64,000 nucleotides of DNA from Staphylococcus phage Machias. The stretch's first letter is position 1. Every line of letters starts with the position of its first letter. This document shows, piece by piece, positions 1-64,000 of this stretch. The notes beneath the pieces are model-generated. The model worked only from the letters and a program-made list of their open reading frames with translations. It did no database searches and was not told the origin of the DNA. Location of the stretch: the sequence record MW349128.1. The stretch is one strand, 5' to 3'. The position numbers were made by a program, and so were the translations under genes.

Positions 1-168
1 AAATATTTACTTTGGAAGTTTTCTTTTAAATAATAAAAACAAAAAAGATGATCCAATTTACTTGTTACAAGTGGATAGTAGTCTGGTTGATTTCAGTTTA
101 ATTGAAAATAAAAAATATAAAGAATTTGGACGTAATTTATTTAAATTAATTAAATAGGAGTGATATAA

Positions 169-447
169 ATGGATAAAGAAATCGAAGATTTAGCAGGAGG
201 AATAAATAATCTAGAAATTGACCTTAAAGGGATGAATTACAGATTATCTAATGATAAACAAGTTATTGATTTTGAAATAGAGAAAATTAATGGATATATT
301 AAATTTTTACATGAAGAAAATCAAAGCATCAAAAAAGAAAATATGTTGTTAAAAGAAGCAATAGTATCTATTTCTAAGCATACAGGATTTAATAATGATT
401 ATATAAATAAATTGTCTAACGAAATTATCAAAGAAAACTTTAAATAA
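169..447 (+). CDS. small coiled-coil protein; C-terminus ...NEIIKENFK resembles the tail of the 19.9-29.7 kb paralogue family
   Basis: ORF preceded by RBS aggag; heptad-like charged sequence; C-terminal ENFK tail. Confidence 0.5.
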   Translation: MDKEIEDLAGGINNLEIDLKGMNYRLSNDKQVIDFEIEKINGYIKFLHEENQSIKKENMLLKEAIVSISKHTGFNNDYINKLSNEIIKENFK

Positions 448-467
448 TAAAGAGATGTGATTTTATT

Positions 468-743
468 TTGAATAATGAAAAAAGTTTAATTAAGCGTATG
501 GAAGATTTAGAAGAACGTACTAGAATGAATGAAATTAAATTAAATACTATGAAAGATAATTATCATTATATAAATGACATTATAGGTACATTAATTAATA
601 GAATAGATAATTCTAATCAAACTAATGAAAAGAAATTGGATGAGGTAAGATTAGAATTAGTTCGTCTTTCTAACGAATTAAATTCACATTCTGAAGTAAC
701 TAAAAAGTATATAAAGAATTTTATCAGAGATAATCTTAAATAA
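468..743 (+). CDS. small coiled-coil protein (tail ...FIRDNLK)
   Basis: compact ORF in operon-like array; TTG start in the ORF track; no recognisable domain. Confidence 0.45.
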   Translation: MNNEKSLIKRMEDLEERTRMNEIKLNTMKDNYHYINDIIGTLINRIDNSNQTNEKKLDEVRLELVRLSNELNSHSEVTKKYIKNFIRDNLK

Positions 744-747
744 AGGA

Positions 748-1029
748 ATGAAGTGTATGAAAGCTATTAAAAGAATAATTGGTTCAGAAGAATTTATTAA
801 CACTGTAAAGAAAACTATAGCTAGAACTAAGAAAGCAGAAGAGAAATTTTATGATTTAAATAATAGAGTTGATAAAGCTGTATCTTTAGCTAGTAAAGTT
901 GTTGAAGATAATAAAGAAAAAGAAAGAAAAATTAAAGAACTAAAAGAAGCTTTATCTAAAGAGAAAATTAATAATAGAAGTATAAAATCCAGATATAATA
1001 GATTATTATATAAAAATGAGGGAAAATAA
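748..1029 (+). CDS. small basic coiled-coil protein
   Basis: ORF with RBS aaaggaatg; K/E-rich sequence. Confidence 0.45.
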   Translation: MKCMKAIKRIIGSEEFINTVKKTIARTKKAEEKFYDLNNRVDKAVSLASKVVEDNKEKERKIKELKEALSKEKINNRSIKSRYNRLLYKNEGK

Positions 1030-1031
1030 TT

Positions 1032-1259
1032 ATGAATCCAAATATTAATTTTAATGATAATGGAAAATCTATGGATGAACTTTATTCAAAGTTACAATTT
1101 TCATTTGCTAAACAAGTAGAAAAAGATATATTGGAAGATAATGAAAAAGATTCTCTAGAAAAAGAATTAAAAGAACTTAGAGAGCTTATTTTCGAAGTAG
1201 CTAAAAAATATGACGTTAAAGAAGTAAAAGATTATTTAGTTAGAAAAAATATGAAATAA
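1032..1259 (+). CDS. small acidic protein; C-terminus EVKDYLVRKNMK (tail-family-like)
   Basis: ORF with RBS gagggaaaataattatg; C-terminal YLVRKN motif. Confidence 0.5.
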   Translation: MNPNINFNDNGKSMDELYSKLQFSFAKQVEKDILEDNEKDSLEKELKELRELIFEVAKKYDVKEVKDYLVRKNMK

Positions 1260-1262
1260 ATA

Positions 1263-1294
1263 AGAGGTAATGACATTAATTTGTCATTACCTCA
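1263..1294. terminator. bidirectional rho-independent terminator hairpin (GAGGTAATGACA / TTAATTT loop / TGTCATTACCTC)
   Basis: perfect 12-bp inverted repeat between convergent genes; ATTAATTT-type loop. Confidence 0.7.
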
Positions 1295-1305
1295 ATTATA
1301 CTTCT

Positions 1306-3534
1306 TTAGTCATCATATTTATCTCTATATTCATAATAACTATCATATTGAACTTCTAAACCTGAGAAAGCTGAAATGAATCCCATATGCCCTTCCATAT
1401 TGATATTTTCAATATCTTTAATATCAACATCAGGTTCTCTATAATTAAAATCTTTATTTTTATCTATAAAAATTCTAATTCTATTTTCATTCTTTATAAT
1501 CTTAATATATTTATTATTAATATCTAAAGGTACATGATTAGTTACATATAGCTGTTTTTCTTTTTCATCTTGGAATATTTCTTTAGGTTTTCCAAATACT
1601 TTATCAATTTCATAGAAACCAGTTTTCATTACACGATCAGGATCATCCATCACATCTTTATCATCTAAATCAAAATAAGGTACATCCCAATTTTCTTGTT
1701 GAGAAGCTATCCACAACATATAACCTGAGTTAAGATTAGAATTATAATCAAATACAATACCTGCTCCACCAGTATTATTTTTATTAATAACTTTAAATGT
1801 CATAATATAATTTTTAGGGAATTTGAAATTTTGACTATATACATAGTTTAAAGAATCATCATCAAATTTAGTTGTTCCATCTTTAAAACTAATGTAACCA
1901 TAGTTTCCTAATGATTGTTTAGTAATTGATTTATTGTAAAATCCTGTATATGTCTGTGTATCAACTGGATAAGTTCCATAAGAACGTAAAGCAACTATCG
2001 TAGGATTAAAGAAGATTCCTGAACGACTCTCATCAAAGAAATACTGTGACCCATCTGGATTTTTTAATGAATAGTTGTATTCCAATTCTACATCATACCA
2101 ATCTTCTTTAGTCACTATAAATGTGTTATTAAATTCTTCATGACTAATTCCAGCTATTTCAAGTTCATCAAGACTAACTTGTATAATTTCATTTGGATCA
2201 ACTTCATTATCAAAATTAGTTAATTTAACTTCTATCTCCATTTTTTTAATATTCTTCATATTATACATCATATGCTTAAGATAAGATTTTTGACCTTGAG
2301 TATTATAATTTTTATTAGTTGAAGGGAATATGTTTTCAACTTTCTTAACTTTACCAGTATTAGAAGTTAATGTAATATCATAAACTAATTTAGCTGTTGG
2401 ATGATTATTATCTTTAAAATTAGTTGAATAACCTAAATTAAATGCAAAGAAATCATATTTAAGTAAACGCTTAATATTCATTCTAGGATTTTCATTTTCA
2501 TCATCTAAAGTTATCTTGACAAAAGAAGCTGAATCACCTTCTTCTTTATCTGATTTACTGAACATATCTCCTTTAACTTCATAAAGACCAGTTTCTTTAT
2601 TAAAACTTACCGAAGATAATCTAGTTGATTCTAAATTAGAATGCTGTACATCTTCATCATTAGCTTTTCTTAAATCAAATATAGCAGTTGGAGCTTTAAA
2701 TTGGTAATTTTCTGTAGCATTAATTATATTAAACCCTTTACTATCTGTTATATTTAATTTAGAAGTTCCGTTTTGTAATGGAGCAAATAAGTATTTTTCA
2801 CCAGGTTTGAAATACATCTTACCTTTAAATTTACGAGAGAAACCTTTCTTATAAAAGATATGAGGTAAAGTTTTTAAACCATCATTATTAAGTGTAAAAG
2901 GTTCAACTAATTCTTTATTATCTGTATCAGGTCTATAGAATTTGTGTTCATGAACTTCATATCTTTCTCTTAAATAGCGATCTGAAGTAATATCATTCAA
3001 TTTATCATCAAAGTCTAATTCAGGTACAAAAGGTATAATTTTAGGATTTCTGTATTTAGGTGTTACTCTGTCTGAATCTTCTTCAGTACTTTTAATCATA
3101 TGTTTATATATTGGTTTAGGATTAGTTTCAGATCCTAATACATCGTTTTCACTATTGATAATCTTATTTAAATCGTTAATTACAGTTTCTGTGAATACTT
3201 TAACAGTATCTGTATTAAATTGATCCACTGTCTGCATATCATTTACGAATAATAATAAATACCATAGATCTGTTGTTCCATATAATTCATTGGAAAGATA
3301 TTCAGGTTTATAATGATATGCTTTATCTAATTCATAATCTATCAAATCTGCCTTTAATACATTTTCATATTTCTTTAATAATGGAAAACCGAATACTGAT
3401 TGCTTTTCAAATATATACCATTCAGATATATTATTTAATAATAGTTTATTTGATTTGGAATATTGTATTTCTTCAGCCATTTCAGGAACATCATTCTTTC
3501 CCATATTCGAGTTCCCTACGTTACGTATAAGCAT
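1306..3534 (-). CDS. large hypothetical protein (742 aa), possibly virion structural
   Basis: long uninterrupted ORF; no motif I can name. Confidence 0.55.
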   Translation of the reverse strand: MLIRNVGNSNMGKNDVPEMAEEIQYSKSNKLLLNNISEWYIFEKQSVFGFPLLKKYENVLKADLIDYELDKAYHYKPEYLSNELYGTTDLWYLLLFVNDMQTVDQFNTDTVKVFTETVINDLNKIINSENDVLGSETNPKPIYKHMIKSTEEDSDRVTPKYRNPKIIPFVPELDFDDKLNDITSDRYLRERYEVHEHKFYRPDTDNKELVEPFTLNNDGLKTLPHIFYKKGFSRKFKGKMYFKPGEKYLFAPLQNGTSKLNITDSKGFNIINATENYQFKAPTAIFDLRKANDEDVQHSNLESTRLSSVSFNKETGLYEVKGDMFSKSDKEEGDSASFVKITLDDENENPRMNIKRLLKYDFFAFNLGYSTNFKDNNHPTAKLVYDITLTSNTGKVKKVENIFPSTNKNYNTQGQKSYLKHMMYNMKNIKKMEIEVKLTNFDNEVDPNEIIQVSLDELEIAGISHEEFNNTFIVTKEDWYDVELEYNYSLKNPDGSQYFFDESRSGIFFNPTIVALRSYGTYPVDTQTYTGFYNKSITKQSLGNYGYISFKDGTTKFDDDSLNYVYSQNFKFPKNYIMTFKVINKNNTGGAGIVFDYNSNLNSGYMLWIASQQENWDVPYFDLDDKDVMDDPDRVMKTGFYEIDKVFGKPKEIFQDEKEKQLYVTNHVPLDINNKYIKIIKNENRIRIFIDKNKDFNYREPDVDIKDIENINMEGHMGFISAFSGLEVQYDSYYEYRDKYDD

Positions 3535-3628
3535 TTAATTTCACTTCCGTTCATTTTATTGGTATAATAAATGGTTGTTAAAGCATTTATCAATATAGAT
3601 AAAAAATTAGAATTTTCAAATAATATTT

Positions 3629-3646
3629 TAAATATATATTATTTTA
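3629..3646 (+). promoter_or_regulatory. promoter-like motif TAAATATATATTATTTTA followed by leader hairpin 3648..3679
   Basis: near-identical copies of TAAATATATATTATAAAA upstream of at least 7 other genes in this window. Confidence 0.4.
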
Positions 3647-3720
3647 TTGAGAATGAGTTATTATTAGACTTAATTCTCAAATATAAAATAAAAATTTTAA
3701 TTAAGAGGAGAGATTTGGAT

Positions 3721-5268
3721 ATGTCAGTAACAAAATACAGTGATGTAAAATTAGTAGCAAAATTAAACTTTGAGGCGGATAACTTGGTGAATATCATCGG
3801 ACACGGAGGAATCGGTAAGACTCAATTATTCAAAGAAATTGCTAGAGAAGAAAATATGAACTTCATTACTATTGCAGCTAACAACTTAAAAGAAGGTGAG
3901 CTTTCAATGCCAATGCTTTCACCTAAAGATAATGAAGTTGTATATGCTCCAATGGATAAAATTAAAGAAGCAAATAGACTTTATGAAGCTTATAAAGAAT
4001 ATCAAGCTAATGGTGGAGTTCAATATTCTCAAAGAGATTTAGCTAATATGAAATTAGATGAACTTAAAGAAATTTATAAAGATTTATCTAAAGAAGATAA
4101 TCTAGTTGAATATTATGAAGATACTCAAGAAAACTATGTGAACAAAGTATTTAACAAAGCTAAAGTTAAAAATGTTAAATATACTCATGCAGAATTAAGA
4201 AATAAATCTGTACCAGAATTAGAAGAAATCTTTAAAGAACTTACTGGTAAAGAACTAAAAGATAAATTAGGTAAAGGTTATTATATTAGTAAAGTATTAG
4301 AATTAATTCCTAGACCTTATACACTTCTATTTGTTGATGAAATTGCTCGTACAGATCAACAAGTACAATCTGAACTTATGAACTTCTTATTAGAACGTCA
4401 AGTTAATGGATATCATTTACCAGACAATGTTAAAATTGCTCTAGCACAAAATCCAAGTTCTGATATGCCTGGTTTTGAAGATACAGATTATTCTTCAACA
4501 TCTATGGATAATGCAGTATCTTCTCGTTTACTTCATATTCATATGGAACCAGATATGACTAGTTTCGTACAATATGCAACTCAATATAAACCAGATTCTG
4601 AAAAACAAAATATTCATCCTTCTGTATTAGAATTTATTACTGAAAAAGAAAGTTATGAATATTTATTCAATCCTAATAAAGAGGCGAATGTTGACTTTAA
4701 CGATACTAACCCTCGTTCTTGGGAAATGTTAAGTAATCTTGTATACACTATTGAAGATAGTGATTTATTAAAAACAGGAAGTCCAGAAGAAAATAGACGT
4801 AATAAACAAAAAGCATTACAGATTTCTGCAGAGGGTAAAATTAATATGTCTTTAGCTAATAAATTTACTAAATTCTATATTGATAATCAAGCTAAGCTTC
4901 CAAGACCTTCTGATATTCTATTTGAATATGATAGAGGAGTAATGACACCAAGAAAAGAATTATTGAAACAGCACATTGAAGTTATTGAAGGTCAATCTAC
5001 AATTCGTCAATTGACATTGAAAACTGCAATTATTAACTATCTTAAAAATAATCCAGATTTAATTGATGAGAAAGTTATTCAAGTTGCAGTAGAAGCTTTA
5101 TTATTAGGTAAAACTGAAACTAATGCTACATCAGTAAGATTAATTAGTAGATTATCTGAATCAACAGAAGATACAGATCAAATTCTATATGATAAATTTA
5201 CTGATAATGATTTATATAGTGAAGAAGCATTTAAACTATATGAAAAAATGACAGGTTCTTTAGGATAA
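3721..5268 (+). CDS. AAA+ ATPase (MoxR/AAA_5-like)
   Basis: Walker A GHGGIGKT, Walker B LLFVDEIAR; strong RBS aagaggagag before ATG at 3721 (ORF track gives upstream alternative start 3571). Confidence 0.6.
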   Translation: MSVTKYSDVKLVAKLNFEADNLVNIIGHGGIGKTQLFKEIAREENMNFITIAANNLKEGELSMPMLSPKDNEVVYAPMDKIKEANRLYEAYKEYQANGGVQYSQRDLANMKLDELKEIYKDLSKEDNLVEYYEDTQENYVNKVFNKAKVKNVKYTHAELRNKSVPELEEIFKELTGKELKDKLGKGYYISKVLELIPRPYTLLFVDEIARTDQQVQSELMNFLLERQVNGYHLPDNVKIALAQNPSSDMPGFEDTDYSSTSMDNAVSSRLLHIHMEPDMTSFVQYATQYKPDSEKQNIHPSVLEFITEKESYEYLFNPNKEANVDFNDTNPRSWEMLSNLVYTIEDSDLLKTGSPEENRRNKQKALQISAEGKINMSLANKFTKFYIDNQAKLPRPSDILFEYDRGVMTPRKELLKQHIEVIEGQSTIRQLTLKTAIINYLKNNPDLIDEKVIQVAVEALLLGKTETNATSVRLISRLSESTEDTDQILYDKFTDNDLYSEEAFKLYEKMTGSLG

Positions 5269-5273
5269 TATAA

Positions 5274-5306
5274 TAAAGATAATGGAGATTAGGTTCTCCA
5301 TTATCT
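5274..5306. terminator. terminator hairpin (GATAATGGAGA / TTAGGT loop / TCTCCATTATC) plus T-run
   Basis: inverted repeat directly after the stop of the ATPase gene. Confidence 0.6.
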
Positions 5307-5337
5307 TATTTATTTTTTTATTTATAAATATTAGGAG

Positions 5338-7281
5338 ATGAATTGGATAATGGAAAAACGTACTATTAAAGTTATTAGAAGAGATATACTTGATGAAGTT
5401 CAAGATTCTATTAGAGAAGATAGAAGTTATGATAAAGAAAAATTAGTTAAACTTGGTAAAGAATTAATGGAGAATAGTATATTTGTATTATATACTTCAG
5501 ATGTAGATATCTATGGAGTTATGTTAATGACTGTAGAAAAGATTATTGATTTAGAAGTACCTGAAGCTACATTTTCAGTATATGATGAAGATAAAGGATA
5601 TAGAATTGGTATTAATCCAATACTATTAGCTACTACAGTTGATAAAGATGAGGAAATTATTTCTATGTTCCTACATGAAGCTATGCATGTTGCTCATGGA
5701 CATTTGATTGAATTTAGAATGTTAAAGAATAAGGAAGATCAACAATTGAAAATGATAAGTCACTTAGGTATGGATTTATCTATATTTGAAATTGAAGAAG
5801 ACTTCCAATTAGGTAAACGTGAAGCTAATACAAGTAAAAAAGTATTACCTGAAATTGCACCTAATGTAGATAAGATTGAAAAGTACATTCAAGATAAATT
5901 TAATAAGACAGATTTTAAATTAAATCACAAAGATGGTTCTCATTATTATATTAAAGAATTAGTAGATGTATATAGAGAAAATGAAGAAGAAGATTTGTTT
6001 GAATCTATGGGACAATCTATTCAAGATATGATTCAAGAAGCTTCTGAGAAACAAAATGAAAGAAGTGAAGAATCATTAGAACAAGAAAATGAACAGTTGA
6101 AAGATATGTTGGATAAATTAAAAGATATAGAAGAAAAGAATGATTTATCAAAACAACTTTCCAATAATAAAATTGATGATTCAGATATTGATGACTTTGA
6201 AAAACAAGCTCAAGATTATATGAATCAGTTAGATGATTTGAATGGTAATAATGAAAAAGAAAGTAATGATACTAAAAGTCAAAAAGAAATTGAAGAAAAG
6301 ATGAATGATTTATTAGATTCTATGAAAGATAATAGTAATAATAATGATTTTGATCAATCTAATAATTCTGATTTATCTGACAAAATTCAAGAAATGAAAT
6401 CAAACTTATTAAATCAGATGATTCAAAATAGTATGCAGCAAGGTTCTGAAGGTATGCAAGGTGAAGATAGTGGAATGAGCAATGGTCAAAATATTAGTGA
6501 AATGGGAAGTAATATGACTATGTCTTCTTCATTAGAAGGTAATAAAAAATATGAAGATAGATTTGATGTTAATCCATTACAAAATGATGCTACTGAAGAA
6601 AGAATGAAAGATCAACTTCATGAATTATTAACTAACGCTGTTAGCAATAGTAGAGGTGATACTCCAGCTCATATTAAAGAACAAATTGAAATACTGAAAC
6701 GTAAACCAAAAATTAAATGGCAAGATTTCTTAAAATCTAAAGTTGGTAAGAAACGTGCAGACACTAGAAAAACTATTTTAAGACGTAATAGAAGACAACC
6801 TTATCGTAATGATGTTAGAGGAACTTTACCTGGTAAGAAATTAGGAAAAGTGTTTGCAGCAATTGATACTTCAGGTTCAATGAGTAAAACTGAAATTGAA
6901 GAAATTATTGCTGAATTATATTATATCAGTAAAGATATGAAGATTGATTTAGTTTTATTATTCTTCTCTACAGATGTAGAAGAAGTTGTAGAAGTAACTA
7001 GACCTAACCAATTTAATAATTATGTAATGGGTCGAGGAGGAACTTATTTTAGTTCTGTATTTGATTATTTAAATGATGATAATAATAAAAATAAATACAA
7101 TGTAACAAAAGATGACATTTTACTATTCTTCTCAGATGGTTTTGGAGAGCCGGAAGTTGATTATGGTGTATTAAAAGATATTATTTGGGTTATCACTGAA
7201 GATGAGAAAAACTTATCAGTTAATGATCCAAAAGGTAAAGTACTAAAATTAGAAATAGATAATAATCGTAATAATTTCTAA
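5338..7281 (+). CDS. VWA-domain protein with N-terminal HExxH metallopeptidase-like motif (DUF2201-like partner of a MoxR ATPase)
   Basis: HEAMHVAHGH motif; MIDAS-like AIDTSGSMS; long acidic/Q-rich linker; start may be the ATG at 5350. Confidence 0.6.
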   Translation: MNWIMEKRTIKVIRRDILDEVQDSIREDRSYDKEKLVKLGKELMENSIFVLYTSDVDIYGVMLMTVEKIIDLEVPEATFSVYDEDKGYRIGINPILLATTVDKDEEIISMFLHEAMHVAHGHLIEFRMLKNKEDQQLKMISHLGMDLSIFEIEEDFQLGKREANTSKKVLPEIAPNVDKIEKYIQDKFNKTDFKLNHKDGSHYYIKELVDVYRENEEEDLFESMGQSIQDMIQEASEKQNERSEESLEQENEQLKDMLDKLKDIEEKNDLSKQLSNNKIDDSDIDDFEKQAQDYMNQLDDLNGNNEKESNDTKSQKEIEEKMNDLLDSMKDNSNNNDFDQSNNSDLSDKIQEMKSNLLNQMIQNSMQQGSEGMQGEDSGMSNGQNISEMGSNMTMSSSLEGNKKYEDRFDVNPLQNDATEERMKDQLHELLTNAVSNSRGDTPAHIKEQIEILKRKPKIKWQDFLKSKVGKKRADTRKTILRRNRRQPYRNDVRGTLPGKKLGKVFAAIDTSGSMSKTEIEEIIAELYYISKDMKIDLVLLFFSTDVEEVVEVTRPNQFNNYVMGRGGTYFSSVFDYLNDDNNKNKYNVTKDDILLFFSDGFGEPEVDYGVLKDIIWVITEDEKNLSVNDPKGKVLKLEIDNNRNNF

Positions 7282-7289
7282 TATTAATT

Positions 7290-7330
7290 ATGTGGTAATG
7301 GGGATTAATTTCTCTATTACCACATATTAT
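7290..7330. terminator. terminator hairpin (ATGTGGTAAT ... ATTAATTT ... ATTACCACAT)
   Basis: inverted repeat after the stop at 7281; loop contains ATTAATTT. Confidence 0.55.
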
Positions 7331-7371
7331 ATTTTATTTTTTATATATTGAAAGGAATGAATATTTAGGAT

Positions 7372-9594
7372 ATGGAAAATTTTGTAAAAGATGAGATAGA
7401 AAAATTATTTAATGTAACTATATATAATAAAGAATTTTGTGATTTAGATGTTATGTACAATAGAAAAGATACGAATACTAGAACCTTTTTAACTGATAAT
7501 TTGAAAAGTAGAATAGAAGAAAATTTAATTAATCTCATTAGATACTCGTATGGTGATGTCAAACAAAAAGTAATGGTTAGAGATAATGAATATAGAAAAA
7601 ATTATAAAGATTTTTTAATGAACCATCCTGATATTAATACAGAAGGTTTATTGGATGAAAATGAAGAAGGTATTTCTATTTTTAGAGATCCGTATGGTGA
7701 TAACAGCACAATAAGAGATTCAGATATTATAAATAATGTAAATAGACGTGAGGATATTTTTACAAATAAAGGTGAACGACTAGATAATGGTACTAAATTA
7801 AAAGATACTTTTGTACTTAGAAATATGTCTATAAATTATAATAATGTAATTACGGATAGATTAGAAACTGATATAAAATTCTTCCAATCTGATTCCTTTA
7901 TTGATGAAAATAATAAAATATCTGAATTATCTTTTGAAAATATATTATGTATTGATGAGACAGTATCTATTAGGGAAAGAAGAAAATGGTATAAATCAAT
8001 AGAAAAAGAATCCATTCCAAATATGAATATCATATATAAATATGTACCAGAGGTAATGAAATTTATAGCTACAGGTATATATAAAACTACTAACTTTAAA
8101 CCAGATATATACCACTTTATTGGATTAGAATATTTATTGTTTGTAGGTGCATATAGAGGATATAACAGAAACAGTTATTATTCTCTTGCAAATCTAATGA
8201 TGTTATTAAATAATTTAATTAGAGTTAATGATATCAATAATATTATTGATGATCAAAAATTAAAATATTCTGATTTTAGAAAAAGATTGGATAGAAATGT
8301 AATTGAAATTAAAAAAGATAAAAATATATCATTAGAAGGATTCATGATACAAAGAAATGATTTAAATAAAAGAATTTTAAGTGAATTTAATGATGTTCTT
8401 AATAAATTAAATAAAAATTTAGATATTAATGAGAATATAAAAATTGGTTTTAATAATACCTTAGATAAATCAATTGAAGAAGTTATTAAAGATAATAATT
8501 CAGGTATTTCTAGTTATACAATTGATAAAGTTAAAGAAAAATACAATAATATATTATCTAGTATTATTGATGAAATTAAAAACTCTATAGGTTATATAAA
8601 TCAAGAAAATATAATTAATTATTTCCTTGATGAAAAAGCTAATGAAAAAGTAGAACAATTAGATGATTTTGAAATTAGAATTTTTAATAAATATAATTCT
8701 TTAACGAATCTAAGCAATGAAGATAAATTTTATATTAAAGATTTAAATGATGAAAATCTTATAAGAAAGTTAATTGAAGTTATTAAAAAATATAATAAAA
8801 AAATAGATATTGACGCAACTAATATTGATTTCAGTAAATTAAAAGATTCAACATATGATTTAATTAGTTCTCTTGAAAATGATAATTTTATGAAAATAAC
8901 GATGTCTCCTTCTTTAGATAATATAGATTATTTCACTAAAATGTGTATTAAAGATATAAATGAATTTGATAGAGATTATTTAATTAAAAATTACAAAAAG
9001 ATTTTTGAAGAAATAGACAGTAAGAAAAATGATCATAAAAATATAATAAGTGTTAGTCTAGACAATTTTATAATTAACTTTAATAAATTTACTGGTTTTG
9101 GATCGAATAATATATTAACTGAAAGTGTTAGAATTATTAATAATGATCTAAGTATTGAGGATGTATCATTAATATTCTTAATTTCAATTAATGGATTTAA
9201 ACAAGAAAATGAAGATTTAGAAATTACAAGTACAGATAATATGATTTCTTCATTTAGAGAGGAAGTAGATTATAAAGGACAAACAACTTCATTGAATGCA
9301 ATTAAAAATATATTTATAGACGGTAATTATGAGTCTATTTCAAATATACTTTTACTATTATTTGGAAATATTAATTTCAACCAACCGTATAATAATTTTT
9401 ATTTAGAAAAGCTTAATACAAGTTCAAAATATTTCTTAAATTCAGAATTTGCTTACAAAGATAATGAAGGTAAAATTAAAAGTGGAAGTTTCAATAATTT
9501 CATTAAAGATAATAAAGATAATTTAAATTCTGAAGTATTGAATAAATTTAGAAAATACAGAACTAAATACCTAGCAAGAAATATATTTTTATAA
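7372..9594 (+). CDS. hypothetical protein (740 aa, N/K-rich)
   Basis: long ORF with RBS gaaaggaatg; no recognisable motif. Confidence 0.55.
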   Translation: MENFVKDEIEKLFNVTIYNKEFCDLDVMYNRKDTNTRTFLTDNLKSRIEENLINLIRYSYGDVKQKVMVRDNEYRKNYKDFLMNHPDINTEGLLDENEEGISIFRDPYGDNSTIRDSDIINNVNRREDIFTNKGERLDNGTKLKDTFVLRNMSINYNNVITDRLETDIKFFQSDSFIDENNKISELSFENILCIDETVSIRERRKWYKSIEKESIPNMNIIYKYVPEVMKFIATGIYKTTNFKPDIYHFIGLEYLLFVGAYRGYNRNSYYSLANLMMLLNNLIRVNDINNIIDDQKLKYSDFRKRLDRNVIEIKKDKNISLEGFMIQRNDLNKRILSEFNDVLNKLNKNLDINENIKIGFNNTLDKSIEEVIKDNNSGISSYTIDKVKEKYNNILSSIIDEIKNSIGYINQENIINYFLDEKANEKVEQLDDFEIRIFNKYNSLTNLSNEDKFYIKDLNDENLIRKLIEVIKKYNKKIDIDATNIDFSKLKDSTYDLISSLENDNFMKITMSPSLDNIDYFTKMCIKDINEFDRDYLIKNYKKIFEEIDSKKNDHKNIISVSLDNFIINFNKFTGFGSNNILTESVRIINNDLSIEDVSLIFLISINGFKQENEDLEITSTDNMISSFREEVDYKGQTTSLNAIKNIFIDGNYESISNILLLLFGNINFNQPYNNFYLEKLNTSSKYFLNSEFAYKDNEGKIKSGSFNNFIKDNKDNLNSEVLNKFRKYRTKYLARNIFL

Positions 9595-9602
9595 ATATGA
9601 TT

Positions 9603-9620
9603 TAAATATATATTATAAAA
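9603..9620 (+). promoter_or_regulatory. promoter-like motif TAAATATATATTATAAAA
   Basis: exact consensus copy; followed by hairpin 9633..9664 (TTAATTT loop), then the RBS of gene 9693. Confidence 0.45.
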
Positions 9621-9692
9621 ATGTAATAATTAGAGTGTAATATCATTAATTTGATATTACACTATTTTAATTTATAAGGAGATGAAATAGAT

Positions 9693-10937
9693 ATGGTAGA
9701 AGATTTATATGAAAATGATATATTTATCTTTGATTTAAAAAATAATGATTTAAATGAAGATGATAAATATATGGTTAATAAGTTTATTACAAATTTGTTC
9801 TATAGATATTCACTTGCAGAAGGTATAGATAATTTGAATATTTTAAATTCAAAAGAAGTAAAAATAAATGATAATATTAAGATTATCAAAATAAGAAATT
9901 TTAATAATTTAAAAAATGGTGACATATTAGCTTCATTAATATTAAATTATTACCATACTGAAAATTTAGATTTAAAAGAAATATTAAAGGATAATTTAAT
10001 TAAAGAAATAAATATGGAAGATAATTATTATATGAATAAAGATATAAATGTATTAATTAAATTTATGTATATCAGTAAATTTACTTATGATAATGATTTA
10101 AATGAAATTAATATTGATATAGATGAATATTTCTCTAACGAAACAGATATTGCATATATAGTTAAATTAATAAAAGATGAAGATATGAACTTCTTTAAAG
10201 AGAACACACATATAATGAGTTTAAAGTATATTAATGAAATAGGTATAACTCAATTATTTAATAAAATATTTTATACTAAATCTTTTAATAAAGATAAAGA
10301 AGAAAAATTTATTAAAACCGTAATTGATTATATTTATACTGGAACTAAAAATAAAACGTACAGTAATAAAATATTAATTATGAATGAGTTGTATGGTGTA
10401 TTTGGAAGAAAATATAAAAAACCTAGTAACGATATATTAAATTATATTGAAAATACAGTGGATAATATCATTAAGAATAAAGTTAAAGATAGTAAATATA
10501 AAGAATTTGATAAAAAGTATTTAATTGAAAGAATAAGAATTTTTAATAGAAATATAAAAGATATAGGTGTTTATAATAGAATAGATAATTATTTAAAATA
10601 TGATAAAGAAACTTACTTAGGTGATAATGATGATATAGTTAAAGCATTCTTTTTCAATAATTATCAATATGATAGTATTTTTCGTTTATGTGTAATATTT
10701 AAAAATAAATTACCTGAAAAGGAAAATGTTGAAGAATTCTTTATTAAATTATTAGATTTAATTAATAAAAATACAACTACAACAGAGAAGAAAAAACTTA
10801 TGAAAGATATTTTAAACCCTAGTTTTAATAATATTGATAAATTTAAATATAACGATCCAAGCTTTTTAGTTAGTAAATCTAAAGGAGAGCTTAAGAGAAT
10901 AATCATGCACAATACAGTTAAGAAAACATTTATTTAA
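9693..10937 (+). CDS. hypothetical protein (414 aa)
   Basis: ORF with RBS taaggagatg. Confidence 0.55.
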   Translation: MVEDLYENDIFIFDLKNNDLNEDDKYMVNKFITNLFYRYSLAEGIDNLNILNSKEVKINDNIKIIKIRNFNNLKNGDILASLILNYYHTENLDLKEILKDNLIKEINMEDNYYMNKDINVLIKFMYISKFTYDNDLNEINIDIDEYFSNETDIAYIVKLIKDEDMNFFKENTHIMSLKYINEIGITQLFNKIFYTKSFNKDKEEKFIKTVIDYIYTGTKNKTYSNKILIMNELYGVFGRKYKKPSNDILNYIENTVDNIIKNKVKDSKYKEFDKKYLIERIRIFNRNIKDIGVYNRIDNYLKYDKETYLGDNDDIVKAFFFNNYQYDSIFRLCVIFKNKLPEKENVEEFFIKLLDLINKNTTTTEKKKLMKDILNPSFNNIDKFKYNDPSFLVSKSKGELKRIIMHNTVKKTFI

Positions 10938-10956
10938 AAGAAAGAGGTTATGCGAT

Positions 10957-11679
10957 ATGTTAGTAAAGGAGAATAAAGAAGTGAAGTTAAAGAATAGAGA
11001 CAGTATACGTATAGATCAATTAATGACAATTAATTTAAATGATCCATCTTCAAAGAATATTATTACTTTTCAGTTATTACTGGAAAGTAATATTTTAAGT
11101 TGTTATATTAAAGATAATCTAGATAAAACGTTATTTACTAAAAATGAGTTAAACAAATATGAAGAATTTATAAATTATACCATAGACAATTTTGAATCTG
11201 AAGGTATAAGAATTAATGGAAAAGAGGATAAATTTTTAACTGATCTATTAAGAAAAGCATCAATTAAAAGATTAGTTAAAATGGTAGACTCTGATACTAT
11301 GATTATTAATGATAAATATCTATTTATTAATCGATTAATTAATATAGGAACTAAAATTAAAGAAGATGATTCCAAGTATATTTCGGATGTAATATACATC
11401 AATTTTAAAGATGAAGTTAATCAAAATAAATTAAATAAAATTATATTAAATCCTAATTTACAATCTGTAATAGAATATCTAATTCATAGGAATTTAATTA
11501 AAGAAATTGATGAAAAAATATTATACAAATGGATTATGTTTTTAGATGAGAATATTAGTAAATGTAAAAGTACTGTATATTATAGGTTAAATCATAGCTT
11601 AGTTAGTTTAATAAATAAGTATAATAATATACAAGAAGCTAAAGGTTATTTAGGATATGAAAGATTAGAATTAGAATGA
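10957..11679 (+). CDS. hypothetical protein (240 aa)
   Basis: ORF with RBS gaaagaggtt. Confidence 0.55.
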   Translation: MLVKENKEVKLKNRDSIRIDQLMTINLNDPSSKNIITFQLLLESNILSCYIKDNLDKTLFTKNELNKYEEFINYTIDNFESEGIRINGKEDKFLTDLLRKASIKRLVKMVDSDTMIINDKYLFINRLINIGTKIKEDDSKYISDVIYINFKDEVNQNKLNKIILNPNLQSVIEYLIHRNLIKEIDEKILYKWIMFLDENISKCKSTVYYRLNHSLVSLINKYNNIQEAKGYLGYERLELE

Positions 11680-11733
11680 TTTAATATTTTTAGATATTAT
11701 TATAGATAACTTTAAATAAGGAGAGAATAAATA

Positions 11734-11946
11734 ATGAACCCATCCAGTCCAACTAGTCCTCTAAACCCAGCTAATCCAGCTAGTCCAACTAATCCTGCAA
11801 ATATGTCAGATCATAATAATAATAGCCTTAACGAATCATTATTTAACTTTCCAGATTCTTTCTTAGAGTTTATAATAACGTTTGGTGTGTTAACAATTAT
11901 TTTATTTGGTATTTTCTTTGCAATTTCATTTATTAGAAATTATTAA
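11734..11946 (+). CDS. small tail-anchored membrane protein (Pro/Ser/Asn-repeat N-terminus, C-terminal TM helix)
   Basis: PTSPLNPANPASPTNPAN repeats; hydrophobic stretch FIITFGVLTIILFGIFFAISFI; RBS aaggagag. Confidence 0.5.
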   Translation: MNPSSPTSPLNPANPASPTNPANMSDHNNNSLNESLFNFPDSFLEFIITFGVLTIILFGIFFAISFIRNY

Positions 11947-11954
11947 AATATATT

Positions 11955-11984
11955 CCCCTAATACTATTAATTTAGTATTAGGGG
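11955..11984. terminator. bidirectional terminator, conserved family (CCCCTAATACT / ATTAATTT / AGTATTAGGGG)
   Basis: perfect 11-bp stem between convergent genes; same stem/loop family at 26477, 47725, 59675, 61421. Confidence 0.75.
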
Positions 11985-11998
11985 AAAATTATTATTTT

Positions 11999-12274
11999 TT
12001 ATTTCTTACTGTCTAATTCAGCTAATTTTAATTTAGCTTTAGTCGCATATTTTTGACGGATTATATCACGCCATTTTTTACGAGCACGAGCAGCTTTTTG
12101 ATATTTAAAGTAAATTGGATCTTGAGCTTCTTTAGCAGCAACTAAAGCTAATTGGTTCAATCTACGTTTACGTTTAGTTTGTTCATCTAAACGCATGATA
12201 TTTTGCTCACGTAAAAGAGCTTCATCAGTAGCTTTCATAATTTGCTCTTCTAGTGGAGATAAATTATTAGACAA
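11999..12274 (-). CDS. small basic (K/R-rich) protein, possible nucleic-acid-binding
   Basis: ORF of 91 aa; KRKRRLNQ and KKWRDIIRQKYATKAKLK segments. Confidence 0.45.
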   Translation of the reverse strand: MSNNLSPLEEQIMKATDEALLREQNIMRLDEQTKRKRRLNQLALVAAKEAQDPIYFKYQKAARARKKWRDIIRQKYATKAKLKLAELDSKK

Positions 12275-12406
12275 AATATTTCACATCTCTTTCTTAGATT
12301 TATTTAGTTTATTAATAAATAGTATGTTTTGTTAATGATAGTTTAAAAATTTTAATAATAAAGAATAACTAGATTTTTATAATTATGTAGGAGGTTAGTA
12401 AACCAA

Positions 12407-13409
12407 ATGACAACAGAATTAAAGAATAAAGAAGAAAGAAAAAGAGCTTTAACTGGATATTTAGAACAATTGGTATGGATGGTTCAAAAGAATAATCCTG
12501 ATTTTGATAAAGAAGAAATATTAAAAGAATGTAGAGAATTTGTAAAAGAAAATGTTAAACCTGTTATGACAGAGGTATCAGGTCAAGAAATGAATGTTGA
12601 TTCTTTATTACGTACAGTTATTAATTCAAATTTAATAGTAACTGGATCAGGTTCGATTTATCAAACACAATCACAAAGAAAAAATTTAAATGCAGAGATG
12701 TTAAAAGACTTCATTGATTCACGTAAAGTAGCTAAACATAATATGTTTATAAGTAAAGGTGTAGACGATGTTAAATATCATAAATATATGAATGAACAAA
12801 AAACAATTAAGATCTTGGCTAATAGTTACTATGGTGCTATGATACAAGGAAATAGTATTTTCTATGATCCTTATTCAGGACCTGCTATCACATATAGTGG
12901 TGTTGATATTGTTACGACTTCAGCAATAGCTTTAGAAAGATTTATAGGTAGTAAAATATTCTTTATGAATATTAGTGAGATTTATAATTATATCGTAAGA
13001 ATATGTCAAGAAGAATATAAAGATCATGATATTAAGATAAATTCAGTTCCTACTGATAATGAAATATTAAAAGGTTTATTGGATAACGTAGAATATAATT
13101 TCTCTGAAGATGAAGAAAATGATTTAAAAGAATTCTTTAGTAATTTAACTCAAGATGAGAAAAATAGAGTTTATTTTAAAAATAATCTTTATGGTTTATT
13201 AGATCACACTGATATATTTGATAATAAAATTAGTAAAATGACAGGTAGAGAAGATTTCTTAGATCCGAACGAACCACCTGAAGATATGATACCATTATTA
13301 GATGAATTATTTGATATATTAGAAGACTGGGTTATTTATAATTATCAAGATTACAATAGAATGTATAGAATGAATTATAAAAAACGTAGAAGTGTACTTA
13401 CAATCGATT
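12407..13409 (+). CDS. DNA polymerase family B, C-terminal subunit, exon 1 (motif B KILANSYYGAM, degenerate motif C region, KKRRSVL = KKRY motif)
   Basis: alignment to T4 gp43 (KxxxNSxYG, ...KKRYALNVWD); own strong RBS aggagg and ATG; exon ends at CGATT (13405..13409), which pairs with intron IGS GGTCG. Confidence 0.75.
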
Positions 13410-14050
13410 ATGATAACATGGTCGCTGCTTAAAGTAATTTAAGTTGATTCACATTATTAATTGCTGAGAAAGTATTTATTAAATTAATCAGCATCAATCA
13501 ATATGATTGTTCAACGACTAAATATAATGATACTCATAAAGAGTATATGATATAGTCTATTTTATATTTAAAAATATAATATTAAAGACAGATAGTAACT
13601 TCGTACATTTAGATCCATTATATCAAAAAATGAAAGAAAAGAAACCTGAAGATTTCCCTATTGCAGAAAATGGTTTAGAAGATAAATTAGAACAACGTGT
13701 AGGTAATATATCTATTATTAACTATCAAATTACTAAATTGCTAGAATTATCTTATCATAGATTCTGTAAAGATTTAGGATTAGAAGATGAACATTTAGGT
13801 GTTATATCTATGAAAAATGAGTATGTAAATGCTCCAGTATACAGTAATGTGTATTAGTAAATATTATTAATTGCTGAGACAAAATAAAATTAATCAGCAT
13901 CTTCAAATAATGAAGTTCAACGACTAAATATAATAATTCTTAATAATAAAGAATATGATATAGTCTAGTCTTATATTTAAAATATAAGTATAAACGTTTT
14001 ACTTGACAAACAGTTAACAACAGATAAAAAGAAAACTTATGCTTCATCAG
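13410..14050 (+). mobile_element. composite (twin/tandem) group I intron region: core A 13410..~13625, internal ORF 13630..13857, core B ~13825..14050
   Basis: two complete copies of P3-P4 (ATTAATTGCTGAG), P4'-P6 (AATCAGCATC..), J6/7-P7 (GTTCAACGACTAAAT), P8, P7' (GATATAGTCTA) and P9 hairpins; joining 13409 to 14051 restores ...KKRRSVLTID-L-IQQEGNLVQPPDLDVKGM, colinear with T4 ...KKRYALNVWDMEGTRYAEPKLKIMG. Confidence 0.6.
13630..13857 (+). other. 75-codon ORF between intron cores A and B: either an intron-borne ORF or an insertion exon of polB (unresolved)
   Basis: open frame with no SD sequence; does not align to the T4 gp43 KKRY-to-KIMG segment. Confidence 0.3.
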
Positions 14051-14697
14051 TAATTCAACAAGAGGGTAATTTAGTTCAACCACCAGACTTAGATGTTAAA
14101 GGTATGGCTATTAGAAAAGTTAATACTAATAAACGTATTAGAGAATTATTTACTGAAATATTACAAAAAGATATCTTAGAAAATAAAACTGGAATTGATA
14201 GAATTGGAATTATACGTAAATATAAAGAAATTGAAGAAATGATTAAAAAATCATTAGAGAATGGTGATATTGAATTCTTAAAACCTGGTAAAGCTAATAA
14301 CGCAGAAGTATATAAAGATCCTTATACACAAATGAATTATAGAGCAGCTTTATCATGGAATTTAATGTATCCAGATAAAGAAATATCTCTTCCAGCAAAT
14401 ATCTTAATGGTTAAATTAAATATTAAATCATTTGGAGATATTAAGGATAAAGTTGATGATGAAGAATTATTAGATAAATTTAGAGAAGTATTTAGAAACG
14501 AAAGATTAGTTAAAAATGGAATGAATGTAATTGCAGTTGAAGGTAATACAATTCCTGAAGAATTTAGACCTTTTATTGATTATGATTCAATGATAGAAGA
14601 TCATATTAAACCAGGTAAAGATATTATTGAATCTATTGGAGTTAAAGTGTTAGAATCTTCAAATAGTTCTTTCGTATCAAATATGGTTAAATTTTAA
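14051..14697 (+). CDS. DNA polymerase family B, C-terminal subunit, last exon (thumb region)
   Basis: in-frame continuation ...QQEGNLVQPPDLDVKGMAIRKVNTNK aligns to T4 MEGTRYAEPKLKIMGLETQKSSTPK; omega-G at 14050. Confidence 0.65.
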
Positions 14698-14720
14698 AAA
14701 AAAAAAGGAGGGTATATTTA

Positions 14721-15224
14721 ATGAGATACTTTTTATTTAAACCTAAAAAGTTTCAAGAACTATTTGAAACTGAAAAGAAATTATCATCTGTCTTTGAATA
14801 TTATAGAGATATGAAAAAAGATATTGTATTTAAAGTTGATGAAAATGATGATATTTTTATGATGTTATATAATATTTTAAGTGATGAAATATTACCTTTT
14901 ATAAGATGTAAAGTATACAATAAAAAAGATGGAGAAATACTAAAAGCATCAGAATTATATGTCCCTATTAGTTTGGATATTCATAAAGAAATAAATATAA
15001 ATAAAAATAGTATAGAGTATGATTCTAACATGCCTTATAAACATGGTTTAATTGAATGTCCATCTATTGACGAAGATAATACTAACAATTATCTTCGTTT
15101 AAATTTTCAATATAATGACAAAGATGATTATTTTTATATTTACTTAAATGATATTTATGCTATTTTTGAAGAGATAGATAAAACAGAATTTATGAAAATA
15201 GAAACTAAAAAGAATTTTATGTAG
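14721..15224 (+). CDS. hypothetical protein (167 aa)
   Basis: ORF with RBS aaaggaggg. Confidence 0.5.
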   Translation: MRYFLFKPKKFQELFETEKKLSSVFEYYRDMKKDIVFKVDENDDIFMMLYNILSDEILPFIRCKVYNKKDGEILKASELYVPISLDIHKEININKNSIEYDSNMPYKHGLIECPSIDEDNTNNYLRLNFQYNDKDDYFYIYLNDIYAIFEEIDKTEFMKIETKKNFM

Positions 15225-15283
15225 ATTGAAAAAATTTATTATTTTCATATAAAAATTCTTGCTTAATTTTTAATTTTATGTTA

Positions 15284-15300
15284 AAATATATATTATAAAA
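15284..15300 (+). promoter_or_regulatory. promoter-like motif AAATATATATTATAAAA
   Basis: consensus copy 60 nt upstream of gene 15362; followed by weak hairpin AGAATA..TATTCT. Confidence 0.45.
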
Positions 15301-15361
15301 ACGAGAATATGTCACTATTAAAATTAAACTTATTCTTAATAAATTTGGAGAGTGAAAAGAA

Positions 15362-16672
15362 ATGGCAAAACAATCAGATGTATTTAGTAAAAAGAAATCA
15401 TTATATAGAAAAAATGGTAGAAAAATACCTTCTAAGTTTAGAAAGATGGATGTAGATGGTACTTGGTTTTATAGATTTGATCATAATAGATTTATCATTG
15501 ATAATTTAACTAGATTTATGGAAGATAAAGAATTAAAAAAATTATTAAATGATTATAGAAATAATTATGATAATAAAGAAAAATTTAATAATGATTGTTA
15601 CTTCTTTGAATTAGATAAAGATATACCTAAATTAAATAAATCTCAATTAAAGATATTCTTCACTCATTTATCTAGAAAACATATTGGAAAAGATTTCTTA
15701 AAAAATATTACTTTGAAAGATAATTCTAAATTAGAAATAAAAGAATTTGATGATTTAGAAATATGGTCAAGAGAACCTGATAAAGAAGAAGTATATGACG
15801 TTGGTTATCTTGATATGAAAGATTATAGAATGATTGCTCATATTGATCATGAAAATGAAGAAATTGTTATTCATACAGATATTGAAGAAGAAAATCCAAA
15901 ATCATATAGTACTTTAATTAGTTCTTTAGAATCAATTGAAATTGATGATTATTATGAAGATATTAGCTCTGATGAAATAAGAATTAAATTAAATGACTTT
16001 AATTTAAGAAAAGTATTTAATAAGACTAATAGTAAAATATTTAAAGTTATTTTACCAGTTACTTATAATTATGAAGGTTTTGATGATCAAGTGTCCTTCT
16101 TATTTGATAATTTCAGTAAAACATATATTAAACAACTTGAAAAAGAAGAATACGATAAGAAAATGCCTATCGGAGGACAACCTTATCATTTAAGACCTGA
16201 AAATAGACCTTATTATGCTAAACGTAGAATAATTAAAGATTGGAATATTTATGAAATATTTGATGAAGATAAAGATGGATATAAATTATTCAGTGTTAAA
16301 GATGATCAAGGGTTTATTTATTTAATATACTATATTGGTAAGAATTATCATGGTAAAGGTATAATAGTTAACGGTAAAGAATCTCCAGAACTTCAAGATC
16401 CGTCTAATTATAGAAAATCAGTTAAATTAAAAGATATTTATTACAGTGTATTAATTTCACAAGCTAAATATAATCTAATGAAGAAAAATAAATTTGATAT
16501 TTATACAGCTTTTGATACATCCAACCCTAAATATATGACAATTTCAGATGAAGAAAATATTCATACAACTGATTTCTTAATACCTGAAAGACCATTTAAA
16601 ATTAGACAAACTAAATTTAGAGAAGATAAAATATCAAATTTAAAAGATAAATTCGTAGAGGAGTTTGAATAG
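15362..16672 (+). CDS. hypothetical protein (436 aa)
   Basis: ORF with RBS ggagagtgaaaag. Confidence 0.55.
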   Translation: MAKQSDVFSKKKSLYRKNGRKIPSKFRKMDVDGTWFYRFDHNRFIIDNLTRFMEDKELKKLLNDYRNNYDNKEKFNNDCYFFELDKDIPKLNKSQLKIFFTHLSRKHIGKDFLKNITLKDNSKLEIKEFDDLEIWSREPDKEEVYDVGYLDMKDYRMIAHIDHENEEIVIHTDIEEENPKSYSTLISSLESIEIDDYYEDISSDEIRIKLNDFNLRKVFNKTNSKIFKVILPVTYNYEGFDDQVSFLFDNFSKTYIKQLEKEEYDKKMPIGGQPYHLRPENRPYYAKRRIIKDWNIYEIFDEDKDGYKLFSVKDDQGFIYLIYYIGKNYHGKGIIVNGKESPELQDPSNYRKSVKLKDIYYSVLISQAKYNLMKKNKFDIYTAFDTSNPKYMTISDEENIHTTDFLIPERPFKIRQTKFREDKISNLKDKFVEEFE

Positions 16673-16675
16673 TAT

Positions 16676-17410
16676 ATGGAGGATAATGAATATATGTATA
16701 CAGAAGATGAAATGAATACAGGTCATATAGTTGCGGATTGTGATGAAGTTTTAGTCAATATATCGCCAAAGATAGTTCAATTAATGCATGAAGATTATGA
16801 ATATTATAATCAATTCTTTAGATTATCTGAAGATTTTGATTATAATAAACATTATGATGTAATATTAAGTAGACCTGAATACTATATAGATCAATGGTTA
16901 GTTAGAAAAGATGTTTATAATAACTTTTCAGAAAAAGAAGTTAATGAAGCAAGAGAAAGACTACAAAATGAAATTATATTTAAAAAAGATTTATATGATG
17001 AACTTCAACCAACTAATTTAGGTAGAAGTTTATCATATACCATTAATACACCGTTAATGAATAAATTAACTATCGTTACTAAAACTTCAGATAATAATCT
17101 AAAATCTAAAGAGAAGTTTTTAAAAACTTTATTTAGAGGAAGTATGGATAAAGTTGATATATTCTACTTAGAACCAGATGAGAAAAAATCTGATGTGATT
17201 AATTCTTTAGGATATGTTACTAGAATATATGAAGATGAAGTAAGTAATATTAGTGATATTATAAAGAACTGTCAAAATGTAACACAAACAGGAATTGATA
17301 TTCCTTCATTGGGATATAATCAAGATATCGATGAAGGAACGATATTAAAAGCTAAAGAAAAGAAAATTGATTTAAACTATTTCAGTTATATGGGACAAAG
17401 TATTAAATAA
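16676..17410 (+). CDS. hypothetical protein (244 aa)
   Basis: ORF with RBS tatggagg, tightly coupled to the upstream gene. Confidence 0.55.
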   Translation: MEDNEYMYTEDEMNTGHIVADCDEVLVNISPKIVQLMHEDYEYYNQFFRLSEDFDYNKHYDVILSRPEYYIDQWLVRKDVYNNFSEKEVNEARERLQNEIIFKKDLYDELQPTNLGRSLSYTINTPLMNKLTIVTKTSDNNLKSKEKFLKTLFRGSMDKVDIFYLEPDEKKSDVINSLGYVTRIYEDEVSNISDIIKNCQNVTQTGIDIPSLGYNQDIDEGTILKAKEKKIDLNYFSYMGQSIK

Positions 17411-17412
17411 AC

Positions 17413-17470
17413 AAATAATCCATGTTTGACAAATTCAAGTCAAACATGGATTTATTATAATTTTTTTTTT
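17413..17470. terminator. rho-independent terminator (AATCCATGTTTGAC / loop / GTCAAACATGGATT + T10)
   Basis: 14-bp perfect stem followed by a poly-T run. Confidence 0.75.
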
Positions 17471-17508
17471 ATAAAAATTGACATTGAGGAAGGAAATTAA
17501 AATGAAAA

Positions 17509-17802
17509 ATGGACATTAAAGATTTCATAATAGTTTTTTCTTTATTCTATCTTATTTTAGTTGCTATACCGTCTGTAATATTCTTAAGTAAAATTAATTA
17601 CAAAAAGAGTAATAAAATTATTATATTATTCTTTAATATAATAATCGTTTTATTTATATGTATTACTGTATTACTGTATAATTTATTTAATAAAGAAGAT
17701 AATAAAGAATCACTAAAATATTATAATAAAGAAGAAAATATAATAGATTATTATATCGAAAAAGATATTAATCCATTATTAAAAGAAAGTGATGTGAAAT
17801 AG
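17509..17802 (+). CDS. small membrane protein (two predicted TM helices)
   Basis: FIIVFSLFYLILVAIPSVIFL and IIILFFNIIIVLFICITVLLY hydrophobic segments. Confidence 0.5.
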   Translation: MDIKDFIIVFSLFYLILVAIPSVIFLSKINYKKSNKIIILFFNIIIVLFICITVLLYNLFNKEDNKESLKYYNKEENIIDYYIEKDINPLLKESDVK

Positions 17803-17805
17803 TAA

Positions 17806-18957
17806 ATGAAAGTAGATATGATAGATATTGAACAAGTCATAACTGATACAAATGCTAAAGAAGTAACCAATCCTGTATTTTTCGATTCAGGTATACTACC
17901 AAAAGAAGATGGTTTATTTTCATATGATATATTTGGTTTAATAGGTACTCCTGAAAGAAAAACCAATTTAGGTTGGATTAATTTAAAGGATAAATACCTT
18001 AATCCGGTGGCTTATAAAGCATTAAAAGATTTAGATAAAAATATTGAACTATGTATTCAGGGTTCAGAGTATTTTAAAGTAGAAAAAGGTCAATTAGTTC
18101 CTTCAGAAGATGGAGATACTGGACTGAATTTCTTATATGAAGTATTTGATGATTTAAAATTTAGAAAGAATGATTCTCGTATTAGATCTGAAAAAATTGA
18201 TATGATTAAAAATACAGATAAGCAAAAAATATTTGTAGATAAATGGCTAGTAATACCTGCTTTTTATAGAGACTTTAATCCTAATGAAACTTCAGGAGAA
18301 ATTCAAGATACTGAAGAAGTTAATAATATGTATTCTTCTATTATACGTTCTGTAGATGCTATTAGTTTTAATTCTTTTGGTTTTATTGCTAACAGTACTA
18401 AATATAATATACAAAATACATTATTTGAAATATATCAGAAATTTACTTCAGGAGAATTATCAGGTAAAACTGGTTTTATGCAAAAACGTATATTGGGTAA
18501 AACAGTAGATAATAGTACTCGTGCAGTTATTTCTTCACCTAAAATTAATTCGAATAGATGGGATGAAATGCAGATAGAGTTTGGTGAGTTAGGTGTACCA
18601 TTAACTCAATTAGTTACCTTATTTTTACCATTCTTTAATAAGTATATAATTGATTTTATTGAACTTCATAAAGATGCTTTCCAAACAGCTACTGGAAATG
18701 ATGAGAAAGAATTATCATTAGAAGAAGTGTATGAACAATTCGATGATAAATCTATTAAGAATATGCTAGAATTCTTTATTAAAGATCCTAATGAAAGATT
18801 TAGTCCTATATATGTAAATGATAGAGAAGGTAAACGCCATAAAGTTAAATTATTTGAAAAAACTTTGGGTAGAGATTTTACTGTAATTGATTTACTTTAT
18901 ATTGCTGCAACCGAAATAGTAGAAGATAAGCATGTTATGTATTCAAGATATCCGATT
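17806..18957 (+). CDS. multisubunit RNA polymerase beta-prime-like subunit, N-terminal half, exon 1
   Basis: PKEDGLFSYDIFG ~ E. coli KPERDGLFCARIFGP; GKTGFMQKRILGKTVDNSTRAVIS ~ [23 protein letters not shown]; exon ends MYSRYPI (NRAPTLH region) at CGATT 18953..18957. Confidence 0.75.
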
Positions 18958-19152
18958 AATAAAATGGTCGCTGCTTAAAGTGATTTAAGTTGATAAACAT
19001 TGTTAATTGCTGAAATACTATTAATAAAGTTAATCAGCATCAATTAAATATAATTGTTCAACGACTAAATGCAATGATACTATTTAATAGTATATAATAT
19101 AGTCTAATTTATATAATACTTATATAAATATAATAAATGCGAAAATTTCTTG
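18958..19152 (+). mobile_element. group I intron C (compact, no ORF)
   Basis: first 31 nt identical to intron A (ATGGTCGCTGCTTAAAGTRATTTAAGTTGAT, IGS GGTCG); cores TTAATTGCTGAAA / AATCAGCATC / GTTCAACGACTAAATGC / ATATAGTCTA; 3' end approximate. Confidence 0.65.
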
Positions 19153-19341
19153 AACGTAGCACCTGCTAAAATTAAAATATTAACTACTGTTGATACTATT
19201 CCAGAAATAATTTTAGATGATATAGTATTAAAAGATTACCCTAAAGTAGTAAGAGAGTATCCTGTTGATGAAGATATTTTCTTAGATACTGCAATCATAC
19301 ACAATTCATATGCTCAAGCACTTGGTGCAGATTTTGATGGC
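19153..19341 (+). CDS. RNAP beta-prime N-half, exon 2 (ends ...AQALGADFDG = first part of the NADFDGD catalytic motif)
   Basis: in-frame segment ending GADFDG immediately before intron D; start boundary uncertain (ORF track 19150..19365 reads through into the intron). Confidence 0.5.
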
Positions 19342-19491
19342 AAAATTTTATATTACCATCATTAAATAATATTAATTGCTGGAAAATCTAATAAGATAAT
19401 CAGCATCAACTTAATAAAAGTTGTTCAACGACTAAATATATTACTAAAGAAGATATAGTCTAATTATATGTAAATACATGTATATAAAATG
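19342..19491 (+). mobile_element. group I intron D (compact, no ORF)
   Basis: ATTAATTGCTGGAAAA / AATCAGCATCAAC / GTTCAACGACTAAATAT / GATATAGTCTAATT; omega-G at 19491. Confidence 0.65.
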
Positions 19492-19635
19492 GATATGATT
19501 TCAATACGCTCTTTATGGTCTGTAGAAGCAAATAAAGAAGCTGATAAACTTATTAATAAGAAAACTAATTACTTAAACTACACAGGAAATAGTATACGTG
19601 GAGTTGGTAATGAGAGTAAGTTTGTATGCTCTCAA
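19492..19635 (+). CDS. RNAP beta-prime N-half, exon 3 (DMISIRSLWSVEANKEADKLI...)
   Basis: aligns to E. coli [21 protein letters not shown] directly after NADFDG; the 3' end could lie anywhere 19606..19635. Confidence 0.5.
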
Positions 19636-19760
19636 TAAATTTCATTAATTGCTGGAAAAACAAAATTAATCAGCATCAACTTAATAAAAGTTGTTCAACG
19701 ACTAAATATGAAAATGATTTAAATATCATAAGATATAGTCTAATTATCATAAATATATGG
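19636..19760 (+). mobile_element. group I intron E (compact, no ORF)
   Basis: ATTAATTGCTGGAAAAA / AATCAGCATCAAC / GTTCAACGACTAAATATG / GATATAGTCTAATT, nearly identical to intron D; boundaries approximate. Confidence 0.6.
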
Positions 19761-19781
19761 TACAAGCTTTATATTCTTTAA
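19761..19781 (+). CDS. RNAP beta-prime N-half, tiny terminal exon (YKLYIL-stop ~ E. coli LGLYYMT), ends the N-terminal beta-prime polypeptide
   Basis: in-frame continuation after the omega-G at 19760; stop at 19779..19781; the beta-prime C-half is encoded separately at 39794. Confidence 0.3.
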   Translation, partial: YKLYIL

Positions 19782-19802
19782 CTAAAGAATAATTTAAAAA
19801 TT

Positions 19803-19837
19803 CAGAGTAACGGTCTAATATAGATCGTTACTCTTAT
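19803..19837. terminator. terminator hairpin (AGAGTAACG / loop / CGTTACTCT)
   Basis: 9-bp inverted repeat after the beta-prime N-half gene, followed by T-rich sequence. Confidence 0.55.
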
Positions 19838-19865
19838 TATATTGCTTTTATACAAAATACTTATT

Positions 19866-19883
19866 TAAATATATATTATAAAA
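19866..19883 (+). promoter_or_regulatory. promoter-like motif TAAATATATATTATAAAA upstream of the paralogue array
   Basis: exact consensus copy 30 nt upstream of the RBS of gene 19913. Confidence 0.45.
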
Positions 19884-19912
19884 TAGAAGTATATTAAAAT
19901 ACAAAAGGAGAA

Positions 19913-20545
19913 GTGATTATTTTGAATATTAATGATTATAGATATTTTAAAATGGATGATGGATTAATGCAAATCCATAAAGATAAAATTAAAGGAAATA
20001 TTACAGACTTGATAGGAATGTTGCATATTGATGTAGATCGTATCAAGGAAGATAATTTTCTAAATTTAGGTTTAGAAAGATTAAATATAAATATTTCTTT
20101 TGATAATCTTGAATTGGTATGGGAAAATATAAAATTTCAATTTAGTTTGTCGATAATTATTTTTGCTGAAAAACAAGAAAATGAATTAAATGAATATACA
20201 AGTAGTATAAGATTTTTTTATGATAATGAAGAAAGACAAATGGAGAGTGATAGATTTAAAAAACTTATATTAAATGTTGATTATATAAAAAATTTTGTAA
20301 GTTTAATGGTAGATGATAAAGAAATCGATGATTTAACAATTTCTATTTTTAATTATGATAAAAATGATTTTCATTTAAAATGTTCTGATATTGTAATTAG
20401 ATACTTATACGATTTAGAAAGAAGATTTAATGATAAAGGTTATGATTTGTTATTAAATGGTAAGAATATAAATGAATTAGAAGACAATGAAGAAAAAGAT
20501 ATTGATAAGATTAAGAAATATTTAGTGAAAGAAAATTTTAAATAA
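19913..20545 (+). CDS. tail-family paralogue 1 (C-terminus ...DIDKIKKYLVKENFK)
   Basis: RBS aaaggagaag; GTG/TTG start region; conserved C-terminal tail. Confidence 0.6.
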   Translation: MIILNINDYRYFKMDDGLMQIHKDKIKGNITDLIGMLHIDVDRIKEDNFLNLGLERLNINISFDNLELVWENIKFQFSLSIIIFAEKQENELNEYTSSIRFFYDNEERQMESDRFKKLILNVDYIKNFVSLMVDDKEIDDLTISIFNYDKNDFHLKCSDIVIRYLYDLERRFNDKGYDLLLNGKNINELEDNEEKDIDKIKKYLVKENFK

Positions 20546-20556
20546 GGAATGATAAA

Positions 20557-21219
20557 ATGGATAATATAAAAGTATACAATAATACAATAACTAATCAAAA
20601 ATTTTCTTTAGATAATAATGAAATTGATAATGGTAGATTCTTATATAAAGCTATGGAACAAGTAACAAATAAAAATCAAAAGAATATTGAATTTCTTGAT
20701 AGTAGTTTTCTAGTAAATAATATGCAGATGAATTTCCATTTTTATATTTACTCGGATTTTATTATAAACTTTAAAAATCTAACTGGAAAAGATAAAAATA
20801 TATTAATTAATGGTAATAATTCTGATATAACAAGGGCTTCATTTGTCTGTTTTTATGACAATATTGATAATGAAAGAATATTCCAAATTTATCTAAAAAC
20901 AAAGAAATCTAAAAAGATAAGAAATATATTAAAAGATTATGAAAGTGAGAAATATTTAATTGAAAGAATAATGTTAATTGGTGAAGATATATCTTTTAAA
21001 GTAGATTTTAAAAAAGAATATTTAGATAGTATAGAAGATAATGAATATAAGTCTTTAGACAGTTTGATTCACTATATATTAAAAGATATGTTAATTAATA
21101 TAGATGGAGAATTTATACCTTTTATGGAATTTATTAAAAATTATCTTTATTCTATATCTAAAGAAATTACTGATGAAAAAGAAATTAAGAAATATTTAAT
21201 TAAAGAAAATTTTAAATAA
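20557..21219 (+). CDS. tail-family paralogue 2 (...ITDEKEIKKYLIKENFK)
   Basis: RBS taaggaatg; conserved tail. Confidence 0.65.
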   Translation: MDNIKVYNNTITNQKFSLDNNEIDNGRFLYKAMEQVTNKNQKNIEFLDSSFLVNNMQMNFHFYIYSDFIINFKNLTGKDKNILINGNNSDITRASFVCFYDNIDNERIFQIYLKTKKSKKIRNILKDYESEKYLIERIMLIGEDISFKVDFKKEYLDSIEDNEYKSLDSLIHYILKDMLINIDGEFIPFMEFIKNYLYSISKEITDEKEIKKYLIKENFK

Positions 21220-21236
21220 TGGAGTTGAAATAGATA

Positions 21237-21722
21237 ATGATATATTACAAAAATAAAGTAAATGGTGAAATATATGAAGTTAATAATATTCATAGAAAAG
21301 ATGATGCTTTTTATTATGTGTTTGGTAATGAATTTAAAAAAGAGAATTCGTCTTTTTATAGATCTGATGGTAAAAAGATTGACCTATATGATGAAGATGT
21401 AGGAAGTATAAAATTGGAGTTTTTCTTAATTTACGGTTTTATTAATCTTCATTTAACTACGCACATTTCTTGGGATCTTAATAGTATTCCTTTTATACCT
21501 AAAAATATAGATTTAACAAACCAAAATCTTGTCATATCAGACTCTTCAATTGATCTTTATTATTTATTTTATAAAAGATTATGTTATGCGATAGATGTAA
21601 ATATGACACATTATAATATTCCATTAGAAAAATTTAATTTTGATAATGAAGATATATTTGAAATAATTTCAGAAGATTGCAAAGAAGTAAAAGATTTTAA
21701 AGTTAGAAATCATTTTAAATAA
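21237..21722 (+). CDS. tail-family paralogue 3, divergent tail (...KEVKDFKVRNHFK)
   Basis: RBS tggagttg; divergent but recognisable tail. Confidence 0.55.
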   Translation: MIYYKNKVNGEIYEVNNIHRKDDAFYYVFGNEFKKENSSFYRSDGKKIDLYDEDVGSIKLEFFLIYGFINLHLTTHISWDLNSIPFIPKNIDLTNQNLVISDSSIDLYYLFYKRLCYAIDVNMTHYNIPLEKFNFDNEDIFEIISEDCKEVKDFKVRNHFK

Positions 21723-21735
21723 GGAGGAATTATTA

Positions 21736-22407
21736 ATGGAAGGTTATGATTTTGATTTATATATAACAAATAGGGATTTGAAAGATAATCATTTTATGAA
21801 AATAAATAAAGATAGGTATAATAATGATAGAGACTATATTGAAAGAGTAAATACTATCAATATGATAAAATTATTAACTCATGTCTCTTATCCTGATTAT
21901 GAAAATATTATATCATTTAATGTTGACTGTAAACTGAAATTAAGAGGTTTTAATGATTATAAAGATATTAAGTTATCTTATTATCAAGAAGTAGAATCAA
22001 AATCAACTATTATTGCCGGAATATCATTTGTAAAAACTGAATTAAATTTAATAAGTAAAGAGAAAGATAATAGATATCTAACAGATGAATTATTGTATGA
22101 GTATGATATGATGAAAATAAATACAAGTATAAATAATAAACTTAATACAATTAAATTAACTAAAAATGAAGCCACTGCTTTGAATAGTATTAGTCAGAGA
22201 AGTCCTAAATTTCATTTATCACTTGATAAGTTTAGAAGAGAATTCTTAAAGATGATAACTGAATTAAATAAGTATGAAGATATACAGTTTTTAATTGATG
22301 GAACGTATTATAGTTTAGAAGATATCAATTTATACAATAAAGATTTATTTAGAACTGCTACTGATAAGGAATTCAAGAATTATTTAGTTAAAGAAGGATT
22401 TAGATAA
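21736..22407 (+). CDS. tail-family paralogue 4 (...ATDKEFKNYLVKEGFR)
   Basis: RBS taaggagg; conserved tail. Confidence 0.65.
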   Translation: MEGYDFDLYITNRDLKDNHFMKINKDRYNNDRDYIERVNTINMIKLLTHVSYPDYENIISFNVDCKLKLRGFNDYKDIKLSYYQEVESKSTIIAGISFVKTELNLISKEKDNRYLTDELLYEYDMMKINTSINNKLNTIKLTKNEATALNSISQRSPKFHLSLDKFRREFLKMITELNKYEDIQFLIDGTYYSLEDINLYNKDLFRTATDKEFKNYLVKEGFR

Positions 22408-22417
22408 AAAAGTGTAT

Positions 22418-22436
22418 TAAATATATATTATAAAAA
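22418..22436 (+). promoter_or_regulatory. promoter-like motif TAAATATATATTATAAAAA inside the paralogue array
   Basis: consensus copy abutting ORF 22444 with no SD (real start probably 22504, which has RBS gaggag). Confidence 0.4.
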
Positions 22437-22503
22437 TGAGATAATGAATCTAACAGAGTTCATTATCTCTAATAATATCTTAAATAGAGGAGATGAAGTT
22501 AAT

Positions 22504-23145
22504 ATGGATAATAATGAATATATAAATAATCATGAATTCTATAAAGTTGATAGTAGAGGACAAATAATAGTAACTAATAAAGATGTTACTAAAGATGAAT
22601 TAAATGTTAATCTATTCAAAGAATTATTTAATTTTAATAATGTTAAGAAAAAAATAGATGAAATTGGTTTATTTTCATTAAAAACCAATAGTATTTTGAT
22701 AAGGGACAAAAATACTTATTACAGAACTAAGAATTCTTATATAGATATAACAGACATGTGCAATAATAATTATTTTGAATTATATTTTGTATTTTCATTA
22801 TTAGATAAAAATGAAAATGGATGCAAGAATATAGGACCTTTTAAAAGTTCAATTAGCAGTCAAGTATTTTCATATACAGCTAAAATTCAAATTAAAAATA
22901 GAGACAATTTGGAACATGAATTAATTTCAAATATAATTGATCTCTTTAGTAGTAAAAAAGAAACAAATTTAATAATATATACAGTTGATTCAGTAGAGGA
23001 TGATATTGATTTTATGACAAGTCGAGAATTTAAGAAAGATTTAATTTTAGAAGAATATACACTCGATGAAATATACAAGGTCTTAGAAAAATTAGAAAGT
23101 GAAAAAGAAATTAAACAATACTTAGTTAAAGAAAATTTTAAATAG
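22504..23145 (+). CDS. tail-family paralogue 5 (...ESEKEIKQYLVKENFK); the ORF track starts it at 22444
   Basis: internal ATG with RBS agaggagatg; conserved tail. Confidence 0.6.
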   Translation: MDNNEYINNHEFYKVDSRGQIIVTNKDVTKDELNVNLFKELFNFNNVKKKIDEIGLFSLKTNSILIRDKNTYYRTKNSYIDITDMCNNNYFELYFVFSLLDKNENGCKNIGPFKSSISSQVFSYTAKIQIKNRDNLEHELISNIIDLFSSKKETNLIIYTVDSVEDDIDFMTSREFKKDLILEEYTLDEIYKVLEKLESEKEIKQYLVKENFK

Positions 23146-23160
23146 AGAGGAGTGAAATAT

Positions 23161-23697
23161 ATGGATTTAAAAAATTCTAGATTTTTAAGAAAAAGTAAAC
23201 ATCATAAAATAATACAATTTAAGCATAATAATATAAATAATGATCATGTATTAGGATTATCTTTATTAATATTATTTACTAATGTTTATATAAGAAGTGA
23301 TTCTGATGATATTAGTATTTATGATTATTTATCAAATGTATACATGAAAATAGATGGTTATTTAAAAGGTCCTTTATCAATAACGCATGGAGACAATAAT
23401 AGCGTATTAGTATATTCTAGAATTAGATTACCATTAGATCTATTTAAATTAAGAGAATACAATGTTAATACTAGATTATACACATATATTCTTCTTGATA
23501 ATTATGAAACTGATAAAGGAGATTTAATTCAATCCGTTGTTAATGCTTCTGATTATATTATTAAGAATGATAGAATTAAATTAAAAATAATTATTGATGG
23601 AATTGAAAAAGATATTGGTGGTATATTAAAATACTTTGATGAAGTTAAAGATGAAAAAGAAATTAAGAAATATTTAGTAGAAAAAAATTTTAAATAA
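23161..23697 (+). CDS. tail-family paralogue 6 (...VKDEKEIKKYLVEKNFK); the ORF track starts it at 23152 (GTG)
   Basis: RBS agagaggag; conserved tail. Confidence 0.6.
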   Translation: MDLKNSRFLRKSKHHKIIQFKHNNINNDHVLGLSLLILFTNVYIRSDSDDISIYDYLSNVYMKIDGYLKGPLSITHGDNNSVLVYSRIRLPLDLFKLREYNVNTRLYTYILLDNYETDKGDLIQSVVNASDYIIKNDRIKLKIIIDGIEKDIGGILKYFDEVKDEKEIKKYLVEKNFK

Positions 23698-23714
23698 TGA
23701 AAGAGGTAATTAAA

Positions 23715-24332
23715 ATGAATGAATCATTATATGTATCTGATATTTTAGAATATAGTTTCATTGATAAAAAGAGTCTTTCTAGAAAAGAATTATTTGATAT
23801 ATCTTTTGATCAATTTTTCAAACATCCAGGCTGTACTGGTTATGATGTTAAAAATGTTCGTCTTTGGATAAATTCTATGGATGGTCTAATTCTAAGATTC
23901 GGTTATGATATGAATAATCTTTTTTATGTAAATGAATTTGATCTTTTCGTAGATAAAAATGATGGTCAATATGAATTTAGTTTTGTATTAGATATTCCAG
24001 CGTTTTCAAAAAAAGAAGTTCACTGTGAAATAGGACCTTTTGTATCTAGAGAAGGTGAAATTGAATTTTATTTTAATGATACAGAAATATATACTGAAGG
24101 AAAAACTTTACTAGACAAAGCTAAAGAATACTTGACTAGAGATATATTTAATAAAAATGGTTCTGCATTTAATGTCTTTTCATTAAATAACGAAGACAAT
24201 ATTCATGATTACAAAATAAGTAAAGAGGATATAAAAGAAATCTATAATTTAAATATTATAGATGAACTATTTAAAGAAGTAACGGATGAAAAGGAAATTA
24301 AAAATTACTTAGTCAAGAAAGGTTTTGAATAA
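23715..24332 (+). CDS. tail-family paralogue 7 (...VTDEKEIKNYLVKKGFE); the ORF track starts it at 23697
   Basis: RBS aagaggtaat before ATG 23715; conserved tail. Confidence 0.6.
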   Translation: MNESLYVSDILEYSFIDKKSLSRKELFDISFDQFFKHPGCTGYDVKNVRLWINSMDGLILRFGYDMNNLFYVNEFDLFVDKNDGQYEFSFVLDIPAFSKKEVHCEIGPFVSREGEIEFYFNDTEIYTEGKTLLDKAKEYLTRDIFNKNGSAFNVFSLNNEDNIHDYKISKEDIKEIYNLNIIDELFKEVTDEKEIKNYLVKKGFE

Positions 24333-24333
24333 T

Positions 24334-25011
24334 ATGATTGATTTTAAATTATACAAAAATATAGATAATGGAAAATATATAGAAGCAAAAGATGGTATAG
24401 AAAAATATATTAGATCTTTTTCATTTATTAACTATGTGGATGATAATCTATACTTAGTGAAGCATGAAAAATATACAAAAGACGACTATATATTGAGACA
24501 TCAAGGAATGACTAGAAATTTCATTGTAATTAATCACAATAACATTATGTATAGAATAAAACACATAGAATTGACTATTCGGTTGAAGCTTAATCATGAA
24601 GCTATAATTAATATTAAACTTACACCTACAGCTGCAACTCTTAATAAATTTGAAAGTGTTGGAAATTTCACAAAAGTAAGAAACTTATTTTATAACCGGA
24701 AATTATTTAAATATGAAAATTATCCTAAATTTGAATATGATTATAAAGAAGAAGATCAGATTTTCTTTAGTGAAATGTTTGAAGCGGTATTAAAAGAAAT
24801 TGAAAATGATGATATTGATTTTTATGTAATTAATGAAGAAATTATAGAAGAATTTGAAGAAAATAAGAATAAAATAAAACTAGAAAATTTCTCGAAGTAT
24901 AAAGATGGTACATTAGAAGATTATAATATATTAAATTTCAGTAAGAAATTTATTGAAATTAAAGATGAGAAAGAAATTAAAAACTATTTAGTAAATAAAA
25001 ACTTTAGGTAA
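24334..25011 (+). CDS. tail-family paralogue 8 (...IKDEKEIKNYLVNKNFR); the ORF track starts it at 24325 (TTG)
   Basis: ATG 24334 with RBS aaaggtttt; conserved tail. Confidence 0.6.
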   Translation: MIDFKLYKNIDNGKYIEAKDGIEKYIRSFSFINYVDDNLYLVKHEKYTKDDYILRHQGMTRNFIVINHNNIMYRIKHIELTIRLKLNHEAIINIKLTPTAATLNKFESVGNFTKVRNLFYNRKLFKYENYPKFEYDYKEEDQIFFSEMFEAVLKEIENDDIDFYVINEEIIEEFEENKNKIKLENFSKYKDGTLEDYNILNFSKKFIEIKDEKEIKNYLVNKNFR

Positions 25012-25057
25012 TTTAATTAACTTACTTTTATAATATATGAAAGAAGTGATTAACTAA

Positions 25058-25843
25058 ATGTCTAATGAAAATAACGGAATTGATTTAATTTCACAAATTA
25101 ATGATATGATGGAAGAATATAAAATGCTAGTTGGATTTAAATCTAAAATGGAACGTAAAGAAATTCAATTAGAAGAAAGAATTAGAGATTTAACTAAGAA
25201 TCTGAAATATCCTAAACATACATTTGTATCTAATATGGAAGCTAATATTATTAGTGTAGAAAAAGAAATTAAAGACACTATTATGCAAATGAAAAATGTT
25301 AAAAAAGATATTATTGACTTAACTATGAAAGCTCAGAAAATGGCTGAAGATGATGAATCTGAAGATAACTATAAAGTGCTTGCTAAAAATGTACTTAGTC
25401 AGCTTAATAATATGTCTAATAAAGATATATTAAACAGCATGACAGAAAATGAAGAAGATACTGCTGAAGATGAAGAAGATTTGAAAGATAAATTAGATCA
25501 AACTTTAGAAAATCTAAATAAAGATATAGATGAAGATGAAAAAGAAATTGAAAAAAGAGAGGAATTACAAAAAGAAGTTAATGAACTTAAACATCAAGAC
25601 TTAGCTTCTATTTTAAAAGTATATAAAGGCACATTGCAATTCTTTGTATTAGGTGATACTCCAAATGAATATGAACTAGTAATTGCTGATAATGAAATGA
25701 ATATCATTGAAGAAGATGAGCTTGAAGATGAATATCCAGAATTATTTACTATGACTAGAGATCTTATCTTTGAAGATGTTGAAGGTAATGATGAAATAGT
25801 TAAAGATGAATTTGGAAATATTTATCAAAAAGCAGAATTTTAG
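25058..25843 (+). CDS. acidic coiled-coil protein, not a tail-family member, embedded in the array
   Basis: ORF with RBS gaaagaagtg; E/D/K-rich heptads. Confidence 0.5.
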   Translation: MSNENNGIDLISQINDMMEEYKMLVGFKSKMERKEIQLEERIRDLTKNLKYPKHTFVSNMEANIISVEKEIKDTIMQMKNVKKDIIDLTMKAQKMAEDDESEDNYKVLAKNVLSQLNNMSNKDILNSMTENEEDTAEDEEDLKDKLDQTLENLNKDIDEDEKEIEKREELQKEVNELKHQDLASILKVYKGTLQFFVLGDTPNEYELVIADNEMNIIEEDELEDEYPELFTMTRDLIFEDVEGNDEIVKDEFGNIYQKAEF

Positions 25844-25851
25844 ATTATTTT

Positions 25852-25882
25852 GCCCATAATATATCGCATTAATATATTATGG
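25852..25882. terminator. hairpin CCCATAATATAT / CGCATTA / ATATATTATGGG
   Basis: 12-bp perfect inverted repeat after the stop at 25843. Confidence 0.6.
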
Positions 25883-25911
25883 GTATTTATTATATAGGAG
25901 ATGAATTAAAT

Positions 25912-26037
25912 ATGTTAAAAAGATTATATGAATTATTAACTAGAAAAAGATTTGAAAAGAAACTATATGAATTTAAATTTAGTTATCAAGACCATGAGCA
26001 TCTTAATGAAGTTCATGAATTTAGTAAAAACAATTAA
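25912..26037 (+). CDS. small ORF (41 aa) not in the ORF track
   Basis: ATG with RBS taggagatg; basic peptide MLKRLYELLTRKRFEKKLYEF... Confidence 0.3.
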   Translation: MLKRLYELLTRKRFEKKLYEFKFSYQDHEHLNEVHEFSKNN

Positions 26038-26040
26038 GGA

Positions 26041-26451
26041 GTGATATTATTGCTATCAGAATACAGATTAAATAGTAATAAAGAAAATATTAAACAACTA
26101 TTAAGAGATTATGGTTTTAGAAAAGATTCTTATACTAAAGCGTTATTATATAGAAAGCGTGTGACTGATCCAAATGATATTTTGTTCATAGAAGCTGAAG
26201 TGGTTATTGAAACTAATTCAGATCTAGTTAAATTAAATTATTATGATAATAAACATAATAGATTTAATCCTTCTAATGAATCGCCAGAGGTTCAAAAAGG
26301 TTTAAGTATATTAGAAGACATGAAAGAAAAAGAATTATTAATTGAACCAGAATTAACTCAAAATAAAGAAGAAAAAGAAGTTCTTGATAGACTTAAAGAA
26401 CAACGTGAAGAAATGGAAAATGGACAAGTATCACCTAATTCTGAAGATTAG
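26041..26451 (+). CDS. hypothetical protein (136 aa), not a tail-family member
   Basis: ORF with RBS ttaaggagtg; TTG start. Confidence 0.5.
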   Translation: MILLLSEYRLNSNKENIKQLLRDYGFRKDSYTKALLYRKRVTDPNDILFIEAEVVIETNSDLVKLNYYDNKHNRFNPSNESPEVQKGLSILEDMKEKELLIEPELTQNKEEKEVLDRLKEQREEMENGQVSPNSED

Positions 26452-26453
26452 AA

Positions 26454-26472
26454 TAAATATATATTATAAAAA
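26454..26472 (+). promoter_or_regulatory. promoter-like motif TAAATATATATTATAAAAA
   Basis: consensus copy immediately upstream of hairpin 26477..26506 and gene 26532. Confidence 0.45.
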
Positions 26473-26476
26473 CGTT

Positions 26477-26506
26477 ATCCCAATACTATTAAATTAGTAT
26501 TGGGAT
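26477..26506. terminator. conserved-family hairpin (ATCCCAATACT / ATTAAATT / AGTATTGGGAT)
   Basis: member of the CCCAATAC stem family; sits between the promoter motif and an RBS, so it may be a 5'-leader structure as well as a terminator. Confidence 0.65.
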
Positions 26507-26531
26507 TATTATAATAAAAGGAGTTAAATAA

Positions 26532-27311
26532 ATGGAGAAAATTAACAAATACTATGCTAGTAAATCTGAAAAAGAATTTATGGAATTAACTTTCAATGAA
26601 AATGAAACAAACTATTTTGACTTTAAATGGAAAGTTTTAAGCAAATTATTCGCTGAAATGCAGTTAAAGTATAATGAAAGATTTTTCATAACTCATGAAG
26701 AATATGATGATAATGATGGCTTATTTGGTGTTAGATTATTTTTTGATGCTTTCCCTACAGTAAAATATAAATATAAGGGTAAAAAAAATAAAATGGAACT
26801 TCTCTTTTACGCTACAATACGTTTTAGTTTAAAAGAAGAAGACGATAACTATATTAAGATTAGAGCTTTCCCTGTATATAATAATAGTAAGATAGGTAAA
26901 AGATTATTTAGTAAAAGATCTGGTATATTTGATGATGATGGTGAACTATATTTACATCATAGCTTTAATGAAGAAATTATATCTCGATTTTTAAAATATT
27001 ATAAAAGTCATATACAAAAAGGAAAAAGAGCTGTAGAACTCAAAGATGATTTATATAAAATATTTAATGATACAAATAAATTAATCTTTGAATTACTGGA
27101 TCAGATACAAGACCATTCAGATATTGAATTTCTTATTGCACCGGATTGGGATTTTAGCGTTAAGGAAAAGGTAAAAGAAAAAGGTTTTAGTTTTGAAAAA
27201 GAATATGATAAGTATATCAGTTTAAATGATTTTGACGCTGATGCATATTTTAGAGAAATAACTGATGAGAAAGAGATTAAAAAATTTAAAGTCAAGAAAG
27301 GATTTTCCTAA
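26532..27311 (+). CDS. tail-family paralogue 9 (...ITDEKEIKKFKVKKGFS)
   Basis: RBS aaaaggagtt; conserved tail; N-terminal helix LSKLFAEMQLKYNER shared with paralogues 11 and 12. Confidence 0.65.
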   Translation: MEKINKYYASKSEKEFMELTFNENETNYFDFKWKVLSKLFAEMQLKYNERFFITHEEYDDNDGLFGVRLFFDAFPTVKYKYKGKKNKMELLFYATIRFSLKEEDDNYIKIRAFPVYNNSKIGKRLFSKRSGIFDDDGELYLHHSFNEEIISRFLKYYKSHIQKGKRAVELKDDLYKIFNDTNKLIFELLDQIQDHSDIEFLIAPDWDFSVKEKVKEKGFSFEKEYDKYISLNDFDADAYFREITDEKEIKKFKVKKGFS

Positions 27312-27312
27312 T

Positions 27313-28122
27313 ATGAAAAATAATACAAAATATTTTATAGATAAAGAAAGAGACGAATTAATTGAAATTGATAGAAATTATCTTAACCGATATGAATATA
27401 TTGCATATGTATTAACCACTATGGATATTAATAATATTTTAAGTAGTAAAGGATACGCTAAATCTTTCATAGATAATATTTCTAAAGAAGAAGATTATAT
27501 GAATTTTCATTATAAAGAAATTGATAATGATATTTATTTTATAGACAAACATAATAAAAATGATGCTTTTAAAAGATTTAATACTAATTTTCATATTAAT
27601 TTCAATACTGGTAGAATGGATAAAATTGAAACTGGAGAATTTAAATTAGATTTTCATTTTGATAATTCATTATATAAAGAATATTTCAATACAATTACTA
27701 ATGGTTTAGTAAATGAAAATAATTTAGTTAATGAAGGAATAAATGAAAAAATGAGATCTCTTGTAAATATTGAATTATTTGAAAAGAGTTTATACGAGAT
27801 CAAATATAATAATGAATCATTTATGGATTTAAGTTTTTCAATATCGGCATTTGAGAAAAATCCTATTATTAAATTTATAGAAGATTTTAAGGATTTATTC
27901 TTTATAATATTATATCAGAATAATCTTAGTGTATTAATGTCTCTTTATGAGATTAAATATATGTATAAAGATGATATAGAATTTTATATTAGTTTCTCCA
28001 GTAAGGGTGGCGGTTTAATTAATTTATTACATCTAATAGAAAGTGATGAAAATGATTTATTCAAAGAATTAACAGATGAAAAAGATATTAAAAATTTTAA
28101 AGTCAAGAAAGGATTTTCATAA
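27313..28122 (+). CDS. tail-family paralogue 10 (...LTDEKDIKNFKVKKGFS); the ORF track starts it at 27265
   Basis: ATG 27313 with RBS aaaggatttt; conserved tail. Confidence 0.6.
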   Translation: MKNNTKYFIDKERDELIEIDRNYLNRYEYIAYVLTTMDINNILSSKGYAKSFIDNISKEEDYMNFHYKEIDNDIYFIDKHNKNDAFKRFNTNFHINFNTGRMDKIETGEFKLDFHFDNSLYKEYFNTITNGLVNENNLVNEGINEKMRSLVNIELFEKSLYEIKYNNESFMDLSFSISAFEKNPIIKFIEDFKDLFFIILYQNNLSVLMSLYEIKYMYKDDIEFYISFSSKGGGLINLLHLIESDENDLFKELTDEKDIKNFKVKKGFS

Positions 28123-28859
28123 TGGAATATAATAATTATTATAGATATAAATTAGATGGAAAAATACTTCACTTTAATATGGATAGAACTGACTTGCGTA
28201 GAGATATATTGGCTGAAATATTTACTAAAATGCAGATGGAATATATTTATAAAAATGAAGAAATGATCATCAGACCAAGAAACTTTAGACATCGATCTGT
28301 ACTTTCTTTAGTTTATTCTCTTTTTAATGATAAAGTAGTTAAAATCGAACAAATTTCTAAAATATTAATTAAAGATCATGCAAGAGATTTATTAAAATAT
28401 AATACGAATTTTAATTTAGAATTTAATTCTATTTTAGATAAAGGAATATTTAAAAAAGATTTTCCAAAGGAATCTTTTCATGACAAAACAGAAAGTAATA
28501 TGAATGGATACTCAATTTTAAGTGATAATATAAGACATACTAGTGAAAATTTTGTTAATCTAGAAGATAGAGATCGTATTTTAAATTTTGGAGAAATAGA
28601 ATTTCTAGTCAAAGAATTTAATAGAGCTCTTTTAAATTATCTTATGGATTTAGTGGAATATGGAGATTTAGAATTAAATGTTAAGAAATCAGAGTTAGCA
28701 TATTTTATGACCGGAATATATACAAAAATGGAAGAACAAGAAGACAAATTATTTTCTATATTCGATTATAAATTTTTACTTAATGAATCTGGGTTATTTG
28801 AAGAGGTTACAGATGAAAAAGTTATTAAAGAATATTTAGTGAAAAATAATTTTAAATAA
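28122..28859 (+). CDS. tail-family paralogue 11 (...VTDEKVIKEYLVKNNFK)
   Basis: TAATG overlap with the upstream gene; conserved tail. Confidence 0.65.
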   Translation: MEYNNYYRYKLDGKILHFNMDRTDLRRDILAEIFTKMQMEYIYKNEEMIIRPRNFRHRSVLSLVYSLFNDKVVKIEQISKILIKDHARDLLKYNTNFNLEFNSILDKGIFKKDFPKESFHDKTESNMNGYSILSDNIRHTSENFVNLEDRDRILNFGEIEFLVKEFNRALLNYLMDLVEYGDLELNVKKSELAYFMTGIYTKMEEQEDKLFSIFDYKFLLNESGLFEEVTDEKVIKEYLVKNNFK

Positions 28860-28873
28860 AGGAGGATTTTTCG

Positions 28874-29734
28874 TTGAATAAAAATAAAGATTATTATCTA
28901 TATAAATTAGAAGACAAAATGTACACAGTTGAAAATGAAATTGAAGATTTATCGGATATAGGTATAAAGAATTTTATAACTCCAGAAATTAATACTTTAA
29001 GTCATATATTCTCAAATTTACAATTCTCACATAAAGAAAATAGAAACCCTGATAAATCTCCTTTTATGCTTTTTAATATTTTTAAAGAGGAACCAAGACA
29101 TATTAAAGGAGCTATTATAGATATAATGCCATTTCTACCTTTTTTAGCTTATAATATAAACGATTCAAAAATATTAAATAATTTTAGTATAAATTTAAAT
29201 TCAGATGTCAAATTTCATGAAAAAGGTGAATATAAAGATAAAGACGATAATGATATTTATGTACTTAAAAATGGCATTGATCTTAGTTTAGAATTGAGTA
29301 TTTCAAATCTTGGAACTGAATTAGACAAAAAATTATTTAATGAATCATGTGGAAATGTCTTTGAGTTTAAAGGAGAAAATAATACATTAGTATTTAAAAT
29401 AAATAAATTTATACCTGAAGAAGATCCAATTCAACTATATAATGCTTTAAAGAAAAATAATCTAGGTCATCATAGGATGTATAAATTTCTTCTAAATATA
29501 AATAATGAAATACTAACATTATTGAATAAAATAACCAATCATCTTAATATAAATTTTTATTTAAATGAAAGATATTTTTTAGAATTTAGCAAAGATGATT
29601 TAAAAATAAAAGAAGAAGATATTAAAGATAAATATGTAGAATTATTTAGTTATATAGATGAAACAGATACATTTGAGAAAATTAATGATGAAAAGATTAT
29701 AGCTAAATATAAAGTAAGAGATAATTTTAAATAA
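28874..29734 (+). CDS. tail-family paralogue 12 (...INDEKIIAKYKVRDNFK)
   Basis: RBS aaggagg, TTG start; conserved tail. Confidence 0.6.
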   Translation: MNKNKDYYLYKLEDKMYTVENEIEDLSDIGIKNFITPEINTLSHIFSNLQFSHKENRNPDKSPFMLFNIFKEEPRHIKGAIIDIMPFLPFLAYNINDSKILNNFSINLNSDVKFHEKGEYKDKDDNDIYVLKNGIDLSLELSISNLGTELDKKLFNESCGNVFEFKGENNTLVFKINKFIPEEDPIQLYNALKKNNLGHHRMYKFLLNINNEILTLLNKITNHLNINFYLNERYFLEFSKDDLKIKEEDIKDKYVELFSYIDETDTFEKINDEKIIAKYKVRDNFK

Positions 29735-29794
29735 AATTAAAATTCTATAATAACGGAAAATTATAGTAGTATAACTAGGAGATGAAATTAGATA

Positions 29795-32530
29795 ATGAAA
29801 ATTAAACGATTAAAGTTAGTTAACTTTATAGGTATATATGCTGGGACAGGTCTTAAAGAAATTGAGATAGACTTCAGTAAGAGTAAAAATAATATGATAA
29901 TGCTACTTGGAAATAACGGATCTAGTAAGACTGTGATACTTTCACAACTAAGTCCGTATAGAACTTCTAATGATAATCGTAAGACAATTACGATTGAAGG
30001 AGAAAAAGGAGTTAAAGAAATCGATTATATTAAAGGTAATGATGTATATAAAATTAAACATCATTATGGTAAAAATAGTTCTCAGAATAAATCATTTATT
30101 AAAAAGAATGATGAAGAATTAAATGAAAATGGTGGCATTAAACTGTTTAATGAAATAGTTGATAATGAATTAGACGTATCACAAGAATATTTCACAGTAG
30201 GTAGATTAGGAGATAATGTATCTAACTTTATAGACTATACTACAGGTGATCGTAAAACATATATTAACAAATTTGTACCTAATATTGATAAGTATTTAGA
30301 AGCTTATAAAGTTGCTAATGAAAAGAAAAAGCTTATTGATAAAGATCTTAAGTCATTAAGATTTGATTTAGATAAATATAAAGAATTTGATGAAATTAAG
30401 AAAGAAAAAGAAGTACTAGAAAATTTAATTAATGAAATTCAAGATGAATTAGATAATGCTAATAAAGAAAAGACTTCTAATGAGACCAAATTAAATTCTA
30501 TTATGGAAGAAAAGTATAATGAAATTCATCCAACTCAATTAAAAGAAAATTTAATTAATGAACTTCATGAACTTGAAAATGAATTAGAAAAAGAAAGAAA
30601 GTTAAAAGAATCTAATGAAAATCTAAATAATTATACATTAGAATCTGCTAATGAAAAGAAAGAAAAAGTATCTTCTATACTTAATGAAGTTCATACAAAT
30701 TTAACATCAACTAAAAAGGATAAAGAATCTAATCAAGATAAATTAGATGATTTAATTAGTAGAAAATCTAAAATTGAATCTAGAATGAATGCTATTAAGT
30801 TCAATGAAGATTATGATGCTTCACAGGAAATTGATGAAATTCTTCAATCATATAAAGATGATCTAACTGATTTAGATAATGATATAGATGTTGCTAGAGG
30901 ATCCTATTTCAATAACTTTAATATTAAAATTAAAGATAATATTGAAGTTAATACACTTAATTTATATATAGATAACCTATTAAATAAAGTTAATAAATTC
31001 AAGAGTCTAGTTAATGATAATAAATTTAAATATAATGATATTCATGGAGATTTTGAAACTGAAATTAAATCTAATAAAGAAAAAATTTCTATGAACCTAA
31101 ATGAAGCTAATGAACTTAATACAAGTCTTAATCAAATTAAAGGTAAATCAGATTTACTTAAAATATTAGAACAAAAAGATCATGAACATTATAAAGAATG
31201 TGTATTTGTACCTTTAGTAGTTGATTTTAAAGATAATGAATATGATTCAATTGATAAATTGGAAACTAGAGTTAATGAACTTTATGAAGAAAATAATCAG
31301 TTAGAAAATGATAATGAACTTCTTTCTAATCATATCGATATATTAAATCAATTTAATTATATTAAAGAAGATGTCGATTCATTAAACGAATATTTAGGTT
31401 TTGATATTATTACTATGGATAATATTAAAGAGATATTTATTAATAATAGCTCATTTACTAATGAAGAAAATAGCTTGAAATCATTATCAGATAATGTTAA
31501 TGAAATTAGAACATCTGAACGCAATAGAGATGAATTATCTAAAGAATTGGAAAGAAAAAGATATGCGTTTAAAGAAGATCATTCTAATCAAAAATTAATG
31601 AATCAATATAACGAAGATAAAGCTGAATTAGAAAAGCAGATTGAAGAAGTTAAAAGTAATAAAGATAATATCTTAGAGAATCTTAATGAACTTAATGCAA
31701 AGAAAGATAAAGGACAAAATACTTTAGACATTATTAATGAATTTATTAATTTAACAGAAAAGTCTGATGAAATTAAATCTAACATTAAAGATAAACAATC
31801 TAATATTGATGAAGTTGATAAAGATTTAAATAATTTAAGTAGATTATATGAACTTAATCAACAATCAGATAGTAAGATTAATTCTATTAAAGATAATTTA
31901 ACTATGAAGAAAAATGATTTAGAATCTACTAAAGAAAAATACTTTACAGTAAATACGATTATTAATAAGATTGATGATATTGAGAAAGTATTATGGAAAT
32001 ATTCATTAGTAGTCGATTCATTGAATCCTAAAAAAGATTCTATACCATTAATATTCATTACTAATTACCTTAAAGATATTGCAGTAAGTACTAATGAACT
32101 TCTTTCAGTGGCGTACAATAATTCATTCAAGATTGATTTTGATTTAACTGACAAGGATTTCTTTATTAATGTTTATAAAGGTAATGGTACTGAATTACAA
32201 GACATTAAAGAAGCTTCTCAAGGGGAAACAGCTTTAACTAATATTAGTTTATCATTATCATTATTAAATAAAGTTTCACAAGATTATAATATTCTTTATC
32301 TAGATGAAATGGATGCAACATTAGACTCTAATAATCGTAGAAGATTTGTTGATGTTATTGATAAGCAAATTGAATTAATGGGATTAGAACAAGTATTCTT
32401 AATTAGTCATAATGATGAATTTTATAGTTCTGATATTGATTTAATTTTGCTTAAAGGATATGAAAATAAGATTGATATTAATGATGAAGAAATGATGCAA
32501 GGTAAAAATGTATTGTTTAAATTAAATTAA
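29795..32530 (+). CDS. SbcC/Rad50-like SMC-family ATPase (T4 gp46-like)
   Basis: N-terminal Walker A LLGNNGSSKT; long coiled-coil; C-terminal signature ASQGETAL and Walker B/D-loop NILYLDEMDATLD. Confidence 0.7.
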   Translation: MKIKRLKLVNFIGIYAGTGLKEIEIDFSKSKNNMIMLLGNNGSSKTVILSQLSPYRTSNDNRKTITIEGEKGVKEIDYIKGNDVYKIKHHYGKNSSQNKSFIKKNDEELNENGGIKLFNEIVDNELDVSQEYFTVGRLGDNVSNFIDYTTGDRKTYINKFVPNIDKYLEAYKVANEKKKLIDKDLKSLRFDLDKYKEFDEIKKEKEVLENLINEIQDELDNANKEKTSNETKLNSIMEEKYNEIHPTQLKENLINELHELENELEKERKLKESNENLNNYTLESANEKKEKVSSILNEVHTNLTSTKKDKESNQDKLDDLISRKSKIESRMNAIKFNEDYDASQEIDEILQSYKDDLTDLDNDIDVARGSYFNNFNIKIKDNIEVNTLNLYIDNLLNKVNKFKSLVNDNKFKYNDIHGDFETEIKSNKEKISMNLNEANELNTSLNQIKGKSDLLKILEQKDHEHYKECVFVPLVVDFKDNEYDSIDKLETRVNELYEENNQLENDNELLSNHIDILNQFNYIKEDVDSLNEYLGFDIITMDNIKEIFINNSSFTNEENSLKSLSDNVNEIRTSERNRDELSKELERKRYAFKEDHSNQKLMNQYNEDKAELEKQIEEVKSNKDNILENLNELNAKKDKGQNTLDIINEFINLTEKSDEIKSNIKDKQSNIDEVDKDLNNLSRLYELNQQSDSKINSIKDNLTMKKNDLESTKEKYFTVNTIINKIDDIEKVLWKYSLVVDSLNPKKDSIPLIFITNYLKDIAVSTNELLSVAYNNSFKIDFDLTDKDFFINVYKGNGTELQDIKEASQGETALTNISLSLSLLNKVSQDYNILYLDEMDATLDSNNRRRFVDVIDKQIELMGLEQVFLISHNDEFYSSDIDLILLKGYENKIDINDEEMMQGKNVLFKLN

Positions 32531-32551
32531 ATTTGAAAAGGATGTTTTAAA

Positions 32552-32695
32552 ATGAATAAAAAAAGACTATTAATATCTACTTTAATGACTATTGCAATTG
32601 CTTTACCACTTAACGTATTCTTTGAACATTTAAGAACTAGATATCAGCAAGATGATATAGACACAGTTGATACAGAGAAAGAATTATTCTTATAG
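32552..32695 (+). CDS. small hydrophobic peptide (47 aa), not in the ORF track
   Basis: ATG after aaaggatg; TM-like LLISTLMTIAIALPL. Confidence 0.3.
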   Translation: MNKKRLLISTLMTIAIALPLNVFFEHLRTRYQQDDIDTVDTEKELFL

Positions 32696-32707
32696 TTAAT
32701 CAAACAT

Positions 32708-32745
32708 GCCAAACGATTCTAATCGAGTCGTTTGGCATTATATTT
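32708..32745. terminator. rho-independent terminator (ATGCCAAACGAT / loop / GTCGTTTGGCAT + T-run)
   Basis: 12-bp GC-containing stem followed by TTATATTTTT. Confidence 0.75.
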
Positions 32746-32813
32746 TTAATTTTTTACAAAATTGTAATAACTAGCAATTATGAAATAACTTGAATTAGGA
32801 GGAATTTTTAGTT

Positions 32814-33282
32814 ATGGGTCGTTTTATAAAATCAACATATTTGAATAAAAAAGAAACATCTAATAAAAAAGAGAAAGTAGTAATGGTTGTTAAGGAAGAA
32901 GATGGAACTAAGAAACATATGGAAATAGTAGATCCTATGATGCATTATTATGTAACTAAAGATGAACATTGGTTACCACCTAATATAGTTGTAGGTTCTA
33001 TGGCTAAAGAAAAAGTTAGAACTGTACACTGTAAACATAAAGATGTTATTAAATCTATAGTTAGAGAAGCAGGTAATGCTCAAGATAAATCAGAATACGA
33101 TAGAATATTATCTTCAGGTAATTATGAAGAGTTTAGAAAATTAAAAGATTTTCATTTAATGAATAATGTTCATGGATCTGATATTAATATTGAAGATTAT
33201 AATATTAATGAGTATATCAAACAAAACTTAGATAGTAAAGTTGGAATTGATATATGTCTATTTGATATAGAGGTAGATGGAT
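32814..33282 (+). CDS. DNA polymerase family B, N-terminal subunit, exon 1 (Exo I motif FDIEVDG)
   Basis: RBS aggagg; ICLFDIEVDG ~ T4 gp43 ANCDIEVTGD; the exon end is approximate, chosen so the product reads DIEVDG-F-PEPGMAE against T4 DIEVTGDKFPDPMKAE. Confidence 0.7.
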
Positions 33283-34070
33283 CGCAAACAGTTGGGTTAA
33301 TTTAGGTAGCTCAATTAAAAAATTATTAATTGCTGAAAAGTTTAAAAATAATCAGCATCACTAATTTAGTGTTCAACGACTAAATATAATAATATAATTC
33401 AAATATACTTCCTTTATAAAAGGAGGAAAATAATGAAAGAAATATGGAAAGACATTAAAGATTTTGAAAATTACTATAAAATATCCAATACTGGTAAAGT
33501 TAAATCGGTTTCAAGATATGTATATAATGATTCTTTAAAAGGTAAAGATAAAAGAATGCTTATTAAAGAAAGAGTATTAAAAACAAGAATAAATAAAAAT
33601 GGTTATGAAGATGTTCAATTATATAGAAATAATAAGAAGCATACAAGAAGAATACACCGTTTAGTTGCAGAGAATTTTATCGAAAATAAAGATATTGATA
33701 AAAATGTAGTTAATCATATTGACGGTAATAAATTAAATAACAATTTATCTAATTTAGAATGGATGTCAGTATTAGAAAATAATTTACATGCTATAGAAAA
33801 TAATCTTCATAAAACTGATAAAATGGAAGAATCATTAAAAAAGAGAAGAAAACCAGTAGCACAAATAGATAAAGAAACAGATAAAATTATAAAAGAATAT
33901 GAAAGTGCTAAATTTGCAGCGGAAGAATTAAATATAGATAGAAAAGGAATACAAGCAGTTGCAAATGGTTATAGAAATAGTAAAACTTACAAAAATTTTA
34001 AATGGAAATATATTTGAATTTAAAAGATATAGTCTAATCTTTATACAATTGTATAAAGTTAATATAAATG
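33283..34070 (+). mobile_element. group I intron F with an HNH homing endonuclease ORF inserted between P7 and P7'
   Basis: ATTAATTGCTGAAAAG / AATCAGCATC / GTTCAACGACTAAATAT before the ORF and GATATAGTCTAATC (34026..34036) after it. Confidence 0.65.
33433..34017 (+). CDS. intron-encoded HNH homing endonuclease (NUMOD4-like N-terminus, HNH_3 core, C-terminal NUMOD1/IENR1-like HTH)
   Basis: MKEIWKDIKDFENYYKISNTGKVKS; VNHIDGNKLNNNLSNLEW; RBS aaaggagg. Confidence 0.8.
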   Translation: MKEIWKDIKDFENYYKISNTGKVKSVSRYVYNDSLKGKDKRMLIKERVLKTRINKNGYEDVQLYRNNKKHTRRIHRLVAENFIENKDIDKNVVNHIDGNKLNNNLSNLEWMSVLENNLHAIENNLHKTDKMEESLKKRRKPVAQIDKETDKIIKEYESAKFAAEELNIDRKGIQAVANGYRNSKTYKNFKWKYI

Positions 34071-34360
34071 TCCCTGAACCAGGAATGGCTGAAATTAATA
34101 TTATAACTGTAGTTGATTGGAGTAAACGTAAATGTTTAACATTTGCATTAAAATATGATACAGATAATTATAATGAAGTTATGACAGATAAAACTAAATT
34201 AATGGAAGATCTAAATAATATTTATAATAATAAAGATAGCGAGATTGGAGAAGATTTAGGTTTAGAATTTGAAATATATGAATTAGATACTGAAATGGAA
34301 ATTATTAAATCATTCTTATACTATATTAATGAAATTAGTAAGCCTGATATATGTACGGCT
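34071..34360 (+). CDS. DNA polymerase family B, N-terminal subunit, exon 2 (ends ...KPDICTA before Exo II)
   Basis: PEPGMAEINIITVVDWSKRKCLTFAL ~ T4 PDPMKAEYEIDAITHYDSIDDRFYVFDL; the exon end ACGGCT pairs with intron IGS GGTCGT. Confidence 0.7.
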
Positions 34361-35447
34361 TGAGAAACACACTGGGTCGTGTAAAACCTTTTTAATTGCT
34401 GGAACGTCCTTATTGCTTAGTGAGCTACAACGTGACTGGTAACGGTGAGCGTGATATGCTTAAAAATCATTAAGATTGGATAATCAGCAGCGAAGACTCT
34501 ATAAATCCTTTTCAAGAAAGGATGATTAATATGAATTATAAACCGAAAAATAAAAAGAAAATAACCAATGAAGATTGGAAAGAAATTGTCAAAGAATTAG
34601 GTAATGATGAATATGAAGTATTAGGAGATTACCTGGGTACAAAAAACAAAATTGAAATGAAACATAAAATATGTGGAGAGACATTTTTTATGACACCAAA
34701 TAATTTTAAAATAAGTGAAAATCGTTGTCCTATCTGTTCTATAAAGAAAGTTTCAGAAAAACGTAGGAAGAAGACAAAGGAATTAAATGAAAAAATAAAA
34801 GAAGTTCTTGATGATTCTTATGAATTTAAATTGAACGGTAATGAAACTGTTCATAATAAAATAAAAGTAAAACATAAACAATGTGGAAACGAATACAGTG
34901 TTTTAATAAGACATATAATTTATGATAAAAATAAATGTAGTAAATGTCAAGATTTTGTTAATTCAAGAGATGAAAAAGAAATAAATAAATTCCTTATAGA
35001 AATGGGCGTAGATTTCGAAAGACAATATAAATTTGAAGATGACAAAGTAAAAAATCTTAGATTTGACTTTGCAGTTTTTAAAAATAACGAAATCAAACTT
35101 ATAGAATTTGATGGTGAATTTCATTTTAAAGAAAAATTTGGTGGACCAAAAGCATTTGAGAAAGTAGTATACAATGACTATCTCAAAAATAAATTTTGTT
35201 TTGACAATAACATAAAATTACTTAGAATACCTTATTGGGAAAGTAATAATAAAAAAGAAATAATAAAAAGGTTTATAGAGTAACGTTCAACGACTATCGA
35301 AAAGTGAGCATTATGTCGAGAGGACCTATTGCAATATAACTGAGTAGAGTACACTTTTAATTAAGTGGAAAAAGAAGGGTATGTAGAGTAACGTCTATAT
35401 ACAAGATATAGTCTATCTTTCAATAAAATATATTTTATTGAAATTTG
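34361..35447 (+). mobile_element. group I intron G carrying a homing endonuclease ORF between P6 and P7
   Basis: P1 pairing ACGGCU/GGUCGU; TTAATTGCTGGAACG ... TAATCAGCAGC; after the ORF come GTTCAACGACTATCG ... AGATATAGTCTATC and a P9 hairpin; omega-G at 35447 immediately before TGG AAT (WN of Exo II). Confidence 0.7.
34522..35283 (+). CDS. intron-encoded homing endonuclease, tandem Zn-finger-like DNA-binding modules plus Vsr/PD-(D/E)xK-like (DUF559-like) nuclease domain
   Basis: two HKxCGxxF...NxxxxxRCPICS / KCSKC repeats; C-terminal LRFDFAVFKNNEIKLIEFDGEFH; homologous to ORF 63260..64000(-). Confidence 0.55.
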   Translation: MINMNYKPKNKKKITNEDWKEIVKELGNDEYEVLGDYLGTKNKIEMKHKICGETFFMTPNNFKISENRCPICSIKKVSEKRRKKTKELNEKIKEVLDDSYEFKLNGNETVHNKIKVKHKQCGNEYSVLIRHIIYDKNKCSKCQDFVNSRDEKEINKFLIEMGVDFERQYKFEDDKVKNLRFDFAVFKNNEIKLIEFDGEFHFKEKFGGPKAFEKVVYNDYLKNKFCFDNNIKLLRIPYWESNNKKEIIKRFIE

Positions 35448-36389
35448 TGGAATCTAGATTTTGACTTTGCAACTATATTTGAAAGAATTAAAGTTAATGG
35501 AGAAGATCCAGCTGATTATTTCTGTTCTAAAGATTTACAAGATAAAAAAGCTTATTATAGATTAGATAAAAACGCTACAGATGCAGCTAATAGATCATCT
35601 ACGTTCGAAACTAACTCATACACTAACTGGATTGACCAATTAGCTTTATATGCAAATGTAAATAAACCAAATGGTGTTATGGAATCAGTTAAGTTAAATG
35701 ATGTTGGTGAAAAAGAAACTGGTATTAAGAAAGATGTATATGAAGGATCTATCTCTGATTTACATTTTAGAGATTATTATACATTCATTCTTTATAACAT
35801 TAAAGATACTGTATTAACTGCTTTAATAGAAAAGAACACTAATATGTTTGATTTATTATTCTCTATTGTAGATATGACTAGAACTAGACCAAGTAAAGCA
35901 CTTAAGAAAACTATTTGTTTAAGAAATCGTAGTTCTGTCTTCTTTGAAAATCAAGGATATGTATTAAGTAATAATCACTCTAAAATACTATCTGATCCAA
36001 ATGCAGATAAAATACGTGGTGGATTTGTAGCTAATATGACATTAATAGAACGTATGGGTGATATTTTAGTTAAAGGTAGAGATATTAGATCTAATAGATT
36101 ATTTAGTAATGTTTGTGACTTTGACTTGAGTTCACTATATCCTTCTATTATTAGAGGATTTAATATAACACCTGAAGGGCATATAGGTAAAATTCAAATA
36201 CAAGATAAATCTACAATGACAGTTCCTAAGTATGAAGAAGACAAATTAAATTACGACTTTAATACTGAATTTATTAGTAAATTTAACAGTCAAGATAGTG
36301 TAGCATTTGCTCAAGAATTTCATGGTTTACCTCCATTGAATATTGCAGCTAAGAAAGTATCTGATAAAATAAAAAGTAAAGGAGCTTAA
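35448..36389 (+). CDS. DNA polymerase family B, N-terminal subunit, exon 3 (Exo II WNLDFDF, Exo III YNIKDTV, motif A [12 protein letters not shown]); the polypeptide ends 70 aa after motif A
   Basis: colinear with T4 gp43 GWNVESF / YNIIAVY / [23 protein letters not shown]; stop at 36389 with no intron signature after it. Confidence 0.8.
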   Translation, partial: [313 protein letters not shown]

Positions 36390-36392
36390 CCT

Positions 36393-37178
36393 TTGAGTAT
36401 TTTAATTGAAGAAAGTAAAATAGTAAATAAATTAGTCATGACTTTTGAAGAAATTTCTAAATTATTTAATAATATTGAAAATGGAAGTAAATTGATAGAT
36501 TTCAAAAATAATGTATTTACTAATGGTTCTAATTTAGAAACTATACCTAATAATGTTAATGTACAAATTAAAGAAGATAATCCAATTTATGATTATCTTC
36601 TTCCAATTGAATATTGTAGCTTTAATGTAGAAGATTTTATACAGGTTAGAACTAATAAAGCTGATAAAATTATTAAAGTAGAATTCTTTAATGATGAAGA
36701 TAATAAAGGTATTAAGTTTACTAGAGAATCTGATTTAGAAACAATTATTGATGATAAAGATTATTATATTGAAGAGAATATTAATGAAGAATATAATTAT
36801 ACAGAGGATGCTATTAAATTTCTTAAAGAATCAGATCCTTTCTATTCTTTTAATTTAGATGAAAAATCTTTATTATATATTAAAGAATGTAAACCTTCTG
36901 AATTCTTTAAATGTATATTTACTGAAAATGAAATGTTTGTAAGAGAACCGTATTATATTTATAATGAAGATGATTATTTAATTGATTTTAGAACTTCAAA
37001 GAAATATCTATTAGGATTAAAATATAAAACTACAAAAGGAAATATTGTTTGTCCTGAAGTTCATGTAGATATCTTTGCTCCGGAAACAGATGTATATAGT
37101 GAATTTATCTTACTAAAATTTTCAATTTCTCAAGATAAATTTATAGCAAATTTAGATTTTTTGATTTATAATATATAA
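36393..37178 (+). CDS. hypothetical protein (261 aa)
   Basis: ORF 3 nt after the polB-N stop; TTG/ATG start. Confidence 0.5.
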   Translation: MSILIEESKIVNKLVMTFEEISKLFNNIENGSKLIDFKNNVFTNGSNLETIPNNVNVQIKEDNPIYDYLLPIEYCSFNVEDFIQVRTNKADKIIKVEFFNDEDNKGIKFTRESDLETIIDDKDYYIEENINEEYNYTEDAIKFLKESDPFYSFNLDEKSLLYIKECKPSEFFKCIFTENEMFVREPYYIYNEDDYLIDFRTSKKYLLGLKYKTTKGNIVCPEVHVDIFAPETDVYSEFILLKFSISQDKFIANLDFLIYNI

Positions 37179-37203
37179 TGTAAGGAAAAATTCTAAAAAG
37201 GAG

Positions 37204-39687
37204 ATGAAATGGAATTTGGCTGAAGAAAATAATAAAATAAATAATTCTTTTAATAATTTAGATAAAGACATTATTAAAAGTTTAGATCCTGAAGAAAATC
37301 CTAAAATACTAGGAAATAGTATTAACGATTTTAATAAAAGATTACCTAATATAAGAAGAAAAACTAGTCATAGAGATGAAAATGGTGGAGATTTATTATC
37401 TTTAGGTGCTAAAGTTACTGCCAAAGAAATGAGTAACAGTAGAAAGAATAAAACTGTATCTAAAGATGAGAGACAAAACTTTGTTAATGATTTTATTAAA
37501 GAGAATATAGATGATCAAGATTTTAGTACTGAAGTAGCTAGAATATCTAGATATGACGATTATCGTATTATAGATAAATTTATACCAGAAATTTCTGCTA
37601 GTATAGATGTATTCTCAACTTCAATTATAGCTCCTGATGATACTAGTAAGTTATCATTAATGTATAGATATAAATCTGACATTAATGAAAATAATGAAGA
37701 GAATAGAAAAGTTAAAAGAGAATTAGATCGTATTGTAGAAAAATACGATTTAAATAAATTAATATATCCTTCAGTAAGAGAAGGACTAATGTTAGGTGAT
37801 CTTTTCTATATTATTAAAGATACTAGAAAAGATTTTGAAGAAATACTTACTGAGAACGATGATGTTTTAGGTAGAGAAAGTTCTTCTGTTGATGATGCTA
37901 AAGTTATTAATGAATCATTTTTAGATGAAGAAATTAATAATGAAGACTTGGATATTTTGCTTAAGGAATTAAATAATCATATTGATGAAGGATCAATATA
38001 TAAAGATGAAAAGAATGTTAAATTACAAAAAGAAAATTTTAAAAATGAGATTCTTAAGAGTATTAATGAAAATGTAGAATTCTTTAAAAATTCTTCTGAA
38101 TTGCTTTCTGATGTTGGTAAATATAAAGGATCAAATGACCTTCAATCTTTCTTAGATAAAGCTCAAGGAAGTAACAGAGATAAAAAGATTAAAAGTGGAA
38201 CTACATACTTCCGTAATGTAAATCCTGAAGATATGATTAAATTAGAAGTTGATGGTTTATGTATTGGTTATCTTTATATTGAACCTGATTCTGGTACTGA
38301 TATTAGAGGAGGAGCAAATCCTTTATTAAGTGCTATGAACGGTATTATGGGAGATGGATATCAAAAACAATCCCAAATGGGTTCTATGCCAAATGGAATG
38401 GGAATAACTAATTTAGATCCTGTTACAGGTAATTCAGCTACAGGAGGAACAACTACTAATTCTAAAAATCCAAATGCTGGAATGAATGCTACATCAGGTT
38501 CTTACTTTGAAAATGGTAATACATTGATGGCTTATCAAGGTCTTGTAGACGTAATGGTTAAAGGTATCGCTCAAAAAATCGATATGGATTTTGTAAATAA
38601 AAATGATTCTTTTAAAGATGTTATATATCGTTTAATACGTAAAAATTATATTATTGAAAATGGTATTAAATTGACATACTTAGAACCTGAAGAAGTTGTA
38701 CATCATAAACTTGATAGTCAAAAGACATATGGAGTTTCAAGATTATATAAATCATTATTCTTTGCTAAATTATATTTAAGTACATTAATTACTACTATGA
38801 TGGTTAAAATAAATCAGTCAAGAGACAGACGTGTATTTAGAGTTAAATCTGGATTAGATGATGATTATGAAGGTACTGTAGAAGAAGTTATCCGTAATGT
38901 AAGATCTAGTGAAATGTCTTCTGGTATGTTTGGAGATGGAACATCAGTTCAAACAATGTTTAACCAAGTAGGTAATTTAGAGAACATGTACATTCCTGAG
39001 AATAAAGATGGTAATACACCTTTAGAAATAGATACCATTTCAGGTATTCAAATTGATATTAATGATGAATTCTTAGAATGGCTTAAGAAATCCGTTATTT
39101 CAGGTACAGGAGTACCTTTAAATTATATTGATTCTGAAGCTGAAACTGATTATGCAAGATCATTAGCAATGCAAAATAATGGATTTGTAAGAAAAGTAGT
39201 TAACTATCAAAATTCATTTGGAGATTTCTTTACTAAAGTATTAAGACGTTTATATTATTTAGAAAATAAAGAAACTAATAATGACAAAGATTATGAAGAA
39301 CTATTAGGAACTGTATCAGAAATAGAAGCATATTTCCCACCACCAGTATTTTTAAATTTAGGTAATTTAAATGAAGAAGTTGGTGCAGTAACACAAATGT
39401 TAGATTTCTTAGTTCCTTTATATACTCCAGAAACTGAAGACGAGACTGAAAATGATAAACTTAAGAGATTATTTAGGAAAGAATTAGTAACACAAGAATT
39501 TATGTCTAATTTATCTTATGATAGATTTGAAAATATTATTGAAAATGTTAAAAAAGATATAGAAAAAGATAATAAAGAAGATGAATTATCGAAAAAATCT
39601 GGCGATGATTCATTTGGTTCTGATGACAATGCAGGCGATGATTCATTTGGTTCTGATGATAATTCAGATGATAATAGTGATTTTTAA
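37204..39687 (+). CDS. large hypothetical protein (827 aa) with G/N/T-rich low-complexity core and C-terminal GDDSFGSDDN tandem repeat
   Basis: RBS aaaggagatg; repeated GDDSFGSDDN x2 at the C-terminus. Confidence 0.55.
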   Translation: MKWNLAEENNKINNSFNNLDKDIIKSLDPEENPKILGNSINDFNKRLPNIRRKTSHRDENGGDLLSLGAKVTAKEMSNSRKNKTVSKDERQNFVNDFIKENIDDQDFSTEVARISRYDDYRIIDKFIPEISASIDVFSTSIIAPDDTSKLSLMYRYKSDINENNEENRKVKRELDRIVEKYDLNKLIYPSVREGLMLGDLFYIIKDTRKDFEEILTENDDVLGRESSSVDDAKVINESFLDEEINNEDLDILLKELNNHIDEGSIYKDEKNVKLQKENFKNEILKSINENVEFFKNSSELLSDVGKYKGSNDLQSFLDKAQGSNRDKKIKSGTTYFRNVNPEDMIKLEVDGLCIGYLYIEPDSGTDIRGGANPLLSAMNGIMGDGYQKQSQMGSMPNGMGITNLDPVTGNSATGGTTTNSKNPNAGMNATSGSYFENGNTLMAYQGLVDVMVKGIAQKIDMDFVNKNDSFKDVIYRLIRKNYIIENGIKLTYLEPEEVVHHKLDSQKTYGVSRLYKSLFFAKLYLSTLITTMMVKINQSRDRRVFRVKSGLDDDYEGTVEEVIRNVRSSEMSSGMFGDGTSVQTMFNQVGNLENMYIPENKDGNTPLEIDTISGIQIDINDEFLEWLKKSVISGTGVPLNYIDSEAETDYARSLAMQNNGFVRKVVNYQNSFGDFFTKVLRRLYYLENKETNNDKDYEELLGTVSEIEAYFPPPVFLNLGNLNEEVGAVTQMLDFLVPLYTPETEDETENDKLKRLFRKELVTQEFMSNLSYDRFENIIENVKKDIEKDNKEDELSKKSGDDSFGSDDNAGDDSFGSDDNSDDNSDF

Positions 39688-39731
39688 GATATAAAAATAA
39701 TTGAATAATGGTTTATTACAAATCATTATTC

Positions 39732-39749
39732 AATTATATATTATAAACA
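39732..39749 (+). promoter_or_regulatory. promoter-like motif AATTATATATTATAAACA
   Basis: close match to the consensus, 45 nt upstream of the beta-prime C-half gene. Confidence 0.4.
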
Positions 39750-39793
39750 TGTAACAATATTTGATTTATTTATACTTAAGGAGAGATTAGGAT

Positions 39794-41710
39794 ATGAGTG
39801 AAGAAAAGTTAGTTTTGGATTTAAAATTGGGTAAATATAATAATTATTTACATTCAGATAATTATTATGAAATAATAGAAGAATTAAAGCAGGATATTAT
39901 TAATAACCCTAAAGATAGAATGAATGACTATTTTGAAGATAATATTTCTAAAAGTAATTATTTAACATTATTAATTTTAGGAAAACCTTTTAGAGAAATG
40001 AATAAGAAATTTACAGAAGAGTATTTAGTTAATCCAACTAATATTAATGAATACTATGATTATTTTGATAAAATTGTAGTGAACTTTATTAAAGAAGGAC
40101 ATGATCCTATTAAAATCAGTCAATCAATAGCTTATATCATTGATGAACTTACTATATTCTCAAATGAATATATTCTTCCTGTAGATGGACCTTCTATATC
40201 TTTATATGATATTATGAGATTAGCTAATGAAGATAAAGAAATTGAAAGATTAATTAATTTTGATAATGATGATATTGATCCTAATTTAACTTATCAACAA
40301 ATTATTAATGAAGTTCAAAAACCTAATATGGATAATCTTATTAAACATATTAAGATGGATAAAGAAAATGATTATAAAACTTTCTTAGAGTCAGGAACAG
40401 GTATAAATAAAATACAATTGAATGAGGTATTAAGTTTTGTAGGATTTAAACCTGATATTCGTGGAGATGTTGTTACTGATATTATTGATACTTCATTTAT
40501 GCGTGGATTAAAGAATACAACTCAATTTGCTATTGATGCAGAATCTTCTTTAAATGCATTAATGAACTCTAAGAATAAAGTTAGAGAATCAGGATACTTA
40601 AACCGTAAGATTACATTATTAACTTCAGATTTAAAACTATCAGATAATCATGATTGTGGTAGTAAGCATTTACTTTACTTTAATGTAGATAGTCAAGAAA
40701 AACTAGATCGTATTAATGATAGATATTATTATGATGATAACGATCAAGAATTTAAATTAATTGATAGTAGAAATGATGTTCATTTAATAGGGCAAATTGT
40801 ACCATTAAGATCTCCTATAACATGTGCTGAACCAAATGGTAAAATATGTCAAATGTGTTATGGAAGAAGACTATATGATATTAATAGAAATTTAGCAGTA
40901 GGTATCATAGCTACATTACAGTTAACAGAACCTATGACACAGAAATTACTTTCAACAAAGCATCTTCAAGCTGTTCAACTTTCTGAATTCTCATGGTCAG
41001 ATATATTTAATGAACACTTTGAATTCTCTGGTGATAATATTATTCCTCGTGATGAGAAAACTAAAGTTATTATAGATGATATGATTATTAATGAAGATAT
41101 TGATTATGGAAAATATAAAGCTAAATCATTTAAATTTAAAATAGGTACTAAAGTACATGAAGTTAAATCACCTGTTATTCTTAGAATACCGGATCAGAAA
41201 TTTGATTCAATTGAAAAATTCTACAATGAAGATGAAAATGCTTATGTATTTAATATGAAAGATTTAGGAGAGAATTTCTTATTTAATATTAAAATTAAAA
41301 ATGAAGGTGTCGCAGATCCACTTCTAAAAATTCGTTCTATATTAGAAAGAAGTAATTTTATTAAGAATGATTATGAAGAAAAAGATTATCAAAGAATGTT
41401 TAATGATGTAATGGATCTATTATTAAAATCAGGTACAGATGTTATGTCAGTTCATGTTGAGACTATTATTCGTAATATGGTATTCTTAAATGATACTATA
41501 TATAAAGATAGAGTGAAATATAAAGATCCTGACTTTAATCCTAAAATTACTTTACGTAATGTAGGTAACTCTATATTAAATTCACCTTCACCAGTACATT
41601 CATTGATATTTGAAAATGTTCGTGCTCAGCTTACTACAGATGAAACTAATGGATTCTTCAGTAAAGATGATGAATCTATGTTCGATCCGTTATTTGATTT
41701 TGATATTTAA
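39794..41710 (+). CDS. multisubunit RNA polymerase beta-prime-like subunit, C-terminal half (bridge-helix / trigger-loop region)
   Basis: [27 protein letters not shown] ~ E. coli [52 protein letters not shown] ~ [46 protein letters not shown]...[22 protein letters not shown] ~ [21 protein letters not shown]...[21 protein letters not shown]. Confidence 0.75.
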   Translation: [638 protein letters not shown]

Positions 41711-41721
41711 TAATTGATTTA

Positions 41722-41751
41722 ACCAAACTCTAATTAACTTTAGAGTTTGGT
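41722..41751. terminator. terminator hairpin (ACCAAACTCTA / ATTAACTT / TAGAGTTTGGT)
   Basis: 11-bp stem after the beta-prime C-half stop; loop of the ATTAAYTT family; followed by a TATATTATATAAAAA promoter-like element at 41751..41765. Confidence 0.65.
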
Positions 41752-41786
41752 ATATTATATAAAAATTACTAAGGAGGAATTTAAGT

Positions 41787-42080
41787 ATGATTAATGAAGA
41801 AAATATTTTTAATGATAATTTATTAGAGAAGTTTCATTATGATAAAGATGAATTACTAAAGGTGATATTTAAAAATTGTGATGTGGTATTTGACAATATT
41901 AATGACGATGGTGAACGAAATATATATTTAATTTCTGATGCTGATATTAATGATAAATATGTACTTTCATTCTTATTAACTAAAGATGATATACCTGTAT
42001 CTTCACATAGTTTTTCTATTGAAGATATTTATGAGTTTGAAGATTTAAATAAAAAGATAATTAGAGAAATTAATTCGTAA
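41787..42080 (+). CDS. hypothetical protein (97 aa)
   Basis: RBS taaggagg. Confidence 0.5.
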   Translation: MINEENIFNDNLLEKFHYDKDELLKVIFKNCDVVFDNINDDGERNIYLISDADINDKYVLSFLLTKDDIPVSSHSFSIEDIYEFEDLNKKIIREINS

Positions 42081-42149
42081 AAAATTAAAAATTTATAATA
42101 ACTGATAGATATAAAATTTTAAAATTATATAGAATGGAGAATTTTCAAT

Positions 42150-42608
42150 ATGCTGAAAGTTACTAAATTAAAAGAATTAGAATACCCTAAAGAAGTTACA
42201 ATTGAGTTAAATACAGAAGATAAATACTTAAAAGAGATTAAAGATGCTTTTTTCAATTCAGAAAAAGGTACTTTTTCTATTACTAAATTAATTAATGAAA
42301 ATGTTGAAGATTATTTAAAATACTCAAAAGATGGTATTACATCTAAAGATATTTATAAATTAAATATTATTGTAGATAAAGAAGAAGATCAACAGATTAC
42401 TTTAATTAAAGCTGAAGAAAATAATCAATTCAAAGAAGGTTTATTCTATGTTGTTTCTGATATTTTATTCGGTCCTATGCCTGTATATGTTAATTTAGAA
42501 GATGAAAATGCTACATTTGATCTTTCAGGAATGTTTAAAGCTGATGGACCTGATATCTTTGAAACAATTAGCAACGTATTTTCTTCTACAATTGAAATTA
42601 ATAAATAA
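42150..42608 (+). CDS. hypothetical protein (152 aa)
   Basis: RBS atggagaat. Confidence 0.5.
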   Translation: MLKVTKLKELEYPKEVTIELNTEDKYLKEIKDAFFNSEKGTFSITKLINENVEDYLKYSKDGITSKDIYKLNIIVDKEEDQQITLIKAEENNQFKEGLFYVVSDILFGPMPVYVNLEDENATFDLSGMFKADGPDIFETISNVFSSTIEINK

Positions 42609-42616
42609 GAAAGTAG

Positions 42617-44173
42617 TTGAAAATTATGGTAGTTTTAAATAAAACAAGAAAAATAAAAGTGTCGGTTTATCCGACACGAATTCTTGTTGAAAATTATGAA
42701 CTAGGATATTGTTCAGCAATAGAGAAATATCTATCTGTATGGGATAAAATATACTTTAAACATACGTATAAAGCTTTCGTATATAATGAAGAAGAGAAAA
42801 CTATATCGTTTCCTGCTGGAATAAATATGAAGATACTAATTCAGTCATTACAAAATCATGGAGAAGTAGATTTTCAAGATTTTAGAAAAGTAGACAATTT
42901 ATATTTTAAACCTAAAAAGAATTATGATGTAGAAATGAATTTTAAACCAAGAGATTTATTACAAAAGAAATCTATTGAATTCTTAAACGCTTTTAGTATA
43001 TATGAAGCTTCAACTCAGAAATTTTTATCACTTAAAACTGGTGAAGGTAAAACTTTTTGTGCTTTAAAAAGTGTTATTGATCGTCAGTTAGTTCCTATGA
43101 TATTTGTCAATAATAATAAACTTAAAGAACAATGGTTTGATAAGATTAAAGAATATACCAATATTGATGATGAAAGAATATATATTATTCAAGGTAAATC
43201 AAGTATTAATAAATTATTTAAAATGAAGTCTGATGAACGTAATAAAATAGATTTCTATATAGTTATGTATAAGACATTAAATTCATTTATAGAAGACGAC
43301 ATTGAAAAACTACAAGAACTAATATTTAAAACTAAAGTATCTATTAAGATATTTGATGAAGCACATTTAGACTTTAGAAGTTTAACAAATATAGATATAC
43401 AAACAGATTTACCGTCTATATATCTCTCTGCAACTCCTGAAAGATCTGATAAATCAGAGAACTTTGTATTTAATAATATATTCTTAAATGTTCCTATATT
43501 TAGATCTGACAATTATGATAAACAAATAGCTTCTAATAGAAAGATACCATCTAAATATCATGATGTGTTCATTATACGCTACAATAGTGAACCTAGTGAA
43601 ACAGAGCTAGCAGATTTTGTTTCAGCATCAAGAAGAAATGGTCTTAATGTAAATCATTACAGTAAATATCTTATAGATAAAGATGAGAGAAAAGATAAAT
43701 ATTTTGATATGATATTTAATATCATTAATGAAGTTATTATGAAAAAAGAAATAAGAAAAACTGTCGTTATGTTTAAATTGAAAAATATGATAGATGAGTT
43801 TTATTACTATTTAGAAGAAAAATTAGGTAAAGAAGGATTAGAATTTCTAAACTGTATTCGCTACTATGATGGAATTGATAAAGAAGAAAAATCTAAAGTA
43901 TTAGAATCTAATCTAATAATTACTACAGATTTATCTTTAGGAACAGGTATAGACATACCTGATCTCAAAGCTGTCATTAATACAGTTCCATTATCTTCTG
44001 AAAGTAAAGTTATACAGATAATGGGAAGATTACGCTATATTGAAAATGAAAAATTGATGTATTTTGATTTTGTCGATCATGGTTTTAAAAAACTAGTAAC
44101 GCAAGCTAATAATAGATTAAAAAATGTATTTAAGAAAAAAGCTTTAAACGTTACTGATTTTAAGTTAAAATAA
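42617..44173 (+). CDS. superfamily-2 DEAH-box helicase
   Basis: motif I LKTGEGKTF, motif II IFDEAHLDF, motif VI QIMGRLRY. Confidence 0.65.
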   Translation: MKIMVVLNKTRKIKVSVYPTRILVENYELGYCSAIEKYLSVWDKIYFKHTYKAFVYNEEEKTISFPAGINMKILIQSLQNHGEVDFQDFRKVDNLYFKPKKNYDVEMNFKPRDLLQKKSIEFLNAFSIYEASTQKFLSLKTGEGKTFCALKSVIDRQLVPMIFVNNNKLKEQWFDKIKEYTNIDDERIYIIQGKSSINKLFKMKSDERNKIDFYIVMYKTLNSFIEDDIEKLQELIFKTKVSIKIFDEAHLDFRSLTNIDIQTDLPSIYLSATPERSDKSENFVFNNIFLNVPIFRSDNYDKQIASNRKIPSKYHDVFIIRYNSEPSETELADFVSASRRNGLNVNHYSKYLIDKDERKDKYFDMIFNIINEVIMKKEIRKTVVMFKLKNMIDEFYYYLEEKLGKEGLEFLNCIRYYDGIDKEEKSKVLESNLIITTDLSLGTGIDIPDLKAVINTVPLSSESKVIQIMGRLRYIENEKLMYFDFVDHGFKKLVTQANNRLKNVFKKKALNVTDFKLK

Positions 44174-44193
44174 AGAAAGGTAGTTGAGGTATT

Positions 44194-44907
44194 GTGACAC
44201 GTATATCTCGTAAAGAGGCAATTGATAATTATCAATACCTCAACGAATTATTTATAAATGTAAGAAGAGATATTAATAAATTTCTATCAGATGAGATATT
44301 TAAAATTAATCATACTAGTTTTAAATCATCTATTATTAAAAATATTAAATCTAATTTTGATATAGTTGAAAATAAGAATAATATATCCCTTTTAATCTTA
44401 AACAAATTTATTGAATTTGATATTTACGAAGGTATTATATTCTTATATGACTTAGAAGAGAATATTGAATTTTTAAAAGAATCAATTAATAATCAAATAA
44501 ATATATTAGAAAATAAAATAGACACTAGAAAAAATACTATCGAAATTATGAATAGAAATAATAAAAAATATAATAGAGAATTAGAAGATAAGAATAATGA
44601 ATTAATTGAAAAAATTAAACTAGGTTCTTTATCTAATGCATTATTAAATCTAGTAGGTATGGATAATTCATTTAAAATTAAAAAAGAAATAAATGAATTA
44701 AAAGAGAGAATCTATAGTAATGAAGAGTTATTAGATAAGAATAATAAAGAATTAAACTCACTTCAAAAAGAAAAAGATACAATTAGTAAATATGACTTCA
44801 GATTTGCTAATAAAGATTTCATTATCAATAAGATAAATGGTTTCTTACAGTATTTTAGAAATGAATATGGTTTTGAATTTTACATTAAATATGAAGGTAG
44901 GTTATAA
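44194..44907 (+). CDS. hypothetical coiled-coil protein (237 aa)
   Basis: ORF with RBS aaaggtagttgagg; GTG start. Confidence 0.5.
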   Translation: MTRISRKEAIDNYQYLNELFINVRRDINKFLSDEIFKINHTSFKSSIIKNIKSNFDIVENKNNISLLILNKFIEFDIYEGIIFLYDLEENIEFLKESINNQINILENKIDTRKNTIEIMNRNNKKYNRELEDKNNELIEKIKLGSLSNALLNLVGMDNSFKIKKEINELKERIYSNEELLDKNNKELNSLQKEKDTISKYDFRFANKDFIINKINGFLQYFRNEYGFEFYIKYEGRL

Positions 44908-44909
44908 GA

Positions 44910-45515
44910 TTGATAGAATTTGAAGAAAAATTGCCAGCGTTAAATATAATAGTTTCTGCAGTAACTACTTCACCTAAAACTAATACTGAATTTATCAATA
45001 TGACATTTATGGTAGATAGTCCTAAATTTAAAGACTTGTATTTAGAATTCTCAGATATAGATCTAAATGAAGTATTTAAAAATGAAATGCTTAAGGATGC
45101 ATATGAAAAAGGTCAATTGTCTGAATATACTAAGATTGATAAAACGTTAGATGATTATAACTTGAGATTAATTAAAGATGATACAGTTATTCAAGTTCAA
45201 CGTATTAGAGATTATTTTGAAGGTCTTTCTGAATATGCAGATAAATTAGTTTTCTGGATAGATGAAATAACTTTATGGAGTCAATTAATTGAATTGGTAT
45301 ACGGTGGATCTTCAGATAACACTTATGAATTTCCTTCATATATTGATTTCCAACCTATTGATGTGAAATCAGTAGTAAGAATGTCTAGTATTAAAGATGG
45401 TGATTATTCTTATGCAGAAGAATTAATGGGAACAAATGAATCTATGACTGATTCCTCATTATCAATTGCATCATTATTATTGTCATTCATTAAGAAAGCA
45501 AAAATTTTAGATTAA
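44910..45515 (+). CDS. hypothetical protein (201 aa)
   Basis: translationally coupled ORF (TTG start). Confidence 0.5.
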   Translation: MIEFEEKLPALNIIVSAVTTSPKTNTEFINMTFMVDSPKFKDLYLEFSDIDLNEVFKNEMLKDAYEKGQLSEYTKIDKTLDDYNLRLIKDDTVIQVQRIRDYFEGLSEYADKLVFWIDEITLWSQLIELVYGGSSDNTYEFPSYIDFQPIDVKSVVRMSSIKDGDYSYAEELMGTNESMTDSSLSIASLLLSFIKKAKILD

Positions 45516-45520
45516 AAATT

Positions 45521-45540
45521 TAAATATATATTATATAAAA
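45521..45540 (+). promoter_or_regulatory. promoter-like motif TAAATATATATTATATAAAA
   Basis: consensus copy 40 nt upstream of gene 45581. Confidence 0.45.
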
Positions 45541-45580
45541 GTAGTAATACAAAAATTATTTTATTAGGAGAGATTTTATT

Positions 45581-46786
45581 ATGTTAACAAATTTCAAAGA
45601 CCATCTATACCGAGGACAAAATGTTTCAGTTTCAATTTACACACTATTTGCTAGAAAGAATAAAAACACTGGTAATGCTATTAATGGTGAATATATCAAT
45701 ACTTATAAATCAAGTCAATATAACAATATTCCATTTTTAAGTGAAATTGAAAATAACGGTAATCATTATATTTCATTCTCTTACAGTAAATTTCAACAAG
45801 GTCAAGCACCTATCTCAGAGGATGTATTAATTAGTTATCCACATTTACAAGAATTTAATAATTTCTTAAAAGCTACTTACAAGAGTATTGGTGAAAACTT
45901 TAATAGTATTTTCCAAAATAATCAAGTAACTGCTGAGTATCAAAATCATATTTGGCAATCACCTAGTTTAGTTTCAGGTAAAGGTATTGCTTTCGCTCCA
46001 ACTACAATTGTTAATAAACGTACTAATTCAACTGAAATTGGTTTTGCTATTATTGTAAATGATAATAATAAATATGATTTCATTTCAGCAAATGCTTTTA
46101 TTAGTTTAGTTAATTTATTAGTTAGAATTACTAATGATCCTTTAACATTTAGAAATCAATGTGTACAAGCTGAAATGCAAGCTAAAGAAATTGAGAATAA
46201 TCAATTACTTAAAGGATTATTAAGAGCACAAGGTTTACCAACTGATATGTCTAATCACCATATGGATGAGAAAGCTTCATACAATAATGCTCCAAGACAA
46301 CAAAATAACTCAGGTGGATTTAATCAACAAAATAATGGTTTTGGAAATTTCGGTAACAATAATGGAGGATTCAATCAACAACAGAATAATGCTCCTCAAC
46401 AATCAAATAACCAATTTGGTAATTTTAATCAACCTCAACAACAGCAACAATCAAATCCAAATCCTTTCGGTAATGTAAATAATACACCACAAAATCAACA
46501 ACAAAGTACTCCGGAAAATCCTTTTGGTGCAGTGGATAATATTTCTGATGACGATTTACCTTTTGCTGATAAAACAGAAACTAACAATCAACAAGATGAT
46601 AGACAAATTGATAAATCTACAATGTTTAAAGATGCAGATGTTAATAAAGAATCTGGATCTATGGAAGACTTATCAAATAATGTAAATGAAGAAAATGGTG
46701 AAGATCAAGGTAGATCACAATCATTATTAGATAAATTTACAAGTAAAAGTAAAGAATTAGATAAAGATGACGATTTAGGAATTTAA
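45581..46786 (+). CDS. SSB-like protein? N-terminal globular domain plus Q/N/G-rich FG-type disordered region plus DDDLPF acidic motif, with a further acidic C-terminal extension
   Basis: GFNQQNNGFGNFGNNNGGFNQQQNN...PFGNV...PFGAVDNISDDDLPF resembles a bacterial SSB disordered linker and acidic tip, but the tip is internal. Confidence 0.35.
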   Translation: MLTNFKDHLYRGQNVSVSIYTLFARKNKNTGNAINGEYINTYKSSQYNNIPFLSEIENNGNHYISFSYSKFQQGQAPISEDVLISYPHLQEFNNFLKATYKSIGENFNSIFQNNQVTAEYQNHIWQSPSLVSGKGIAFAPTTIVNKRTNSTEIGFAIIVNDNNKYDFISANAFISLVNLLVRITNDPLTFRNQCVQAEMQAKEIENNQLLKGLLRAQGLPTDMSNHHMDEKASYNNAPRQQNNSGGFNQQNNGFGNFGNNNGGFNQQQNNAPQQSNNQFGNFNQPQQQQQSNPNPFGNVNNTPQNQQQSTPENPFGAVDNISDDDLPFADKTETNNQQDDRQIDKSTMFKDADVNKESGSMEDLSNNVNEENGEDQGRSQSLLDKFTSKSKELDKDDDLGI

Positions 46787-46793
46787 TAAATAA

Positions 46794-46824
46794 GGTATAA
46801 TGTGATTAATTTCACATTATACCA
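46794..46824. terminator. terminator hairpin (AGGTATAATGTGA / TTAATTT / CACATTATACC)
   Basis: 11-bp stem with TTAATTT loop after the stop at 46786. Confidence 0.65.
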
Positions 46825-46866
46825 ATATTATATTTATTTTTTATATACTGTAAGGAGATTATGTAA

Positions 46867-47715
46867 ATGAAAAACAATAGAGACGTTTCAGATGAATTAG
46901 AAAGAATTATATCTAATGTAGACGAAGTTGATGTTAAATCAGTATTTAAAGATGTCAGATATACTGAATTAAATGATGAAATGGAAGATCAAGAAGAGCA
47001 ATCAAATTCTTCAAAATATCATGGTAGTATACAAGGAATTGTTACTAAAGAAGAATATGATAAATTACCTTATTTAGGTAAAAAGGTAATCCAATTTATG
47101 GAAAATATTGTAGGCGATAAAGAAGGAATGACTTTCGAAGAATATTTTGAAAGATATGCTAAAGTATATGGTGAAGGTGAAATCGATTCATTTAAAAACA
47201 CTATGTATAGATTAAAGAGTAGTAAAGTATTTACTATACATTCATTAATTAGTATTTGTGAAGTAATCGGATATAAAGTTTCATTAGTTTCAGAAGAATT
47301 TAAAGATAAAGATGAATTAACTTTATATAATCCTAAAAGAAAAACTAAGACATCTAAATTTTCAGGTAAACTAGGATTTAAATTAATGCCGGATGTTTTA
47401 TATGAAGAATATATATTAGAATTTGTGGATTTCTTAGAAATATTAGGTAATGAAGGTTATACATTTGAAATGTTATTTGGTGAGCTAGAAAAGAATTCAG
47501 ATGAAGTTAATGTAGTAAGTAAATTAAAATCATCTTTAGATAAAATGATCAAACAAGGAAAATTAACTTGGAAGACTATGGAAACAGTCATCAATTCTTT
47601 AGGAATGAATTTAAAAATAGAATTCATTAAAGAAACAATAGATACAGATGAGATAAATAAAATGGATGCAAGTAATAAAATAGAACTTTCTGATGATGAT
47701 ATTATTAGAGGTTAA
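46867..47715 (+). CDS. hypothetical acidic protein (282 aa)
   Basis: RBS taaggagatt. Confidence 0.5.
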   Translation: MKNNRDVSDELERIISNVDEVDVKSVFKDVRYTELNDEMEDQEEQSNSSKYHGSIQGIVTKEEYDKLPYLGKKVIQFMENIVGDKEGMTFEEYFERYAKVYGEGEIDSFKNTMYRLKSSKVFTIHSLISICEVIGYKVSLVSEEFKDKDELTLYNPKRKTKTSKFSGKLGFKLMPDVLYEEYILEFVDFLEILGNEGYTFEMLFGELEKNSDEVNVVSKLKSSLDKMIKQGKLTWKTMETVINSLGMNLKIEFIKETIDTDEINKMDASNKIELSDDDIIRG

Positions 47716-47724
47716 AAATATAAT

Positions 47725-47754
47725 CCCCAATACCTATTAATTTAGGTATTGGGG
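47725..47754. terminator. bidirectional terminator, conserved family (CCCCAATACCT / ATTAATTT / AGGTATTGGGG)
   Basis: between convergent genes; CCCAATAC stem family. Confidence 0.75.
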
Positions 47755-47772
47755 AAATTTTATTATTTTTTT

Positions 47773-49692
47773 TTATTCTAAAGATCCTTCATCAGTTGAC
47801 TCTGGAGATTCTTCTACTTGTGATGTAGAAATATTAACATTAATATCTTTACTTACACTATCAGAAACAACTTTAACTTTAGAAGTTCCTTCAGCTTTAG
47901 CAGTTACAAGACCGTTATTGTCAACTGAAGCAAATTCAGATCCTTCAGTAATAGAGTAACTTACAGGGTTTCCTTTAGGATCTGTAGTTACTGTTAATTG
48001 TTGAGTTTCATTATCTTTCATATCAACACTATCAGGAGTAACTGTTAGACTTTTAGTCTTTACTCTAGTTACATTAACGCTAACTGTCTTACTTACACTA
48101 TCAGAAACAACCTTAACTTTAGCAGTTCCTACAGCTTTAGCAGTTACAAGACCACTACTATTAACTGAAGCAAATTCAGATCCTTCAGTAATAGAATAGT
48201 TTACAGGGTTTCCTTTAGGATCTGTAGTTACTGTTAATTTTTGAGTTGATTCTGCATCTATGTTAATTGTTTGTGGATTAACATTTATGCTTTTAGTCTT
48301 TACTCTAGTTACATTAACATTAACTGTCTTACTAATAGAATCAGAACTTACTTTAATTTTAGCAGTTCCTACAGCTTTAGCAGTTACAAGACCGTTATTG
48401 TCAACTGAAACGTATTCAGAGCCTTCAGTAATAGAATAATTTACAGTATTTGTAGATGGTTGAATTTTAACGTCTAACTGTTGATATGATTCTGCATCTA
48501 TGTTAACTTCTTCTGGAGTAACAGTTAGACTTTTAGTCTTTAAACGACTTACATTAACCTTTACATCTTTAGAAACATTATCTGATTTAACTGTAACAGT
48601 TGCAGTTCCTTCAGAAATACCAGTAATATTTCCTTTATTATCTAATGAAGCAAATTCAGAACCGTCTTTTAATTCAAAGCTTACTTTTCTTCCTTCAGGT
48701 TCAGTAGTAACTTCTAATTGTTGAGTTCCTTCAGCTTCAATATTAACTGTTTCTGGAGTAACATTTATACTTTTAGTTTGATTAATGCTTTCAAATTTTC
48801 CATCTTTAGGATTATAAACAGAATATTCAAGTTTTTTATCAATTTCTTTTTGTGCAGTTTCTTCACTTAAAATACGTACATTAAAGTTAATGATATTGTC
48901 TTGAATGTTTCTTTCAATAACTTTAACAACTATTTTTCCTTCTTTACTATAGAAGAATAAGCGATTTTTATTACGTTCAAATTTAGCAAAGCTAGTATCA
49001 CTAACTTCAACTGATAATAATTGTAATAAATTCTCTTTACTTATAGGAGTTACTTCTTTAGAATCAAAGTCTTTATATCCTACAATTTTCTCTAAAGGTA
49101 ATACAGATTCTTTATATACATTAATATCTTGTTGTAATTGAACAAGACGACCTGTAATTTTACCATATTCTTTTACTTGAATAAATACTTCATCATGTAC
49201 TCTTTCAAAAAGATCTTTATGACCTTCAGAAATAGCAATGTCATAATTTTCATCTGCATCTTCAGGGAAGTATAATCTTAATTTGTATTCTTCATCAATT
49301 TCAAGATCAGAAGTAGGTATACTTAATATTTCATTTTTAATATCTTTAACATTATGTGTACTTACAACTGTTTTATCAGATAATTTGATTAAATCAAATT
49401 TAAGTAAACCAAATACATCACGAGCATCAACAGGATTTACATAGAAAGGAACATTAATAAATTTATCTTGTTCTCCTTCAGTTTTGAAATAAATAGTACG
49501 TCTATCATATTTAATTTTTCCAGTTTCAGGTAAAGGTGTAACATCAGTAATAGTCCAACCAGCTTGTTTTAAACTAGCTAAATCACTACCAGAAAGAATA
49601 ACATTTTCTCTAGGACCGTATTCTTTATAACCTAAAAATGGAATTATTTTTTCGTCTAATACTTTCACTTTATAAAAGTTAGTAGTTGCCAT
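47773..49692 (-). CDS. virion-associated protein with N-terminal shared attachment module and five C-terminal tandem Ig-like (Big_2-type) repeats
   Basis: ~75-aa repeats (VTPE-VNIDAES-QQLTVTTDPKGNPVNYSITEGSEFASV-NNGLVTAKAVGTAKVKVVSDSVSKTVNVNVTR) x5; N-terminal KIIPFLGYKEYGPRENVILSGSDLASLKQAGW shared with 49713(-) and 54034(-). Confidence 0.65.
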   Translation of the reverse strand: MATTNFYKVKVLDEKIIPFLGYKEYGPRENVILSGSDLASLKQAGWTITDVTPLPETGKIKYDRRTIYFKTEGEQDKFINVPFYVNPVDARDVFGLLKFDLIKLSDKTVVSTHNVKDIKNEILSIPTSDLEIDEEYKLRLYFPEDADENYDIAISEGHKDLFERVHDEVFIQVKEYGKITGRLVQLQQDINVYKESVLPLEKIVGYKDFDSKEVTPISKENLLQLLSVEVSDTSFAKFERNKNRLFFYSKEGKIVVKVIERNIQDNIINFNVRILSEETAQKEIDKKLEYSVYNPKDGKFESINQTKSINVTPETVNIEAEGTQQLEVTTEPEGRKVSFELKDGSEFASLDNKGNITGISEGTATVTVKSDNVSKDVKVNVSRLKTKSLTVTPEEVNIDAESYQQLDVKIQPSTNTVNYSITEGSEYVSVDNNGLVTAKAVGTAKIKVSSDSISKTVNVNVTRVKTKSINVNPQTINIDAESTQKLTVTTDPKGNPVNYSITEGSEFASVNSSGLVTAKAVGTAKVKVVSDSVSKTVSVNVTRVKTKSLTVTPDSVDMKDNETQQLTVTTDPKGNPVSYSITEGSEFASVDNNGLVTAKAEGTSKVKVVSDSVSKDINVNISTSQVEESPESTDEGSLE

Positions 49693-49712
49693 TATCAGTT
49701 AAACTTCCTTTC

Positions 49713-50237
49713 TTATTTTGAGTTTTCTTTTAATAATTCAATTAAATCTTTTTTACGTGCATTATTTGGATATTCAATGCCTTTTGAATCTAATTCATCT
49801 TTAAGTTCAGCAACAGTGAATTCATTTAAATCTTCTTCACTAATTTCTGATTCTTCTTTAGAATTATCTTCTTGAGGTTCATCTACTTTTTCATCAACTG
49901 ACTGTTCTTCATTACTTCCTTCAGAAACTTCGCTCTCTTCTTTGCTTTCTGAAGAGTCGCTTTCCTCATCTTTCTTTGTCTCAACTGTTGTATCATTATT
50001 TTCTTCAACATTGACTTCTTCATTCTTTTCAGCTTTTTCTTCTTTTTTATTATCTTTATCACTAGGATATTCATAATCTTCATCCACTACTGTTACTTGT
50101 AAACCTAAACGTCTATATAAACGAATTTGAGATCCTGTAGCAATAAATGGTTTAACAAAAGGTCCTTTACCTTTACCAGGAACAAATGCTTTTTCATTAA
50201 TAATAATGAAATTATTATCTTCATTGAAATTTAACAT
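49713..50237 (-). CDS. protein with shared N-terminal module (AFVPGKGKGPFVKPFIATGSQIRLYRRLGL), acidic linker and C-terminal SAP-like DNA-binding motif
   Basis: LNEFTVAELKDELDSKGIEYPNNARKKDLIELLKE fits the SAP helix-extended-helix pattern. Confidence 0.5.
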   Translation of the reverse strand: MLNFNEDNNFIIINEKAFVPGKGKGPFVKPFIATGSQIRLYRRLGLQVTVVDEDYEYPSDKDNKKEEKAEKNEEVNVEENNDTTVETKKDEESDSSESKEESEVSEGSNEEQSVDEKVDEPQEDNSKEESEISEEDLNEFTVAELKDELDSKGIEYPNNARKKDLIELLKENSK

Positions 50238-50287
50238 ATAATTTTCTTTCCTTTCATCTTTATTATTTTATTATATAAAAAAGTTAA

Positions 50288-50313
50288 AAAGGGATTTTAT
50301 AAAAATCCCTTTA
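50288..50313. terminator. terminator hairpin (AAAGGGATTTT / ATA / AAAATCCCTTT)
   Basis: perfect inverted repeat between genes 49713(-) and 50323(-). Confidence 0.7.
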
Positions 50314-50322
50314 AGAACTTAA

Positions 50323-51120
50323 TTAACTAAATGTACCCCATGCAGCACCAATACGTTGTCCTTTACCATTTGATTTACCAATTGGTACATAAACATATTG
50401 ACCTTTAAAGTTACCTGATACCCAAATATGTCCATCGAAATCTTGAATTTCATCATATTTAATAGTATCACCTTTCTTCATAAATGGACCTTGAGCCCAT
50501 CCAGTCCATGGACCATTTTTACGAGTAATAATTCCTGAAGAAACATTACATGTGAATTTAGCTTTTTCAGTTTTCCATAGAATACCTGCTGAGTTGCGTT
50601 TCCAAGTATTAGTTGTAGACGCTTTCTTAGGAGCTGCTTTCTTAACTACTTTTTTCTTAGGAGCCGCTTTCTTAGGAGTTGCTTTCTTAGTAGCTGTACT
50701 ACCAAAAGCTGGACGAATTACTCCCCAGAAACCTGTATAATCATGAAATACTTTAGCTGCCGGTGAACCGTTACTTCCTGCATTAAACCAGTTTTGGTCA
50801 ACTGAATAGAAGTTATTTAAGTTAGCTGAAGTAATAATACCTGTATGACCATAAACATCATAAGGTGCATAAGCCCAAATAGCAATATCACCAGGTTGAG
50901 GTAAGAATGATGGAGTATTTTTAATTAATTTCCATCCAGCTGGCATTGTGTTGTCTTTAAGATTAATTGCATTACCCCAAGGACGGAAAGAACCACCTGA
51001 GATGTAATTACAGTAACCTATAGTTAAATCCATACACTGAGCTCCATACCAACCATCAAAATCTAGTCTACGACCAATGCGGTTGTTAACCCAATCAAGA
51101 GCTTGAGTTTTTGTTTTCAT
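50323..51120 (-). CDS. peptidoglycan hydrolase: N-terminal CHAP domain plus C-terminal SH3b (SH3_5) cell-wall-binding domain
   Basis: CHAP catalytic-Cys region WYGAQCMDL and downstream His (VYGHTG); C-terminal WKRNSAGILWKTEKAKF...GNFKGQYVYVP..AWGTFS resembles staphylococcal SH3b (lysostaphin/LysK type). Confidence 0.8.
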   Translation of the reverse strand: MKTKTQALDWVNNRIGRRLDFDGWYGAQCMDLTIGYCNYISGGSFRPWGNAINLKDNTMPAGWKLIKNTPSFLPQPGDIAIWAYAPYDVYGHTGIITSANLNNFYSVDQNWFNAGSNGSPAAKVFHDYTGFWGVIRPAFGSTATKKATPKKAAPKKKVVKKAAPKKASTTNTWKRNSAGILWKTEKAKFTCNVSSGIITRKNGPWTGWAQGPFMKKGDTIKYDEIQDFDGHIWVSGNFKGQYVYVPIGKSNGKGQRIGAAWGTFS

Positions 51121-51191
51121 ATAGAATTCAAATCCTTTCTTTATTCCATTTTATATATTTATAATAACCTGTTCTTCTATTAAAGAAATAA

Positions 51192-51222
51192 GTCCTAACG
51201 CTCTATATGAACGTTAGGACAA
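51192..51222. terminator. terminator hairpin (GTCCTAACG / loop / CGTTAGGAC)
   Basis: 9-bp stem after the stop of 51236(-). Confidence 0.6.
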
Positions 51223-51235
51223 TTAAATTAATAAA

Positions 51236-52198
51236 TTAACTAAATGTACCCCATGCTGGCCCTACACGTTTACCATTTCCTGTTGATTTACCAACCGGTA
51301 CATAAACATATTGACCTTTAAAGTTACCTGATACCCAAATATAACCATCAAAATCTTGAATTTCATCATATTTAATAGTATCTCCTTTAGCCATAAATGG
51401 ACCTTGCGGCCATCCAGTCCATGGACCACCTTTACGAGTTTTAATACCTACTGAAACACCACATTTAAATGTAGCTTTTTCAGTTTTCCATAGAATACCT
51501 GCAGAATTACGTTTCCAAGTTTTAGAAGTTACAGTTGAAGTTTTAGCTGGTTTAGCTGGAGCTTTCTTAGCAACTTCTTCTTTAGTAGCAACTTTAGTTG
51601 TTTTACTGTCTTTTGCAGTCGAAGTAACACCAGATTTCATATAAGCTAATACTTTTTTATCTACATTAGAAACACTACGAGACATACCGCACGCAGCTAA
51701 TAAGTTACCTGGATCTTGTTTATCTGCCTGAATATCTTGATGTCCAGGCATATTTGTGCTAGCGTTAATCTTATATGTTTTACATAAATAAGCTAATACA
51801 CGACAGTAATTATCAAATGATTTTAATGAACGATTACGGTCTGAGAAGTAACATCCTTCTACACCGATAGCACCGTCATTAGCATCAATACCGTACCAAG
51901 AGTTATCAGTTGGTGTATTGTACATAACATGCCAAGCTTTTTCATCTAAAGGAACACAAATAATGCATTCTTTATCGTCAACAAAGATATGAGCTGATGC
52001 TGTGTAGTTCCAATCGATATTATATGAATTACGATAGTAATCAACATTATTTTGAGCCGTTGTATTCGGGTTTCCTGTGTCATGAGCAACAATAAATTTA
52101 GGTCCGTTAAGCTTATCTCCAGCTCTACGAGTACCTATTGGTAAAAAATCAGTATATACAGGAACACCGTTCCATGTACCGATATGTTTTTTAGCCAT
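51236..52198 (-). CDS. endolysin: N-acetylmuramoyl-L-alanine amidase (amidase_2/PGRP-like) plus C-terminal SH3b domain
   Basis: N-terminal FIVAHDTGNPNTTAQNNVDYY... amidase_2-like; C-terminal SH3b nearly identical to that of 50323(-). Confidence 0.75.
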   Translation of the reverse strand: MAKKHIGTWNGVPVYTDFLPIGTRRAGDKLNGPKFIVAHDTGNPNTTAQNNVDYYRNSYNIDWNYTASAHIFVDDKECIICVPLDEKAWHVMYNTPTDNSWYGIDANDGAIGVEGCYFSDRNRSLKSFDNYCRVLAYLCKTYKINASTNMPGHQDIQADKQDPGNLLAACGMSRSVSNVDKKVLAYMKSGVTSTAKDSKTTKVATKEEVAKKAPAKPAKTSTVTSKTWKRNSAGILWKTEKATFKCGVSVGIKTRKGGPWTGWPQGPFMAKGDTIKYDEIQDFDGYIWVSGNFKGQYVYVPVGKSTGNGKRVGPAWGTFS

Positions 52199-52239
52199 AA
52201 AAAATTTCCTCCATTTATTTTTATTATATTTACTTGTTC

Positions 52240-52473
52240 TTATTCTTCTTCTTTACTAGACCATTCTTCAGTATTCATAATATCTTGGGCTTCAGCTGCA
52301 TCAACAACTAAAACATTTTCTTCCTCTTGAATTCCATTATCTAAAATTTCAGCATATTCTAGATGACAAATAGTTTTATTTCCATCTACAGATTTTCTCC
52401 AATATTTAGTACTATATCCTAATTTCTCAAAAAATTCTACATTTGCAATTACAAATTTCATTACAAGTTCCAC
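52240..52473 (-). CDS. small acidic hypothetical protein (77 aa; no TM, so not an obvious holin)
   Basis: ORF between the lysin and LamG genes. Confidence 0.4.
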   Translation of the reverse strand: MELVMKFVIANVEFFEKLGYSTKYWRKSVDGNKTICHLEYAEILDNGIQEEENVLVVDAAEAQDIMNTEEWSSKEEE

Positions 52474-53300
52474 CTTTCTTTTTCTAAATTATAGTTGTAC
52501 TGAATTTCTTGTTCAGTAAGCACTCTATCGTAAATTTTCATTGAATAGAGTTCATGTTCAAATCTTCTATAATAAGCTGTAGCATCTCCTTGACCTAAAA
52601 ATACTTTAAAATCTGTTTCTTGAGAAGTTGTAATTGTAATATCATTTAAAGGTTTCTCATCCTTTTTTACCCCATTTACATATAATGTAATTTTGTCGTT
52701 TTTATCAACTGTAGATACTAGATGAAATTCATCGCCATATTTATATCCTTCTGATTTACTAAATGAATAGGTACTTCTACCACCTTCAGCTCCATAGTAA
52801 GTAGAAGCAGAAATACTATATTCCTCAGAAGAAACTATATTATTGTCCTTTATAAACTGTAACCAAAATCTACCATATGTTTTACTGGTCATAAAAATTT
52901 CAGATCCTTTTTCTATAAGTTTATCTGACATTTTTAGTGTCATTTCAACTGAAAATTTTTGACCATTGTTAATTTTCTTCATATCTAACTGACTTACCGT
53001 TCCGTCAGGGTGTTTTGCCATAGGTATAATTCTATCATCAATACCATCAAATTTTAATCCTTTATTATAACCACTTTCAGAGTTATATAGGAAATTAAAA
53101 TGTTGTGCGTTTTCAGTAGATCTTCCAGTTAGGTCTTTGGTAACACCTTTATTAGTATCAATATTTTTCATACCATTAAAATCATACCATAAAACTAATC
53201 CATCTTTAATTGGGTTAGGGTATATTAATTTACTACCTTGATAAACAAAAGATATGGGATTATTGCCTAATCTAATTGTATTCATAATTATAACCCCCAT
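52461..53300 (-). CDS. LamG/concanavalin-A-like (Laminin_G_3) jellyroll protein, probable receptor-binding/tail-fibre component (paralogue A)
   Basis: N-terminal YQGSKLIYPNPIKDGLVLWYDF; C-terminal MKIYDRVLTEQEIQYNYNLEKERWNL (typical Laminin_G_3 ending). Confidence 0.6.
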   Translation of the reverse strand: MGVIIMNTIRLGNNPISFVYQGSKLIYPNPIKDGLVLWYDFNGMKNIDTNKGVTKDLTGRSTENAQHFNFLYNSESGYNKGLKFDGIDDRIIPMAKHPDGTVSQLDMKKINNGQKFSVEMTLKMSDKLIEKGSEIFMTSKTYGRFWLQFIKDNNIVSSEEYSISASTYYGAEGGRSTYSFSKSEGYKYGDEFHLVSTVDKNDKITLYVNGVKKDEKPLNDITITTSQETDFKVFLGQGDATAYYRRFEHELYSMKIYDRVLTEQEIQYNYNLEKERWNL

Positions 53301-54028
53301 CTTTCTTTTTCTAACTGATAATTATGTTTGATTTCTTCTTCAGTAAGAGTTCTGTTATATATTCTAGTTGACATTAAACTTCCTTCTAAATCATTCATAA
53401 TCTCTATATCAAACATTTTTTCATATTGAGGTTTTATTTCTGTAGTGTTTGATCCGTTTTCTTTATAATCTCCATTAATATAACATTTAATTCCATTAGG
53501 ACTGAAAACTGCAGTAAAATGAAAAGCTTCTGAACCAACCTCGAATACATTTCTCGATAGGTAATTTCTATTCCATCCATCTTCCTTTAAAGAATTTTTC
53601 ATGCACAACATCAATTGATTTGAATCATGATAAGTTAAGGACCAACCCATATAATAACCACAATATATTATATGATTTGTTCCACTATTTTCAGTTGCAT
53701 TCATTTTTCCAGTCCATTCTACAGTTAAATTATCTAACATAAATCTACCATCAGAACCATCAACAATTATCTTGTCATCTATTCCGTCAAAATTAAGATT
53801 ATTATTACTATATCCACTTTCACTATTAAAAGCAAAATTATTTAATTTTCCATCATTATCAATATTTATCATATTTTTTGCAATACTTTTATTAGCACTA
53901 TCATTTTTCATGCTTGCAAAATCATACCATAGAATTAAACCATCTTTAATAGGATTCGGATAGATTAAATCTTTACCTTTATATAGAAAAGATGATTTAA
54001 GACTTCCTATATTTATCATTTTAGTCAT
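53288..54028 (-). CDS. LamG/concanavalin-A-like jellyroll protein (paralogue B of 52461..53300)
   Basis: LYKGKDLIYPNPIKDGLILWYDF ... TRIYNRTLTEEEIKHNYQLEKERWGL. Confidence 0.6.
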   Translation of the reverse strand: MTKMINIGSLKSSFLYKGKDLIYPNPIKDGLILWYDFASMKNDSANKSIAKNMINIDNDGKLNNFAFNSESGYSNNNLNFDGIDDKIIVDGSDGRFMLDNLTVEWTGKMNATENSGTNHIIYCGYYMGWSLTYHDSNQLMLCMKNSLKEDGWNRNYLSRNVFEVGSEAFHFTAVFSPNGIKCYINGDYKENGSNTTEIKPQYEKMFDIEIMNDLEGSLMSTRIYNRTLTEEEIKHNYQLEKERWGL

Positions 54029-54033
54029 CCTTT

Positions 54034-55188
54034 CTATATAATAAAGTAAAGAGTATTAGGGTCTTTTTCTTCTAAAGTTTCATACTCTTCTCTAGTAAAA
54101 ACTTTAGGAGGAGCTGAATCACCTTTTTCACCTTTTAAGTTAGATAACTGTCCCTCAGTGAAATCAGAATATTTGAAGGGGTCGCCTTTTTCACCTTTTA
54201 ATTCTTCTTTATCTTTAGTAGTTAAATCATTAAAAGTTAATTTATCTCCTTTTTCACCTTTTAATTCATTTAACTGTTCTTCTGTAAAATCAGAATATTT
54301 GAAGGGGTCGCCTTTTTCACCTTTTAAGTTAGATAACTGTTCCTCTGTAAAATCAGAATATTTGAACGGTTCTCCTTGAGGGCCTTGAGGACCTTGATCA
54401 CCTTCATACATTTCAGCATTTTCTATCATATAATTTTTAAGATTCTCTTTATAATCTAATAAATTATTTTCAAAATCGTTTATTCTATTATTAAATGATT
54501 CTTGTGAAGATTTTAATTCTTCAGATTTATCTTTTATAAGGTTTAATTTTTCTTCAACTTTAATTACACTATTTTCCATATCCTTAATATAATTTGCAGT
54601 TTCACTTAAACTTTGCATTTCATCATTAAGACTCATTGTATTGTTATAATTACTATTGAACTGTTCTTTGACTTTTTCAAAATCAGATAAAGTGGCTTTC
54701 ATATCATTCAACTTAGTATTCATATCTTCTATTGTTGAAATCACATCTTCTTTTTCAGATTGAAGATCTGATTTTTTATTTTCTATGCTGTTTTTAAATT
54801 CATCAAGATCACTTAAGTATGCATCAAGATTATCAGTGTCAATTGAATTTTCTTTAACTTTGTTAAATTTATCTTCCATTTCTTTATTAATCTTTTCACT
54901 GTCATTAGACATAATCTTTATTTGTTTAAGTATTTCATTAACTTGTAGATACTTTAGTTCAATAAATTCTTCTACCGATTTTATTTCTTCAACTTCGTAT
55001 TTCCCATCTTCATTTATATCTACATAATCATATTCAGTTATTCTCTTATATTGTATATTCATTAAGTCATATAATTTTAAAATATCTTTATCAACATAAA
55101 AAGGTTTATTTATTGGTCCCATTCCTTTATTAGGTATATATGTTTTATGGGGAACCGTTATTAAAACTTTACCATCTTCTTTATTCAA
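54034..55188 (-). CDS. fibre-like virion protein: shared N-terminal module, central coiled-coil, C-terminal collagen-like / KGEKGDPFKYSDFTEEQLSNL x4 repeats
   Basis: GDQGPQGPQGEP Gly-X-Y triplets; four ~21-aa tandem repeats; N-terminal TYIPNKGMGPINKPFYVDKDILKLY shared module. Confidence 0.6.
   Translation of the reverse strand: MNKEDGKVLITVPHKTYIPNKGMGPINKPFYVDKDILKLYDLMNIQYKRITEYDYVDINEDGKYEVEEIKSVEEFIELKYLQVNEILKQIKIMSNDSEKINKEMEDKFNKVKENSIDTDNLDAYLSDLDEFKNSIENKKSDLQSEKEDVISTIEDMNTKLNDMKATLSDFEKVKEQFNSNYNNTMSLNDEMQSLSETANYIKDMENSVIKVEEKLNLIKDKSEELKSSQESFNNRINDFENNLLDYKENLKNYMIENAEMYEGDQGPQGPQGEPFKYSDFTEEQLSNLKGEKGDPFKYSDFTEEQLNELKGEKGDKLTFNDLTTKDKEELKGEKGDPFKYSDFTEGQLSNLKGEKGDSAPPKVFTREEYETLEEKDPNTLYFII
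54110..54380. repeat. ~63-bp tandem DNA repeats (x4) encoding the KGEKGDPFKYSDFTEEQLSNL repeat
   Basis: near-identical units GGGGTCGCCTTTTTCACCTTTTAA...; these create the spurious + strand ORF 54158..54379. Confidence 0.7.
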
Positions 55189-55359
55189 AAGGTTTCTCCT
55201 ACTTTCTGTTTAAATTTTTTCAAATAAATCCCCCTAATACACTTTATAAATCGATGATTGTCTCTTATTTTTAAATTGGCTCATCGTTTAGTAATGTATT
55301 AGGGTATTTATTCAAAACAGCGAAAAATAATTAATATTATATAATAATGTTATAAAATT

Positions 55360-57276
55360 CTAACCATTAATAATTTTAAAAATATTTTCGTTCAATAGAT
55401 TTTGTTCTAATCTATCTTCATTCATTAGCATTTCTTTTAATTCTTTTTCACTTTTATCTTCAAAATCAATAGTTTTTCCATTGATAATTAATGATGATTC
55501 ACTAACTTTAATTTCTTTATTGATATTAAGATCATTGATATTTTCACTTAAAGCTTTTTTGAATTTTTCTTCATCTTTATTAGGTACATTTTCATAAGCT
55601 TCAAAAACAATATCTTCATAGAATTCTTCTAAAGACTCTTGATGACCTTCATATAATACTTCATCTTTATTTTTCATTTCAGCATTAATTGATTCTTCTA
55701 ATTGTTCTAGATCAACTTCATTATTATTAAGTTCCTCTTTTACACTATGATCAACTTCATCTAAAGGATTTAAAAAGTTTTCTAAAATTCCATTTAGTGA
55801 TTCATTAGTGACACGTTGTAATAATTGAGTATTGAATTCTTCTTTAAGTGAATCAAAATCAATTTCATTACTAGTGTAAAGTTCTTTAAGTAATTTATTT
55901 CCTTTAGGAGCTACAACAATTACTTTCTTAAATCCTTTACCAAAGTCAACTTTATCTACAAGTAAAGAAGATGGATTATATACAGAAGGAGTTTGTGAAT
56001 AAGATTCTTTAGATACAACTATATCTACACGTTTACCTAATGATTCGGAAATTGTAGTTGCATATCTTAATAAATCTTTAGGTGAAAATTCTTCATTAGT
56101 TTCAAATTCATTAATAACTTTAGTTTTAAATTCAACATCATCAGAACCACAATTTTCACAAACTAATTCAGCTTCATTAACGTTAGGGTCAACTTCTTCT
56201 TGAACACCACACTCATTACAGATAACTTCTCCAATTTCTTTTTCTTGTTTAATCGCTTCATTCATATCTTTGCTACAATTTTCACAGATTAATTCATTGG
56301 ATTCATTAAGAGAAAGTTTACTACCACAATCTTCACAAATTTGTTGACCGTTTTTAATTTTTCCAGTTTCATTTAATAATCCACGCATAGTTTCAATTGA
56401 TTCATTAGTAACAAAAATTTGTTTTCTACTTTTAGATTCTAATTTAAAAGTATTTAAAATGGATTCACTAATTTTCTTAACTTCACCATTAAAAGCTTTT
56501 ACAATAGCAGTATCGTAATTTTCATTTACTTTAACAAAAGGAAATGCTTTATTTTCCTCATCTACGTAAGTTTCATTCGCAACAATATTTTTACTTTGAT
56601 TTTTTACTTCACTAGATTCAGGTGTACCTATTGTATATCCTACTTCGGCATCAGTATCTAACAAAGCATTTTTTAAATCTACAAAAGTAAATTCAGGTTT
56701 AGGGTCTTTATCGTATAAATAAGTTTCAGTAACTGCTCCTCCAACACTAGCTGTACCGTTAGCTGTTGACATTCCTCCATCACTAACAGAAGGTGCTGAA
56801 GTACTTGCACTAGATGTATTAACTCCATAAGTTGAATGAGGACCAAAAGTAGTAGGAACTACCATTTGAGAATCTAAGAATTTAGCTCTTAATTCAGTAT
56901 AACCAGGTTGTGTTTCTTCTTCATCTTCTTTATCATCTTCATTAAATAAAAGATTTTCTTGAACGTCATTATTTGCAGTATCAACATCAATTACTTCATC
57001 TTTATCTAAGATAATAGGATTATCGTATTCAGGATCATCAGAATCAATAATTTTTACATTATCTTCTTCTTCAGCATCTTCTATTTCATCAAGATCATCA
57101 GATTCCTCATCATCAATTTCTTCTTCATTGATTAATTTATTGAAAGTTTCTTCAATTTCTTCATCATCTTCAGGAATATCTCTTTTTAATTCCTCATCAT
57201 TACTATCTAAATCATTTCCTTCATATAAAAACATATCTTCTTCATTTAAATCTGTTTTATTTATTTTTTTAGACAT
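55360..57276 (-). CDS. acidic protein with tandem Zn-ribbon motifs (CEDCGSK...CENC, CNECG...CENCG)
   Basis: four CxxC pairs; D/E-rich N-terminus; Zn-ribbon paralogous to 60340(-). Confidence 0.5.
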   Translation of the reverse strand: MSKKINKTDLNEEDMFLYEGNDLDSNDEELKRDIPEDDEEIEETFNKLINEEEIDDEESDDLDEIEDAEEEDNVKIIDSDDPEYDNPIILDKDEVIDVDTANNDVQENLLFNEDDKEDEEETQPGYTELRAKFLDSQMVVPTTFGPHSTYGVNTSSASTSAPSVSDGGMSTANGTASVGGAVTETYLYDKDPKPEFTFVDLKNALLDTDAEVGYTIGTPESSEVKNQSKNIVANETYVDEENKAFPFVKVNENYDTAIVKAFNGEVKKISESILNTFKLESKSRKQIFVTNESIETMRGLLNETGKIKNGQQICEDCGSKLSLNESNELICENCSKDMNEAIKQEKEIGEVICNECGVQEEVDPNVNEAELVCENCGSDDVEFKTKVINEFETNEEFSPKDLLRYATTISESLGKRVDIVVSKESYSQTPSVYNPSSLLVDKVDFGKGFKKVIVVAPKGNKLLKELYTSNEIDFDSLKEEFNTQLLQRVTNESLNGILENFLNPLDEVDHSVKEELNNNEVDLEQLEESINAEMKNKDEVLYEGHQESLEEFYEDIVFEAYENVPNKDEEKFKKALSENINDLNINKEIKVSESSLIINGKTIDFEDKSEKELKEMLMNEDRLEQNLLNENIFKIING

Positions 57277-57314
57277 ATTAAAATTCTCCTTTATTTTCTG
57301 TATTTTACAGTTTA

Positions 57315-58583
57315 TTATTTTTTAAATTTAGATTCAATATTATTTTTTATAATAAATAATATGCATGGTAATAATATATAATCTTCCATATCTAATTCAA
57401 ACTTATCATCATAATACTTAAATATTTTATCAAGAATTTTTTCATCAATATTATCTTTTTGTAAATAAAGTACAATTAATTTATAACGTTCATCAAGATC
57501 AGTTAAACTATTTACACCTTGATAATCTTCATTAATTCTATTAATCTTACTTATATTAGATAATTCGGTGAAATCATTCATATCATTTAATATTTTTGTA
57601 TCATGAAGAACTTTATTCATAAAGTTAATCTCCAAATATTTCTCTCTAAACATCTTTAAAAAGTTATCTTTAGTTTCATTTAAAGTTATTATATTAGGTA
57701 ATTCTTTTCTATCTTTCAATCTTTCATATAAAGAATATTTATAATTCTTTTGGTTTATTCTTTCATTTTTAGGATTTTTATCTTTATAAGGCATTATGTT
57801 TGATAAGTAGGTACTAGACTTTACTAATAAATTATTATCGTATATAAATCTAGATAAATTTAAATCTATATATTTTATATTTGCTACTGCACTAATTTCA
57901 TCTTCATAATAAATGAATGTATTTAATGAAGAATTATAGAAATTATCAATAATTAACGCAGATATTTCATCGGAGTATTTAATACTATTATTAACTTGAT
58001 AGAAATCTTCTTCTAATATTAATGATTTATTATCTGTACCAATATTAGAAAATACAGTTCTATAAGTATTAGAAACTTGTCTTTCAATATCTTCTGTATT
58101 TACATTAAAATTCTGGTAACTTATTTTATAATATGATGAATTTTCTAATGAACTCATTTCTACATTATTTACTCTATATATTCTACTAGTTGCATTTTCT
58201 TTAGATTGATACTGAAATACAATAAAATCATCTGGAAGAGGTTCAATAGTTCCAGGTAATATTACAGCTTCACTTTCTAAATCTTTTTCAGTTCCCCACT
58301 CTTCATCCCATTCTATAGTAGGATTCATTTCAGTAACAGAATATATAGGAAAATCTTTTAATTTATTATATTTAAGTGGAGAATTATCTCCAACAATTTC
58401 TTCAACATTATCTAATGATCTATCTGAGGTTGAGTTCTCATGATCTTTACTGTAATAAGTAACAAAACTAGGAGCTCCAGCTTGGAATTTACTATACTTT
58501 TCAGTACCTGAAAGATATGAAGATACATAACTATTTACAATATCTTTCGGTTGAAGATCATCATTACTAATAAAATAACCCAT
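57315..58583 (-). CDS. hypothetical protein (422 aa)
   Basis: ORF with RBS aagtgaggaaaa. Confidence 0.5.
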   Translation of the reverse strand: MGYFISNDDLQPKDIVNSYVSSYLSGTEKYSKFQAGAPSFVTYYSKDHENSTSDRSLDNVEEIVGDNSPLKYNKLKDFPIYSVTEMNPTIEWDEEWGTEKDLESEAVILPGTIEPLPDDFIVFQYQSKENATSRIYRVNNVEMSSLENSSYYKISYQNFNVNTEDIERQVSNTYRTVFSNIGTDNKSLILEEDFYQVNNSIKYSDEISALIIDNFYNSSLNTFIYYEDEISAVANIKYIDLNLSRFIYDNNLLVKSSTYLSNIMPYKDKNPKNERINQKNYKYSLYERLKDRKELPNIITLNETKDNFLKMFREKYLEINFMNKVLHDTKILNDMNDFTELSNISKINRINEDYQGVNSLTDLDERYKLIVLYLQKDNIDEKILDKIFKYYDDKFELDMEDYILLPCILFIIKNNIESKFKK

Positions 58584-58668
58584 TAATTTTCCTCACTTTC
58601 TTATTATTATTATTATTTATACGATATGTTAATGTTAACATTAAATTTATATAAAAAATAATAATAAA

Positions 58669-59667
58669 ATGAGGGAAGATACTATGTTAGAGATGAAAGA
58701 ATATGAAATAGATTTTGTTAAAGAATCAATTTCTTTTTATGAAGTAATTAATGAAGAAGAATCTTCAAATAAAAATAAAAAGAGTGTATTAGAAAAGATT
58801 AAGAAAATGCTTTTAAAAATTAAAAATTTCTTAGTAAATATTTATAAGAAATTCAAGAAATTTATAGTTAATCTAATTAATAAAATTAAAGATTATTCTA
58901 AGAAAGAGGAAGCATATATAGCTGAAATAGATAAAGTTAAAAAAGAAAATGAAAAAATTAAAAAAGCAAATTCAAGTAATTATATTATTCATGCTTCAGA
59001 GAAAAAAGAAATTAATGATAAAATAATGTCTAAGAAAAAAGCTTTAAGTGAAATTAAAATAAGAGATGGTTATGAAGGATTAATCGAAAAAGGTAATATA
59101 GGATTATTAAAAGAACTTTATACATTAACTGAAATTAAATATTTCTTTATGTCATTAAAAGGTGAAGTTGATATAAACAGTTCAGAAAAAGAAGTTAAAA
59201 AAAGTGTAAAACACTTAGATGAATTAATATCTGATTATAGAAATTATAAGAGTTCTTTAAAAACTATTTCAGCTGAAGAAGCAATTAATGAAACTAATGC
59301 TAGTGATATTAAATATTATAGTATGAAAAAAATTGATAGCTTCACAAATGAATTAAAATTATTCTCTAAAGATATGGATAAAATTTATAAAGAAGTTGAA
59401 GGAGAACTTAATGAGGATTTAGAAAGAGCAGAGTATTGTATTAAAGCAGTTAAGAATCCAGAATCAATTATAACTAAAGAAGACATAGATGAACTTAATA
59501 TGTTTATTGCATCAAATAGAAAGAAATTAACTTATATTAATTTCTTAAATACTGAGATTTCTTATATTATTCCTACAATTGTAACTGAAAGAAAAAATAT
59601 TCTTAAAGCAGTCAAACTAGGTATAGAAATTGAAACGTTACAAAATAAATTAAAATTAATTAAATAA
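58669..59667 (+). CDS. hypothetical coiled-coil protein (332 aa)
   Basis: RBS gagggaag. Confidence 0.5.
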   Translation: MREDTMLEMKEYEIDFVKESISFYEVINEEESSNKNKKSVLEKIKKMLLKIKNFLVNIYKKFKKFIVNLINKIKDYSKKEEAYIAEIDKVKKENEKIKKANSSNYIIHASEKKEINDKIMSKKKALSEIKIRDGYEGLIEKGNIGLLKELYTLTEIKYFFMSLKGEVDINSSEKEVKKSVKHLDELISDYRNYKSSLKTISAEEAINETNASDIKYYSMKKIDSFTNELKLFSKDMDKIYKEVEGELNEDLERAEYCIKAVKNPESIITKEDIDELNMFIASNRKKLTYINFLNTEISYIIPTIVTERKNILKAVKLGIEIETLQNKLKLIK

Positions 59668-59674
59668 TAATAAT

Positions 59675-59706
59675 ATCCCAATACCTATTAATTTAGGTAT
59701 TGGGAT
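59675..59706. terminator. bidirectional terminator, conserved family (ATCCCAATACCT / ATTAATTT / AGGTATTGGGAT)
   Basis: between convergent genes; identical core to 47725. Confidence 0.75.
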
Positions 59707-59711
59707 AATTT

Positions 59712-60302
59712 TTATAAACCGAATTCTTTATCTAAAGATTCTTCTAAAGAATCTAATTCTTTTTTATTATCATTTTCTTCTTTATTTTCTTCAGATAAAA
59801 TTTGCTCTGTAACGCCTTCTAAATATTCAAATAATTTGTCTTCAAAATCTTCATTAATACCTAATTCTTCCATACTTTCATTAACTGATTTAGATTTCTT
59901 AGGTTTTTTATCTGCTTTAGTTGTTTTAAATATTTTTAATAAATCTTTTCCATGTTTATTTTGGAATGATACAGCTTCTTGCATTGTTCCGAAACGATTA
60001 TAAATAAAAACGCTTCTATCAAAGAAACTCTGCTTACCATTAGGTTTAGTAAAAGAAAATACTAAACTTAATTCGTAATCTATAGTATGAGAATCCTTAC
60101 GTGTAGTAGCATGTGTAAATAATTTAGCGTCAGAATAATTTATCTTATAGCCTTTTTTAACTTCAATACTGTATTTCTTTTTAGCTACACGTACAGCAAA
60201 TTTTTCTTTAATTTCTTCAGGAGTTAATCCTATAAAAATTTTTCTAGCTACTTTTTTAGCTTTATCTAATTTTTTACCTTCTTGAATGTAAATATCTTCC
60301 AT
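59712..60302 (-). CDS. hypothetical protein (196 aa); C-terminus ...LDSLEESLDKEFGL duplicated at the N-terminus of 60340(-)
   Basis: ORF with RBS aaaaggtaggaaat. Confidence 0.5.
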   Translation of the reverse strand: MEDIYIQEGKKLDKAKKVARKIFIGLTPEEIKEKFAVRVAKKKYSIEVKKGYKINYSDAKLFTHATTRKDSHTIDYELSLVFSFTKPNGKQSFFDRSVFIYNRFGTMQEAVSFQNKHGKDLLKIFKTTKADKKPKKSKSVNESMEELGINEDFEDKLFEYLEGVTEQILSEENKEENDNKKELDSLEESLDKEFGL

Positions 60303-60339
60303 AATTTATTTCCTACCTTTTTTTTATTTTTAATAATTA

Positions 60340-61383
60340 TTAGTTTAAAAAGAATTCTTCATTCAATTTATTTTCTAATTCTTCTACCACTTTATCATCT
60401 TCATCAATTTTAGGTTTTTTATCGGGAGCTTTCTTAAAGATAGAAATAAATTTATTTCCATTACTTTGAGCCCATTTTTGTGCTTCTTTGAAACGGTCTG
60501 CAACTATTCCAATAGGTATTCTTCTAATTTTATCTTTACCTTTATATTTAATAGGTACCTCTAAAGCGGCATTTTTACCACCAGTACGTTTGGCTACAAC
60601 TACAGCATTACCTGAATCAATTCTAATGCCTTTACTTTTAGCTTTTATTTTAAAATTCATACAAGCTTTAGCAAAATCCGCTTCAAGAGTATCAGGTTCA
60701 ACAATTCCTTCTTGAACTGCAACATCGGAAGTGTTACCACATTCTTCGCATACTAATTGACCTGATTCATTTGGAGACATTTTAGACCCACATTCTTCAC
60801 AAATAGGTTCTTCTTTATCAGTATCAATATCACGATTTAATTCTTCATTTAATTTTTTCTTACTATTTTTCAATTTTTCTTTATATTCTTTAAGCTTTCT
60901 TTTTTTCTCTTTTCTATCTTTAGTATTTCTAATATCCTCAATATCTTTTTGAAGTTCTAGTTTTAATTTATCTTTCTTAATTCTACTTTCAGCAGCTTTT
61001 TTAGCTTCATCTGAAGGTTTCATTTTTTTAAGTTCAGGGAATACAGATGATTTATTTCTATTCATTAAGCTTTCATATTGTCCGCCAGATGCAATATTTC
61101 TATTAACTCTAATTACAGCAAAGTCTCTTTCTGTGTTTTCTCCACTAACTAGGTTTTTACATTTTACTTCTAAGTTTATATTAACTCCCGCATAAACAAA
61201 TTTACTAGGTTGAAAGTTAGCATAACCTTGTTTAGTTAATCTATCAATTCCTTTTTGATATTGATTTATAATAACGCCTTTTAAATCATTAAAAAGGTTT
61301 TGTTCTGGGTTTTCATTAACTAATCCAAATTCTTTATCTAAAGATTCTTCTAAAGATTTTAAATTCATATTTAATTTCCTCAT
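60340..61383 (-). CDS. Zn-ribbon protein (CEECGSKMSPNESGQLVCEECG); N-terminus MRKLNMNLKSLEESLDKEFGL
   Basis: ORF with RBS gagg; Zn-ribbon paralogous to 55360(-); immediately downstream of the RNAP beta gene. Confidence 0.5.
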   Translation of the reverse strand: MRKLNMNLKSLEESLDKEFGLVNENPEQNLFNDLKGVIINQYQKGIDRLTKQGYANFQPSKFVYAGVNINLEVKCKNLVSGENTERDFAVIRVNRNIASGGQYESLMNRNKSSVFPELKKMKPSDEAKKAAESRIKKDKLKLELQKDIEDIRNTKDRKEKKRKLKEYKEKLKNSKKKLNEELNRDIDTDKEEPICEECGSKMSPNESGQLVCEECGNTSDVAVQEGIVEPDTLEADFAKACMNFKIKAKSKGIRIDSGNAVVVAKRTGGKNAALEVPIKYKGKDKIRRIPIGIVADRFKEAQKWAQSNGNKFISIFKKAPDKKPKIDEDDKVVEELENKLNEEFFLN

Positions 61384-61420
61384 TTCTTTAATATTTATAA
61401 TAATATTGTGTTAAATAATA

Positions 61421-61453
61421 ATATCCCAATGATCAATATAATCATTGGGATAT
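61421..61453. terminator. terminator hairpin, variant of the conserved family (ATATCCCAATGAT / loop / ATCATTGGGATAT)
   Basis: 13-bp stem 6 nt after the RNAP beta stop on the minus strand. Confidence 0.7.
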
Positions 61454-61458
61454 GTGAA

Positions 61459-62217
61459 TTAAATCATATCTTTTACTTTACGTTTTAATTCTATTAAAGC
61501 TTTATTTGTGAATAGCATCATATAAATATCAACTGTCATACGAGAGACAATACTTAATGGAGAGAATACAGCTTCGATTTCCTCATCAGGTCTATATTCC
61601 GCATAAGGAGATTCATTTGGAGGAGTTACATCAGCAACTACAGTTTTACAAGCTCCATAGAAACTAATTTTATCTCCAACACTCATATCATCTTCATACT
61701 CAGTGAAGATTTCAATAAGAACTCCATCAACTTTTTCTCCTTTAATTTTCTCTGTATTAATTTTATCAACTGCAGCGATATCTACATCAATACCAGGTAA
61801 AGTTTCTTTATTATTTTTAATTCCAGATTTATACTCTTTATATTTATCATTTGATTTTTTAATGTAATTATTAACTAATTTAGCTAAACTATCAGTCATA
61901 TTTTCAATATCATCATTATAATAAATATTAATCTTTTTAATATTACCTGTATATTTACTTCTAACAGCTCGGTTAGCTATATCTTGAATATCTTGTTCAA
62001 ATTCACTACCAATTTTATCTAATAAAGAACCAATACCTTCTTCATCGAATGAAGTTTCAAATATCATTAAAGGATCTCCTGTACGTACTTTCTGACCTTC
62101 TTTAACTATATATTGAATATTTGTGTTTGATGGAATATTTACTGTTTTCTTCATAGTAACTTTAGTAGACATTGCTTCAGACATACTACTAGAAATAATA
62201 GAACTATCTTCATAAGT
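61459..62217 (-). CDS. multisubunit RNA polymerase beta-like subunit, last exon in window (TYEDSSIISS ... GDKISFYGACKTVV ... PLSIVSRMTVDIYMM)
   Basis: aligns to E. coli beta NFEDSILVSE ... GDKMAGRHGNKGVIS ... PLGVPSRMNIGQILE; the polypeptide stops shortly after the SRM motif, so the beta C-terminus is missing or encoded elsewhere. Confidence 0.75.
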   Translation of the reverse strand, partial: TYEDSSIISSSMSEAMSTKVTMKKTVNIPSNTNIQYIVKEGQKVRTGDPLMIFETSFDEEGIGSLLDKIGSEFEQDIQDIANRAVRSKYTGNIKKINIYYNDDIENMTDSLAKLVNNYIKKSNDKYKEYKSGIKNNKETLPGIDVDIAAVDKINTEKIKGEKVDGVLIEIFTEYEDDMSVGDKISFYGACKTVVADVTPPNESPYAEYRPDEEIEAVFSPLSIVSRMTVDIYMMLFTNKALIELKRKVKDMI

Positions 62218-62397
62218 CATTTATATTAGCTATTATATTTTTATAATAGATTAGACTATATCAAATTCATTAGTATTAATGAATAATCATATTTAGTCGT
62301 TGAACTCTATAAATGTAGAGATGCTGATTAATTTAATATTTCTCAGCAATTAATAATTTTTTGACATTACATTACTATAATGAAAGGCATTTATAAT
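62218..62397 (-). mobile_element. group I intron Z (~180 nt, no ORF), interrupting the GYNFEDA-motif region of beta
   Basis: minus-strand cores TTAATTGCTGAGAAAT / AATCAGCATC / GTTCAACGACTAAATATG / GATATAGTCTAATC plus P9 hairpin; omega-G is the G of the ATG at 62218. Confidence 0.65.
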
Positions 62398-62799
62398 ACC
62401 ATATGAGCTAGCTACAGATACTTTAGATAATTTACCTGAAGTGAATTGAATATCATTATTTTTACCAGATCCAGCAAAGAAATTATTATTTTTAGCAAGT
62501 ATTTGACCTTTATTAAAAGTGTCATCTACATTAAATTGTGGATCAAGTTTATTAGATTGATAAAAACCTGAGTTAGAGTTTTTGGCTAATTTTTCAGATA
62601 TATCAACAATATCTTTTTCACCATTGATATATTCCACTGTCATTAAACCAGTTTTCTCGTTAATTTTTAATACTTTACCATCTTGTTTAGCTTTAAAAGC
62701 AAATGTATCTGATAATTGATAAGCTAAAGATTTATCAACACCAGATCCAACTAATGGTTTACTATTAGTTTTTGTTGGAATTACGTGCTTGGCTTGAGT
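62398..62799 (-). CDS. RNAP beta-like subunit, exon (TQAKHVIPTKTNSKPLVGSGVDKSLAYQLSD ... KGQILAKNN ... SSYG)
   Basis: aligns to E. coli beta [29 protein letters not shown] ... RGDVLADGPS ... WNGYN. Confidence 0.75.
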
Positions 62800-63011
62800 C
62801 AGATTATCTTAATACACTTTGTTTATTGTGTATTAGTTCTTAATGAACTTCTTTAAAATAAATTAAAGCTGAGACTATATCAAATACCATTTAGGTATAA
62901 TCTTATTTAGTCGTTGAACAATTTGATTGATGCTGATTAATTTAATTATTATTTTCTCAGCAATTAAAGATTTTTCTATTATTATATTACTATAATAAAG
63001 GGCATTCATAT
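62800..63011 (-). mobile_element. group I intron Y (~212 nt, no ORF)
   Basis: minus-strand TTAATTGCTGAGAAAAT / AATCAGCATCAATC / GTTCAACGACTAAATAAG / GATATAGTCTCAGC; 5' leader region ATATGAATGCCCTTTATTATAGTAAT shared with intron Z. Confidence 0.65.
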
Positions 63012-63176
63012 ACCAGTCATTCCTATACGTGGACTATCTGCATGTTTTGAGCTGAATGGGTTGAGCAATTCTAATGGAGTGTATAGAGATGTATCACTCG
63101 CATCTTTCTTACCGCCATCTGTATAACCTCTAGTGGATTTAATTAGTGAATCATATGAAAGCTGTCTGACCACTCC
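63012..63176 (-). CDS. RNAP beta-like subunit, exon (…LELLNPFSSKHADSPRIGMTG ~ E. coli SLIPFLEHDDANRALMGAN); 5' boundary unresolved
   Basis: relatively GC-rich conserved segment; joins to the next exon as MTG-TQAKHVIP ~ MGANMQRQAVP. Confidence 0.55.
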
Positions 63177-64000
63177 TCAAATATCTTCAATAATGGGCGT
63201 TAACCATTACCAGTTCTCTTATGAACTTCTTTAGGATTTCCCTAAAAGTTGAGACTATATCAAATACCATCAATTAATGGTATAGTTCTTTTTCCACTCA
63301 CTTGAGTGTACTCTACTTCATCAAATATATCTTTGAAATAATTTTTATTAAAATCAGTGTAATAATCTTTTTCATTTAATATTTTTTTATTTCTTATAAT
63401 GAGTATATTTGATTTTTCGATAGTCGTTGAACTATTTAAAATATCATGAAAGTTATCTAAAAAGAAATTGATATTATTTTTATTTATACGAATTAAAGTT
63501 AAATTATTTTTTAAACAAAAGTCATTTTTTATGTGGTCTTTTAGTGCATTTTCTTTGACATTTTCTAATTTTTGATATTTAGAATTATTTCTATACTTAA
63601 AATGTTGAACCCCATCAAATTCCAAAAGTATATTTTCGTTATTTAATGTAAATAAGAAATCAAATCTAAATCTATTAGTATTTTTAGAATAATAAAAATC
63701 ATTAAAAGACTTTTCTCTTTCATAATTTATATTATTTTCATCAAAGAATTTTCTAATTGATATTTCACCATTAGACTTAATAGCACAAATAGGACATCTG
63801 TGCCCTGCACTTACAAAACTGTTTGCACGCATCTCAAATACTTTACCACACTTATGATGTAATATTTTCATTTTAGTGAATAGATTAGTATATGTTTGTC
63901 CATCAATAAGAGAGTATTCATTTTTGCCTAAATATTCTATTTCTTTTTTAAAACTTTCAATTGTTCTTTTTTTTATATTTAGAACATTTAGGACACTTCT
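63177..64000 (-). mobile_element. group I intron X (3' part; the 5' part and P1-P6 lie beyond the window end) carrying a homing endonuclease ORF
   Basis: minus-strand GTTCAACGACTATCGAAAAA (63417..63436) and GATATAGTCTC (63249..63259) plus a P9 hairpin; 3' region homologous to intron G of polB. Confidence 0.55.
63260..64000 (-). CDS. intron-encoded homing endonuclease (homologue of 34522..35283), partial at the window edge; C-terminal coding overlaps the intron P7-P8-P7' core
   Basis: HHKCGKVFEMRANSFVSAGHRCPICA; FRFDFLFTLNNENILLEFDGVQH; open frame continues upstream of the ORF-track start 63871 (…TIESFKKEIEYLGKNEYSLIDG ~ N-terminus of 34522 ORF). Confidence 0.55.
   Translation of the reverse strand, partial: RSVLNVLNIKKRTIESFKKEIEYLGKNEYSLIDGQTYTNLFTKMKILHHKCGKVFEMRANSFVSAGHRCPICAIKSNGEISIRKFFDENNINYEREKSFNDFYYSKNTNRFRFDFLFTLNNENILLEFDGVQHFKYRNNSKYQKLENVKENALKDHIKNDFCLKNNLTLIRINKNNINFFLDNFHDILNSSTTIEKSNILIIRNKKILNEKDYYTDFNKNYFKDIFDEVEYTQVSGKRTIPLIDGI

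What the first reader, a model, noticed from the sequence alone, without database searches (positions are those of the whole stretch)
12407..19781. Very high group I intron density: at least 10 intron cores interrupting polB, RNAP beta-prime and RNAP beta within 64 kb
Every intron shows the canonical group I core in the correct order: P3-J3/4-P4 ATTAATTGCTG(A/G)GAAA, which compares with Tetrahymena CAAAUUGCGGGAAA; P4'/P6 AATCAGCATC..CAATCA/TGATTG; J6/7-P7 GTTCAACGACTAAAT, which compares with GUUCACAGACUAAAU; a P8 hairpin; P7' (A)GATATAGTC, which compares with AGAUAUAGUC; and a P9 hairpin. The + strand cores are at 13410, ~13825, 18958, 19342, 19636, 33283 and 34361. The minus strand cores are at 62218..62397, 62800..63011 and 63177 onwards. 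Several are only ~180-215 nt, near the lower size limit for group I ribozymes, with a reduced P5. They sit exactly in the most conserved catalytic codons. One splits the RNAP beta-prime NADFDGD motif between DFDG and D. One lies in the beta GYNFEDA region, one at NRAPTLH of beta-prime, and others at Exo I/II and KKRY of polB. Ten self-splicing introns in four essential genes is exceptional even among intron-rich Staphylococcus and Bacillus phages.
Basis: partly seen in the sequence, partly recalled or inferred. Interest (0 to 1): 0.85.

Follow-up and report, generated by a model that had tools for sequence, protein, structure and literature searches.

The report
Swarm of miniature group I introns
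Four essential polymerase genes of this Staphylococcus jumbo phage are broken by ten group I introns, seven of them unusually tiny (142-212 nt) members of one family that standard databases miss and that reaches about 31 copies per genome in the closest relative.

Summary
The window is 95-98% identical to the Staphylococcus jumbo phages AH12 and PB50. It holds ten intervening sequences in the two DNA polymerase B genes and the virion RNA polymerase beta-prime and beta genes. Intron-free alleles of phage DC4 fix nine junction pairs. In silico removal gives stop-free ORFs of DC4 length. All ten end in G. Eight of nine follow a U paired to G in P1; I4 follows a C. P3, P4, P6, P7 and P8 are supported by covariation (97% of cells paired, 143 compensatory cells against 42 expected). 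Rfam RF00028 aligns full length to most of them but scores only 15-34 bits against a threshold of 50, so routine scans see nothing. Eight belong to one miniature family with P5 nearly absent; some members lack P2, P8 or P9. AH12 has 31 copies and DC4 has none. Content differs between near-identical genomes. Insertion sites fall into classes that match each intron's guide sequence. Intron-split genes in these phages were already reported (Korn et al. for MarsHill-like phages; they and other held papers cite Lavysh et al. for AR9). The miniature family, its copy number and its targeting pattern were not found in the searchable literature. Self-splicing is inferred, not shown.

The parts
13409..13587 (+). 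I1, 179-nt ORF-less mini group I intron in the polB catalytic-subunit gene. It splits motif C (TID|TDS).
   Evidence: Junction from DC4 allele. R1 108 bits. RF00028 29.9 bits, full length. P1 CGAU|UAUG/CAUGGUCG with U.G.
13823..13996 (+). I2, 174-nt mini intron in the polB catalytic-subunit gene (KNE(F)|LLDK, phase 1).
   Evidence: R1 95.5 bits. RF00028 17.3 bits. P1 GAGU|AU/AUGCUC.
18957..19139 (+). I3, 183-nt mini intron in virion RNAP beta-prime (SRYP(I)|ENF). It shares its P1-P2 region and CGAU target with I1.
   Evidence: R1 104.8 bits. RF00028 22.4 bits, partial.
19342..19491 (+). I4, 150-nt mini intron splitting the catalytic DFDG|D motif of beta-prime. It has no P8 hairpin and has C, not U, at -1, opposite an A of the guide sequence.
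   Evidence: R1 90.8 bits. RF00028 34.2 bits. The AH12 orthologue is 98.7% identical.
19618..19759 (+). I5, 142-nt mini intron in beta-prime (GNES|VQAL). It has no P2, no P5 helix and no P9 hairpin. The exon after it is 33 nt.
   Evidence: R1 98.2 bits. RF00028 27.8 bits. P1 UGAGAGU/GCUCUCA.
33298..34070 (+). I6, 773-nt intron of the mini family in the polB exonuclease-subunit gene (SQTVG|FPEP, 9 codons after Exo I DIE). An endonuclease ORF sits in the P8 loop.
   Evidence: R1 68.6 bits on 33320-33412. AH12 has an ORF-less intron at the same site, 154 nt by the splice-aware alignment.
33433..34017 (+). HNH/NUMOD homing-endonuclease ORF (194 aa) inside I6.
   Evidence: Pfam NUMOD4 56 bits and HNH_3 35.5 bits.
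34361..35447 (+). I7, 1087-nt conventional-size group I intron in the polB exonuclease-subunit gene (CTA|WNLDFD, Exo II). It has a larger P5, an ORF in the P6 loop, and the P7 variant GTTCAACGACTATCG.
   Evidence: RF00028 21.8 bits on the 5' half. Empty site in AH12. A 66-nt block is 98.5% identical to the DNA pol I intron of K-like phage phiSA_BS1.
34522..35283 (+). Endonuclease ORF (253 aa) inside I7.
   Evidence: phrog_559 'HNH endonuclease' E 1.4e-54. No Pfam hit.
63171..64000 (-). I8, the 3' part (more than 830 nt) of an ORF-bearing group I intron in virion RNAP beta. Its 5' end lies beyond the window.
   Evidence: 3' junction ...GAGTG|GTCAGACAG from the DC4 allele. P7 at 63432-63418 and P7' at 63261-63253. 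Absent from AH12.
63260..63871 (-). Endonuclease ORF (203 aa) inside I8, a paralogue of the I7 ORF. Its 3' end overlaps P7 to P7'.
   Evidence: phrog_559 E 1.9e-28. 32% identity to the I7 ORF.
62800..63011 (-). I9, 212-nt mini intron in virion RNAP beta (GMTG|TQAKH), with extra 3' hairpins.
   Evidence: R1 92.6 bits. RF00028 26.9 bits. P1 GGU|AU/AUGCC.
62218..62397 (-). I10, 180-nt mini intron in virion RNAP beta (SSYG|TYEDS, the GYNxEDS region).
   Evidence: R1 98 bits. RF00028 15.9 bits.
12407..14697 (+). polB catalytic-subunit gene. Exons are 12407-13408, 13588-13822 and 13997-14697.
   Evidence: Spliced ORF of 645 aa, no stops, 80.8% identical to the 644-aa DC4 protein. The DC4 protein hits Pfam divDNApol and DNA_pol_B.
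17806..19792 (+). Virion RNAP beta-prime N-terminal subunit gene. Exons are 17806-18956, 19140-19341, 19492-19617 and 19760-19792.
   Evidence: Spliced ORF of 503 aa against 503 aa in DC4, 85.1% identity. Pfam RNA_pol_Rpb1_2.
32814..36389 (+). polB exonuclease-subunit gene. Exons are 32814-33297, 34071-34360 and 35448-36389.
   Evidence: Spliced ORF of 571 aa against 573 aa in DC4, 82.9% identity. phrog_3011 DNA polymerase.
61459..63170 (-). 3' part of the virion RNAP beta gene. Exons are 63170-63012, 62799-62398 and 62217-61459.
   Evidence: Spliced 439 aa, no stops, 84.3% identical to DC4 beta residues 979-1417. phrog_14872 RNAP beta.

Best explanation
The ten elements are group I introns that are removed from the mRNAs of four essential phage genes: the polB catalytic and exonuclease subunits and the virion RNA polymerase beta-prime and beta. 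Removal follows the standard guanosine-initiated two-step transesterification. The guide sequence pairs with the last 3-8 nt of the upstream exon (P1, with a U.G wobble at the cut). The P7 pocket binds first free G and then the intron's terminal G, and the exons are ligated to restore catalytic motifs such as DTD and DFDGD. Seven (I1-I5, I9, I10) are ORF-less members of one miniature family. They keep P1, P3, P4, P6, P7 and usually P8 and P9, reduce P5 to an A-rich loop, and often lack P2. I6 is the same family with an HNH/NUMOD endonuclease inserted in P8. I7 and I8 are conventional ORF-bearing introns with paralogous endonucleases. The family is a recently active mobile element of one clade of Staphylococcus jumbo phages. 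Shown here: the sequence anatomy, exact ORF restoration, covariation, copy number and polymorphism. Inferred: catalysis, and whether the introns splice unaided.
For: Junctions and ORF restoration. P1 with U.G in 8 of 9 introns, terminal G in 10 of 10. Covariation on 31 AH12 copies: 97.2% of cells paired, 143 compensatory cells against 42 in shuffles (0 of 500), slid controls 26-49% paired, compensatory changes in 5 of 6 P3 pairs, 4 of 5 P6 pairs and 4 of 4 P8 pairs. RNAalifold independently recovers P4, P6, P7 and P8. RF00028 aligns end to end (model positions 1-253) to I1, I2, I4, I5, I7, I9 and I10, with local E-values down to 7e-7. The identical P7 15-mer occurs in ordinary 300-470-nt viral introns that score 71-99 bits. 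Exons as short as 33 nt, and a catalytic triad split between fragments, cannot function unspliced. Orthologous introns are conserved at 96-100% identity in AH12, a phage deposited as an isolate with a complete genome.
Against: No intron reaches the Rfam gathering score. I4 has C at -1 and no P8. I5 lacks P2, P5 and P9. G+C is 19-22%, so unaided folding may be weak. No RNA or biochemical data exist for this phage or its close relatives. The covariation alignment was fitted to a model built from the window's own copies.
Confidence: 0.92

Rival explanations
1. They are group I introns, but the most reduced ones (I4 without P8; I5 without P2, P5 and P9) are not autonomous ribozymes. They would need a phage or host RNA chaperone or maturase-like protein, or help from another intron copy, to fold and splice.
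For: P5 is absent or at most 5 bp in nearly all 31 AH12 copies, and P8 is absent in 4 of them. I5 has no stable 3' hairpin. G+C is 19-22%. RF00028 scores are low.
Against: From memory (Doudna and Szostak 1989), sunY derivatives of about 180 nt remain active in vitro. A 63-75-nt degenerate rDNA intron is reported to splice in vitro (PMC3160393). The core junction sequences J3/4, J6/7 and J8/7 are intact in every copy.
Confidence: 0.3
2. The gene pieces are not spliced but are translated as separate subunits, as with the natural splits of jumbo-phage RNA polymerase genes. On this view the intron-like sequences are spacers or relics.
For: Jumbo-phage beta and beta-prime genes are naturally split into several genes (PMC7598289). 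GenBank annotators of AH12 called the fragments as separate hypothetical proteins.
Against: Internal exons lack start codons and ribosome-binding sites. Exons are as short as 33 nt in the window and 6-16 nt in AH12. The splits fall inside DTD and DFDGD. DC4 has single uninterrupted genes of the same length. The spacers show RNA-structure covariation.
Confidence: 0.02
3. The elements are another kind of intervening sequence, such as group II introns, inteins or translational bypass elements.
For: Held papers report a group II intron in an AR9 and PBS1 RNA polymerase gene (PMC12350094) and an intein in the gyrA of MarsHill-like phages (10.1101/2020.12.14.422802).
Against: There were no group II hits in the Rfam scans. 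In-frame stop codons follow each 5' junction, which excludes inteins. Lengths of 142-1087 nt exclude bypassing. The core matches group I in sequence, order and pseudoknot topology.
Confidence: 0.01

Closest known systems
[quoted passage not shown]
   Same: Same phage clade (about 80% nucleotide identity). The same genes are interrupted (DNA polymerase subunits, virion and non-virion RNAP subunits, gyrB). The same mini-intron family is present, with 9 and 11 blastn places. Variable exon numbers between relatives were noted.
   Different: That work inferred introns from protein alignments only. The held preprint text never uses the term 'group I intron', and in the passages I read it gives no RNA structure, family or copy-number analysis. 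The window's lineage (AH12, PB50) carries two to three times more copies.
Self-splicing introns of Bacillus jumbo phage AR9/PBS1 (Lavysh et al. 2016, Virology; that paper could not be read here)
   Same: Held papers that cite it describe AR9, a related uracil-DNA jumbo phage with two multisubunit RNAPs, as having a similar set of genes disrupted by introns (10.1101/2020.12.14.422802), including a group II and a group I intron in an RNA polymerase gene (PMC12350094).
   Different: There is no detectable sequence relationship. blastn with two mini-introns finds only five Staphylococcus phages. The window-derived model R1 and RF00028 both fail on the two AR9 gp044 introns. The sizes and classes of the AR9 introns could not be checked.
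Group I introns of Staphylococcus phages Twort and K (Herelleviridae; Landthaler and Shub 1999, 2002)
   Same: Multiple introns per gene in Staphylococcus phage DNA-metabolism genes, with HNH-type intron endonucleases. I7 shares a 66-nt P7-P3' block at 98.5% identity with the DNA pol I intron of K-like phage phiSA_BS1.
   Different: From memory, those introns are about 250 nt or more with full P5 and P9 and peripheral elements, and number only a handful per genome. The mini family here is 142-212 nt with 31 copies per genome in AH12.
Minimal group I ribozymes: the Azoarcus tRNA-Ile intron (about 205 nt) and engineered T4 sunY mini-ribozymes (about 180 nt) (from memory), and degenerate 56-81-nt fungal rDNA introns (PMC3160393)
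   Same: They show that a group I core stripped of peripheral helices can still catalyse splicing.
   Different: The phage minis are natural, sit in protein-coding genes, are extremely A+U-rich, and have lost core-adjacent helices (P5, sometimes P8) rather than only peripheral ones. They also exist as a large multicopy family.

Membership tests
Group I intron (Rfam RF00028 Intron_gpI) | Score at or above the curated gathering threshold (50 bits) | tested here: not met
   No hit in whole-window scans. Sub-window scans give 15.2-34.2 bits, mostly full-length alignments. Control: ordinary viral introns with the same P7 15-mer score 71-99 bits, while mini relatives in jumbo contigs also score nothing.
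Group I intron | P1 helix between the 5' exon end and an internal guide sequence, with a U.G wobble at the 5' splice site | tested here: met
   Eight of nine mapped introns have U at -1 paired to G. I4 has C at -1 opposite A. The 5' end of I8 lies outside the window.
Group I intron | Guanosine as the last intron nucleotide (omega-G) | tested here: met
   10 of 10. For the 27 DC4-verified AH12 junctions, I read omega-G at each once synonymous codon shifts are allowed.
Group I intron | Conserved core P3-P4-P6-P7-P3'-P8-P7' with the P3/P7 pseudoknot, supported by covariation | tested here: met
   97.2% of cells paired, 143 compensatory cells against 42 (0 of 500 shuffles), slid controls 26-49%. 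RNAalifold recovers P4, P6, P7 and P8. P7 never varies, so it is uninformative for covariation.
Group I intron | P5 helix completing the P4-P6 domain | tested here: not met
   In most copies a 14-20-nt A-rich segment with no stable helix lies between P4 and P4'. I4 keeps 4 bp.
Group I intron | Precise excision restores a functional host gene | tested here: met
   Spliced ORFs of 645, 503 and 571 aa plus a 439-aa 3' part of beta, all stop-free and colinear with intron-free DC4 orthologues.
Group I intron | GTP-dependent self-splicing | not testable with these tools
   Needs in vitro transcription and splicing, or RNA from infected cells.
Subgroup IA2 (typical phage group I introns) | P7.1/P7.2 between P3' and P8 | tested here: not met
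   In the mini family P8 follows P3' directly. By my own reading of the sequence (not tested further), I7 has extra helices there.
HNH homing endonuclease (intron-encoded) | HNH catalytic domain with NUMOD DNA-binding modules | tested here: met
   I6 ORF: NUMOD4 at 56.3 bits and HNH_3 at 35.5 bits, both above cut-off. The I7 and I8 ORFs match only phrog_559 'HNH endonuclease' and have no Pfam hit.

The most novel reading that the evidence does not exclude
The ORF-less mini introns spread to new genes by guide-sequence-directed insertion. This would be reverse splicing into transcripts, or possibly into single-stranded DNA, at any site whose last 4-6 nt pair with the intron's guide sequence. 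Copying back into the genome would follow, possibly by the retron-like reverse transcriptase that every phage of this clade encodes, and then recombination. The family would then be the first case of a group I intron proliferating like a miniature transposon through protein-coding genes of a virus. It leaves exons as short as 6 nt.
Probability: 0.2. Interest if true: 0.85.

Novelty: new variant of a known kind. Interest (0 to 1): 0.62.

Why it matters
First, the family gives natural group I introns of 142-183 nt that lack P5 and sometimes P2, P8 or P9, yet sit in indispensable genes of phages deposited as isolates with complete genomes. That makes them a ready-made test set for the minimal catalytic core and for protein-assisted folding. 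Second, one family ranges from 0 copies (DC4) to 31 copies (AH12) within a single phage clade, and its content differs between genomes that are 95-99% identical. This is a rare snapshot of an ongoing intron invasion. Third, insertion sites cluster by the 5' exon sequence that pairs with the guide sequence, and much less by the 3' exon sequence. This makes the long-debated reverse-splicing route of group I intron spread directly testable in a culturable phage-host pair. Fourth, there is a practical consequence. Rfam-based annotation misses every copy, so polymerase genes in these genomes are deposited as strings of 'hypothetical proteins'.

Tried and rejected
Whole-window Rfam scans at the gathering threshold and at E up to 10 found no group I hit. 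Only short sub-windows gave sub-threshold hits. The window-derived model R1 found no further family members in the window; the next best hit (25 bits, 1831-1895 on the minus strand) lies inside an intact 742-aa ORF and is treated as chance. AR9 was meant as an experimentally validated comparator, but R1 and RF00028 both failed on the gp044 intron region, and the AR9 paper and the J Virol version of Korn et al. are not held. Literature searches for the smallest known group I intron gave little. A reverse transcriptase was examined as a possible correlate of intron load. It is present in all nine Staphylococcus jumbo phages, including intron-free DC4, so it is permissive but not discriminating. 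A regex search for RT motifs found nothing. My first hand assignment of AH12 5' splice sites was wrong for one intron (A14) and was replaced by splice-aware alignment to DC4. Four AH12 junctions (A03, A17, A18, A22) stayed unresolved and were left out of the statistics. Inteins, group II introns and translational bypass were considered and rejected (see rival explanations).


Full report
**Source of the window.** The window has about 24% G+C. Over 12000-20000 it is 95.6% identical to Staphylococcus jumbo phage AH12 and 98.1% to vB_StaM_PB50. It is about 80% identical to MarsHill, Madawaska, LY01, PALS_2, S6, DC4 and SA1. These are AR9-like jumbo phages that encode a virion and a non-virion multisubunit RNA polymerase (10.1101/2020.12.14.422802).

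- The 15-mer GTTCAACGACTAAAT (J6/7-P7-J7/3) occurs exactly eight times, and the variant GTTCAACGACTATCG twice. That is 13 matches at up to 3 mismatches against 3.55 expected, and 0 of 100 shuffles reached 13.
- The P3-J3/4-P4 motif gives 18 matches against 6.2 expected.
- GATATAGTC (AATATAGTC in I3) follows each core.

**Junctions.** Phage DC4 has uninterrupted alleles of all four genes. Protein and DNA alignment to them fixes nine junction pairs and the 3' junction of the tenth.

| Intron | Coordinates | Strand | Length (nt) |
|---|---|---|---|
| I1 | 13409-13587 | + | 179 |
| I2 | 13823-13996 | + | 174 |
| I3 | 18957-19139 | + | 183 |
| I4 | 19342-19491 | + | 150 |
| I5 | 19618-19759 | + | 142 |
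| I6 | 33298-34070 | + | 773 |
| I7 | 34361-35447 | + | 1087 |
| I8 | beyond the window end to 63171 | - | more than 830 |
| I9 | 63011-62800 | - | 212 |
| I10 | 62397-62218 | - | 180 |

In silico splicing gives stop-free ORFs:

| Gene | Spliced ORF (aa) | DC4 orthologue (aa) |
|---|---|---|
| polB catalytic subunit | 645 | 644 |
| Virion RNAP beta-prime | 503 | 503 |
| polB exonuclease subunit | 571 | 573 |
| Virion RNAP beta, 3' part | 439 | 439 |

- Identity to DC4 is 81-85%.
- The host genes are a divergent family B polymerase (Pfam divDNApol and DNA_pol_B) and a beta-prime fragment (Rpb1 domain 2).
- The other two are a polymerase exonuclease subunit and RNAP beta, identified by PHROGs.
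- Insertion points are TID|TDS (motif C), KNE(F)|LLDK, SRYP(I)|ENF, DFDG|D, GNES|VQAL, SQTVG|FPEP (after Exo I), CTA|WNLDFD (Exo II), GMTG|TQAKH and SSYG|TYEDS.

**Are they group I introns?**
- All ten end in G.
- Eight of nine mapped 5' sites follow a U that pairs with a G of a downstream guide sequence in a 3-8-bp P1. I4 follows a C that faces an A.
- I built a covariance model (R1) from the eight small cores. In the window it finds only those eight, at 69-108 bits.
- On the complete AH12 genome R1 finds 31 copies.
- On that alignment, P3, P4, P6, the P7 pseudoknot strand and P8 are 97.2% paired. There are 143 compensatory cells against 42 in shuffles (0 of 500), and slid controls are 26-49% paired.
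- RNAalifold recovers P4, P6, P7 and P8 on its own.
- Caveat: the alignment was fitted to a model derived from the window, and P4 and P7 hardly vary.

**Rfam.** RF00028 gives nothing on the whole window, even at E up to 10.
- On short sub-windows it aligns end to end to I1, I2, I4, I5, I7, I9 and I10, and partly to I3 and I6.
- The scores are only 15-34 bits against a 50-bit threshold.
- As a control, ordinary 300-470-nt viral introns that carry the identical P7 15-mer (from an IMG/VR scan that hit its 120-stretch limit) score 71-99 bits.
- Mini relatives in jumbo-size contigs score nothing.
- So the family shares the catalytic core of accepted members but is too reduced for the curated cut-off. 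This also explains why the DC4 authors' Rfam approach would not see such introns (PMC10638138).

**Architecture.**
- The ORF-less members have 19-22% G+C.
- P5 is replaced by a 14-20-nt A-rich segment in most copies. P8 is absent in 4 of the 31 AH12 copies, including the I4 orthologue.
- I4, I5 and I6 show no P2 hairpin, and I5 has no P9 hairpin.
- I6 is a mini intron with an HNH/NUMOD endonuclease ORF in P8. AH12 has the ORF-less form at the same site.
- I7 and I8 are larger and carry paralogous endonuclease ORFs (phrog_559). They use the P7 variant.
- A 66-nt block of I7 is 98.5% identical to the DNA pol I intron of K-like phage phiSA_BS1.

**Distribution and dynamics.**
- blastn finds the mini family only in AH12 (29 places), PB50 (18), LY01 (30), Madawaska (11) and MarsHill (9) among 50,697 phage records.
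- DC4 has no copy of even the 12-mer core; AH12 has 30.
- Relative to AH12, the window has I7 and I8 (empty sites in AH12) and the I6 ORF.
- AH12 has two extra minis, in beta-prime and in beta.
- Uncultured jumbo-size contigs carry related minis at up to seven copies in 4 kb.

**Target sites.**
- Splice-aware alignment of AH12 to DC4 fixed 27 junctions.
- The last 4 nt of the 5' exon are GGGT (8 sites), CGAT (5) or GAGT (4), and each class goes with a matching guide sequence and a similar P1-P2 region.
- Identical last-5-nt pairs number 29 against 2.7 expected under a G+C-matched null (0 of 20,000 simulations).
- The first 5 nt of the 3' exon give 3 identical pairs against 0.56 expected (407 of 20,000).
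- In the window the same pattern links I1 with I3 (CGAU), I9 with I10 (GGU), and I2 with I5 (GAGU).
- So colonisation is governed by guide-sequence complementarity. Whether through reverse splicing or through selection after insertion is not shown.
- All nine phages of the clade encode a retron-like reverse transcriptase, so its presence does not discriminate.

**What is known already.**
- Korn et al. reported intron-disrupted polymerase, RNAP, terminase, protease and gyrB genes in MarsHill-like phages from protein alignments. They noted variable exon numbers and cited Lavysh et al. 2016 for AR9.
- I could not read the AR9 paper. Held papers report a group II and a group I intron in an AR9 RNA polymerase gene (PMC12350094).
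- The general phenomenon is therefore known.
- I did not find the following in the searchable literature: assignment of these elements to one miniature group I family, its structure, its invisibility to Rfam, a copy number of about 31, the micro-exons, or the target classes.

**Verdict.** The finding is confirmed and its interpretation supported. Splicing itself is inferred. I rate it a new variant of a known kind and of moderate to high interest.

Noticed in passing
L127 (AH12 99601-149600), between R1 hits 19279-19383 and 19092-19196 on the minus strand: A 6-nt micro-exon, GCCGAT (Ala-Asp of the GAD|YDGD catalytic motif of non-virion RNAP beta-prime), lies between two mini introns. DC4 reads GGTGCTGACTATGATGG without interruption.
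   Followed up: partly
L126 (AH12 49801-99800) 20825-21530 on the plus strand; L129 33305-33581; L125 11410-11686; L129 37841-38144: Further micro-exons lie between adjacent mini introns in AH12. They are 11 nt (TATGACTGGGT), about 16 nt, 14-15 nt (ADFDG of virion beta-prime) and 24 nt (SPRIGMTG of virion beta). Three introns sit within 700 nt of one small gene.
   Followed up: partly
window 35289-35354: A 66-nt block of I7 (P7 through P3' and the following helices) is 98.5% identical to the DNA polymerase I intron of the K-like Herelleviridae phages phiSA_BS1 and BS2, while the rest of the intron is unrelated. This suggests mosaic exchange between introns of unrelated Staphylococcus phages.
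   Followed up: partly
L128 28582-30135 on the minus strand (AH12 177982-179535), with about 1.1 kb of non-coding DNA upstream: A retron-like reverse transcriptase (Pfam RVT_1, 72.5 bits) is conserved in all nine Staphylococcus jumbo phages, including intron-free DC4. Its function is unknown.
   Followed up: partly
window 63260-63432 on the minus strand: The last ~57 codons of the I8 endonuclease ORF overlap the ribozyme core from P7 to P7', so the same bases would serve both as coding sequence and as catalytic RNA. The I7 ORF instead stops 2 nt before P7.
   Followed up: no
window 19341/19342: I4 has C, not U, at the 5' splice site, facing an A of the guide sequence (a possible C.A wobble). 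This is conserved in AH12.
   Followed up: partly
window 1831-1895 on the minus strand: A weak match to the mini-intron model (25 bits, E 0.04) lies inside an intact 742-aa ORF. It is probably chance and was not examined further.
   Followed up: no
window 41714-41789: A sub-threshold Rfam caiA hit (29 bits, E 0.9). It looks like a hairpin plus a ribosome-binding site just upstream of the ORF at 41787.
   Followed up: no
window 32531-32813: A 284-nt stretch upstream of the polB exonuclease-subunit gene has no ORF of 50 aa or more, whereas DC4 annotates two small ORFs there.
   Followed up: no

What the first reader, a model, noticed from the sequence alone, without database searches (positions are those of the whole stretch)
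12407..36389. Family-B DNA polymerase split into two independently translated genes in inverted order and ~18 kb apart
The Exo I/II/III motifs and motif A ([12 protein letters not shown]) are encoded at 32814..36389. That gene has its own RBS and start, and its stop at 36389 comes 70 aa after motif A with no intron signature. Motif B (KILANSYYGAM), the motif C region and KKRR-YxL are encoded at 12407..14697, again with a strong RBS (aggagg) and an ATG. The split falls between motifs A and B, and the C-terminal part lies upstream of the N-terminal part on the same strand. Split gp43 (43A/43B) is known in a few T4-like phages, but this arrangement of distant, inverted and multiply intron-bearing halves is unusual. 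It implies the two polypeptides assemble in trans.
Basis: partly seen in the sequence, partly recalled or inferred. Interest (0 to 1): 0.75.

Follow-up and report, generated by a model that had tools for sequence, protein, structure and literature searches.

The report
Known split DNA polymerase, jumbo phage
The window comes from Staphylococcus jumbo phage Machias, whose family-B DNA polymerase really is encoded by two separate, intron-interrupted genes 18 kb apart; this layout is shared by the whole AR9/PBS1-like phage group and is already annotated and published, so it is real but not new.

Summary
A 571-aa N-terminal half is encoded at 32814..36389 and carries Exo I/II/III and motif A. A 645-aa C-terminal half is encoded at 12407..14697 and carries motif B, motif C and the thumb. 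They lie on the same strand, C half first, 18,116 nt apart. Each has its own AGGAGG and ATG, and each is interrupted by two compact group I introns.

It is not novel. After splicing, both halves match GenBank proteins of Staphylococcus phage Machias, "DNA polymerase catalytic subunit" and "DNA polymerase exonuclease domain protein". They differ by one codon each, at one exon junction. The same two-gene layout, break point, order and neighbouring genes occur in Bacillus phage AR9. There the genes are gp152 and gp132, the latter annotated "exonuclease and partial catalytic domain", and both are reported as continuously expressed. The layout is also found in the other Staphylococcus jumbo phages and in over 100 metagenomic relatives. 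Phage DC4 has both halves without introns.

Both halves are under purifying selection and every catalytic residue is invariant. Relatives' complete genomes hold no second polB. I found no split-intron or split-intein signals.

The most likely mechanism is a two-chain polymerase whose palm active site is built from both chains. Assembly itself has not been tested.

The parts
12389..12394 (+). Shine-Dalgarno AGGAGG of the C-terminal half
   Evidence: Read directly from the sequence; 12 nt upstream of the ATG at 12407.
12407..13408 (+). Exon C1 of the polB C half (334 codons): N-terminal helical head, fingers with motif B KILANSYYG (K135), a multi-helical insert, KKRR, and the first Asp of motif C (…LTID)
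   Evidence: tblastn with the intron-free DC4 protein; junction read against DC4 DNA; spliced translation.
13409..13587 (+). Group I intron C-I1, 179 nt, no ORF. It splits motif C between D334 and T335.
   Evidence: Absent from DC4 and Madawaska. The exon ends in U and the intron ends in G. P/Q/R/S core elements are present and the P3-P8 pairing shows covariation.
13588..13822 (+). Exon C2 (TDSNFVHLDP … ISMKNE + first base of the F codon)
13823..13996 (+). Group I intron C-I2, 174 nt, no ORF
   Evidence: Absent from DC4 and present at the same site in Madawaska. U at -1 and a terminal G. The core is included in alignment A1.
13997..14697 (+). Exon C3: rest of the palm, the thumb, and the C-terminal tail …SSFVSNMVKF, plus the stop codon
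   Evidence: Colinear with AR9 gp152, JD-Fnp4 gp117 and N1M2 gp34.
32706..32738 (+). Terminator-like hairpin followed by a T run, just upstream of the N half. It supports the N half being its own transcription unit.
   Evidence: Scan. Madawaska annotates a terminator at the homologous place.
32797..32802 (+). Shine-Dalgarno AGGAGG of the N-terminal half
   Evidence: Read directly from the sequence; 11 nt upstream of the ATG at 32814.
32814..33297 (+). Exon N1: N-terminal domain and Exo I (FDIEVD), ending …SQTVG plus the first base of the F codon
33298..34070 (+). Group I intron N-I1, 773 nt. It carries an HNH/NUMOD homing-endonuclease ORF at 33433..34017, inserted in the P8 loop.
   Evidence: Absent from DC4 and Madawaska. 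AH12 has an ORF-less 154-nt version at the same site. Pfam NUMOD4, HNH_3 and I-HmuI NUMOD-like. R and S elements at 33371 and 34026.
34071..34360 (+). Exon N2 (…FPEPGMAEINII … KPDICTA)
34361..35447 (+). Group I intron N-I2, 1087 nt, just before Exo II (…CTA|WNLDFDF). It carries a homing-endonuclease ORF at 34522..35283, inserted upstream of the R element.
   Evidence: Precisely absent from AH12 and DC4. PB50 has an ORF-less 142-nt version at the same site. PHROG 559/9084/7140 homing or intron-encoded endonuclease. R and S elements at 35285 and 35405.
35448..36389 (+). Exon N3: Exo II, Exo III, motif A ([10 protein letters not shown], D482), a 78-aa tail predicted as mainly helical, and the TAA stop
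   Evidence: AlphaFold2 secondary structure.

Best explanation
This is the replicative family-B DNA polymerase of an AR9/PBS1-like, uracil-DNA jumbo phage (Staphylococcus phage Machias). It is encoded as two genes that are transcribed and translated separately.

Each pre-mRNA first loses two self-splicing group I introns. Two of the four introns carry homing endonucleases.

The 571-aa product supplies the N-terminal domain, the 3'-5' proofreading exonuclease, and the first palm element with the motif A aspartate (D482). The 645-aa product supplies the fingers (R106, K110, K135), a clade-specific multi-helical insert, the motif C aspartates (D334, D336) and the thumb.

The two metal-binding motifs sit on different chains. 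The polymerase active site can therefore exist only in a non-covalent heterodimer. This step is inferred, not shown.

The roughly 115 extra residues that flank the break are predicted to be mainly helical. They are the N-half tail (about residues 500-571) and the C-half head (about residues 1-75), and they are the likeliest docking surfaces.

The arrangement is ancestral to a large phage clade and is already annotated.
For: Identity of the window:
- The spliced halves match GenBank 'DNA polymerase catalytic subunit' at 643/645 residues and 'DNA polymerase exonuclease domain protein' at 570/571 residues. Both are from Staphylococcus phage Machias.

The split is real and conserved:
- DC4 has both halves as uninterrupted ORFs of 644 and 573 aa, about 19 kb apart and in the same order.
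- AR9 g152 and g132 are colinear with the two halves. They share the order, the strand and the neighbours (virion RNA polymerase beta', SbcC, N half, portal). Each has an annotated early promoter.
- Both AR9 genes are reported as continuously expressed.
- Twenty C-half homologues are listed, the 17 near-full-length ones measuring 629-681 aa. About 108 N-half homologues measure 330-690 aa, mostly 535-635. The first unsplit proteins (884 and 889 aa) appear only at E about 1e-12 and 27-28% identity.

The genes are functional:
- dN/dS against DC4 is 0.18 for the N half and 0.23 for the C half.
- Exo I/II/III and motifs A, B and C are invariant across 52 N-half and 17 C-half homologues.

Domain content:
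- The N half matches RB69 gp43 residues 107-338 and 404-436. Its model matches RB69/T4 gp43 by Foldseek at E 1e-17.
- The C half matches PF20286 and PF00136, and its model matches RB69/T4 gp43 and Pol delta.
- On the Pfam DNA_pol_B profile, the N-half tail covers positions 59-91 and the C half covers 97-200.
- In the models of the isolated chains, motif A (479-501) and motif C (333-337) are the low-confidence patches. This fits a palm that is completed only in the complex.

Introns:
- Relatives show precise presence/absence of each intron.
- All four have U at -1 and a terminal G.
- In the core alignment, 98.9% of cells pair and 14 of 25 pairs show compensatory changes. Slid controls pair at 27-47%.

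Precedent:
- The split 43A/43B proteins of Aeromonas phage 25 co-purify and are active.
Against: - No experiment on this phage or on AR9 shows that the two chains bind each other. Heterodimer formation is inferred from motif distribution and conservation.
- The AlphaFold2 models are of single chains only, so the interface is not modelled.
- Rfam's group I model does not score these introns, even at a permissive threshold.
- Kazlauskas and Venclovas describe the phiKZ-type split with both catalytic aspartates on the polymerase chain. This differs from what is seen here, so the break point may not be uniform across all jumbo phages.
Confidence: 0.9

Rival explanations
1. The two halves are joined after transcription or translation, by group I trans-splicing or by a split intein, to give a single-chain polymerase.
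For: The genome is rich in group I introns: ten R-element copies lie in the window. Relatives carry an intein in gyrA. About 115-130 extra residues flank the break, which is roughly the size of a mini-intein.
Against: - No P, R or S intron core elements lie near the 3' end of the N-half gene or the 5' end of the C-half gene. The nearest copies are internal.
- The N half ends in a conserved stop that is followed 3 nt later by another ORF. The C half has its own RBS and ATG, and in AR9 its own mapped promoter.
- Neither half matches a Hint or intein Pfam domain, even at E <= 10.
- The C-half head has no HN followed by C/S/T at the point where the extein homology resumes.
- The flanking tails diverge fastest rather than being conserved like intein blocks.
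Confidence: 0.03
2. The fragments are decaying remnants of a once-intact polB, and another polymerase replicates the phage.
For: On first sight the gene looks fragmented, with multiple stops and mobile-element insertions. Only 64 kb of the genome is visible in the window.
Against: - dN/dS is 0.18 and 0.23.
- All catalytic residues are invariant across dozens of homologues.
- The introns are removed exactly and restore the frame.
- tblastn finds a single place per complete genome for each half in AH12, PB50, S6, PALS_2, MarsHill and Madawaska. These relatives therefore have no second polB.
- AR9 expresses both genes.
Confidence: 0.02
3. The two products work independently. The N half acts as a free-standing proofreading exonuclease, and the C half is a self-sufficient polymerase, as has been proposed for phiKZ-type phages.
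For: Iyer et al. and Kazlauskas and Venclovas describe the phiKZ-group polymerase as lacking a fused exonuclease, which is encoded elsewhere and may associate as a standalone protein. The C half matches the Pfam family built for that group.
Against: - The canonical, invariant motif A ([10 protein letters not shown]) is on the N half.
- The C half has no conserved substitute. The only Asp in a similar strand-helix context, D64, is not conserved in AR9, JD-Fnp4 or N1M2.
- By the established two-metal mechanism of family-B polymerases, where RB69 D411 and D623 bind the metals, the C half alone lacks one metal ligand.
Confidence: 0.05

Closest known systems
Staphylococcus phage Machias DNA polymerase subunits (GenBank; Korn et al., bioRxiv 10.1101/2020.12.14.422802)
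   Same: It is the same locus. The annotated 644-aa 'catalytic subunit' and 570-aa 'exonuclease domain protein' match the spliced products derived here. The paper lists the DNA polymerase subunits among the intron-disrupted genes.
   Different: Two of the four annotated exon junctions differ by one codon from the junctions derived here: VG-PEP against VGFPEP, and NEY-LDK against NEFLLDK. The junctions derived here obey the group I rule of U at -1 and a terminal G. They also reproduce the intron-free DC4 sequence at NEFLL and the GFP residues shared by DC4 and AR9.
Bacillus phage AR9/PBS1 gp152 (DNA-polymerase catalytic subunit) and gp132 (DnaQ-like exonuclease plus partial catalytic domain)
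   Same: Same break point, with motif A on the exonuclease chain. Same order and strand, and the same neighbours. The two genes are 15 kb apart against 18 kb here. Each has its own promoter, and both are continuously expressed.
   Different: The AR9 genes have no introns, and identity is only 36-38%. In AR9 the gene downstream of the N half is a DnaQ-like exonuclease. Here it is an unrelated 261-aa ORF.
phiKZ-group 'divergent family B DNA polymerase' (Pfam PF20286) with a separately encoded exonuclease
   Same: - The exonuclease chain and the polymerase chain are encoded by distant genes.
- The C half matches PF20286 at E 3.4e-52 and is colinear with Klebsiella phage N1M2 gp34.
- Both share the long multi-helical insert before motif C. 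Both also share a C-terminal motif that resembles the published TRLISDFY.
   Different: Published descriptions put both catalytic aspartates on the polymerase chain. Here motif A is unambiguously on the exonuclease chain. I did not test whether the phiKZ-group break point truly differs.
Split gene 43 (43A/43B) of T4-related Aeromonas phages 25 and 44RR (Petrov et al. 2010, as reviewed in PMC2988022)
   Same: A family-B polymerase made of two polypeptides. In phage 25 they co-purify and are active.
   Different: There the two cistrons lie in normal N-to-C order. They are separated only by an untranslated spacer (44RR) or by a seg homing-endonuclease insertion (phage 25). Here they are 18 kb apart, with the C half first and unrelated genes in between.
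Archaeal split PolB: the two-gene PolB of Methanothermobacter thermautotrophicus and the split-intein PolB of Nanoarchaeum equitans (recalled from memory, not checked here)
   Same: The catalytic subunit of a family-B polymerase is encoded by two separated genes.
   Different: The lineage is different. In Nanoarchaeum the halves are ligated by a split intein. No intein is detectable here.
Fragmented NrdA of Aeromonas phage Aeh1 (PMC3045599)
   Same: An essential replication-related enzyme is split into two chains that reassemble. This offers a model for how residues flanking the break could serve as assembly domains (abstract).
   Different: It is a different enzyme, and its split was caused by a resident homing-endonuclease gene between the halves. 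No mobile element remains at the break here.

Membership tests
Family B (polB-type) DNA polymerase | 3'-5' exonuclease motifs Exo I (DxE), Exo II (Nx2-3FD) and Exo III (Yx3D) | tested here: met
   D151/E153, N260/D264 and Y374/D378 on the N half are invariant in 52 homologues. The N half aligns to RB69 gp43 residues 107-338. Foldseek against RB69/T4 gp43 gives E 1e-17.
Family B (polB-type) DNA polymerase | Polymerase motifs A (DxxSLYPS), B (KxxxNSxYG) and C (DTDS) | tested here: met
   Motif A [10 protein letters not shown] (D482) is on the N half. Motif B KILANSYYG (K135) and motif C IDTDS (D334/D336) are on the C half. All are invariant. PF00136 matches both pieces.
Family B (polB-type) DNA polymerase | All domains on a single polypeptide (the usual architecture) | tested here: not met
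   There are two ORFs, each with its own start and stop, 18,116 nt apart. The same holds in AR9, DC4 and more than 100 relatives.
Pfam PF20286 divDNApol (jumbo-phage group 1 divergent PolB) | Score above the curated gathering threshold | tested here: met
   The C half scores 178.1 bits against a cutoff of 25.7, E 3.4e-52.
Pfam PF20286 divDNApol (jumbo-phage group 1 divergent PolB) | Long multi-helical insert immediately before the motif C beta-hairpin | tested here: met
   199 residues lie between motif B (K135) and motif C (D334). The AlphaFold2 model shows helices 189-324 with block-mean pLDDT 86-95 over residues 191-310. The insert is described by Iyer et al..
Group I self-splicing intron | The 5' exon ends in U (U·G pair in P1) and the intron ends in G | tested here: met
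   This holds for all four polB introns. The P1 pairings ACGGCU/GGUCGU (N-I2 site, PB50 copy) and CGAU/GUCG (C-I1) were read from the sequences.
Group I self-splicing intron | Conserved core (P/Q/R/S elements) forming P3-P4-P6-P7-P8, with the P3/P7 pseudoknot | tested here: met
   TTAATTGCTGG, AATCAGCATC, GTTCAACGACTAAAT and AGATATAGTCTA are present. Of 25 pairs, 98.9% of cells pair and 14 pairs show compensatory changes. No shuffle out of 500 reached the observed value, and slid controls pair at 27-47%. The match of these elements to the classical P/Q/R/S consensus is from memory.
Group I self-splicing intron | Match to Rfam RF00028 (Intron_gpI) | tested here: not met
   No hit at the gathering threshold or at E <= 10. 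[quoted passage not shown] The compact 142-179 nt forms probably fall outside the model.
Group I self-splicing intron | Self-splicing activity | not testable with these tools
   Splicing is inferred from the exact restoration of the reading frame and from intron-free alleles in relatives.
Split intein (protein trans-splicing) | Hint-domain halves at the C end of the N fragment and the N end of the C fragment, with HN followed by C/S/T at the junction | tested here: not met
   No Hint or intein family is found in either half or in the virtual fusion at E <= 10. No canonical junction residues were seen by inspection.
Two-subunit (heterodimeric) PolB such as T4-related 43A/43B | Physical association of the two chains and reconstituted activity | not testable with these tools
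   This has been shown for phage 25 only. Here it is inferred from the split active site and from co-conservation of the two halves.

The most novel reading that the evidence does not exclude
The roughly 115 extra residues at the break are predicted to be mainly helical. They comprise the N-half tail (about residues 500-571) and the C-half head (about residues 1-75). They could form a dedicated heterodimerisation module left behind by the mobile-element insertion that originally fractured the gene, as in the split NrdA of Aeh1.

The architecture with motif A on the exonuclease chain may also be the true layout in phiKZ-type phages. If so, the published assignment of both catalytic aspartates to the phiKZ-type polymerase chain would need revision. 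Every group 1 jumbo phage would then run a replicase whose active site is shared between two chains.
Probability: 0.25. Interest if true: 0.4.

Novelty: already known. Interest (0 to 1): 0.12.

Why it matters
For discovery purposes it matters little. The split polymerase of AR9-like and phiKZ-like jumbo phages is in GenBank and in several papers, and this exact locus is annotated.

Three modest points remain useful:
- The exon-intron map here is exact. It suggests that two of the four annotated Machias junctions are off by one codon.
- The data make explicit that the break lies inside the palm, between motifs A and B. The catalytic site must therefore be assembled from two chains. No paper I could read states this clearly, and it is directly testable by co-expression.
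- The compact 142-179 nt group I introns escape Rfam, so automated pipelines will keep fragmenting these genes.

Tried and rejected
- **Rfam.** I scanned the whole window at the gathering threshold and both gene regions at E <= 10. No group I hit came back. I established intron identity instead from presence/absence in relatives, splice-site rules and covariation.
- **tRNA scan.** No tRNA genes were found.
- **AR9 genome paper.** The Lavysh 2016 paper is not held in the library. I relied on the AR9 GenBank annotation and on the mBio 2017 paper.
- **Structure prediction with my own spliced sequences.** I used the GenBank Machias proteins P0001 and P0021 instead. A fused or paired two-chain model could not be submitted, so the interface was not modelled.
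- **Contig look-up for P0021.** No encoding contig is on record.
- **Adjacent or fused halves in metagenomic relatives.** In L011-L013 the C half has no exonuclease-domain neighbour within 5-10 kb. No fused homologue appears above about 28% identity.
- **Second polB in the window.** None was found.
- **Shared promoter motif.** AATAACTAG occurs only twice in the window, once upstream of each half. The count itself is no more than chance, and the motif is only loosely kept in relatives. I left it as a note.
- **The ORF downstream of the N half.** I compared 36393..37178 with AR9 gp131 and found no similarity.
- **A substitute motif A in the C half.** D64 follows a beta-strand in the C-half head, but it is not conserved in AR9, JD-Fnp4 or N1M2. 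I rejected it.

Full report
**Origin of the window.** The window is very AT-rich, about 23% G+C. Megablast places it among the Staphylococcus jumbo phages: PB50 and AH12 at about 96% identity, and S6, PALS_2, MarsHill, Madawaska, DC4, SA1 and LY01 at about 83%. A protein search then identified it exactly. The spliced C half is 643/645 identical to 'DNA polymerase catalytic subunit [Staphylococcus phage Machias]'. The spliced N half is 570/571 identical to 'DNA polymerase exonuclease domain protein [Staphylococcus phage Machias]'. Both lie on a 274,478-bp record. Machias is one of the three phages described by Korn et al. That paper lists the 'DNA polymerase subunits' among the intron-disrupted genes and reports a circularly permuted genome from PhageTerm analysis of the phage contigs.

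I used the intron-free DC4 proteins of 573 and 644 aa as tblastn probes. I then read each junction against DC4, AH12, PB50 and Madawaska DNA. The resulting map is:

| Half | Feature | Coordinates | Note |
|---|---|---|---|
| C | exon C1 | 12407..13408 | |
| C | intron C-I1 | 13409..13587 | 179 nt |
| C | exon C2 | 13588..13822 | |
| C | intron C-I2 | 13823..13996 | 174 nt |
| C | exon C3 | 13997..14697 | product 645 aa |
| N | exon N1 | 32814..33297 | |
| N | intron N-I1 | 33298..34070 | 773 nt; HNH/NUMOD ORF 33433..34017 |
| N | exon N2 | 34071..34360 | |
| N | intron N-I2 | 34361..35447 | 1087 nt; endonuclease ORF 34522..35283 |
| N | exon N3 | 35448..36389 | product 571 aa |

The N half carries Exo I (D151/E153), Exo II (N260/D264), Exo III (Y374/D378) and motif A ([10 protein letters not shown], D482). 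The C half carries motif B (K135), KKRR (325) and motif C (IDTDS, D334/D336). Each gene has AGGAGG 11-12 nt before its ATG. The N half ends in TAA, and another ORF starts 3 nt later. The two genes are 18,116 nt apart on the same strand, with the C half first.

Two small corrections apply. The N half ends 78 aa after the motif A stretch, not 70. Intron C-I1 cuts motif C itself, between D334 and T335.

**Domain content.**
- The N half aligns to RB69 gp43 residues 107-338 (exonuclease) and 404-436 (motif A).
- Its AlphaFold2 model has mean pLDDT 85.7 and matches RB69/T4 gp43 at Foldseek E 1e-17 over about 450 columns.
- The C half matches Pfam PF20286 'divergent family B DNA polymerase' (E 3.4e-52) and PF00136.
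- Its model has mean pLDDT 82 and matches RB69 and T4 gp43, Pol delta, Pol alpha and archaeal PolB.
- On the PF00136 profile, the N-half tail covers positions 59-91 and the C half covers 97-200. The break therefore sits inside the palm, right after motif A and before the fingers.
- In the isolated-chain models, the patches of lowest confidence include motif A (479-501) and motif C (333-337). This is what one would expect if the palm sheet is completed only in the complex. It is suggestive, not proof.
- The long helical block at C-half residues 189-324 is the 'unusually long multi-helical insert' described for group 1 jumbo-phage polymerases.

**The split is conserved, expressed and constrained.**
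- *AR9.* Its annotation lists g152 'DNA-polymerase catalytic subunit' (641 aa). [quoted passage not shown] They lie 15 kb apart in the same order and on the same strand. Each has an annotated early promoter. The neighbours match those here: virion RNA polymerase beta', SbcC, N half, portal. Both proteins are named among the continuously expressed replication genes.
- *Colinearity.* Alignments show that AR9, DC4, Fusobacterium phage JD-Fnp4 gp117 and Klebsiella phage N1M2 gp34 are colinear with the window's halves from end to end.
- *The 5.8-billion-protein collection.* Twenty C-half homologues are listed; the 17 near-full-length ones measure 629-681 aa. About 108 N-half homologues measure 330-690 aa, mostly 535-635. 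Unsplit proteins of 884 and 889 aa appear only at E about 1e-12 and 27-28% identity.
- *Co-occurrence.* Halves occur together on large contigs, for example P0010 with P0044 and P0018 with P0064. In three metagenomic loci the C half has no exonuclease-domain gene within the DNA held, 5-10 kb on either side.
- *No second polB.* tblastn finds one place per complete genome for each half in the Staphylococcus relatives.
- *Selection.* dN/dS against DC4 is 0.18 for the N half and 0.23 for the C half. The break-flanking tails are the least constrained, at 0.30 and 0.38.
- *Invariant residues.* All catalytic residues are invariant across the homologue alignments.

**The intervening sequences are group I introns.**
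- Each is precisely absent in at least one relative, and its removal restores the frame.
  - DC4 lacks all four.
  - AH12 lacks N-I2 and has an ORF-less 154-nt N-I1.
  - PB50 has an ORF-less 142-nt N-I2.
  - Madawaska lacks C-I1 and N-I1, has C-I2 at the same site, and has an intron 6 nt downstream of the N-I2 site.
- In all four, the exon ends in U and the intron ends in G.
- They carry TTAATTGCTGG, AATCAGCATC, GTTCAACGACTAAAT and AGATATAGTCTA. I recognise these as the classical P, Q, R and S elements; that recognition is from memory.
- I aligned eleven ORF-less cores from the window and from relatives. With P3, P4, P6, P7 and P8 specified, including the P3/P7 pseudoknot, 98.9% of cells pair and 14 of 25 pairs show compensatory changes. 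No shuffle out of 500 reached the observed value. Slid controls pair at 27-47%.
- Rfam does not detect these introns.

**Rival readings.**
- *RNA trans-splicing.* No intron core element lies near the 3' end of the N-half gene or the 5' end of the C-half gene. A terminator-like hairpin at 32706..32738 precedes the N half.
- *Split intein.* No Hint or intein family matches either half or their virtual fusion at E <= 10.
- *Pseudogenes.* This is contradicted by the selection data, the invariant residues and AR9 expression.
- *Independent function.* The C half lacks any conserved substitute for the motif A aspartate; D64 is not conserved. By the established two-metal chemistry of family-B polymerases, it should not polymerise alone.

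**Mechanism and precedent.** The most likely mechanism is a non-covalent two-chain polymerase with a composite palm active site. The closest experimental precedent is the 43A/43B pair of Aeromonas phage 25, whose chains co-purify and are active. The phiKZ-group literature already speaks of a 'split subunit DNA polymerase' and a separately encoded exonuclease. That literature places both catalytic aspartates on the polymerase chain. Here motif A is on the exonuclease chain. I did not test whether this is a true difference or an alignment issue in the older work.

**Verdict.** The finding is accurate but already known and already annotated for this very phage. Three small points remain: an exact intron map that differs from GenBank at two junctions, an explicit statement that the active site is split between chains, and the observation that these compact group I introns escape Rfam.

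Noticed in passing
window 33297|34071 and 13822|13997: The GenBank Machias proteins differ from the products spliced here at exactly two junctions: VG-PEP against VGFPEP, and NEY-LDK against NEFLLDK. The junctions derived here follow the group I rule of U at -1 and a terminal G. They also reproduce the intron-free DC4 sequence at NEFLL and the GFP residues shared by DC4 and AR9. The deposited joins are therefore probably off by one codon.
   Followed up: yes
window 19004..19742 (+): Three more compact group I introns of the same family have R elements at 19056, 19423 and 19693. They interrupt the gene whose ORF pieces lie at 17806..20545. By synteny with AR9 g145 and DC4_00023, this is the virion RNA polymerase beta' subunit. 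Pfam gave no hit on the pieces.
   Followed up: partly
window 62252..63432 (-), continuing beyond 63871: Three introns of the same family lie on the minus strand, with R elements at 62305, 62919 and 63432. They sit in an RNA polymerase beta-type gene: the ORF 61459..62220 matches Pfam Rpb2 domain 6. The third intron appears to hold an ORF (63260..63871) and runs toward the window end.
   Followed up: partly
L001 (Madawaska) about 3487..3600, against window 34361: Madawaska carries an ORF-less intron of the same family 6 nt downstream of the Machias/PB50 N-I2 site (…TGGAAT|…|CTAGAT against …GCT|…|TGGAAT). Neighbouring but distinct insertion sites lie next to Exo II.
   Followed up: partly
window 33433..34017 and 34522..35283: The two homing-endonuclease ORFs sit in different loops of otherwise similar introns. 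The HNH/NUMOD ORF lies after the R element, in the P8 loop. The second ORF lies before the R element and has only PHROG matches and no Pfam match. ORF-less versions of both introns exist in AH12 and PB50.
   Followed up: partly
window 12364..12372 and 32766..32774: AATAACTAG occurs only twice in the 64 kb window, 43 and 48 nt upstream of the two polB start codons. Each copy is followed by AATTATG. Related ATAACT-like strings lie upstream of the homologous genes in Madawaska, DC4 and AR9. This could be a shared promoter or regulatory element, but the count alone is not above chance.
   Followed up: partly
C-half residues 636..645 (window about 14665..14694): The C-terminal tail …SSFVSNMVKF aligns with AR9 …QFPTNILTF and N1M2 …TRLVSDEH. 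It resembles the 'TRLISDFY' motif proposed as a possible clamp-binding signature in phiKZ-like polymerases.
   Followed up: no
window 36393..37178 and 14721..15224: An ORF without any Pfam or PHROG match follows each polymerase half tightly, 3 nt and 23 nt after the stop. The ORF after the N half is unrelated to AR9 gp131, the DnaQ-like exonuclease that occupies that position in AR9.
   Followed up: partly
window 25680..25689: An exact copy of the intron P element TAATTGCTGA lies inside ORF 25058..25843, with no R or S element nearby. It is probably a chance match.
   Followed up: no

Follow-up and report, generated by a model that had tools for sequence, protein, structure and literature searches.

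Group I introns of phages are known from the family A DNA polymerase gene of SPO1/SP82, from Bastille (I-BasI), from phages K and Twort, and from td, nrdB and nrdD of T4 (PMC2504315; Korn et al., bioRxiv 10.1101/2020.12.14.422802). The Staphylococcus jumbo phages related to the one studied here belong to the AR9/PBS1-like, uracil-DNA phages, and in the MarsHill-like phages DNA polymerase subunit genes, RNA polymerase subunit genes and others are disrupted by introns, with exon numbers that differ between phages (Korn et al., bioRxiv 10.1101/2020.12.14.422802). The polymerase CDS of MarsHill, CPT_MarsHill_108 (GenBank MW248466), is annotated as a two-piece join. We analysed a stretch of 64,000 nucleotides from Staphylococcus phage Machias (sequence record MW349128.1), referred to below as the window, which contains a C-terminal DNA polymerase gene with two introns, A and B. 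MarsHill has one intron in this gene and Machias two; the published introns of the MarsHill/Madawaska/Machias phages share clade, gene and insertion site with intron B. Polymerase introns of this phage clade are already published, and the two-intron arrangement adds another case.

Like the classical phage introns, A and B occupy the catalytic part of an essential gene where conservation is highest; unlike them, they carry neither a homing-endonuclease ORF nor P7.1/P7.2, their P5, P6 and P9 are minimal, and they measure only 174-179 nt, where the ribozyme part of a classical phage intron takes up roughly 250 nt or more. Twintrons of Euglena chloroplasts and the twin-ribozyme intron of Didymium likewise place two cores within a few hundred bases, yet a conserved coding exon stands between A and B, the structure of neither is broken by the other, and each occurs alone in a relative. 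The Azoarcus tRNA-Ile group I intron, at about 205 nt, is usually cited among the smallest self-splicing group I introns. A and B resemble it in their compact P1-P9 layout, the GNRA tetraloop on P2 and the lack of large peripheral domains, but differ in having core sequences of another subgroup type and a protein-coding host gene; the putative ribozymes are also smaller, at 174-179 nt, with relatives in the same genome family at 142-154 nt.

Our analysis indicates, with a probability of about 90%, that two separate and independent group I introns flank a genuine 235-base polymerase exon, giving a three-exon gene whose transcript is predicted to be spliced (Table 1). Across 12400-14700 the window shares 97% identity with the Staphylococcus jumbo phages AH12 and PB50, and about 84% with S6, MarsHill, Madawaska, PALS_2 and DC4. 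The junctions were set by DNA alignment together with global alignment against homologues, including the uninterrupted genes of S6 and SA1, which read ...SVLTID|TDSNFVHLD...ISMKNE|FLLDKQLTTDKKKTYASSVIQQEGN... and whose intact product contains ...KKRRSVLTIDTDSNFVHLDPLYEKMK...HLGLISMKNEFLLDKQLTTDKKKTYASSVIQQEGN.... Exon 1 ends with the residues ...KKRRSVLTID (last bases ...ATCGAT), its ORF running on for 24 nt past the junction into intron A (YDNMVAA*), and exon 3 opens at 13997 with TTTTACTTGAC.... Joining the three exons produces an open frame of 645 residues, with predicted mRNA junctions ...ATCGAT|ACAGAT... and ...AATGAGT|TTTTAC..., predicted junction peptides SVLTIDTDSNFVHLDPLYQK and NEFLLDK, and the expected product sequences TDSNFVHLDPLYQK... 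and FLLDKQLTTDKK. Intron A interrupts the catalytic motif DTDS after its first residue (D|TDS).

Table 1. Positions of the polymerase exons, introns A and B with their helices, and other introns located in the window
Feature	Position	Strand	Description	Basis
Exon 1	12407..13408	+	C-terminal DNA polymerase gene (family B, 'divergent' type)	ORF list; colinear with intron-free S6 and SA1; Pfam PF00136 and PF20286
Intron A	13409..13587	+	ORF-less group I, 179 nt	Lacking in S6, SA1 and MarsHill but shared with AH12 and PB50; Rfam, fold, helices
Intron A P1	13405-13412 with 13417-13424	+	U13408.G13421 at splice site	
Intron A P2		+	CUUAAA/UUUAAG, GUAA loop	
Intron A P3		+	CAUUAU/AUAAUG	
Intron A P4		+	UGCUGA/UCAGCA	
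Intron A P6		+	CAAUCA/UGAUUG	
Intron A P7		+	GACUA/UAGUC	
Intron A P8		+	AUACUC/GAGUAU	
Intron A P9	13562-13568 with 13573-13579	+	Terminal G at 13587	
Exon 2	13588..13822	+	235 nt (78 codons + 1 nt), TDSNFVHLDPLYQKMKEKK...HLGVISMKNE(F)	Gap-free and in frame in six relatives
Intron B	13823..13996	+	ORF-less group I, 174 nt	PB50 lacks exactly 13823-13996; Rfam; fold
Intron B P1	13819-13824 with 13829-13834	+	GAGU|AU / AUGCUC, U13822.G13829, GUAA loop	
Intron B P2		+	GUAUACA/UGUGUAU, GUAA loop	
Intron B P3		+	UAUUAU/AUAAUA	
Intron B P4		+	UGCUGA/UCAGCA	
Intron B P6		+	CUUCA/UGAAG	
Intron B P7		+	GACUA/UAGUC	
Intron B P8		+	AUUCUU/AAGAAU	
Intron B P9	13970-13977 with 13981-13988	+	Terminal G at 13996	
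Exon 3	13997..14697	+	Starts (F)LLDKQLTTDKKKTYASSVIQQEGNLVQPPDLDVKGM...; TAA at 14695-14697	Colinear with S6, SA1 and PB50
RNA polymerase beta' intron	18957-19139	+	183 nt	tblastn with intact SA1 protein
RNA polymerase beta' intron	19342-19491	+	150 nt	tblastn with intact SA1 protein
RNA polymerase beta' intron	19618-19759	+	142 nt	tblastn with intact SA1 protein
Polymerase N-terminal half, intron	~33296-34070	+	Larger group I, ORF-bearing	
Polymerase N-terminal half, intron	~34360-35445	+	Larger group I, ORF-bearing	
Minus-strand gene, intron	62397-62218	-	180 nt	
Minus-strand gene, intron	63011 to ~62800	-		
Minus-strand gene, intron		-	With ORF 63260-63871	

These boundaries differ from those of an earlier note on this DNA. 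The pairing it had proposed between exon 1 and the internal guide sequence exists (CGAU with GUCG), but the 5' splice site lies after U13408 and not, as it had stated, after 13409. Both U13408 and U13409 are able to pair with G, which explains the one-base error; only 13408 combined with G13587 gives the frame of the intron-free homologues. A junction 13409/13589, although in frame (IDSD), was rejected, for it would leave A as the last intron base and abolish the DTD motif. G14050, formerly taken as the 3' splice site, is not one; the introns end at G13587 and G13996. The second intron that the note had offered as an alternative is real but ends at 13996, so that 54 nt it had assigned to the intron belong to exon 3; this stretch (13997-14050) encodes the KKxY motif. 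Its further suggestion of two introns flanking a micro-exon or insertion exon was right as to introns and exon, yet the exon spans 13588-13822 and is native polymerase sequence, not an insertion.

Exon 2 is found in frame and free of gaps in S6, SA1, MarsHill, PB50, AH12 and LY01, with 87-98% identity and zero indels. Its synonymous/non-synonymous codon changes number 12/10 against S6, 15/10 against SA1, 5/1 against PB50 and 4/0 against AH12, and by this comparison the exons are under purifying selection. An RNA structure signal is absent from exon 2 (z +0.89). The open reading frame 13630-13857 does occur in the ORF list with its 75 codons, but it is no intron gene: it starts at an ATG inside exon 2, reads the rest of that exon and ends 35 nt into intron B, and it has no Pfam match of its own. 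The Pfam profile PF20286 (divergent family B DNA polymerase) matches the three-exon product in one stretch, covering profile positions 384-704 with 118.1 bits; a 13409/14051 join reaches 78.3 bits and is limited to positions 485-704, such that inclusion of exon 2 fills positions 384-484. Matches to the polymerase families PHROG 2927 and PHROG 262 likewise cross both exon junctions.

The comparison with T4 gp43 (from AF158101, gene 43), made by direct BLASTP against the spliced product, places exon 2 at about residues 618 to ~690 of the T4 protein, where it supplies the TDS of the catalytic DTDS; the claim that the ORF has no counterpart in the T4 polymerase is thereby reversed. T4 DTDS618 aligns with DTDS334 across the exon 1/exon 2 junction, and T4 KKRY702 aligns with KKKTY423 in exon 3, where KKKTYASSVIQQEGNLVQPPDLDVKGM of the spliced product faces T4 KKRYALNVYDMEDKRFAEPHLKIMGM from residue 702 onward. 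The spacing from DTDS to KKxY is 89 residues here versus 84 in T4. The residue-for-residue colinearity with gp43 reported earlier, which took the KKRR at the end of exon 1 for the KKRY of T4, is hence a chance look-alike. A phmmer search of the PDB with the spliced protein or its C-terminal part did not reach the RB69/T4 polymerase in the relevant region.

That two group I cores lie within 13410-14050, as the earlier note had recognized, was borne out by Rfam RF00028 matches at 13400-13579 (29.9 bits, E 1.4e-5) and 13831-13988 (17.3 bits, E 0.09), both of which cover model positions 1-253 with large deletions and stay below the gathering score of 50. The matches are visible only in a focused 901-nt scan; over the whole window, a gathering scan returned 0 matches and an E-value scan lost introns A and B to filters. 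The shortfall is due to deleted peripheral elements and not to the core: P3, P4, P6, P7 and P8 are found in both introns, and in 13 intron copies P4 and P7 are invariant while P3, P6 and P8 covary. The two cores form direct repeats 406-408 nt apart that are 76-79% identical, and the two P9 hairpins of the note are present (13562-13579 and 13970-13988). Both introns pair the upstream exon with an internal guide sequence in a P1 helix with U.G at the cleavage site, a pair present in all 12 family members with an assigned P1, and at the homologue-defined junctions both end in G. P8 directly follows P3' in A and B, in place of the P7.1/P7.2 of IA2 introns, and no ORF of at least 40 aa, and with it no homing endonuclease, lies wholly within 13409-13587 or 13823-13996. 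Since P7.1/P7.2 are missing and P5 is minimal in both introns, unaided self-splicing of A and B is not guaranteed.

The secondary structure was approached in three ways. Unconstrained RNAfold minimum free energy (MFE) predictions yield P1, P2, P4, P6, P7, P8 and P9 in both introns, with MFE z-scores of -1.78 for intron A and -3.19 for intron B. From an unsupervised MAFFT alignment of 11 family members, RNAalifold recovered P2, P4, P6, P7 and P8 with nine two-sided pair changes. In an anchor-based structural alignment of 13 introns, 39 of 62 pairs show two-sided changes and all controls are far lower; the hairpin helices in this alignment were hand-picked, making their 100% pairing partly a matter of construction, and it contains two known errors outside introns A and B (intron E has three exon bases in its P9, and intron F was given too short a 3' tail). 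P3 stands apart, as its strands were not fitted but set at constant distances from invariant anchors: it pairs in 100% of cells across the 13 introns, five of its six pairs having changed on both sides, and is an independent test of the fold. The P2 loop is always a GNRA tetraloop (GUAA, GUGA or GCGA). Intron A shows no obvious P10 pairing with exon 2.

The two introns have separate distributions among the relatives. S6 and SA1 lack both. PB50 carries intron A only, a global alignment showing precisely 13823-13996 to be missing, and its annotated CDS joins exon 2 and exon 3 in frame; MarsHill has an intron at the B site only, which is 72% identical to intron B and occupies the same position (...AATGAGT|...|TTTTAC...). 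Because A stands alone in PB50 and B alone in MarsHill, the two introns come and go independently. AH12 has both, Madawaska has a match to intron B inside its polymerase gene, and at the D|TDS site intron A is found only in AH12, PB50 and Machias. LY01 combines intron B with a different intron that lies 9 nt downstream of the A site; in the LY01 segment analysed, positions 2005-2170 contain this 154-nt P2-less intron after the S codon of DTDS (P1 GACAGU/GCUGUC), so that introns have settled at two neighbouring positions of DTDS in different phages. The window and PB50 differ most densely around the empty B site, with 5 mismatches in 23 nt upstream and 10 in 92 nt downstream (exon stretches 13800-13821 and 14002-14088) over a background of about 3%, the pattern expected of a co-conversion tract left by gain or loss of an intron.

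Taken from the known group I family, the standard two-step pathway would operate on each intron separately. A and B would each fold alone, the guide sequence pairing with the last four nucleotides of the upstream exon (CGAU with GUCG in A, GAGU with GCUC in B) so that a U.G wobble would mark the cleavage site. There an external guanosine would attack, and the freed exon would then attack after G13587 or G13996, the reactions proceeding in either order. The predicted outcome is an mRNA for the 645-residue polymerase half with DTDS intact. With the catalytic motif divided and these introns also found in propagated phages, splicing would have to work in vivo, and we infer that it is both autocatalytic and efficient.

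The earlier note's main proposal, that 13410-14050 is removed as one 641-nt composite intron or twintron, joining TID to L-IQQEGN... and leaving the ORF intron-borne, has next to no chance of being right. Two similar cores do lie close together, and the join keeps the frame and bears a superficial likeness to T4 KKRYALNVYDMEDKRFAEPHLKIMG; it nevertheless loses DTDS and the true KKKTY, at a cost of 40 bits and 100 PF20286 profile positions, and G14050 lies 62 nt past P9 of intron B, within coding sequence conserved in every relative. Both introns possess a P1 and a terminal G of their own, what lies between the cores (13588-13822) is present and in frame in the intron-free genes, and A and B are found separately in PB50 and MarsHill; a twintron is thus contradicted both by the 235-nt in-frame exon between the introns and by their not being inherited as a unit. 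Retention of the segment in frame in the mature message, which the note had named as the outcome that would overturn its own proposal, is what the comparative evidence points to. If the 5' site of intron A were sometimes joined to the 3' site of intron B, skipping exon 2 to give an alternative or regulatory product, the frame would shift, exon 2 being 235 nt (3n+1) long, with a stop after ...TIDFYLTNS* and a product devoid of TDS and the thumb domain. Cross-reaction between near-identical cores whose guides recognise only 4-6 nt is chemically conceivable, but the intron A guide GGUCG mismatches the GAGU end of exon 2 and the intron B guide GCUC mismatches the CGAU end of exon 1, and we regard exon skipping as extremely unlikely.

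Ribozymes that have decayed and no longer splice, leaving either a pseudogene or three separate polypeptides that assemble, are very unlikely as well. Such decay would agree with the sub-threshold Rfam scores, the short and very AT-rich helices, and a polymerase already split into two genes about 18 kb apart. It sits poorly with core elements that are invariant in 13 copies, with covarying helices, with exons under purifying selection, and with the isolation and propagation of AH12 and PB50, which bear the same introns. The separate pieces would also make poor proteins: the first 14 codons of exon 2 have no start codon, DTDS would be cut between D and T, and exon 3 begun at M14104 would lose its first 35 codons, KKKTY included. 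On the preferred reading of two independent introns around a polymerase exon, the ORFs 12407-13432, 13630-13857 and 14104-14697 should be annotated together as one 645-residue polymerase subunit; the closest GenBank records instead show separate 'hypothetical' proteins or two distinct polymerase proteins, and in the AH12 and PB50 records the A-site intron is unannotated and the pieces are given as separate CDS. The locus would add a further case of putatively self-splicing introns that interrupt an essential phage gene exactly within a catalytic motif (D|TDS), and both sites come with a natural presence/absence series.

Introns A and B are not alone. The intron closest to A is intron C of the RNA polymerase beta' gene (81% identical), not B (76%); A and C have a common guide sequence and CGAU exon end, and no further flanking similarity, a likeness that fits guide-directed (reverse-splicing) spread. 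Closely related copies in general share only the 4-nt exon/guide match, namely CGAU for A and C, GAGU for B and E, and GGU for F and G, which would point to spread by reverse splicing and not to endonuclease homing. The family measures 142-183 nt and lacks P7.1/P7.2, some members lacking also P2 and most of P9. In blastn searches, intron A matched 29 places in AH12, 19 in PB50, 30 in LY01, 11 in Madawaska and 9 in MarsHill, none of these copies reaching the Rfam gathering score, and there was no match in S6, PALS_2, DC4 or SA1. By this count, the intron burst is confined to part of the clade, and the DC4 paper, in which no introns were found with Rfam, fits the absence of the mini-intron family from S6-type genomes. 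Tentatively, and with a little less than an even chance in our estimation, A and B may be members of a miniaturised, ORF-less group I ribozyme family that multiplied in one branch of Staphylococcus jumbo phages.

The core of A and B, UAAUUGCUG...AUCAGCA...GUUCAACGACUAAAU...GAUAUAGUCU, also occurs in eight unrelated, low-GC IMG/VR viral contigs, which carry the exact pattern TAATTGCTG...ATCAGCA...GTTCAACGACTAAAT. The IMG/VR copies have full-size P5/P6, P7.1/P7.2 and often ORFs, and an element of the ACUCAAGUGAGUGGAAA type is present in them and in the ORF-bearing introns of the window. This comparison suggests that the Staphylococcus mini-introns are trimmed derivatives of a widespread phage intron type. 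Group I introns this small are missed by standard Rfam scans and are probably under-counted in AT-rich phage genomes. They are candidate minimal natural group I ribozymes and, if they splice unaided, would be among the smallest.

The window as a whole contains at least ten group I introns, small ORF-less ones and larger ORF-bearing ones, several of them very small (142-183 nt) and below the Rfam threshold. The RNA polymerase beta' gene (17806-19789, plus strand) holds three small ORF-less introns within about 800 nt, at the junctions RYPI|ENFLNV, ADFDG|DMISIR and GNES|VQALYSLTKE; the second interrupts the catalytic motif NADFDGD, P2 is missing and P9 nearly so in the 142-nt intron, and the last exon comprises only 10 codons. 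In the 150-nt intron (intron D; 19335-19365 and 19486-19497), the last exon base is apparently C and not U (GAT GGC|AAAA...), which gives an apparent C.A pair in P1 (UGAUGGC/ACCAUCA) instead of the near-universal U.G, and there is no G upstream of P4 as an alternative partner. The N-terminal half of the family B polymerase is a separate gene about 18 kb away (32814-36389, plus strand) that contains the exonuclease motif FDIEVDG and motif A, DLSSLYPS, and its two introns contain the ORFs 33433-34017 (HNH-like by eye) and 34522-35283; the split polymerase thus has four introns altogether. On the minus strand, at least three group I introns interrupt a gene at 61459-63900 that probably encodes an RNA polymerase subunit. 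The ORF in one of these, 63260-63871, resembles ORF 34522-35283, and the two small ones have in common the exon end GGU and the guide GCC.
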